26,792 nt of DNA from a virus (Duplodnaviria; Caudoviricetes): IMG/VR virus record IMGVR_UViG_3300021516_000080, positions 1 to 26,792 of that record. The stretch is one strand, 5' to 3'. Positions 1 through 26,792 of the stretch are shown here, piece after piece. The position numbers and the translations under genes were made by a program. Each line of letters starts with the position of its first letter. The first letter of the stretch is position 1. A model generated the notes under the pieces. That model did not search any database. It was not told the DNA's origin and was given only the letters and a program-made list of their open reading frames with translations.

Positions 1-3
1 GAA

Positions 4-231
4 ATGAGCGATCAAACTGAATTACAGCGACTGAGGGACGCGGCGTGGGAGGCGGAGGACAAGGCACGCAAGGCGGAGGCGGCGCGGGCTGAGGCTGCGC
101 GTCATGCGGCGCGTGATGCGGCGGACGCGGCAAAGAACGAGGCTTGGTCGAAGGTGGAGGTGGCGTGGGATGCGGCGGAGGTGGCGTGGGAGGCGTGGAG
201 GGCGGCGTTGGCTGCGGAGGGTGAGAAATGA
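4..231 (+). CDS. Hypothetical Ala/Glu/Trp-rich phage protein
   Basis: Low-complexity AAWEA/VAWDA/VAWEA repeats; stop overlaps the gmhA start (ATGA at 228-231). Confidence 0.6.
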   Translation: MSDQTELQRLRDAAWEAEDKARKAEAARAEAARHAARDAADAAKNEAWSKVEVAWDAAEVAWEAWRAALAAEGEK

Positions 232-803
232 GCGTTCTAACCGACTTAGAAATCAGCCAACGATTGGGCCAGACGGGCCGGTCACTGACGGATCTGGCAC
301 GGGTGCTGCACGATCGGCTGGAACCTGCGACCCAGATGTGTCTGGAGAGTTTGGCAAACGGCGGCAAGATTCTAGTCTGCGGAAACGGCGGGTCAGCGGC
401 GCAGGCGCAACACCTGGTGGCCGAGCTGGTGGTGCGGTTTGAGACCGACCGGCGAGCAATTGCTGCGTTAAGCCTGTCAGCGGACACCAGCGTTTTGACA
501 GCGGCCGGGAACGATTACGGCTTTGAAACGGTGTTTAGCCGCCAGATCGAGGCGCTGGGGACCTCTGGGGACACCCTGATCGTGTTCAGCACCTCGGGTA
601 AAAGCAAAAACATCAAAGAGGCAATCTTTGCGGCCCAGAAAAAGGGCATGAGGATATTGGGAATAAGTGGCCGGAAGGGGATGGCCGCGTTGTGTGCGGT
701 GGACATTATTGCGCCGGGTGAGACCACCGCGGTCATTCAAGAGATGCACCTGGTCATCACGCATCTGTTATGCCACGCAATTGAAAAGGGGATTGGCAAG
801 TGA
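228..803 (+). CDS. gmhA: Phosphoheptose isomerase (sedoheptulose-7-phosphate isomerase, SIS domain)
   Basis: Motifs GGKILVCGNGGSAAQAQHLVAEL, TAAGNDYGFETVFSRQ, STSGKS and IQEMHLVITHLLC; adjacent to heptose kinase and nucleotidyltransferase genes. Confidence 0.93.
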   Translation: MSVLTDLEISQRLGQTGRSLTDLARVLHDRLEPATQMCLESLANGGKILVCGNGGSAAQAQHLVAELVVRFETDRRAIAALSLSADTSVLTAAGNDYGFETVFSRQIEALGTSGDTLIVFSTSGKSKNIKEAIFAAQKKGMRILGISGRKGMAALCAVDIIAPGETTAVIQEMHLVITHLLCHAIEKGIGK

Positions 804-1585
804 CTGACATCATTGATGAATTTAAGGAAGTCACCGTGTTGGTGGTCGGTGATCCGATGTTGGACGTTTACCACGACGGCTACGTCGAGCGGATCAGTCC
901 CGAGGCACCAGTCCCGGTCTTTGTGGAATTTACCCGCGAGACGCGCATGGGTGGGGCTGCCAATGTCGCGGCTAACGTGCGCGCGCTTGGGTGCAACGTA
1001 AAAACGCATTTTCCGACCGTGAACTGGGGCGAGAAACACAGGTACATGGCGGGCAACCACCATTTGCTGCGCATCGACGATGATGTCGACTACGATCCGC
1101 CGACCAATACGCCCGACCTGACTGGCGTTGATGCGGTCATTCTCAGCGATTACGACAAAGGGTGGTTAGATCGGGAATTCGTTGCTGACCTGATTCTGGC
1201 CTGTCGCGTGCACACAATCCCAGTCGTGGTGGACCCCAAGGGTGAGGATTTCAGTAAATATCGAGGCTGCACAATCATTTGCCCCAACTATTTGGAAGCA
1301 GAGAACGTCGTCATGAACGACTTTCCGACCATCTTGTTTAAGCTAGGCGAGCGTGGTTTGTCATTGCACGAAAACGGAATTGACAAACATTTCCCGGCCA
1401 CATCACAAACAGTGTTCGATGTGTGTGGGGCAGGCGACACGGTGGTGGCCGTAGTTGGCGCCTGCCTGGCAGCAGGCGTCGACCTGCACACAGCTGCTGA
1501 ATTGGCAAACCTAGCCGCCGGTCATGTGGTGGGGCAGGTGGGTACGGCGACCTGCTCGGCTGACCAGCTGCGGGCGTTGCTGTGA
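800..1585 (+). CDS. hldA: D-glycero-beta-D-manno-heptose-7-phosphate kinase (HldE/RfaE domain I, PfkB family)
   Basis: Motifs VLVVGDPMLDVY, ERISPEAPVPV, GGAANVA, ILSDYDKG, VVDPKG, FDVCGAGDTV and ANLAAGHVVGQVGT; GTG start overlaps the gmhA stop (GTGA). Confidence 0.92.
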   Translation: MTDIIDEFKEVTVLVVGDPMLDVYHDGYVERISPEAPVPVFVEFTRETRMGGAANVAANVRALGCNVKTHFPTVNWGEKHRYMAGNHHLLRIDDDVDYDPPTNTPDLTGVDAVILSDYDKGWLDREFVADLILACRVHTIPVVVDPKGEDFSKYRGCTIICPNYLEAENVVMNDFPTILFKLGERGLSLHENGIDKHFPATSQTVFDVCGAGDTVVAVVGACLAAGVDLHTAAELANLAAGHVVGQVGTATCSADQLRALL

Positions 1586-2055
1586 AAACGGGGTTGGTTA
1601 ACGGCTGTTTCGACCTGCTGCACGAGGGTCACAAACTGATGCTGGCCGAGGCACTGGCGAACTGCGACCACCTGACCATCGCCCTGAACAGCGATGCGTC
1701 GGTCATGCGGTTAAAAGGACCGACCCGACCGATTCAGAACTGGGGCAACCGGTTTTGGTCAATTCACCGCTGGCATGGTGACCTAGCAAGACTGAAACCC
1801 CGGTGGGAATTGTTGACCCCGATTGCCGTAATCCCGTTCGAAGGAGACGATCAAAAGTTACTTTTGCAGATTCGGCCACAGATTTTGTTCAAAGGTTACG
1901 ATCACGGGGCTTTACCAATCTTTTACCGTAGGATAGGGTGGAAGCATCTGCCTGTCGGTGAACCGGTCTTTGAAGGCCCGGAAATTCATCAGTGCGGCAG
2001 GGTTGAAGGCGTCAGCACGACGAAGTTGTTGGAGCAAATGCATGAAAGCGCCTAA
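1582..2055 (+). CDS. hldC: Heptose-1-phosphate nucleotidyltransferase (HldE/RfaE domain II, cytidylyltransferase fold)
   Basis: Motifs NGCFDLLHEGH (HxGH), LNSDASVMRLKGPTRPIQ, KGYD and GVSTT; GTGA overlap with hldA. The middle segment is divergent. Confidence 0.85.
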   Translation: MKTGLVNGCFDLLHEGHKLMLAEALANCDHLTIALNSDASVMRLKGPTRPIQNWGNRFWSIHRWHGDLARLKPRWELLTPIAVIPFEGDDQKLLLQIRPQILFKGYDHGALPIFYRRIGWKHLPVGEPVFEGPEIHQCGRVEGVSTTKLLEQMHESA

Positions 2056-2266
2056 AGGCAACGGTTACCCAGTGCACAAGTGCTGCCCTGAAGGGTGGCG
2101 TCAAACCCCATTTATAACTGGGGACTACGATCTGGATGCCACGATCCTGAACAGGCACAACAAGGATCTACCGCATCGTCTCGAGCTGTACACCCGGCGT
2201 ACCAAAAGCCCATATGGGGCGCTGACTGGGTATAACGCGATTTCCAATTACCATGGGGATACCTGA
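2042..2266 (+). CDS. Hypothetical protein (74 aa, MKAPKGNGYP...)
   Basis: ATG at 2042 overlaps the end of hldC and the ORF fills the gap in the operon. Confidence 0.5.
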   Translation: MKAPKGNGYPVHKCCPEGWRQTPFITGDYDLDATILNRHNKDLPHRLELYTRRTKSPYGALTGYNAISNYHGDT

Positions 2267-2267
2267 A

Positions 2268-2402
2268 ATGTCAGCCGACTCAGCACACAAGTTCAAGCCG
2301 AAGATGGCTAAGAAAATGAAGCAGCCGATGCACAAAGAAACTCCGGCAATGAAAAAGCCGATGAAATTGGAAAAAGCCACGCCTAACAAGACGCGCTCTT
2401 AA
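2268..2402 (+). CDS. Small basic Lys/Met/Pro-rich peptide (44 aa), not in the ORF track
   Basis: Read by hand: MSADSAHKFKPKMAKKMKQPMHKETPAMKKPMKLEKATPNKTRS. Starts 1 nt after the previous stop with GGGG upstream; its TAA overlaps the next ATG (TAATG). Confidence 0.55.
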   Translation: MSADSAHKFKPKMAKKMKQPMHKETPAMKKPMKLEKATPNKTRS

Positions 2403-2590
2403 TGGACAGCGTGGACCTGATTAGCGATGAGGCGTTGGAACTGCTGTACAAGTTGGATAGCACCGACTTGATCAGTGACGAGGCGTTGGAGCTGCTGTAC
2501 AAAGCGGCTGAAACTGAGAACCACGCGCACGCGATTCGGGCGCTGTTTCAGGCTGGTGTTGACGCTGCGTTAGCATCTTCTGTAGCGTAA
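2402..2590 (+). CDS. Hypothetical acidic protein with an internal tandem repeat
   Basis: DSxDLISDEALELLYK occurs twice, and the two copies differ mostly at synonymous positions. Confidence 0.65.
   Translation: MDSVDLISDEALELLYKLDSTDLISDEALELLYKAAETENHAHAIRALFQAGVDAALASSVA
2405..2503 (+). repeat. Tandem coding duplication, 51-nt period
   Basis: Units 2405-2452 and 2456-2503; 15 of 16 residues identical. Confidence 0.85.
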
Positions 2591-2609
2591 TCAAAGACTT
2601 GTCGCATCA

Positions 2610-2951
2610 ATGACTAAGCCTCTAAAACACCGACCCGTTGGAAACGACAACGCAGCGCGTGGATCTGAGTTCAAAAGCGCGGTTAAAAGGGCGCTGTCTC
2701 GATCTGGTGGCACGGTGGAAAAGGGATTGGACAAGTTGTGCGACCAGTTGATCGTCGCTGCAATGGCGGGCGAGCAGTGGGCGGTGCAGTTAGTTGCTGA
2801 TCGAGTCGACGGCAAAGCGGCGCAAATTGTTTACGTGGGCGAAGCGCCAGAATTTATAGAGGCACCAAATGGGGTCGAACTCACCGACCGGCTCAACCGC
2901 GCACTCATTGGGCGCAGTGCAATCGACGCTGAGGGCCACTCGGTTCAGTGA
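2610..2951 (+). CDS. terS: Putative terminase small subunit
   Basis: Immediately upstream of and overlapping terL; GNDNAARG N-terminus and AVQLVADRVDGKAAQ motif resemble TerS-position proteins. Confidence 0.65.
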   Translation: MTKPLKHRPVGNDNAARGSEFKSAVKRALSRSGGTVEKGLDKLCDQLIVAAMAGEQWAVQLVADRVDGKAAQIVYVGEAPEFIEAPNGVELTDRLNRALIGRSAIDAEGHSVQ

Positions 2952-4506
2952 TCTAGTTGCGTCGTGGGATGCGCTGGACAGGAACGGGACGGACTACAGC
3001 GCGATGCGGTGGTTGGCGACGGTCGACCGGTACTACCTGTTGGTCAAGCTGTTGGGCCGAGCCGATGCCTGGCACCCGTGGCTGTACGCCCGTTGCCGGG
3101 AAGTCGAAGCAGCTCCAGACGGCCATCTCGACCTGTGGGCGCGAGAACACTACAAAAGCACCATCATCACGTTCGCTGGCATCATCCAGCAGATCCTGAT
3201 CGACCCTGAGATCACGGTGGGAATTTTCAGCCACACCAAACCGATCTCTAAAGCGTTTCTGGCCCAGATTAAACGTGAGCTTCAAAACAACCGGCTATTG
3301 CAGGCGCTGTTCCCCGAGATTCTCTACGCCAACCCCGAGGGTGAAGCGCCCAGTTGGTCGTTGGACAACGGAATTATCGTCAAGCGTAAGAGCAACGCCA
3401 AGGAGGCGACGGTCGAGGCGCACGGGCTGGTGGACGGCCAGCCGACCAGCAGGCACTTCAAGCTTCGGGTCTACGATGACGTCGTGACACTGGAGTCGGT
3501 CAGCACGCCTGAGCAGATCCAAAAGACTACCGAGGCGTGGAGCATGAGCGACAACCTCGGCAGTCTAGGCGGCAAGGTCTGGCACATCGGTACGCGGTAC
3601 TCATTTGCCGACACCTACGCGCACATCATGGGGACTGGGGCTGTGCAACCTCGGGTCTACCCGGCTACCCACGACGGCACCAAGGATGGGCGCCCAGTCC
3701 TGTTCAACCAAACCGAATGGGATCGGCGTATCCAGACGCAGCTAGAGGCGACGATTGCCACCCAGATGTTGCAGAACCCGTTGGCAGGGTCGCAACGCTG
3801 GTTCAACCCAGACGATTTGCAGGTTTATCAGGCACGGCCTGAGGCGCTGATGGTGTACGTGATGATCGACCCCGCTCGGTCCAAAAAAAAAGGCAGCGCC
3901 AACACGGCTATGGCGGTAGTTGGCATCGACCAAAGCGGCCAGAAGTACCTGCTAGACGGCTTTGACCACAAGATGGACCTTTTGGAACGCTGGACCGGGA
4001 TGCGTAGCCTGTGGGCAAAATGGAGGACAGCGCCAGGCGTAATCGGCGTCAAAGTCGGCTACGAGCGGTATGGCGCAATTGCCGACATGGACTATTTTTT
4101 AGAGCGAATCCGGGTGGAGAACGTGCAGGGGCTGAGTATCGAGGAACTGGAATGGCCTGCTGAGGGTCCGGGATCAAAAGACGACCGGGTACAGAGATTG
4201 CTACCCGACATTCGGGGCCACAATTTCTATTTACCCTACGAACCGCAGGACGGTGATCCCGATCTAACCGACCAGCAGAAACGCATGATTCAGGCCGGAT
4301 ATGACTACCGTATCGCGAAGGCGATCATCCAAAGGGACGAAAACGGCCAATTGTACAATCTGTCCGAACGGTTCAGGATGCAGGTGGGCTACTATCCGTT
4401 CACGGGGTTAAAAGACCTTATTGATGCCGTTTCGAGGATCTACGATTTGGACCCCCGGCCACCTGAATACATCGACAGCACCATCTTGGAACCTGAACTA
4501 ACATGA
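2869..4506 (+). CDS. terL: Terminase large subunit (start codon uncertain)
   Basis: Walker A-like WAREHYKST, Walker B-like HFKLRVYDDVV, coupling motif IGTRY, nuclease acidic motifs MIDPA and KDLIDAVS. Confidence 0.9.
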   Translation: MGSNSPTGSTAHSLGAVQSTLRATRFSDLVASWDALDRNGTDYSAMRWLATVDRYYLLVKLLGRADAWHPWLYARCREVEAAPDGHLDLWAREHYKSTIITFAGIIQQILIDPEITVGIFSHTKPISKAFLAQIKRELQNNRLLQALFPEILYANPEGEAPSWSLDNGIIVKRKSNAKEATVEAHGLVDGQPTSRHFKLRVYDDVVTLESVSTPEQIQKTTEAWSMSDNLGSLGGKVWHIGTRYSFADTYAHIMGTGAVQPRVYPATHDGTKDGRPVLFNQTEWDRRIQTQLEATIATQMLQNPLAGSQRWFNPDDLQVYQARPEALMVYVMIDPARSKKKGSANTAMAVVGIDQSGQKYLLDGFDHKMDLLERWTGMRSLWAKWRTAPGVIGVKVGYERYGAIADMDYFLERIRVENVQGLSIEELEWPAEGPGSKDDRVQRLLPDIRGHNFYLPYEPQDGDPDLTDQQKRMIQAGYDYRIAKAIIQRDENGQLYNLSERFRMQVGYYPFTGLKDLIDAVSRIYDLDPRPPEYIDSTILEPELT

Positions 4507-4691
4507 GAATGGACCTCACCGACCTACAGATCCGCGAACTGGTACGTACCATCGAGCGCGTGGCTGCGGGCCGGGGTCACATCACCTCGACTGAAGCCGG
4601 TCAGGTTCGACGCATTGCCGGCGAGCTGACCGAGCTGCGTTCCCGTGAGTCGGTCACCCGCCACCTAGCCGGTTTGGAAGGAGTCTACTGA
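4503..4691 (+). CDS. Hypothetical protein
   Basis: ATGA overlap with terL and TGATG overlap with the next gene. Confidence 0.55.
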   Translation: MRMDLTDLQIRELVRTIERVAAGRGHITSTEAGQVRRIAGELTELRSRESVTRHLAGLEGVY

Positions 4692-4963
4692 TGCGCTCTA
4701 CCGTCCCGGCGTCGCTTGGCTTACCAGTCACTAGCCGCACGTTCAGTTGGAACGAGATGTGTAGGCGAGCGTGGGGCAGCGAGTTCAGCGCCCCCGATCA
4801 CCGCGTTTACCAGTTCTCGAATGGGCGAGGGTTCGATAGCACCGACCGAGGCGTCACCGGGTTTTACACTCAGGGCGTACTCGACATCCTCACCGAGTAC
4901 GGGGTAGCCATCAATATGGAACCACCCGGCGACTCGGTTGGCGACCCGATCCTGATGGAGTGA
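4691..4963 (+). CDS. Hypothetical protein, possibly virion or fibre associated
   Basis: GGAG SD upstream; coupled to the previous ORF; directly precedes the tailspike gene. Confidence 0.55.
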   Translation: MRSTVPASLGLPVTSRTFSWNEMCRRAWGSEFSAPDHRVYQFSNGRGFDSTDRGVTGFYTQGVLDILTEYGVAINMEPPGDSVGDPILME

Positions 4964-4966
4964 TTC

Positions 4967-7321
4967 GTGCCAAAGATTTCCCAGTTTCCCGCAGGCGGCG
5001 TTGCCCAGAATACCGACCTGATTCCGATCGTGCGTAACGGCGGCGACTACACGGTCACCGGCTACAACCTGGCATCGCTGGCAGCCTACGGTCAAGCCTA
5101 CGTCGGCACGTTCACGGCCACGGCTGGACAGACGGTATTCACCCTGCCCGCATCGCCCGGCTCACTGGCCAACCTGTTCATCGCAGTCGACGGCGCGGTC
5201 ATGGTGCCGGGCAGCGACTACACATGGACAACGCCAACGACCCTGACGTTCTTGGTCGGCTTGAAGGTCAGCCAAACGGTGCTGTACAACTACACGACCT
5301 CAGTCCCCATCGGCACCTCGCTCGCTGGCGGCGTCTCAGGTCAGGTGCAGTACAACAACTCAGGGGTATTGAACGGCACCACAATCGGCGGCGATGCGAC
5401 GCTGGTGGCGACCACCGGCGCACTGACGGTCACCAAGACCAGCGGCGTTGCGTTTGCAGCGTCGGCCACGACCGATACGACCAACGCGGCAAATATCTCG
5501 TCGGGCATCTTGCCGGTTGCACGGCAGAGTTATACGCAGGGCAGCACCGGCTCGGTTGCTCGCACGGTGACGAATAAGTTGCAGGAGTCGGTGTCGGTAA
5601 TCGACTTTGGGGCTGATCCGACTGGGGTGGCCGATAGTACGACGGCGATCAATGCTTGTTACGCATCACTAAGCGCGGGACAGACGGCTGTGTTTCCGTA
5701 TGGCACGTTCAAAGTGTCTGGAACAATCAGCATACCTGCTGGTGTAAACACCACAATGAACGCCAGTGTGACATCGACGGTAGGCAACTATTTCACAATG
5801 AACGGATCGGGTGATTTCAATATGACGGATGGTTTTATGACCAACGTCTATTTGAAACTTATTAACGGAACGCCTCGAATTAGGGGATTTCGTTATACCG
5901 GTTATTTGAACACAGCGGCAATTCTGATCCAGACCGGCGCGTTTCAAAACTTGTATATCTCCGACATTGATATTCAAGCGGCCAACTATGGAATTCTGCG
6001 ACAGGGGGCAGGATCAACGTGCGACTGCGCGCAAATAGTGAACGGGCGTTTTTATAACCTACAAGGTGACGCCATTGAATGGAATGTTGCCATTGGCGAT
6101 ACCGGCGTTCAAATCTCAAACCATGTACTTGATTTAATCAATAACACCAATTCTAGTGCGAACTGGGGAATTGGAATTGGCATTGCCGGTAACACCTACA
6201 GCAATACCTACCCAGATAGCAGTTATGCTCGCGACTTTACGATTTCCAACATCAAAGGAAGCCGTATGGCCCAGTTGATCCACGTTGAAGCCAGCAAACG
6301 GTTTTCAATATTCAACATTGACGGATACGACATATCCAATGCGTACTCAACTGGATCAAGCATAGATCAAGCAACAGTTGCAATTTATGGCTGCACAGAC
6401 TTTACGGTAGAAGGAATTCGCTCAATTGCGGGTACAACCGGAAATGCAACTGCTGGTCAGGTTTTAATCACATACGGAACCAGCGCGGGGTCATATATAT
6501 GCCCAAGCCAAAACTACCAATTGCGAAACGTCTACATGAACAGCGGCGCTGTTACGTTAGATTCGGGTAACTCATCAACCACTGTAGTCGTTGATAACGT
6601 AAATCTTGTTGGGGCGGCTGGCACCTTCACGTTTAACGAGCGCCCGTCTAATTTGATTTTGAAAAACATTAACGCGCAGCGAAATAAAGCCAACGGAGCG
6701 GCATTAAGTTTGGCTCTAGACCTCAACATTGATGGTCGCCATGCGTTTGTTCCTAGTCAGCCAACAAGACTAGAGATTTCAAACGTCAACGGATATGACG
6801 AAAATTACAGCAGCAATACGTCGGTGAGCGGTTTTGTACAGGATCAGGTGTTTCTCCGTTGGAACAATTTCGAAGTTTCAGCGACGGGCAGTCAGGGCGC
6901 TGCCCAAGTGATGCGAGAGGTGAACCGTTTGTATCAAGGCGCATCTAACGGGCTGCCTTACGGGTTTGAATTTGTCCACGGCGATATGTTTATTGATACG
7001 ACTTTAGGAGTTCGGTATGTCTTTAACGCAGGTGGTTCTTTCAACAAAGCCACTGACAATTTTGCCGTTTACGATCAAACAAACCGAATTATAAAATCAA
7101 CGAATTACGCTTGGAATGGAGCGTTTAATCATTCTCCGGGTCAGCGTATTACGCTGACCAACATTGGCACAGCAGGCGCATCGTTAAGTTCGATTGTCCA
7201 AGAAGTTTATACGGCTGGCGGGAATTATTTGATGGTCATTGCTGATGCCATTGCTGCCGCCAATACGACGGCAGGTTCAATTAGTGCAACAAATGCACCG
7301 ACTTACGTCACAACCGCTTAA
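4967..7321 (+). CDS. Tailspike / depolymerase with a WcaM-like (colanidase-like) beta-helix
   Basis: N-terminal fibre anchor motifs (KISQFP, FTATAGQTVFTL, GQVQYNNSG); pectate-lyase-3 type start VSVIDFGADPTGVADSTTAI; WcaM-like segments NYGILRQG, LQGDAIEWNVAI, NWGIGIGIAGNTYSNTYP, QLIHVE and ATVAIYGC. Confidence 0.82.
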   Translation: MPKISQFPAGGVAQNTDLIPIVRNGGDYTVTGYNLASLAAYGQAYVGTFTATAGQTVFTLPASPGSLANLFIAVDGAVMVPGSDYTWTTPTTLTFLVGLKVSQTVLYNYTTSVPIGTSLAGGVSGQVQYNNSGVLNGTTIGGDATLVATTGALTVTKTSGVAFAASATTDTTNAANISSGILPVARQSYTQGSTGSVARTVTNKLQESVSVIDFGADPTGVADSTTAINACYASLSAGQTAVFPYGTFKVSGTISIPAGVNTTMNASVTSTVGNYFTMNGSGDFNMTDGFMTNVYLKLINGTPRIRGFRYTGYLNTAAILIQTGAFQNLYISDIDIQAANYGILRQGAGSTCDCAQIVNGRFYNLQGDAIEWNVAIGDTGVQISNHVLDLINNTNSSANWGIGIGIAGNTYSNTYPDSSYARDFTISNIKGSRMAQLIHVEASKRFSIFNIDGYDISNAYSTGSSIDQATVAIYGCTDFTVEGIRSIAGTTGNATAGQVLITYGTSAGSYICPSQNYQLRNVYMNSGAVTLDSGNSSTTVVVDNVNLVGAAGTFTFNERPSNLILKNINAQRNKANGAALSLALDLNIDGRHAFVPSQPTRLEISNVNGYDENYSSNTSVSGFVQDQVFLRWNNFEVSATGSQGAAQVMREVNRLYQGASNGLPYGFEFVHGDMFIDTTLGVRYVFNAGGSFNKATDNFAVYDQTNRIIKSTNYAWNGAFNHSPGQRITLTNIGTAGASLSSIVQEVYTAGGNYLMVIADAIAAANTTAGSISATNAPTYVTTA

Positions 7322-7358
7322 GGACACCCCATGCCATTCACCAACCCCCTAGACCGCG
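7319..7358 (+). repeat. 40-bp direct repeat, copy 1
   Basis: taaggacaccccatgccattcaccaaccccctagaccgcg; 39/40 identical to 8863-8902. Confidence 0.95.
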
Positions 7359-7467
7359 CTAATCGGATAACCCCATGACAGCCAGTTACAACCTCAGCCT
7401 CCTCGGCTCCAACTACTCGCAGGGCGGCACGGGCGCAGTTGCGCGGACTACGGCGAGTAAAGGGTAA
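7331..7467 (+). pseudogene. Two gene relics: a truncated start of the 8875 gene (7331-7378) and a 30-aa tailspike N-terminal fragment (7375-7467)
   Basis: MPFTNPLDRANRITP* shares its first 9 aa with the 8875 ORF. MTASYNLSLLGSNYSQGGTGAVARTTASKG* resembles both the start of the 7471 gene and the SYTQGSTGSVARTVTNK motif of the 4967 gene. Confidence 0.7.
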
Positions 7468-7470
7468 GAC

Positions 7471-8865
7471 ATGACCGCATCTAATAACCTTAGTCAGATT
7501 GGCGCGAAATACACCGGCACAATTCTGACCAACGGGGCCAGCGCTACCAACATGGCCTACATGAGCACCGTGTCGTGTTGGGGTGATTCACTGACCAATG
7601 GCACTGGCGGTACACCGTATCCAACTGCTCTGTCGGCAATCACGGGTTACATCACAATTAACAATGGCGTGGGTGGTTACACTTCTACGCAAATTTTGAA
7701 TTTGTTCATAGCAGCACCGACCCAATGGCCCAACCTAACAATTATTTGGTCTGGTCGTAACGACTACACCGACACGGCAACAATTCTTGCCAACATCGCG
7801 ACTATGGTTGCCGACCTTGGCCATGACGGTTATTTGATTCTGAGCGTTCTAAACGGCAATTACGTTCCTTACGAAGCCGTTGGAGGTGCTGGATACAACC
7901 TTATTATTTCTCTCAACAATCAATTGGCCACGATTTATGGATCCAAATATTTAAACGTTAGATCAATTTTGGTTGCAGCGTACAATCCATCAATTCCACA
8001 AGACGTAACAGATCACACAAACGACATACCACCATCTTCGTTGCGATCAGACAATATTCACCTGAATACGGCTGGATATGCGTTGGTGGCGTCATCTATT
8101 AACGCAGTAATTGCTAATTTGCGCGGCACTCGCGGGCTGCCAGTTTCAACAACTGGGGCTGTTGATTTATTGGCTTCTCCATCGCAAATTGGCGTGGTAA
8201 CACCCAACATTGGCAAATTTACAACTCTAACCGCAAACAACAATATTGTTGTTGCAGGTAAAAATATTTCTGTTTCTGGCGATGCTACGTCGTTTCAATT
8301 TAACGCTGCTCTCATTCCACAAGTTGATGCAACCTACAATTTGGGTTACGGACCTTCCACATTTAGGTGGCTAAACGGTTATTTTTCTGGGCAATTGAAT
8401 TGTGCAAATGCCGCAGTTACTGCTGCCATTACAGCGGCAACTTTAACAGCCAGTTCAACCGTCACGGCGGCAACTTTAACGGCTACCACCGGAACAACGT
8501 CACCAACCTATACGTCAAACTACAAAAATTATTCCCTCGCTATTGGCGCATCACAAGATTTGTTGAGCGTAGGTAGTTACCAAGCGGCGGCAAACGGATT
8601 TTTGGCTATTCGCTGCATTAGAAGCGGGGGTCTTACCGTTTCCGTTTTTGCTGTGAGTATGATGGGTAGCGGTACTCCATCAACCTACACCCCGTTGAGC
8701 ACTCAGGTTTATTCTGCTGGATCTGCAACATTTACGATTACCGAAACATCGGCAGGCGGCGTTAATAAACTGACGTTAAACAATACGTCGGGCGCAGCAA
8801 TCACTGTGACGGTCACGCCACATTGGATTTACGTTGATTCCAACGCAACAGTGACGTACTTCTAA
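7471..8865 (+). CDS. Receptor-binding/tail protein with an SGNH (GDSL) esterase domain
   Basis: Block I WGDSLT, block II NNGVGG, block III SGRND and block V DNIHLN, followed by fibre-type motifs (IGVVTPNIGKFTTL, LIPQVDATYNLG) and a beta-rich C-terminus. Confidence 0.8.
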   Translation: MTASNNLSQIGAKYTGTILTNGASATNMAYMSTVSCWGDSLTNGTGGTPYPTALSAITGYITINNGVGGYTSTQILNLFIAAPTQWPNLTIIWSGRNDYTDTATILANIATMVADLGHDGYLILSVLNGNYVPYEAVGGAGYNLIISLNNQLATIYGSKYLNVRSILVAAYNPSIPQDVTDHTNDIPPSSLRSDNIHLNTAGYALVASSINAVIANLRGTRGLPVSTTGAVDLLASPSQIGVVTPNIGKFTTLTANNNIVVAGKNISVSGDATSFQFNAALIPQVDATYNLGYGPSTFRWLNGYFSGQLNCANAAVTAAITAATLTASSTVTAATLTATTGTTSPTYTSNYKNYSLAIGASQDLLSVGSYQAAANGFLAIRCIRSGGLTVSVFAVSMMGSGTPSTYTPLSTQVYSAGSATFTITETSAGGVNKLTLNNTSGAAITVTVTPHWIYVDSNATVTYF

Positions 8866-8902
8866 GGACATCCCATGCCATTCACCAACCCCCTAGACCG
8901 CG
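8863..8902 (+). repeat. 40-bp direct repeat, copy 2
   Basis: taaggacatcccatgccattcaccaaccccctagaccgcg; covers a stop codon, SD and the first codons of the 8875 ORF. Confidence 0.95.
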
Positions 8903-9129
8903 TTCCCCAGATCCCCCAAGACTGGGCCAACCACATCTGCTACGGCGGCGCGCTGGGCATCTGCGTCCAACTGACGGGCCAGAAGCCGGTCATCGCGCTG
9001 GCCATCGTGTTCGCGATCAGCGCGGCGAAAAAGATTGTCGACTACTTCTACGAGCACGAAACGCTGAAGATGTGCGTCGGCAAGGCGCTGGTGTCGTGCG
9101 CGTGGCCGCTGTCGGTGTGGCTATGCTAG
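8875..9129 (+). CDS. Small putative membrane protein
   Basis: AAGGA SD; two to three hydrophobic stretches; DWANH motif. A holin role is not supported beyond size and hydrophobicity. Confidence 0.6.
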   Translation: MPFTNPLDRVPQIPQDWANHICYGGALGICVQLTGQKPVIALAIVFAISAAKKIVDYFYEHETLKMCVGKALVSCAWPLSVWLC

Positions 9130-9503
9130 GACTTGATTTCAATGCGGTCATGGAAGCGGGTGACCCCGAGGAAGCGACGCAACTGGCGCTCGCGCAGAAG
9201 GTCGGGGATTCACTCAACCAGGCATACCCCAATCACCCATGGGTCATCGGTTTCCAAGGCGGCGGCATTGTCGTGCGTCACCTCGCAATCGCAGGGTCAG
9301 TCGCCAACGTCATCGGCAAGGAAGGGTTTAGCAGCCTATTGCCCCGTGACAAGCTCGGCACACCAGACGAGATTCGCGACAGTTGCGTTAAATTCGGCGG
9401 GGCATTGCTAGAGGCGTTCGACCTGCCTCGCGGCCCTTGGGACGGACGGGAGCCAACAGTGCCTAAAGCGTGGCGCTACAGACAGACGGATAAATTCCAA
9501 TGA
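9123..9503 (+). CDS. Hypothetical protein preceding the portal
   Basis: Likely ATG at 9123 (MLGLDFNA...) overlapping the previous stop; ATGA overlap with the portal gene. Confidence 0.6.
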   Translation: MLGLDFNAVMEAGDPEEATQLALAQKVGDSLNQAYPNHPWVIGFQGGGIVVRHLAIAGSVANVIGKEGFSSLLPRDKLGTPDEIRDSCVKFGGALLEAFDLPRGPWDGREPTVPKAWRYRQTDKFQ

Positions 9504-11632
9504 GTGAATCGACCCAGTGGCGTCCGCAGCCGCCGAGTATCAAAGACCCGGCACCCGGCGATACCGACCTTTGGTACGCGGCTAACGAGACGGACGGCAT
9601 GGGCATCGAGCCTGAGCAAAACGGGCCAGAGGAAGAACACGACGACTTCGACCCCGAGCAACCTAACTGGCGGCGGCGGGCACAGGATGCCTACCGGTTC
9701 TCCACCTCATTCGTGGATACGAACTACCGCTCGAAGTGGGACGACAGCATCAAGGCGTTCAACAACCAGCACCCTAGCGACAGCAAGTACAACTCCGAGA
9801 TCTTCCGCAAGCGGTCAAGCATCTTCGTCCCCAAGACCCGCGCCATCATTCGCAAGAACGAGGCGGCAGCGGCAGCGGCGTTCTTCAGCAACCTAGACCG
9901 TATCTCGGTCACCCCGGTCAACGGCAACGATGAAGTCGAGCGAGTCTCCGCCGATGTCATGCAGCAGCTGCTCCAGTACCGGCTCACGAAGTCGATCCCC
10001 TGGTTCCAGATCTGCATGGGTGGCCTACAGGACGCGCAGGTGCAGGGCGCCTGTGTGGCCCATGTGTCATGGCGCTATGCGATGCGCAAGGACGCTAAGG
10101 GCAAGCTGATCCGGTCAGACGATAAGCCGATGGTGGACCTGATCCCCATTGAGAACTTCCGCTTCGACCCGTCATCGAACTGGACCGATCCGGTCAACAG
10201 CTCACCGTACCTGATCCACCTGATCCCGATGTTTGTCGTTGACGTCAAACAGCGCATGGAACGGCCAGACCCCAAGGGGCGGCAGTGGAACAAGTACCCC
10301 GACAGCGCGTTAGTCGCTCGGGATGCCGACGACAGCACCCGGCGTGCCCGTGGTGGCAACTCGCAAGACGCCCATCTGGAGCGTCGCACAATATCGGACT
10401 ACGACATCGTGTGGGTGCACCGCCACATTCACCGTTGGAACGGCACCGACTACCAGTTCTGGACGTTGAACAGCGACAAGATGCTGACGGATCCCGAACC
10501 CCTAGACGCCACAGTGTTCCACGGGAAACGTCCGTATGTCATGGGCGTGGCTACCGTCGAGACACACCGCCCGATTCCCTCGTCCATCCCCCAACTGGTC
10601 AAGGGGCTGCAAGATGAAATCAACGAGATCAAGAACAGCCGACTGGATAACGTCAAGTTCGTGCTTAACAAGGGCTACTTTGCCAAACGCGGCAAAAACG
10701 TGGACCTCCCGGCGTTGGTGCGCAACGTACCCGGTCGCGTTGTCCTCATGGACGACCCTGCAACCGACGTTGTGGAGAACACTTGGCCGGATGTGACCGC
10801 CTCGGCCTACGCTGAGGAAGATCGAAACAACCAGAACTTCGACGAGCTGGTCGGCAACTTTAGCGCAGCCTCGGTCCAGACCAGCCGCTCACCACGGGAA
10901 CCGGCCCGGGCAATGACCCTTTTGCAGGCGCCTGCCAACCTGCTAACCGACTATATGCTGATGACCTACTGCGAGACCTTCATTGCGCCCGTCCTGCGCC
11001 AGCTGGTGCTGCTTGAACAGCACTACGAGACCGATCAGACCGTGCTGGAGATCGCTGGCAAGAAGTCCAAGCAGTTCCAGAAGTTCGGCATGGATAAGGT
11101 CACCGACGATATGCTCGAGCGCGAGATGACGGTCAACGTCAACGTGGGCATGGGTAACACCGACCCCGTGACCAAGATGCAGAAGTTTCTGGTTGGCGTC
11201 ACCTCGTTTGCCAAGGTCGCGCAAAAGCCGCCGCCGGGCGTCAATTTGGAAGAAGTATTCAAGGAAATCATGGCCTTGTCAGGCTACGCAGACGGCGAGC
11301 GGTTCTCACTGGGCAACGATCCAGAGAAAGCGGCACAGCAACAGCAGATCAAGCAGTTGCAGATGAAGCTACAGCAGCTGTTGATGGAGCGCCGGGACAA
11401 GTCCGAGGCCAATGCGGTCAAGCGAGACACCGCGACGCAGGGCAACATCGTCAAAATGCTGCTGGCCGACAAAGAGGACTTGCACGAGAACGTCAAAATC
11501 TACGCCGGTCACCTCGCGGCCAAGGATCAGGCATTGCACCAGGCTAACGTCGGTCAAATGTCGGCCGCAGCGGCCCCACAACAGCCGGGACAGGCTCCGC
11601 AGGGCCAGCCCGCACCAGCGCAGGGGATGTAA
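9500..11632 (+). CDS. Portal protein (P22-like)
   Basis: 710 aa between terminase and scaffold; motifs IPIENFRFDP and LQDEINEIKNSRLDNV; Gln-rich coiled-coil C-terminal tail. Confidence 0.85.
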   Translation: MSESTQWRPQPPSIKDPAPGDTDLWYAANETDGMGIEPEQNGPEEEHDDFDPEQPNWRRRAQDAYRFSTSFVDTNYRSKWDDSIKAFNNQHPSDSKYNSEIFRKRSSIFVPKTRAIIRKNEAAAAAAFFSNLDRISVTPVNGNDEVERVSADVMQQLLQYRLTKSIPWFQICMGGLQDAQVQGACVAHVSWRYAMRKDAKGKLIRSDDKPMVDLIPIENFRFDPSSNWTDPVNSSPYLIHLIPMFVVDVKQRMERPDPKGRQWNKYPDSALVARDADDSTRRARGGNSQDAHLERRTISDYDIVWVHRHIHRWNGTDYQFWTLNSDKMLTDPEPLDATVFHGKRPYVMGVATVETHRPIPSSIPQLVKGLQDEINEIKNSRLDNVKFVLNKGYFAKRGKNVDLPALVRNVPGRVVLMDDPATDVVENTWPDVTASAYAEEDRNNQNFDELVGNFSAASVQTSRSPREPARAMTLLQAPANLLTDYMLMTYCETFIAPVLRQLVLLEQHYETDQTVLEIAGKKSKQFQKFGMDKVTDDMLEREMTVNVNVGMGNTDPVTKMQKFLVGVTSFAKVAQKPPPGVNLEEVFKEIMALSGYADGERFSLGNDPEKAAQQQQIKQLQMKLQQLLMERRDKSEANAVKRDTATQGNIVKMLLADKEDLHENVKIYAGHLAAKDQALHQANVGQMSAAAAPQQPGQAPQGQPAPAQGM

Positions 11633-11920
11633 TTGGCACGCCACATAGACCCCGACGAGCCGCTGGTACGCACTGCCGTGTTTGGCAAGCAGGTTGAGGA
11701 CTTTTTGACCTCAGATATTGGCGATTACTTGCTGCAAAAGGCCAAACACGAGGAAGCGGACGCCATCGAGGCGCTGGTACAGGGTGTGGGCACCCTACCG
11801 GAGCGCGAAATACTCGAATTGCGAAACAGAATTTGGACGGCGCGCAAGTTTCAAAGCTGGCTCGGTCGAGCGGTGGAGATGGGTTTGCAGTCGATGGAGT
11901 TGTTGAAGGAGGAGGACTGA
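11633..11920 (+). CDS. Hypothetical helical protein between portal and scaffold
   Basis: TTG start directly after the portal stop, with GGGG SD; typical position in podophage head modules. Confidence 0.6.
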   Translation: MARHIDPDEPLVRTAVFGKQVEDFLTSDIGDYLLQKAKHEEADAIEALVQGVGTLPEREILELRNRIWTARKFQSWLGRAVEMGLQSMELLKEED

Positions 11921-11922
11921 TC

Positions 11923-12912
11923 ATGGCTGATGACAACCAAGAAGAAGCACGCCGCCAGCGCGAAATTGAAGCGCGAGCGGCCAACAAGGCGCGAAATGAC
12001 GAGCGTCTGGAGCGGCTGAACAACATTGCCAACCAAGCCGACGAGCGCAAGTCGCAGGACGGCATGGAGGATCTGGAGGACGAGGCGTGGACAGAACAGG
12101 GCGTCCGTGCTGCTGAACACGAGCAGGATGAGGGCGAAATTGTCGCCGAGGCTGAGGAAACCGACCGGGCGCTAGACGAGGCCCGAGCTGCCGGGGCCGA
12201 TGACGTCAAGGTCACCAACGGCGAGACCTACTACCGCCTGATTGTTAACGGAACTGAGAAGTGGCTCACGCTCCAGCAGCTCCGGGAGAGCGCTGGCAAG
12301 GTGTCAGCAGCCGACGAGTACTTGCGCAATGCCAAGGAACTTGTTAGAAATGGTCTTAGCGCCCCTCCATCCCACCGGGACGAGGCGGCGAACCCGGTTA
12401 GTGGCCGGGTGCGAGAACTGCTCAACCGCGCAATTATGGGTGAGCAAGAGGCGATTGACGAACTGGCACAAGCCATTGAGCGACCATCCGCTAATGCGGA
12501 CGTTGCCCGACTTGTGGACGAGCGCGTTGATGGTCGGTTGACGTTTCGCGAAGCTGTAAATTGGTTCGATAAGGAATACCAGGCCGAACTCAAAGATCCC
12601 CGCCTTAAGGAATACATCGTCTGGAAGGACAGCCAACTGGCGCAATCCAATCCCGACATGGACTTTAAGGACCGCCTCCGCACCGTAGGTGAGGAAGCAA
12701 GGGCACTGCGAGGCAAACCTGCTGCACCTGCCGCTGATCCCCAGCGACGAGCCGATAAAGAGCAACGCAAGGCGTCCGTCAGGTCGATTCCGGTAGCCGG
12801 TGGACGGCAAGCGGAAGAAGCTGACGAGGATGACGACGAAACCTACGAATCGTCCATCGTTAGGATGGCGAAAGCGCGGGGACAGTCGAGACCGATTATT
12901 CATAGACGCTGA
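11923..12912 (+). CDS. Capsid scaffolding protein
   Basis: ATG at 11923 after a strong GGAGG; acidic and helical; LIVNGTEKWLTLQQLR motif typical of scaffolds; directly upstream of the capsid gene. Confidence 0.75.
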   Translation: MADDNQEEARRQREIEARAANKARNDERLERLNNIANQADERKSQDGMEDLEDEAWTEQGVRAAEHEQDEGEIVAEAEETDRALDEARAAGADDVKVTNGETYYRLIVNGTEKWLTLQQLRESAGKVSAADEYLRNAKELVRNGLSAPPSHRDEAANPVSGRVRELLNRAIMGEQEAIDELAQAIERPSANADVARLVDERVDGRLTFREAVNWFDKEYQAELKDPRLKEYIVWKDSQLAQSNPDMDFKDRLRTVGEEARALRGKPAAPAADPQRRADKEQRKASVRSIPVAGGRQAEEADEDDDETYESSIVRMAKARGQSRPIIHRR

Positions 12913-12954
12913 ACCCGCCATAGTGGCGTGGTTCTACAACAGGAGTCACGCCAC
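12911..12954 (+). promoter_or_regulatory. Alternative hairpins over the capsid ribosome-binding site
   Basis: GTGGCGTG (12923-12930) is the exact reverse complement of CACGCCAC (12947-12954) and the pair encloses SD AGGAG (12941-12945). A competing stem is GAACC-CGCCA/TGGCG-t-GGTTC (12911-12934). Confidence 0.5.
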
Positions 12955-13926
12955 ATGGCAGGTCAAGTTTGGGCTGTTAACAGCCTCGGGGGCTATCTCT
13001 ACAGCCGCCAATTATCCAACGTACTGCGCGCTAACGTGCAGCCTCTGGTCAAGTTCCGCCAGTTTGCCGATGTCCACGACATCAGCCAGCAGGGCAAGAA
13101 AAAAGGCGACGTGTTTACGTGGGACGTTTTCTCTGACGTTTCAGCCGCTGGCGCGGTCCTTGTCGAAACAAACACGATGCCGGAAACCAACTTCACGATC
13201 ATTCAGGGCACCCTGACGGTCACTGAAGCCGGTAACAGCGTTCCCTACAGCGGCAAGCTCGACAACCTGTCGAAATTTCCGGTTGAGGACGTCATCAAGA
13301 AGGTACTCAAGAACGATTGCGTCAAGTACCTCGACCGCGCTGCTTGGACCCAGTTCAACCAGACGTTGTTGCGAGCGATCCCAGTCGGCGGCACCAGTTC
13401 CACGGCCATCACGCTCTACACCAACGGCACCGTCACCGGCACCAACAGCATCGCGTTCTCAAACGCGCACGCTAAGGCGATCGTGGACGCAATGAAGGAA
13501 CGCAACATCCCGGCTTATATCGCGGACGACTATTACGCGATTGCATGGCCGACGACCTTGCGTACCCTCAAGAACAACCTTGAGACGATTCACCAGTACT
13601 CGGACACGGGTTTCAACCTCATCATGAATGGTGAGATTGGCCGCTACGAGAACACCCGGTACATTGAGCAGACCAATATCGCCAAGGGCACCGGCACGGA
13701 CGGCACGACCACCACTGCGTGGACGAACGGCGTCAGCGACTGGATGTTCTTCTTCGGCAACGACACGGTGGCAGAAGCCATCGCGGTCCCTGAGGAAATG
13801 CGCGGCAAGATCCCAACCGACTACGGTCGTTCAAAGGGCATCGCCTGGTATTACTTGGGTGGTTTCGGCATTGTCCACACCGCTGCGATTAACACCCGCA
13901 TCGTGAAGTGGGACTCGTTGGCTTAA
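12955..13926 (+). CDS. Major capsid protein (N4-gp56/P22-coat-like HK97 fold)
   Basis: ATG at 12955 after AGGAG; motifs QPLVKFRQFA, GKKKGDVFTW, NGEIGRYENTRYIE and DYGRSKGIAWY; size, position and strong codon bias fit a capsid gene. Confidence 0.85.
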   Translation: MAGQVWAVNSLGGYLYSRQLSNVLRANVQPLVKFRQFADVHDISQQGKKKGDVFTWDVFSDVSAAGAVLVETNTMPETNFTIIQGTLTVTEAGNSVPYSGKLDNLSKFPVEDVIKKVLKNDCVKYLDRAAWTQFNQTLLRAIPVGGTSSTAITLYTNGTVTGTNSIAFSNAHAKAIVDAMKERNIPAYIADDYYAIAWPTTLRTLKNNLETIHQYSDTGFNLIMNGEIGRYENTRYIEQTNIAKGTGTDGTTTTAWTNGVSDWMFFFGNDTVAEAIAVPEEMRGKIPTDYGRSKGIAWYYLGGFGIVHTAAINTRIVKWDSLA

Positions 13927-13939
13927 GGAGCACTAAACT

Positions 13940-14488
13940 ATGTCTAACCTCAATACTTTGAAGAGTGCGGCCTACGACAACCCGGCCTATCTCGCTCGCG
14001 GCACGTTCGCGACGATCACGGCGGCTGGCGCGTCTGGCGTTTCGGCGAAATTCGTGGCACACGCCAACCTGTTGCTGTTCGGCCTCACGGCCTTCACCAC
14101 GGTTGCGTCCACCTCGACCTACACCGCCACCCAGTACTACAACTACGGTGGAACGACCAACACCTCGGCTACGATTCACGTTGCAGCCTCGCAGCTCAAC
14201 TTGATTCGTATCACCAACACCGCAGCGGTGGGTGTAGCGCCTTCGCTGTCCACCTCGACCATCGGGCCGTTCTACATTGACACGCTGTACGCAAACGGGA
14301 CGGCCACCGGCCAGATCGGCGCGACACAGACGGTCTCGTTGAACACCTCGACGGGTACTGCCGGTTTGGGCGGTCTTTCCATCAATCAGGGCGATCAGAT
14401 CTACGTCGTGAACGGTACGGACACCTCGGGTGTCAACCTTGTCACACTGGATTACCAGATCCTCCCCGGCGCCAACGTACAGGCTTAA
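13940..14488 (+). CDS. Thr/Ala/Gly-rich virion protein, possibly capsid decoration
   Basis: Strong TAAGGAG SD right after the capsid gene; beta-strand-like, Thr/Ser-rich composition. Confidence 0.65.
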   Translation: MSNLNTLKSAAYDNPAYLARGTFATITAAGASGVSAKFVAHANLLLFGLTAFTTVASTSTYTATQYYNYGGTTNTSATIHVAASQLNLIRITNTAAVGVAPSLSTSTIGPFYIDTLYANGTATGQIGATQTVSLNTSTGTAGLGGLSINQGDQIYVVNGTDTSGVNLVTLDYQILPGANVQA

Positions 14489-14498
14489 GGAGTAATTC

Positions 14499-14981
14499 AT
14501 GCCTAAGATCACGCAACCCGGTCGGAAAATGTACGAGACCCCGCAGATCACTGCGGACCAGCTCGCGACCGAAATGTACGGCGGCGATGCTCCGACGCAC
14601 ACTGACATCATCAAGTCTGCCAATGCTCGGGCGCAGAAGCGCCACGAGATGAAGGGCCAGCACGTTGCTGATGTCGGCGTGCTGCCTGACAGTGCGGAGA
14701 TGGCGCACAACGAGCTGGTCGGTGTCCGCAACAGCGGATACCTTGCCAAAAAGGGGCTGGAGTTTGGCGTCAATGCCTTCTACAACAGCCTGCCACCCGG
14801 CATGGACATCGAAGATCAGGAGAATTCCGACATCCGCAAGATGGAGATGCTGGCCTACGAAGGCGGCATCGGCTATCCCGGTGACGGCTGGGTCCATCGT
14901 GCTGCGGGGGCAATGATGCCTAAGACGAAGGACATGGGTCGTCCCGGCATGACCAACGACGTTCCTAGCAAGAAGATCTAG
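14499..14981 (+). CDS. Hypothetical protein, paralog A (LPPGMDIEDQE motif)
   Basis: TAAGGAG SD; motif shared with the next gene. Confidence 0.7.
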   Translation: MPKITQPGRKMYETPQITADQLATEMYGGDAPTHTDIIKSANARAQKRHEMKGQHVADVGVLPDSAEMAHNELVGVRNSGYLAKKGLEFGVNAFYNSLPPGMDIEDQENSDIRKMEMLAYEGGIGYPGDGWVHRAAGAMMPKTKDMGRPGMTNDVPSKKI

Positions 14982-14995
14982 GCGAGGAGCCAGTC

Positions 14996-15442
14996 ATGCC
15001 GAAGGTTGTGCAGGAAAAGTTCCAGATCAACTACCCCGACAAGGGATCGAGTGCTGAAAATCAGCATGGCTGGCTCACTGACATGGAGGCCCGAGCGAAA
15101 AAGGGAATGCCCGGCCGCGAAGGCTTGCCGGGTGGAGATGGTTCCACCCGGATGATGAATAACGCGGCGTTCTTCAATGGCTTGCCACCGGGCATGGACA
15201 TTGAGGATCAGGAAGTCACCGACCAGCGCAAGATGGGCATCAACATTGCGGGCAATATGCCGGGCCAGTTTGCCGATGGCGACCTGACCAATGGCGAGTT
15301 AAGCGCCCATTCGCTGCGGGTTGGCTTTGATAAGAAGGCGCTGCTGCAAACGGATGACGAATACACTCGCGAACACAACGACGCTTTCTACGACGATGTG
15401 GGTGGGTTTATAGAGCGTAATAACTATTTGGATCGGTCATAG
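14996..15442 (+). CDS. Hypothetical protein, paralog B (LPPGMDIEDQE motif)
   Basis: GAGGAG SD; motif shared with the previous gene. Confidence 0.7.
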   Translation: MPKVVQEKFQINYPDKGSSAENQHGWLTDMEARAKKGMPGREGLPGGDGSTRMMNNAAFFNGLPPGMDIEDQEVTDQRKMGINIAGNMPGQFADGDLTNGELSAHSLRVGFDKKALLQTDDEYTREHNDAFYDDVGGFIERNNYLDRS

Positions 15443-15445
15443 ATC

Positions 15446-15844
15446 ATGGCACTTTCAACCCTAAACCCAACTTACCCGGCGAACTCGCTTTCCCCGCTGG
15501 GCGTCTGCAACATTGACGCCACTTCGGGGTTGGTTTACAGCCCCGGCTGCGCCAATTACACCCCGTTAAGCACGACCGGCACGGCTACCATCGACAGCTC
15601 GGGCGGCGGCATCCTGTACGGCGTCAACGCGATCAGTACCGGTACATCGTGGACGATCACGCCTTACGACATCTATGTGCTTGGCACGACCACCACGACC
15701 AACCAGTTGACAGCCACCCAGACGGCTACGGCTGTCGGCTTTCAGGGCAATCCGGGGTCAGGTGGCACGGGCGTCCGCTACAATGGTAATCTGGTGGTGG
15801 TCACAACCGGCACTGGCGGTTTGTGGAACATCCTTTGGGACTAG
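15446..15844 (+). CDS. Thr/Gly-rich putative virion protein
   Basis: Beta-rich, very Thr-rich composition within the structural operon. Confidence 0.6.
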   Translation: MALSTLNPTYPANSLSPLGVCNIDATSGLVYSPGCANYTPLSTTGTATIDSSGGGILYGVNAISTGTSWTITPYDIYVLGTTTTTNQLTATQTATAVGFQGNPGSGGTGVRYNGNLVVVTTGTGGLWNILWD

Positions 15845-15855
15845 TGGGAGCGGAA

Positions 15856-16047
15856 ATGCAAAACGACGAATTCCTGGCTGATGGCACGAAACTGTTTAAC
15901 CCGACTAAACCGCACGGCACCATCTACGGTGAGGGCGGGATCGAGGGTCGATTTGTTCAGGATGGCCTTGTCTACCGTGGCGACCGTCGACCGGTAGGCT
16001 ACGTCGAAACACCGGCAGATCAAAAGACGTTGAAGCTGAAAGTTTGA
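15856..16047 (+). CDS. Hypothetical protein (63 aa)
   Basis: ATG at 15856 after GGGAG; ends just before the terminator. Confidence 0.55.
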   Translation: MQNDEFLADGTKLFNPTKPHGTIYGEGGIEGRFVQDGLVYRGDRRPVGYVETPADQKTLKLKV

Positions 16048-16072
16048 TTCATCCGGTTCATGCCGGGACATG

Positions 16073-16102
16073 AAGACCGGCCCCGCGCCGGTCTTTTATT
16101 TT
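16073..16102 (+). terminator. Rho-independent terminator after the head module
   Basis: Stem AAGACCGGC (16073-16081) / GCCGGTCTT (16087-16095), 5-nt loop, followed by TTATTTT. Confidence 0.75.
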
Positions 16103-16112
16103 AGGAGTTACG

Positions 16113-17594
16113 ATGTCATACGCGAATGCCACAATCAAAAGCCAGCAAGCCGGCGGCGCGTTTACGGTTGCTACGTTACCAACGGCATCGCAAATGATCG
16201 GCGAATCTGTTGGTGTAACGGCATATACCACGGATGGCGGACTGCAATCTTGGACAGGAACCGTCTGGACTACAGTCGTTTCTCAATATCAGGGAACTTG
16301 GAACGCCAGCACTAACACACCTACTTTAACTAGTAGCGTTGGTAGTACCGGAAATTACTATATTGTCTCAACTACTGGGGCAACCGTTCTTGATGGAACG
16401 GGTCAATGGGTAGTTGGTGATATTGTCTCTTTTTCAGGAACCACTTGGGGTCGTGTAGTCGGGCGTCCGGCGCGTCAACTTCTTGGAAAGTCAGTGACGC
16501 TTACACTTTGGGTTGTTGGCACTACAGGAAACGACGCAACCACCAATGGCACTACTTTTGCCACCGCTTTCAAAACAATTCAAGCCGCCGTTGATGCAGC
16601 CTACGCTCGTTATGATGGCAGCGGCGGAACTGTCTTAATTCAAATTTCTTCTACTACGTCTTACGCTAATGCAGTAGCAATAAATAACCAGTTGCCGGGG
16701 GGTGGATTGATATGGCTTAACGGCCAAGGCGGAGCCACATCATTAACTGTCGCCAGCGATAACGCGATTAAGGCCAGTTACGGTGCTAGAGTTCTTATCA
16801 CCGCAATGACGTTATCAACCACCGGCAGCGGTGCTTGCATTTGGGCTGACAGTGGCGCTCAAGTGGTTTATGGTACTAGTGGCGGATTTGCCATGACTTT
16901 TGGTGCTTGCGCTGCAAGCCACCTTGACAGTAGCGGCGGCGCAACAATCGCTGCTCAAAACAATTACAACATTACTGGCGCTTGCGGTTCTCATCTACAC
17001 GCCCGCAATTTAGGCAATATTTACATTTCCGGCGTGGTAATTACTTTAGTTAGCACACCAAGTTGGAGTGCTTATTTCGCCGGTACGTCTTTTGGTTATG
17101 TTGAGTGTATTGGCACATCGTTTGTTGGTAGCGGCACTGGGCCTAAATTTATTTGCCATTTCAATGGCGTTATTCGGTCGTCGGCTGGTTCAGTTGGGGA
17201 TTTGCCCGGCTTAACTATGCCCGGTAGCAGTCCGGGTGTGGCTAATCTTGGAGGTTTGTTCGACGCTTACGGCGCAAGCCCAAGTCGAAAAATTACTATA
17301 AGCGCCCAGACAGCAGCGTTTACTTTGACGTTACCAGCAAACTGCCGCATAAATGCTATTGTGTTTTCAAACAACAACGCAAATGCCGTTACGGGTGGTC
17401 TTAAAGTTGGCAGCGCATTAGGCGGTTCGGATGTTGTCGCGGCGCAGGCTGTTGCTGGTAACGCTTTTGTGGATTCTACCTTGTTGAGCAGGTTGTTCAG
17501 CGCGACGGTAGATCAAACTCTATATGTGGATGCAGTAACAGCGTGGAATAGCGCAAACGTGACAATGACCATGACATATGAATTGCTTTCTTAA
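16113..17594 (+). CDS. Fibre/spike-like virion protein with a probable beta-helix
   Basis: AGGAG SD; YQGTWNASTNTPTL fibre motif; GNDATTNGTTFATAFKTIQAAVD beta-helix cap motif; visibly more AT-rich codons than the core genes. Confidence 0.7.
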   Translation: MSYANATIKSQQAGGAFTVATLPTASQMIGESVGVTAYTTDGGLQSWTGTVWTTVVSQYQGTWNASTNTPTLTSSVGSTGNYYIVSTTGATVLDGTGQWVVGDIVSFSGTTWGRVVGRPARQLLGKSVTLTLWVVGTTGNDATTNGTTFATAFKTIQAAVDAAYARYDGSGGTVLIQISSTTSYANAVAINNQLPGGGLIWLNGQGGATSLTVASDNAIKASYGARVLITAMTLSTTGSGACIWADSGAQVVYGTSGGFAMTFGACAASHLDSSGGATIAAQNNYNITGACGSHLHARNLGNIYISGVVITLVSTPSWSAYFAGTSFGYVECIGTSFVGSGTGPKFICHFNGVIRSSAGSVGDLPGLTMPGSSPGVANLGGLFDAYGASPSRKITISAQTAAFTLTLPANCRINAIVFSNNNANAVTGGLKVGSALGGSDVVAAQAVAGNAFVDSTLLSRLFSATVDQTLYVDAVTAWNSANVTMTMTYELLS

Positions 17595-17620
17595 ATTTGA
17601 ATTTGTTTTAAGGAGTCGCA

Positions 17621-18913
17621 ATGTCATATGACTTACCGGTACGACGCAGCCAACAAGTAGGCAGCGCCTTTACCGTGGCGACCCTACCGACGCTATCGCA
17701 GATGGTCGGCGAACCCATTGGGATGCTCGCGTACACCTCAGACAGTGGCCTGTACGCTTGGAATGGCAGCATCTGGGTATCGGTAGCCGCAAACGCAACG
17801 CTGGCCCTTGGCATCACGCCTGTCGTCGGCGGCACTCCCGGTTATATCTTGTACGACAATGCGGGCTTCGTCGGCGAACTCGCGAACACCGGCACGGGCA
17901 ATAACGTCCTCGCGACCTCACCCACGCTAGTGACGCCCATATTGGGCGCAGCGTCGGGTACGTCTTTAGACCTAACGTCGGCCACGGGGTTGACGTTAAA
18001 CGGGGCGATTTTGGCTAAGACCAAAGCTACGTTGTTTAGTTACACCGGCAGCGCTCAAACGTACACGATGGCAACCGGCTGCATAGCGGTATCTATTTTG
18101 ACCGTGGGCAGTGGCGGCGGCGGCGGTTTTGGGGGTACTTATACGCCCGGAAGCGGATCAGGCGGTGGCGCAGGTGGCGCAGGTTCATATACTTTCAATG
18201 TTCATCGCGCATCGAATCTTAGTGCCGGCTCGCCGTATACCGTAACCATTGGTCAAGGCGGTGCGGGCGGCACCGCAGGATCAACGACAGGCACAATCGG
18301 CGGCATCACAAGCGTTGGCACGATTGCCTATGGCGGCGGTGGTGGCGGCGGTGGTCCCGGTTCTTTAAGCGCGACAAGTGGCGGCGGCGGATCACCTGCT
18401 CCAATTTATGCACAAGCAGGATCAGGGACTACTGGTGGCGGCGCTGGCACCGCTTTTGGTTCTACCGGTGGTGCTGGCGTAGCCGCAGGTGTTGCAGCAT
18501 CTATTTTCGCTGGAAGTGCCGGTGGCGGCAGCAGTAACGTCGGTGTCGCAGGAGCGGGTGGAAATAATCCGTTTGGTGGAATTACTGGTGGCGGCGCTGG
18601 TGGCGGGTTTAATGCCACTGTTGCCGCCGCTGGGGCAGCAAGCGGCATTAGCATTATTAACGCTTTGATTACTTTGGCATCGGGTGGAGCGGCTGGAGCC
18701 GCAGGAACGGCAGGAACGTCCAACACAAATATTGCAACCGGCCCATTTTTTGCTTCTACGGGCGGTGGTGGCGGCGGCGCAGGTGTTAATGGCGCAGCAG
18801 GTGGCGCTGGTGGGTTGGGTGGAGGTGGTGGCGGTGGCGGCGCAGGGTCAACTGCTGGTGGTAACGGCGGCGCAGGTGGCAATGGTCTTGTCTACATCGT
18901 GGAGTACTTTTGA
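17621..18913 (+). CDS. Glycine-rich fibre/adhesin-like virion protein
   Basis: AAGGAG SD; N-terminus paralogous to the 16113 gene; TGTGNNVLATSPTLVTPILG fibre motif; long poly-Gly domain ending GGNGLVYIVEYF. Confidence 0.75.
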   Translation: MSYDLPVRRSQQVGSAFTVATLPTLSQMVGEPIGMLAYTSDSGLYAWNGSIWVSVAANATLALGITPVVGGTPGYILYDNAGFVGELANTGTGNNVLATSPTLVTPILGAASGTSLDLTSATGLTLNGAILAKTKATLFSYTGSAQTYTMATGCIAVSILTVGSGGGGGFGGTYTPGSGSGGGAGGAGSYTFNVHRASNLSAGSPYTVTIGQGGAGGTAGSTTGTIGGITSVGTIAYGGGGGGGGPGSLSATSGGGGSPAPIYAQAGSGTTGGGAGTAFGSTGGAGVAAGVAASIFAGSAGGGSSNVGVAGAGGNNPFGGITGGGAGGGFNATVAAAGAASGISIINALITLASGGAAGAAGTAGTSNTNIATGPFFASTGGGGGGAGVNGAAGGAGGLGGGGGGGGAGSTAGGNGGAGGNGLVYIVEYF

Positions 18914-19194
18914 TGAATCGTTCGGCAACCATCACGGCTGACAACATTGTGCGCGGCATTTACGAATGGGAAGGTGGCGAATTTCAATCCCCTCCCTACG
19001 CACCCGTAGACGTTTATGGCGTCCCGACGGCTGACCCACAGCCCACAACAGCCGTCCCCGACACCGACCCACCGACGGCGCAGATCGGCGAAACATACAA
19101 CCCAGCCGATGGGACGTTTACTTTACCCCCGGCACCAGCACAATCACCCGGATTGATCTCGCGGATTTTGTCCGCGATCAACCCGTTTAAGTAA
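18910..19194 (+). CDS. Small Pro-rich protein, possible fibre assembly partner (likely ATG at 18913)
   Basis: TGATG coupling to the Gly-rich gene; IGETYNPADGTFTLPP motif of the type often found after Gly-rich tail genes. Confidence 0.55.
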   Translation: MMNRSATITADNIVRGIYEWEGGEFQSPPYAPVDVYGVPTADPQPTTAVPDTDPPTAQIGETYNPADGTFTLPPAPAQSPGLISRILSAINPFK

Positions 19195-19213
19195 GCACCA
19201 GAGGGAGGAACTC

Positions 19214-20860
19214 ATGGTCTGGAAAGCAGATGATCCGCAAGGGAACGAGGCAGGCAAGATCCGTTGGGAGTTGCCAAAGTGGACCCGTGGCCGGGGTTTA
19301 GACATCGGTTGTGGCGGAAATAAAGCATTTCCACACATGATTGGCGTAGACAACGGCGCTGATATTCAGCTATTTGGCCATCAGTTCAAGCCCGACGTCT
19401 GGATTGACGACGCGGCAGACTTGAAGATATTCGGCACCGACTCGTTGGACTTCGTGTTTTCCAGTCACGTACTGGAACACATTCCCTACGACAACGTGGT
19501 CAAGTGCCTAAAGGAGTGGCTGCGGGTCATCAAAATCAACGGGTACCTTGTCCTGTACCTGCCCGACGAGACGCTGTACCCAAAGGTCGGTGAGCCGGGA
19601 GCGAATCCCGACCACAAGTGGAACGTGGGCTACACCCGGCTGATTGAGCTGATGGAGAAGGCGGGCAATTGGGATCTGCTCGACTGGCAGCGACGGGATC
19701 AAGGCAGCGAGTACAGCCTGTTCTTCGTCTTTCAGAAAAAGGCGAAGGGGCAGACATTCAGCTGTCTTATCCCCAAGCACCCCAAGCGGGCCGCTGTTGT
19801 CCGGTACGGCGCTTTTGGCGACATCGTCCAAGCGTCGAGCATCTTCGCGGGCCTCAAGGAGCAGGGCTACCATGTCACGGCCTTCTGTTCTCCACCGGGA
19901 TCCGATGTCATCTTGCATGACCCGAATGTAGACGAGTTCTACTATCAGGACAAGGATCAGGTGCCTAACCTAGCGCTGGGTCAGTTCTGGGACTACCAGA
20001 AGGCAAAGTTCGACAAGTGGGTGAATCTGTCCGAGTCGGCGGAAGGAACGCTTCTAGCGATACCGGGCCGGTTCCTGCACGGTGTGCCACCGGCACTACG
20101 GCACAAGCTCACCAACATGAACTATCTGGAGCTGCAACACGACGCGGCGGGCATCCCGCACAAGCCACAGGTGCATTTCTACCCCACCACCGAGGAACGC
20201 GAGTGGGCCAAGGCGCTAAAGGCGCAGAGTGGTGAATTTAACATAGTGTGGTCACTAGCCGGTTCGTCCGTGCATAAAACGTGGCCATTTGTGGATAATA
20301 TCATCGCGGCACTGCTGCTCGAGTTCCCGAAACTGCACATTTTCTTGGTCGGCGGTCCCGCTGCGGTACTGCTTGAGCAGGGTTGGTTCAAGGTAGCCGA
20401 GGACGGTCAGCCGGTGAAGGACGAGAAGGGCCGCAAGGTCCAGATCGACCCCCGCGTACACCCGATGTCGGGCGACTGGTCAATCCGCCAGACCATGACG
20501 TTCAGCCTCGCGGCAGACCTCGTGATCGGGCCAGAGACTGGCGTGCTCAATGCGGTCTCGCACGAACCGATGCCGAAGGTGATCTTCCTGTCGCACTCAT
20601 CGAACGACAACCTGACCCGCGACTGGGACAACACCCATGTTCTCTGGGCCGATAAAACCAGTTGTCCGGGGCGTGGCAACAATGAAGCGCCAGCTTGTCA
20701 CCAGCTGCATTACAACTGGGATCACTGCAAAAACGTGACGGGCGAGGATGGCAAACCGTCCGGGGTGGCGCAGTGTCAGATGGACATCACGCCCGAACAC
20801 GCTCACCGTGTCATTTGGCACGTTATTACAGAGGCGCTAGCGGCGCGAAAGGCAGCTTAA
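19214..20860 (+). CDS. Class I SAM-methyltransferase fused to a GT9 (heptosyltransferase-like) glycosyltransferase
   Basis: MTase motifs GLDIGCGG, IGVD, LDFVFSSHVLEHI and EWLRVIKINGYL. GT9 motifs VRYGAFGDIVQ, HDPNVDE, SVHKTWP, LVGGP and ADLVIGPETGVLN, plus a C-terminal Cys cluster ending CQMDITPE. GGAGG SD. Confidence 0.85.
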   Translation: MVWKADDPQGNEAGKIRWELPKWTRGRGLDIGCGGNKAFPHMIGVDNGADIQLFGHQFKPDVWIDDAADLKIFGTDSLDFVFSSHVLEHIPYDNVVKCLKEWLRVIKINGYLVLYLPDETLYPKVGEPGANPDHKWNVGYTRLIELMEKAGNWDLLDWQRRDQGSEYSLFFVFQKKAKGQTFSCLIPKHPKRAAVVRYGAFGDIVQASSIFAGLKEQGYHVTAFCSPPGSDVILHDPNVDEFYYQDKDQVPNLALGQFWDYQKAKFDKWVNLSESAEGTLLAIPGRFLHGVPPALRHKLTNMNYLELQHDAAGIPHKPQVHFYPTTEEREWAKALKAQSGEFNIVWSLAGSSVHKTWPFVDNIIAALLLEFPKLHIFLVGGPAAVLLEQGWFKVAEDGQPVKDEKGRKVQIDPRVHPMSGDWSIRQTMTFSLAADLVIGPETGVLNAVSHEPMPKVIFLSHSSNDNLTRDWDNTHVLWADKTSCPGRGNNEAPACHQLHYNWDHCKNVTGEDGKPSGVAQCQMDITPEHAHRVIWHVITEALAARKAA

Positions 20861-21877
20861 ATGGCAACGTCCGGCACCTACGTTTTTACCGTCACCCGCG
20901 ATGACATCATTCGCGAAGCTTTGCTGAACATCGGCAAGCTGGACGTTTATGGTCAGATCGACCCCATCGAGACGACCGACTGCGCCCGCAAGCTGAACAT
21001 GATGGTCAAAACGTGGATGGGCCGGTTGGACTACGCGCCGGGTCTCAAAATGTGGACCCGGCAGCGTGGCGACCTCATCCTGTCGGCAAGCCAGTATCAG
21101 TACAATTTGGGGCCGACCGGCGATAACTGGTGCGGTGGCGTGGCGGCAGTACCAGGCGTTACCTACGCTTCCGATCAACTGTCCACTGGCGCCAACGGGG
21201 CGGCAGTCACCCTGTTCACCGGGGTGGGATCGACTAGCAATTTCACCTCCGGCGACTATTGCGTGGTGCAGCTCGACACGGGCGACATCTTTTCGACCAC
21301 CATCACCGGGGTCAACGCGGGTGCAGGGTCAATCACCATCGCGGCGGGGTTACCCTCGTCGGCGTCCGCCGGGAACTACGTTTATAACTACACGACTAAA
21401 GGCCAACGTCCGCTAGAGATCGTCACGGCGATCCTCGTGGACAACACGCAGAACAGCGTCCCCCTCGACTACATGACGCTCCAGACCTACGAAGCGCTGC
21501 CGACCAAGACGAGCAGCGCGTACACCAGCGACCCGACAGCCATCTATTACGAGGCACAGATCGGCAACAACGGCCCGTCAGGCGCCAACGGCGTCTTGTA
21601 CATCGACTGTGGCGGTGCGTCCGACGTCACCAAACAGATCCACATCGTGTACCTGCGTCCCGTGCAGGACTTCAGCAACCCGCTGGACAACCCAGAATAC
21701 CCCCAAGAGTGGTATTCGGCGCTCTGTTGGGGCTTATCGAAGCAAATCGCGCCCATGTTTAACGCGCCGTGGGGTCCGGTGATGGAGGAGTGCTACCAAG
21801 AAGCGGTAACTTTCGCTCGGCACAGCAATACCGAAGTGTCGGAAATCTATTTCCAACCGAACGCCGGTAACCCTTAA
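20861..21877 (+). CDS. Head-tail adaptor / tail tubular protein (P22 gp4-like position)
   Basis: MATSGT...DIIREALLNIG...KLNMMVKTW N-terminus; PQEWYSALCWGLS C-terminus; precedes the gp10-like gene. Confidence 0.65.
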   Translation: MATSGTYVFTVTRDDIIREALLNIGKLDVYGQIDPIETTDCARKLNMMVKTWMGRLDYAPGLKMWTRQRGDLILSASQYQYNLGPTGDNWCGGVAAVPGVTYASDQLSTGANGAAVTLFTGVGSTSNFTSGDYCVVQLDTGDIFSTTITGVNAGAGSITIAAGLPSSASAGNYVYNYTTKGQRPLEIVTAILVDNTQNSVPLDYMTLQTYEALPTKTSSAYTSDPTAIYYEAQIGNNGPSGANGVLYIDCGGASDVTKQIHIVYLRPVQDFSNPLDNPEYPQEWYSALCWGLSKQIAPMFNAPWGPVMEECYQEAVTFARHSNTEVSEIYFQPNAGNP

Positions 21878-23295
21878 TGAAGGTCGTGCCTATTTTTGGC
21901 GCGGGGATTCAGGGCCGCTCGCTGCCCGTTACGGCACAGCGTCGCCTTAATTGCTACTTCGAGCAGCGACCAGACGGCGACAAGACCCAGATCGCGGTGT
22001 TTGGCACCCCCGGTTTGGTCAACATCACAACGATGCCTGGTGTAGTGCGCAGGATGCTCGGCACCCAGTCTTTATTCTACTGCGTGGCCGGTAACGGCTT
22101 TTACTCGGTCACCACCGCCCTTGTGCAGACCCTGCTGGGGTCACTGAACACCAACACCGGGGCTGTCGGCATTGCGAACAACCCGTCCCAGATCATCGTG
22201 GTGGACGGCACCGCGGGCTACATTTATACCCCGGCCACCAACACATTCAGTCAGATCACCTCGTCCGGGTTTCCAAACGGCGCGAAATCGGTTGTTTTCG
22301 TAAGCGGCTATTTCGTCTGCGAGCAACCCGGCACCCAATATTTTTGGGTCTCCAACCTGTTCAACGGCAATATCTGGGACTCGCTGGCCTTCGCAAGCGC
22401 ATCTCAGTATTCGGACAACATACTTGCCGTCGATGCCCTGATCGGTAACCTGATCCTGTTCTCCGAGCGCCATACCGAATTTTGGCAGAACGTCGGCTCA
22501 CAGCCTGAACCGTTCCAGCCGATCATCTCGGCAACCTCAGAATTTGGCATTGCCGCGGTCTATAGCCGCGCCCATGTAAACCAGACGGTGTGCTTTCTGG
22601 GCATGAACCCCCAAGGCGCAGCGCAGGTGGTGCAGATCACCGGCTATAACTTGGCCGTCATCTCGACCCCCGACCTCGATTACATCATGTCCAAGATCAC
22701 GGTGTCGGACGCGGTGGCGATCAGTTACGTCATCAACGGCCACCCCATGTACCAATTGACGTTCCCCACGGCTGACCGCTCGTTCCTGTACGACACGGCT
22801 TCGGGCCTCTGGAGCGAGACCCAAAGCGGTACGACCCAGAACTACTCAAAGCGGCATCTGGCCCAGTTCTCGGCTTACACGAACGGCATTACCGTGGTGT
22901 CTGAGGTCAACAGCGGCAAGATCCACCGGTTTGACAGCAACATCTATACCGACAACGGCCAAACCATTGTCCGCGAGCTGGTCACCCGGCACGGTTCCTA
23001 CGACTTTAACCGGTTCAGCATCGACGAGATGTATTTGGACATGGAGACCGGCGTGGGCCTAAACACTGGCCAAGGCGTCACCCCCTACATCACGGTTGAG
23101 TGTTCCAAGGACAACGGGCGGACCTATTCCACCCCCCGCCATCTGCAAGTCGGTCCGCTGGGCAACTACAAACAGCGAGTTATTGCCCGCCGGTTTGGCA
23201 GTTCGAGAGACTTTGTGTTTCGAATACGCATGACCGACCCGGTACAGTTCACCATCACCGAGGGTGCGGTCTCTGTTCGTGAGGGTGCGCAATGA
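21877..23295 (+). CDS. Packaged-DNA stabilization protein / tail hub (P22 gp10-like)
   Basis: 472 aa, beta-propeller-like; motifs GTPGL, VDGTAGYIY, LDMETGVG, SKDNGRTY and RRFG..RDFVFRIRMTDPV. Confidence 0.8.
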   Translation: MKVVPIFGAGIQGRSLPVTAQRRLNCYFEQRPDGDKTQIAVFGTPGLVNITTMPGVVRRMLGTQSLFYCVAGNGFYSVTTALVQTLLGSLNTNTGAVGIANNPSQIIVVDGTAGYIYTPATNTFSQITSSGFPNGAKSVVFVSGYFVCEQPGTQYFWVSNLFNGNIWDSLAFASASQYSDNILAVDALIGNLILFSERHTEFWQNVGSQPEPFQPIISATSEFGIAAVYSRAHVNQTVCFLGMNPQGAAQVVQITGYNLAVISTPDLDYIMSKITVSDAVAISYVINGHPMYQLTFPTADRSFLYDTASGLWSETQSGTTQNYSKRHLAQFSAYTNGITVVSEVNSGKIHRFDSNIYTDNGQTIVRELVTRHGSYDFNRFSIDEMYLDMETGVGLNTGQGVTPYITVECSKDNGRTYSTPRHLQVGPLGNYKQRVIARRFGSSRDFVFRIRMTDPVQFTITEGAVSVREGAQ

Positions 23296-23681
23296 CCTCC
23301 CCATTGGCCCCGATCCCCGGTCCCGTCATTTCGGCCAAGGATATGCTGACCCCCGTTTGGCGGTCGTGGTTCAACCAGTTGTACGTCTACGTCAGCGCGG
23401 CGTCGGCCAGCGCATTTACGCAGGCGCAGATTCAGATTACCGAATCGCAGGTCACCGGCCTGACAGTCGATCTGGCGGCCAAGGCGGCGCTCGCGTCCCC
23501 TGCCCTGACTGGCACCCCAACTATTAACGCGGTGGCGCTACGGACCGGCACAGGCAGTCCAAACAGCGCTGTCACCGGCAATATCGGCGACCTGTACCTG
23601 AATACGTCGGGTGGGGCCGGGACAACGCTGTATGTGAAAGAAAGTGGGGCGGGAACCAACACGGGATGGGTAGGGAAATGA
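23292..23681 (+). CDS. Short tail needle/plug-like protein (gp26 position)
   Basis: Motifs TPVWRSWFNQL, KAALASPALTGTPT and GSPNSAVTGNIGDLYL...LYVKESG...TGW; ATGA-coupled on both sides. Confidence 0.55.
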   Translation: MTSPLAPIPGPVISAKDMLTPVWRSWFNQLYVYVSAASASAFTQAQIQITESQVTGLTVDLAAKAALASPALTGTPTINAVALRTGTGSPNSAVTGNIGDLYLNTSGGAGTTLYVKESGAGTNTGWVGK

Positions 23682-24523
23682 ACGAAATGGCAGCATTTAA
23701 GGTCGGCAATGCCGAGCAGATGGATCGTCTGGAAGTGCAAATGCTTGCCCTACCCCAGACCGTTTGCAGCGTCCGCCACCTGTTCACCCCCGGCCAGTAC
23801 ACCCGTGAGGTCACGATCCCGGCAGACAGCTACATCGTCGGCCACAAGCACCGGCACCCCCACCTGAACATTTTCACGAAGGGTTCCGGGGTTATGGTCA
23901 TGTGCGACGGGCGGCATCAGGAGTTGCAGGCGCCGTTTGTGTTCGTCGGCCAGCCGGGTCGCAAATGCGGTTATGCGCGGACGGAAGTCGTCTGGCTCAA
24001 CGTGTTCGCGACCGAGGAGCGGGACATCGAGAAGCTGGAAGAGATGTACTTCGACAAGTCGGAAGAATTCGTTGAAGCGCAATCTCGGGTCAAAGTCGGG
24101 TTTGACCCCCTGCTGCTGACCCACCAGCGGTCGGACTACGAGGCGGTGCTGGCCGAGTTCGGCGTTGATGAGGCAACCGCACGAGCAATCTCAGAAACTG
24201 ACGATTTAATCCCGTTTCCGTATGGCACTTACAAGGTTAAAACCGGCGTTTCTGCTATCGCCGGGAAGGGAATTATCGCCACCGCCGACATCGCGGTTGG
24301 CGAAATCATCGCCGCAGCCCGCGTGGATGGCAAACGCACCCCGGCTGGCCGGTACACGAATCACTCCCCAACGCCCAATGCCAAAATGGTCAACGCGGGA
24401 AACCGTGTCCTTTTGGTGGCAATTAAGCCAATATCGGGTTGTCCAGGAGGATTCGACGGCGAGGAAGTCACGGTTAACTACCGGGATGTCATCGCATCAA
24501 ACTTACTTGGAGTCTGGAAATGA
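23678..24523 (+). CDS. Cupin-like domain fused to a SET domain protein
   Basis: N-terminal HLFTPGQYTREVTIP...GHKHRHPH (cupin-like). C-terminal SET motifs SAIAGKGIIATADIAVGEII, RYTNHSPTPN and GEEVTVNY. ATG at 23678 overlaps the previous stop. Confidence 0.78.
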   Translation: MNEMAAFKVGNAEQMDRLEVQMLALPQTVCSVRHLFTPGQYTREVTIPADSYIVGHKHRHPHLNIFTKGSGVMVMCDGRHQELQAPFVFVGQPGRKCGYARTEVVWLNVFATEERDIEKLEEMYFDKSEEFVEAQSRVKVGFDPLLLTHQRSDYEAVLAEFGVDEATARAISETDDLIPFPYGTYKVKTGVSAIAGKGIIATADIAVGEIIAAARVDGKRTPAGRYTNHSPTPNAKMVNAGNRVLLVAIKPISGCPGGFDGEEVTVNYRDVIASNLLGVWK

Positions 24524-25302
24524 GCGCAGTCGCGGTTACTTTAAGCACGGCGGTGATCGGAGCCGCTGCCATTGGCACGGTTGGCGCTGTTGTCGCGGGC
24601 GGAATGGCGGCATCTGCCACCAAAGACGCCTCCAACGCTGCCATTCAGCAGCAGCAGGCCGCACTGGCGCAGCAGAAAGAGATGGCCGCGCCGTACACGC
24701 AGCTCGGTCAAAACGCGATGGGCGCGTACCAGAACCTGCTCGGTATCGGCAAAGACGGCAAGGTCAACCCGCAGCTCGCGCAGCAAACGCTCCAGAATAT
24801 GCCGGGTTACCAGTTTGAACAGCAGCAGGGGCAGCAGCAGACGCTGGCCGCAGCCGGTGCAATGGGCATGGGGCTGTCCGGCAACACGCTGGCAGGACTG
24901 TCCAAATACAACCAAGGGTTGGCCGACCAGACCTATCAGCAGGAACTAAAGAACCTGCTTGCGCCCGTTCAAATCGGTCAGGCAGCGGCGGCTGGGCAGT
25001 CGGCAAACATTGGCAACGCGGCCAACAACATGAGCAACATCCAAATGCAGCAGGGGCAAAACAACGCCAACATCGCTACGGGGACCATCGGCGGCATTAC
25101 CGGCGCTATCGGCAACGGACTGAACAGTTACACGACATTGAATACGCTAAAAGGATTGCAAGGCGGCGGAAGCAATCCTTACGGAAATCAGGCGTCGCCT
25201 TTTTACGCAAACGGAACACCGGCAGGCGGCATGGATTATGGCGCTCCAACCATCAATTTCGGTGCGCCCGATTTGGGTGGCGTAACAATGCCAGTTATTT
25301 GA
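24520..25302 (+). CDS. DNA ejection / pilot protein (P22 gp7/gp20-like)
   Basis: Hydrophobic Gly/Ala N-terminus; Gln-rich; motifs PYTQLG, PGYQF and LSGNTLAGLSKYNQGLA. Confidence 0.7.
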   Translation: MSAVAVTLSTAVIGAAAIGTVGAVVAGGMAASATKDASNAAIQQQQAALAQQKEMAAPYTQLGQNAMGAYQNLLGIGKDGKVNPQLAQQTLQNMPGYQFEQQQGQQQTLAAAGAMGMGLSGNTLAGLSKYNQGLADQTYQQELKNLLAPVQIGQAAAAGQSANIGNAANNMSNIQMQQGQNNANIATGTIGGITGAIGNGLNSYTTLNTLKGLQGGGSNPYGNQASPFYANGTPAGGMDYGAPTINFGAPDLGGVTMPVI

Positions 25303-25309
25303 GGTATTT

Positions 25310-26785
25310 ATGCCAATCGACCCACAAAGCATTTCAAGCATTGGCCAGAACACCGCAGACATTGGTGGCGCTGTTCAAAAAGCGTACACGCTGTCCGATG
25401 CCATTGACCGCAGTCAGATGAACAAAATGACGCTAGCGTCTGCCCAAGAAGAACAAGCCGACCTTGCTAAATTAAAATCAATCAGCTCAAAATTTGATCT
25501 TTCTACAGCGGAAGGCCAAAACTCTTACGCTGCTGAAGCTATGAAGATTGATCCCAAACTGGGAATGCAAGTTCAAAAAAGCATGAATGAAACTCAGCGC
25601 GGCGCGCTGGAATTAGATTCTGCCAAGTTGGCAATTTACAAAGAGCAGAACGAAGCGTGGAGCGGCATATTGACCCCTGCCGCTGACATGATTAAGCAAG
25701 GCATGGCGGCGGGCAAAACACCGGCTGAAATTCAAATGTCGGTCATGCCATTGGTGCAAAACGGGTTTAAGACGTTGCAGGCCGTTAAATTGAGCAATGG
25801 CGCATCGCCTATACCCCCTGAAGCGGCTGCTCAAGTCACAAGTTTGCTTTCCTCGAACGATCCCAACGTGTTTATCAAAGGGATCATGGACGCGGCGAAC
25901 AGTTCTAACGTATCGCGAACTAAGTTAGCGGCGTTGGAAAAAGATCGGATGGGCGTTAAAAACCTAGAAAGCGAAATATCGACTCGCGGCAACAAAATTG
26001 AAACCGTGATGAAAAACGGCAAGCCAATGCGCGTTGAATTTAATGCAAATGGCGAAGAAGTTCGCACATTGGGCGAAGCGCCACCAACAGCCGCTACGGT
26101 GCAAGTTGGCGGTCCCAATGCGCAATCCTTGTTGGGTGAATTGGCGCTTCGTGGCGTTAACATCCCCGCTCGAACTGCGGGAGCGGTAGTTGCCGGTCTT
26201 AAAAAGAATTATCCCGGCAAATCAGATGCCGAGCTTGCGGACATGGTAGTGACTGGTCAGGCCACATTAGCTGGCGTAAAAGCCGAAAAGCGCGTGGAAG
26301 GCGCTCAAGTCGGCAAGATCGAAACAGCAATACGCGAAATTCCCCAGTTTGCGGAAAAGGCGCTTGCGGCGTCTGCCAAAGTTCCACGCGGCGAATTCAG
26401 GCCGTTCAACAAACTGCGCTTGTACGCAGACACCCAATTGTCAAATCCAGATCTCAAGGAATTGAAGTCTTACCTCAATTCGTTGTCCAACGCTTACGAC
26501 GTAGCGGCGGCTCGCGGCGGCACGGACGTAAACAAACGAGCAGAAGCGCACGCTATGCTTGATGCTGCTGACAGCCCTGAGACCTTGGCTCGCGCCATTA
26601 AGGTCATGCAGGATGAAGCGGGCATTGCGCTTAAAGCCGGTCAATCGGCATTGCGCGGCGATCAACCTCCCCCCGCCGTTTCTGGGACCACCCCGGTCCC
26701 CTCCCCCGCTACGGGTGGAACAGGGGCGGCGGGGGGAACCAAACGCTGGGAAATGAAAGACGGCAAATTGGTTCCGGTGCAATAG
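25310..26785 (+). CDS. Internal virion / ejection protein
   Basis: GAGGT SD; helical Ala/Lys/Gln-rich 491-aa protein following the first ejection gene. Confidence 0.6.
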   Translation: MPIDPQSISSIGQNTADIGGAVQKAYTLSDAIDRSQMNKMTLASAQEEQADLAKLKSISSKFDLSTAEGQNSYAAEAMKIDPKLGMQVQKSMNETQRGALELDSAKLAIYKEQNEAWSGILTPAADMIKQGMAAGKTPAEIQMSVMPLVQNGFKTLQAVKLSNGASPIPPEAAAQVTSLLSSNDPNVFIKGIMDAANSSNVSRTKLAALEKDRMGVKNLESEISTRGNKIETVMKNGKPMRVEFNANGEEVRTLGEAPPTAATVQVGGPNAQSLLGELALRGVNIPARTAGAVVAGLKKNYPGKSDAELADMVVTGQATLAGVKAEKRVEGAQVGKIETAIREIPQFAEKALAASAKVPRGEFRPFNKLRLYADTQLSNPDLKELKSYLNSLSNAYDVAAARGGTDVNKRAEAHAMLDAADSPETLARAIKVMQDEAGIALKAGQSALRGDQPPPAVSGTTPVPSPATGGTGAAGGTKRWEMKDGKLVPVQ

Positions 26786-26792
26786 TGGTCCA

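Follow-up and report, generated by a model that had tools for sequence, protein, structure and literature searches.

A methyltransferase-GT9 fusion in a phage virion operon as a candidate capsid heptosyltransferase

Background

Protein O-heptosylation is known from TibC, a GT9-like transferase which, in the available sections of PMC4358343, modifies serine and not threonine on beta-helix autotransporters. For virion glycosylation, most of the documented cases come from actinophages, where capsid glycans of mycobacteriophages have been described (Freeman et al. 2023, as cited in PMC11256854 and PMC12619734). Viral heptose-synthesis enzymes are also known (Tang et al. 2024, via PMC11573728 and PMC11461863) and the cyanophages P-SSM2 and S-CAM1 carry heptose genes (PMC1079782); what such synthesis enzymes do for a virus is described as an unsolved question (PMC11573728). 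A sequence-only reading of the locus studied here knew of no characterised phage heptosylation system. This has to be narrowed: for DNA, heptosylation is reported in the accessible part of bioRxiv 10.1101/2023.12.21.572611, and the synthesis enzymes are described for viruses (PMC11573728).

The window (the whole 26,792-nucleotide stretch of phage DNA that was analysed) encodes a heptose-synthesis cassette and a methyltransferase-GT9 fusion. Compared to the GT9 enzymes of the LPS core (WaaC, WaaF, WaaQ and Veillonella 3TOV) identity is only 11-16%, the donor motif has Glu/Asn instead of Asp/His, the N-lobe does not appear basic by sequence count, and the enzyme carries a fused methyltransferase and is encoded in a phage virion operon. 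Against TibC/Aah, the N-terminal beta-barrel is absent with the methyltransferase in its place, the cysteines are spaced differently (339/342/358/370 in TibC, according to the sections of PMC4358343 concerned), and the predicted acceptor is a capsid threonine rather than an autotransporter serine. The mycobacteriophage systems, as far as the citing papers describe them, are alike in that phage-encoded glycosyltransferases modify the capsid protein; here, however, the family is podophage-like and includes prophages of proteobacteria, the enzyme belongs to GT9, the heptose cassette is optional and the predicted threonine sites are internal (against C-terminal glycans). Viral NDP-heptose sets likewise combine isomerase, kinase and nucleotidyltransferase without a phosphatase (available parts of PMC11573728 and PMC11461863), although gmhB is present in some relatives here. 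What is available of those and the cyanophage reports leaves the role open or suggests LPS change, whereas in the present family the cassette is linked with a transferase and with a candidate acceptor. Contig 53 of Pyle et al. also pairs phage heptose-activation genes with a GT-B transferase; that enzyme, as the accessible part of bioRxiv 10.1101/2023.12.21.572611 has it, resembles T4 beta-glucosyltransferase and modifies 5hmC, with a C5 methylase and 5mYOX alongside, while no such partner appears to be conserved among the records scanned here.

Results

The relevant features of the window are:

228..803, plus strand: gmhA, sedoheptulose-7-phosphate isomerase, 191 aa (NCBIfam PRK13936, E 1.4e-56; TIGR00441, E 3e-52)
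800..1585, plus strand: hldA, heptose-7-phosphate kinase, PfkB, 261 aa, GTG start (TIGR02198, rfaE domain I, E 2e-71)
1582..2055, plus strand: hldC, heptose-1-phosphate nucleotidyltransferase, 157 aa (TIGR02199, rfaE domain II, E 3e-22; phrog_7878)
2610..4506, plus strand: terminase small subunit (2610-2951, by position) and large subunit (2869-4506; phrog_38)
9500..11632, plus strand: portal protein (SU10_portal, E 4.7e-24)
12955..13926, plus strand: major capsid protein, 323 aa from the ATG at 12955, predicted acceptor (phrog_1357, major head protein)
13210..13212, plus strand: Thr86 of the capsid protein, whose column shows the strongest association with GT9 gene presence
13429..13431, plus strand: capsid Thr159 in a T-N-G-T loop, candidate O-heptosylation site
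13940..18913, plus strand: Thr/Ser-rich putative decoration and fibre genes (13940, 15446, 16113, 17621)
19214..19753, plus strand: N-terminal class I SAM methyltransferase domain of the fusion, aa 1-180 (Methyltransf_11 at aa 29-114)
19775..20860, plus strand: C-terminal GT9 domain, aa 188-548 (hhalign P 97.5, E 6.3e-12; fold; invariant columns)
20861..23295, plus strand: head-tail adaptor (20861-21877) and head-closure protein Hc3 (21877-23295; phrog_578)

The three cassette genes and the fusion are intact at these positions on the plus strand, and the profile matches agree with the functions that the sequence-only reading had assigned. For gmhA, hldA and hldC they are the best NCBIfam hits, yet all three lie under the curated cut-offs. 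Stop and start codons overlap at both junctions of the cassette, as in a coupled operon (the hldA GTG overlaps the gmhA stop). Residues H62, E66, Q171 and H179 of GmhA are invariant across nine aligned phage copies, and in the xxxGxSTT motif of HldC the fifth position is not occupied by Arg (read against PMC11573728). The isomerase, kinase and nucleotidyltransferase genes of the ADP-heptose pathway are thus all present, but GmhB, which had also been named as a pathway member, has no TIGR01656 match in the window's record (about 54% complete), so that the phosphatase step is missing here. The complete records G008, G021 and G029 likewise give no such match; the profile finds gmhB in one of 35 records, the complete G039 with its full four-enzyme set, and the gene is also present in a second cassette layout in G051 and G077 of the same family. 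The cassette lies just upstream of the terminase genes, in relatives with the same layout as in the window, and is 17 kb away from the transferase. Placement of both loci in the virion region was therefore right for the transferase and wrong for the heptose genes.

The C-terminal domain of the fusion is a GT9 domain with a heptosyltransferase-like fold. In the window protein alone it has no Pfam match; its identity is borne out by hhalign, by PF01075 (Glyco_transf_9) matches in 32 of 52 family members at E<=0.1 (best 7e-11) and by the structure model (pLDDT 94), for which Foldseek and VIA return 3TOV, WaaF, TibC and WaaC as top matches. Those with known activity are all heptosyltransferases, and the fold is nearer to the LPS enzymes (3TOV, WaaF) than to TibC. 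TIGR04414 (BAHT) matched one of the 52 members only, at E 0.029. D203 and K355 are invariant across the 52 sequences and align with WaaF D13 and K195 (G12-D13 and K195 of WaaF are themselves invariant across four E. coli GT9s). The donor motif is altered: E441 and N446 replace an Asp and a His that are invariant in the E. coli enzymes, and among the 150 best representatives 145 have Glu at 441 and 123 have Asn at 446 (His in 8). Four cysteines (484, 495, 505 and 521) are invariant, with a spacing unlike that of TibC. By sequence count the net charge of the N-lobe is -2 (family median -1) against +7 for WaaC, +6 for WaaF, +2 for WaaQ and +1 for WaaU; the GT9 domain as a whole is acidic (-9). 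The fused methyltransferase, also proposed before, is supported by the Methyltransf_11 match, though in many homologues this domain is missing or decayed. The family is large, with 3040 homologues among 8000 candidates scored and 492 clusters at 50% identity with E<=1e-30; INPHARED contains no cultured phage with the MTase-GT9 gene.

As the earlier reading had it, the transferase is flanked by fibre-like genes, rich in Gly/Ser/Thr, on one side and by the adaptor (20861) on the other, with Hc3 next to the adaptor, and this position is conserved in the virion operon of relatives (some of which are prophages). Two such prophages come from environmental isolates: L315 in Pseudothauera rhizosphaerae CC-YHH848, with a decayed methyltransferase part, and L309 in Aromatoleum anaerobium LuFRes1, where an HNH ORF interrupts the capsid gene. 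In all 30 capsid-selected spanning loci it lies between capsid and adaptor, co-oriented and with a gap of 3-199 nt to the adaptor. Fibre genes come and go while the transferase keeps its place beside the capsid gene, also where the adaptor is swapped for a different type (L304, L305, L307, L309, L310, L315).

Co-occurrence of the two loci, which had been proposed as a check, is seen in one branch only. Of the 14 informative records in the branch to which the window belongs, 10 contain heptose genes (all with the transferase) and four have the transferase without gmhA or hldE. In the sister branch neither gene is found in any of the 18 GT9-positive records (8 of them at least 90% complete), which confines the donor link to one branch. 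The idea that the phage needs its own heptose donor is weakened by these 4/14 and 18/18 records. Given that all five betaproteobacterial genomes with such prophages encode hldA, a missing cassette need not mean a missing donor. A pattern-limited search found gmhA relatives in only 289 stretches of a 2.9-million-contig collection. The gmhA distances track those of terL (rho 0.87) and the transferase (rho 0.64), suggesting a cassette that has been resident for a long time; for hldA, no such agreement with the transferase is seen (rho 0.17, p 0.2).

To rank the 323 capsid columns by association with the GT9 gene we used Fisher p-values, which ignore kinship and serve for ranking only (17 loci that could not be classified are excluded). 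Thr86, Thr159 and Thr83 are the top three and Thr74 comes fifth. Thr86 is present in 86 of 87 GT9-positive against 0 of 14 GT9-negative unique capsid proteins, Thr159 in 86 of 87 against 3 of 14. At position 86 the replacement is mostly Ser, which keeps a hydroxyl in most GT9-negative capsids; at position 159 all seven nested GT9-negative relatives have Ala or Val, and none of the seven has Thr86. The tree needs three losses of the GT9 gene, and the capsid signal amounts to two well-supported independent losses, three in all (sign test p 0.5). Exceptions occur at Thr159: GT9-negative L433, L434 and Vibrio phages retain it and GT9-positive L306 is without it, while the partial records L426, L438 and L439 keep T-N-G-T with no GT9 match. 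Whole-capsid Ser+Thr content shows no difference in the sister branch (14.4 against 14.0%). Since Asn157 varies (Asp, Thr) among GT9-positive phages, an O-linkage is favoured. Both Thr86 and Thr159 presumably lie on the outer capsid face, going by HK97 topology. Relatives that lost the GT9 gene have mostly lost the two capsid threonines as well, which suggests that the phage may coat its own capsid with sugar. The proposed virion-protein target is thus indirectly supported through the capsid and weakened for the fibres (variable genes with ordinary Ser/Thr content).

Discussion

Our preferred interpretation, drawn from sequence comparison and held as somewhat short of probable, is that the fusion product attaches heptose, possibly then methylated, to capsid threonine, where Thr159 and Thr86 are predicted to be the modified site or to serve in recognition. 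GmhA, HldA and HldC, going by their families, would turn sedoheptulose-7-phosphate into ADP-heptose, with the phosphatase step borrowed from host GmhB (only some relatives having their own gmhB). The cassette would be a booster rather than a requirement, and relatives without it would presumably use heptose supplied by the host. In the late phase of infection, the GT9 domain would move heptose onto capsid threonine, the acceptor that co-variation points to, with Asp203 as putative base and Lys355 at the donor phosphate; the fused methyltransferase may then cap the sugar. A glycan coat could, speculatively, shield or stabilise the particle. With only slightly less confidence, it may be proposed that throughout this large, mostly uncultured podophage-like family of Gram-negative hosts a dedicated GT9 subfamily O-heptosylates hundreds of capsid subunits at defined threonines, that many members O-methylate, and that one branch added a donor cassette.

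If true, this would be the first heptose capsid coat, and a case of virion glycosylation outside actinophages with predicted sites. By tying the cassette to one transferase and named capsid residues, the family makes the question testable (one enzyme, one acceptor, two positions). Given the family size, a capsid glycan, if real, would be a widespread though hidden trait among phages of the environment, and phage 'LPS heptosyltransferase' annotations may not mean host-remodelling genes.

Heptose might instead go mainly to decoration, fibre or neck proteins (13940, 15446, the fibres, the adaptor) and not to the capsid, which we consider unlikely. The transferase gene does abut the adaptor gene, and the middle domain of the window-type adaptor (~320-350 aa) is rich in Ser/Thr and has no counterpart in the 220-235-aa adaptors of phages without the transferase; nonetheless, in the sister branch the transferase persists alongside a short, different adaptor type. 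The Thr/Ser richness to which the sequence-only reading had drawn attention is real (20-27%; 17-27% Ser+Thr over the decoration, fibre and neck proteins named above) but no special feature: transferase-less PTXU04 has 25-29% in its fibres and 23.5% in gp12. Sequons are not enriched, and fibre genes 16113 and 17621 are missing in many GT9-positive relatives. That the enzyme remodels the LPS core of the host by adding (methyl)heptose, whether to exclude superinfecting phages or to keep progeny off cell debris, seems to us quite unlikely. The closest structures and HMMs are those of LPS heptosyltransferases, prophages occur among the relatives, and the available part of PMC1079782 suggests the same role for LPS genes in cyanophage P-SSM2. 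Against this, the gene holds a fixed place in the virion operon and is no variable moron, its N-lobe is neutral to acidic where WaaC and WaaF are strongly positive (though WaaQ and WaaU are only slightly so), and the capsid threonine co-variation would be left unexplained.

The capsid may also be glycosylated with another nucleotide sugar by the altered GT9 enzyme, the cassette then serving a separate purpose or one branch; we regard this as decidedly unlikely. The changed donor-side motif (E441, N446) and the records without cassette fit such a donor, as do the GT4 genes that fill the cassette's slot in G021 and G022; on the other hand, the characterised fold matches are heptosyltransferases throughout, heptose genes recur in the family in two layouts, and the prophage hosts encode hldA. 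Heptosylation of phage DNA, after the contig-53 pathway of Pyle et al., is highly improbable. There, a phage kinase, nucleotidyltransferase and GT-B set makes mono- and di-heptosyl-5hmC, but with T4 beta-glucosyltransferase-like enzymes that need a 5mYOX partner (accessible part of bioRxiv 10.1101/2023.12.21.572611), whereas the window enzyme is GT9-like, acidic and in the virion operon. Tet_JBP matched none of 35 records in a weak search (control genomes gave no match either) and none of 218 representative ORFs of 15 relatives. Thymidine-modification genes are present in G030, the only one of the representatives scanned with ThyS/HMUDK, and a C5 methylase is found in G024.

Distribution of the transferase gene

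The genes, fold, residues, synteny and co-variation reported here are direct observations. The main features of the window are:

228-803, gmhA; 800-1585, hldA; 1582-2055, hldC (together the heptose cassette)
12955-13926, plus strand, capsid gene
19214-20860, plus strand, transferase gene (SAM methyltransferase-GT9 fusion)

The transferase protein has 3040 homologues (8000 candidates scored) and no match among 50,697 INPHARED records. The span from capsid to adaptor is present in 30 of 80 loci chosen by the window capsid gene (near-duplicates included), and all 30 contain the transferase, 3-199 nt ahead of the adaptor. In betaproteobacterial prophages it is still found behind the capsid gene, despite a different adaptor type. 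The cultured phages PTXU04, Bas95 and Vibrio phages share the gene order and have capsid proteins that are 51-53% identical; no transferase is found in them, and they are absent from the gmhA and hldA matches.

A TylF-like O-methyltransferase gene directly precedes the methyltransferase-GT9 gene in relative G024 (L146:4472-4915), an opposite-strand HNH endonuclease ORF appears to split the capsid gene of an Aromatoleum anaerobium prophage (L309:7103-9097), and the phage module of L299 sits in a 943-kb contig carrying a Thermoplasmata MAG label.

Capsid threonines associated with the transferase

Capsid genes were sampled from the sister branch (related phages with the transferase and another adaptor type) and from transferase-less branches. 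Loci were scored as GT9+, GT9- (adaptor reached without a GT9 match) or unclassifiable; the 12 metagenomic records checked behind GT9- calls contain no GT9 match. With 17 loci omitted, the comparison covers 101 unique proteins (87 GT9+, 14 GT9-). The columns most strongly associated with the transferase gene are Thr86 (86/87 GT9+ vs 0/14 GT9-), Thr159 (86/87 vs 3/14), Thr83 (69 vs 0; the window has Ile), Lys33 and Thr74 (67 vs 0). All seven GT9- proteins nearest the GT9+ ones have Ala or Val at position 159 and Ser at position 86. Exceptions occur: Thr159 is retained without the transferase (L433/L434, Vibrio phages) or absent in its presence (L306), and three partial records keep T-N-G-T with the GT9 match absent (L426, L438, L439). 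A capsid tree computed without the Thr159 loop requires three changes of gene presence, two of them forced by well-supported branches; a paired test of Thr loss with gene loss gave p 0.5, significance being unreachable with these few changes.

By the HK97 topology, the associated threonines (E-loop and loop after the spine helix) would probably face outward. Asn157 is variable among GT9+ phages, so that O-linkage to Thr would fit better than an N-sequon. The capsid protein is 80-95% conserved across the branch, against about 50-75% for terL (terminase large subunit) and portal.

The heptose cassette

The window is a virus record of 26.8 kb, about 54% complete. Profile matches show its late region to be podophage-like, with genes for terminase, portal, capsid, adaptor, Hc3 and ejection proteins. 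Three heptose-synthesis genes had been read at 228-2055, and profile searches agree: the best NCBIfam matches are gmhA, rfaE domain I and rfaE domain II, each under the curated cut-off. Their stop and start codons overlap, and the cassette directly precedes the terminase genes, with 17 kb separating it from the transferase. A promoter scan of the window gave nothing exceeding shuffles and so no support for a shared late transcript, and gmhB (the phosphatase gene) was not found in this partial record. The window HldC does not have the Arg taken as a sign of CDP/UDP promiscuity (PMC11573728; not strictly required according to the available part of PMC11461863), which would make ADP-heptose the likelier product.

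The expectation that cassette and transferase co-occur across relatives holds for the window's branch and fails for the sister branch. Among 33 transferase-selected records, gmhA is present in 9 and hldA/hldC in 8 (union 10). Nineteen are fragments and were left uncounted (seven, checked whole, end near or before terL); the 14 informative records carry at least one heptose gene in 10 cases and all three in 5, and complete ones at least two in 3 of 5. G022, G023, G025 and G030 have no heptose genes, though their sequence continues for 5.6 kb or more on the upstream side of terL. Complete record G039, selected via gmhA, encodes all four heptose enzymes plus the transferase; the same GT9 occurs in 5 further records of 33 selected this way. 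Two of these five, G051 and G077, were inspected; both are members of the window's phage family and carry the heptose genes in a second arrangement, hldA-gmhA-hldC-gmhB, at a different genomic location. In a quick tree, five host genes fall outside a single group that unites 23 of the family's 26 gmhA sequences. Distances among gmhA sequences correlate at 0.87 with terL distances and at 0.64 with transferase distances; hldA distances do not follow those of the transferase (0.17).

In the sister branch, gmhA or hldE is found in 0 of 18 transferase-bearing records (8 at least 90% complete). All five genomes examined with such prophages have hldA, together with a gmhA-like gene, on contigs other than that of the prophage. 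Taken together, this makes the cassette an addition in one branch. Five transferase-less records have neither gmhA nor hldE.

Around the cassette, a small ORF with a GDYDLDATI-type motif overlaps the hldC end (2042-2266); similar ORFs precede terS (terminase small subunit) in G008, G015, G021, G029, G030 and G039, cassette present or not. One sub-branch has an unrelated ORF of ~280 aa between gmhA and hldA (L141:12244-13083 in G029; L321, about 8950-9800, in G039). The cassette slot holds a GT4 glycosyltransferase in G022 (L137:9531-11404, beside a Methyltransf_24 gene) and G021 (L135:18067-19221, beside a cupin-like ORF); G023 has a GT4 homologue too.

Proposed mechanism and alternatives

Precedent exists for every single component of the system. 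Viral heptose-synthesis enzymes have been described with their role left open (PMC11573728; likewise the available part of PMC11461863). In the parts available of the following sources, TibC heptosylates protein (PMC4358343) and mycobacteriophage capsids bear glycans (Freeman 2023, as cited in PMC11256854 and PMC12619734); in working mode, the proposed window system would come closest to these two combined. The transferase is not a member of the bacterial autotransporter heptosyltransferase family (TibC/Aah), and its donor motif differs from that of LPS GT9 enzymes. The sequence-only reading knew of no characterised phage heptosylation; this stands for virions, for which the literature searched yielded no report, but not for DNA (bioRxiv 10.1101/2023.12.21.572611, available part).

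We tentatively favor, at somewhat under an even chance, that the GT9 domain heptosylates capsid threonines late in infection. ADP-heptose would be drawn from the host pool; in the window's branch, the phage's own GmhA, HldA and HldC would add to that supply, GmhB being provided by the host. The fused methyltransferase may cap the added sugar. Donor, acceptor, methylation and purpose are what we infer. The residue-level prediction on the capsid and the prophages in cultured isolates add to the value of the finding; the small number of independent gene losses limits it.

That other virion proteins are the targets seems unlikely: Ser/Thr-richness, earlier read as marking glycan targets, does not single out the window fibres (20-24% Ser+Thr vs 25-29% in PTXU04 fibres), and fibre genes 16113 and 17621 are missing in many relatives. 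Remodelling of host LPS, for which the 'LPS' gene clusters of cyanophage P-SSM2 (PMC1079782, available part) offer a precedent, is rather improbable. We consider a donor other than heptose slightly more doubtful still, and DNA as acceptor, for all the reported DNA heptosylation, very improbable.

Other genes in the window and its relatives

Between terL and portal (4967-8865), a WcaM-like colanic-acid depolymerase spike and a GDSL-esterase fibre occupy a region of 46-48% GC (about 58% in the flanks) that varies among relatives. Two tandem genes at 14499-15442 (160 and 148 aa) have a PPGMDIEDQE motif in common and are retained across most of the branch, with no Pfam or PHROG match. A SET-domain protein is encoded among the tail genes (23666-24523; Pfam E 1e-5; phrog_34170), as in a subset of relatives. 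A protein cluster found in 13 of 15 relatives, the representative of which (L143:10218-11549, G030) has GARS-like ATP-grasp domains, lies downstream of the ejection genes and would fall past the window's end. G030, a complete relative without heptose genes, carries thymidine hypermodification genes (L144:6328-9954: ThyS-like, two 5-hmdU kinase domains, amino acid:DNA transferase), and G025 encodes an Acb3 anti-CBASS protein (L154:7983-8879; Pfam E 3.5e-61).
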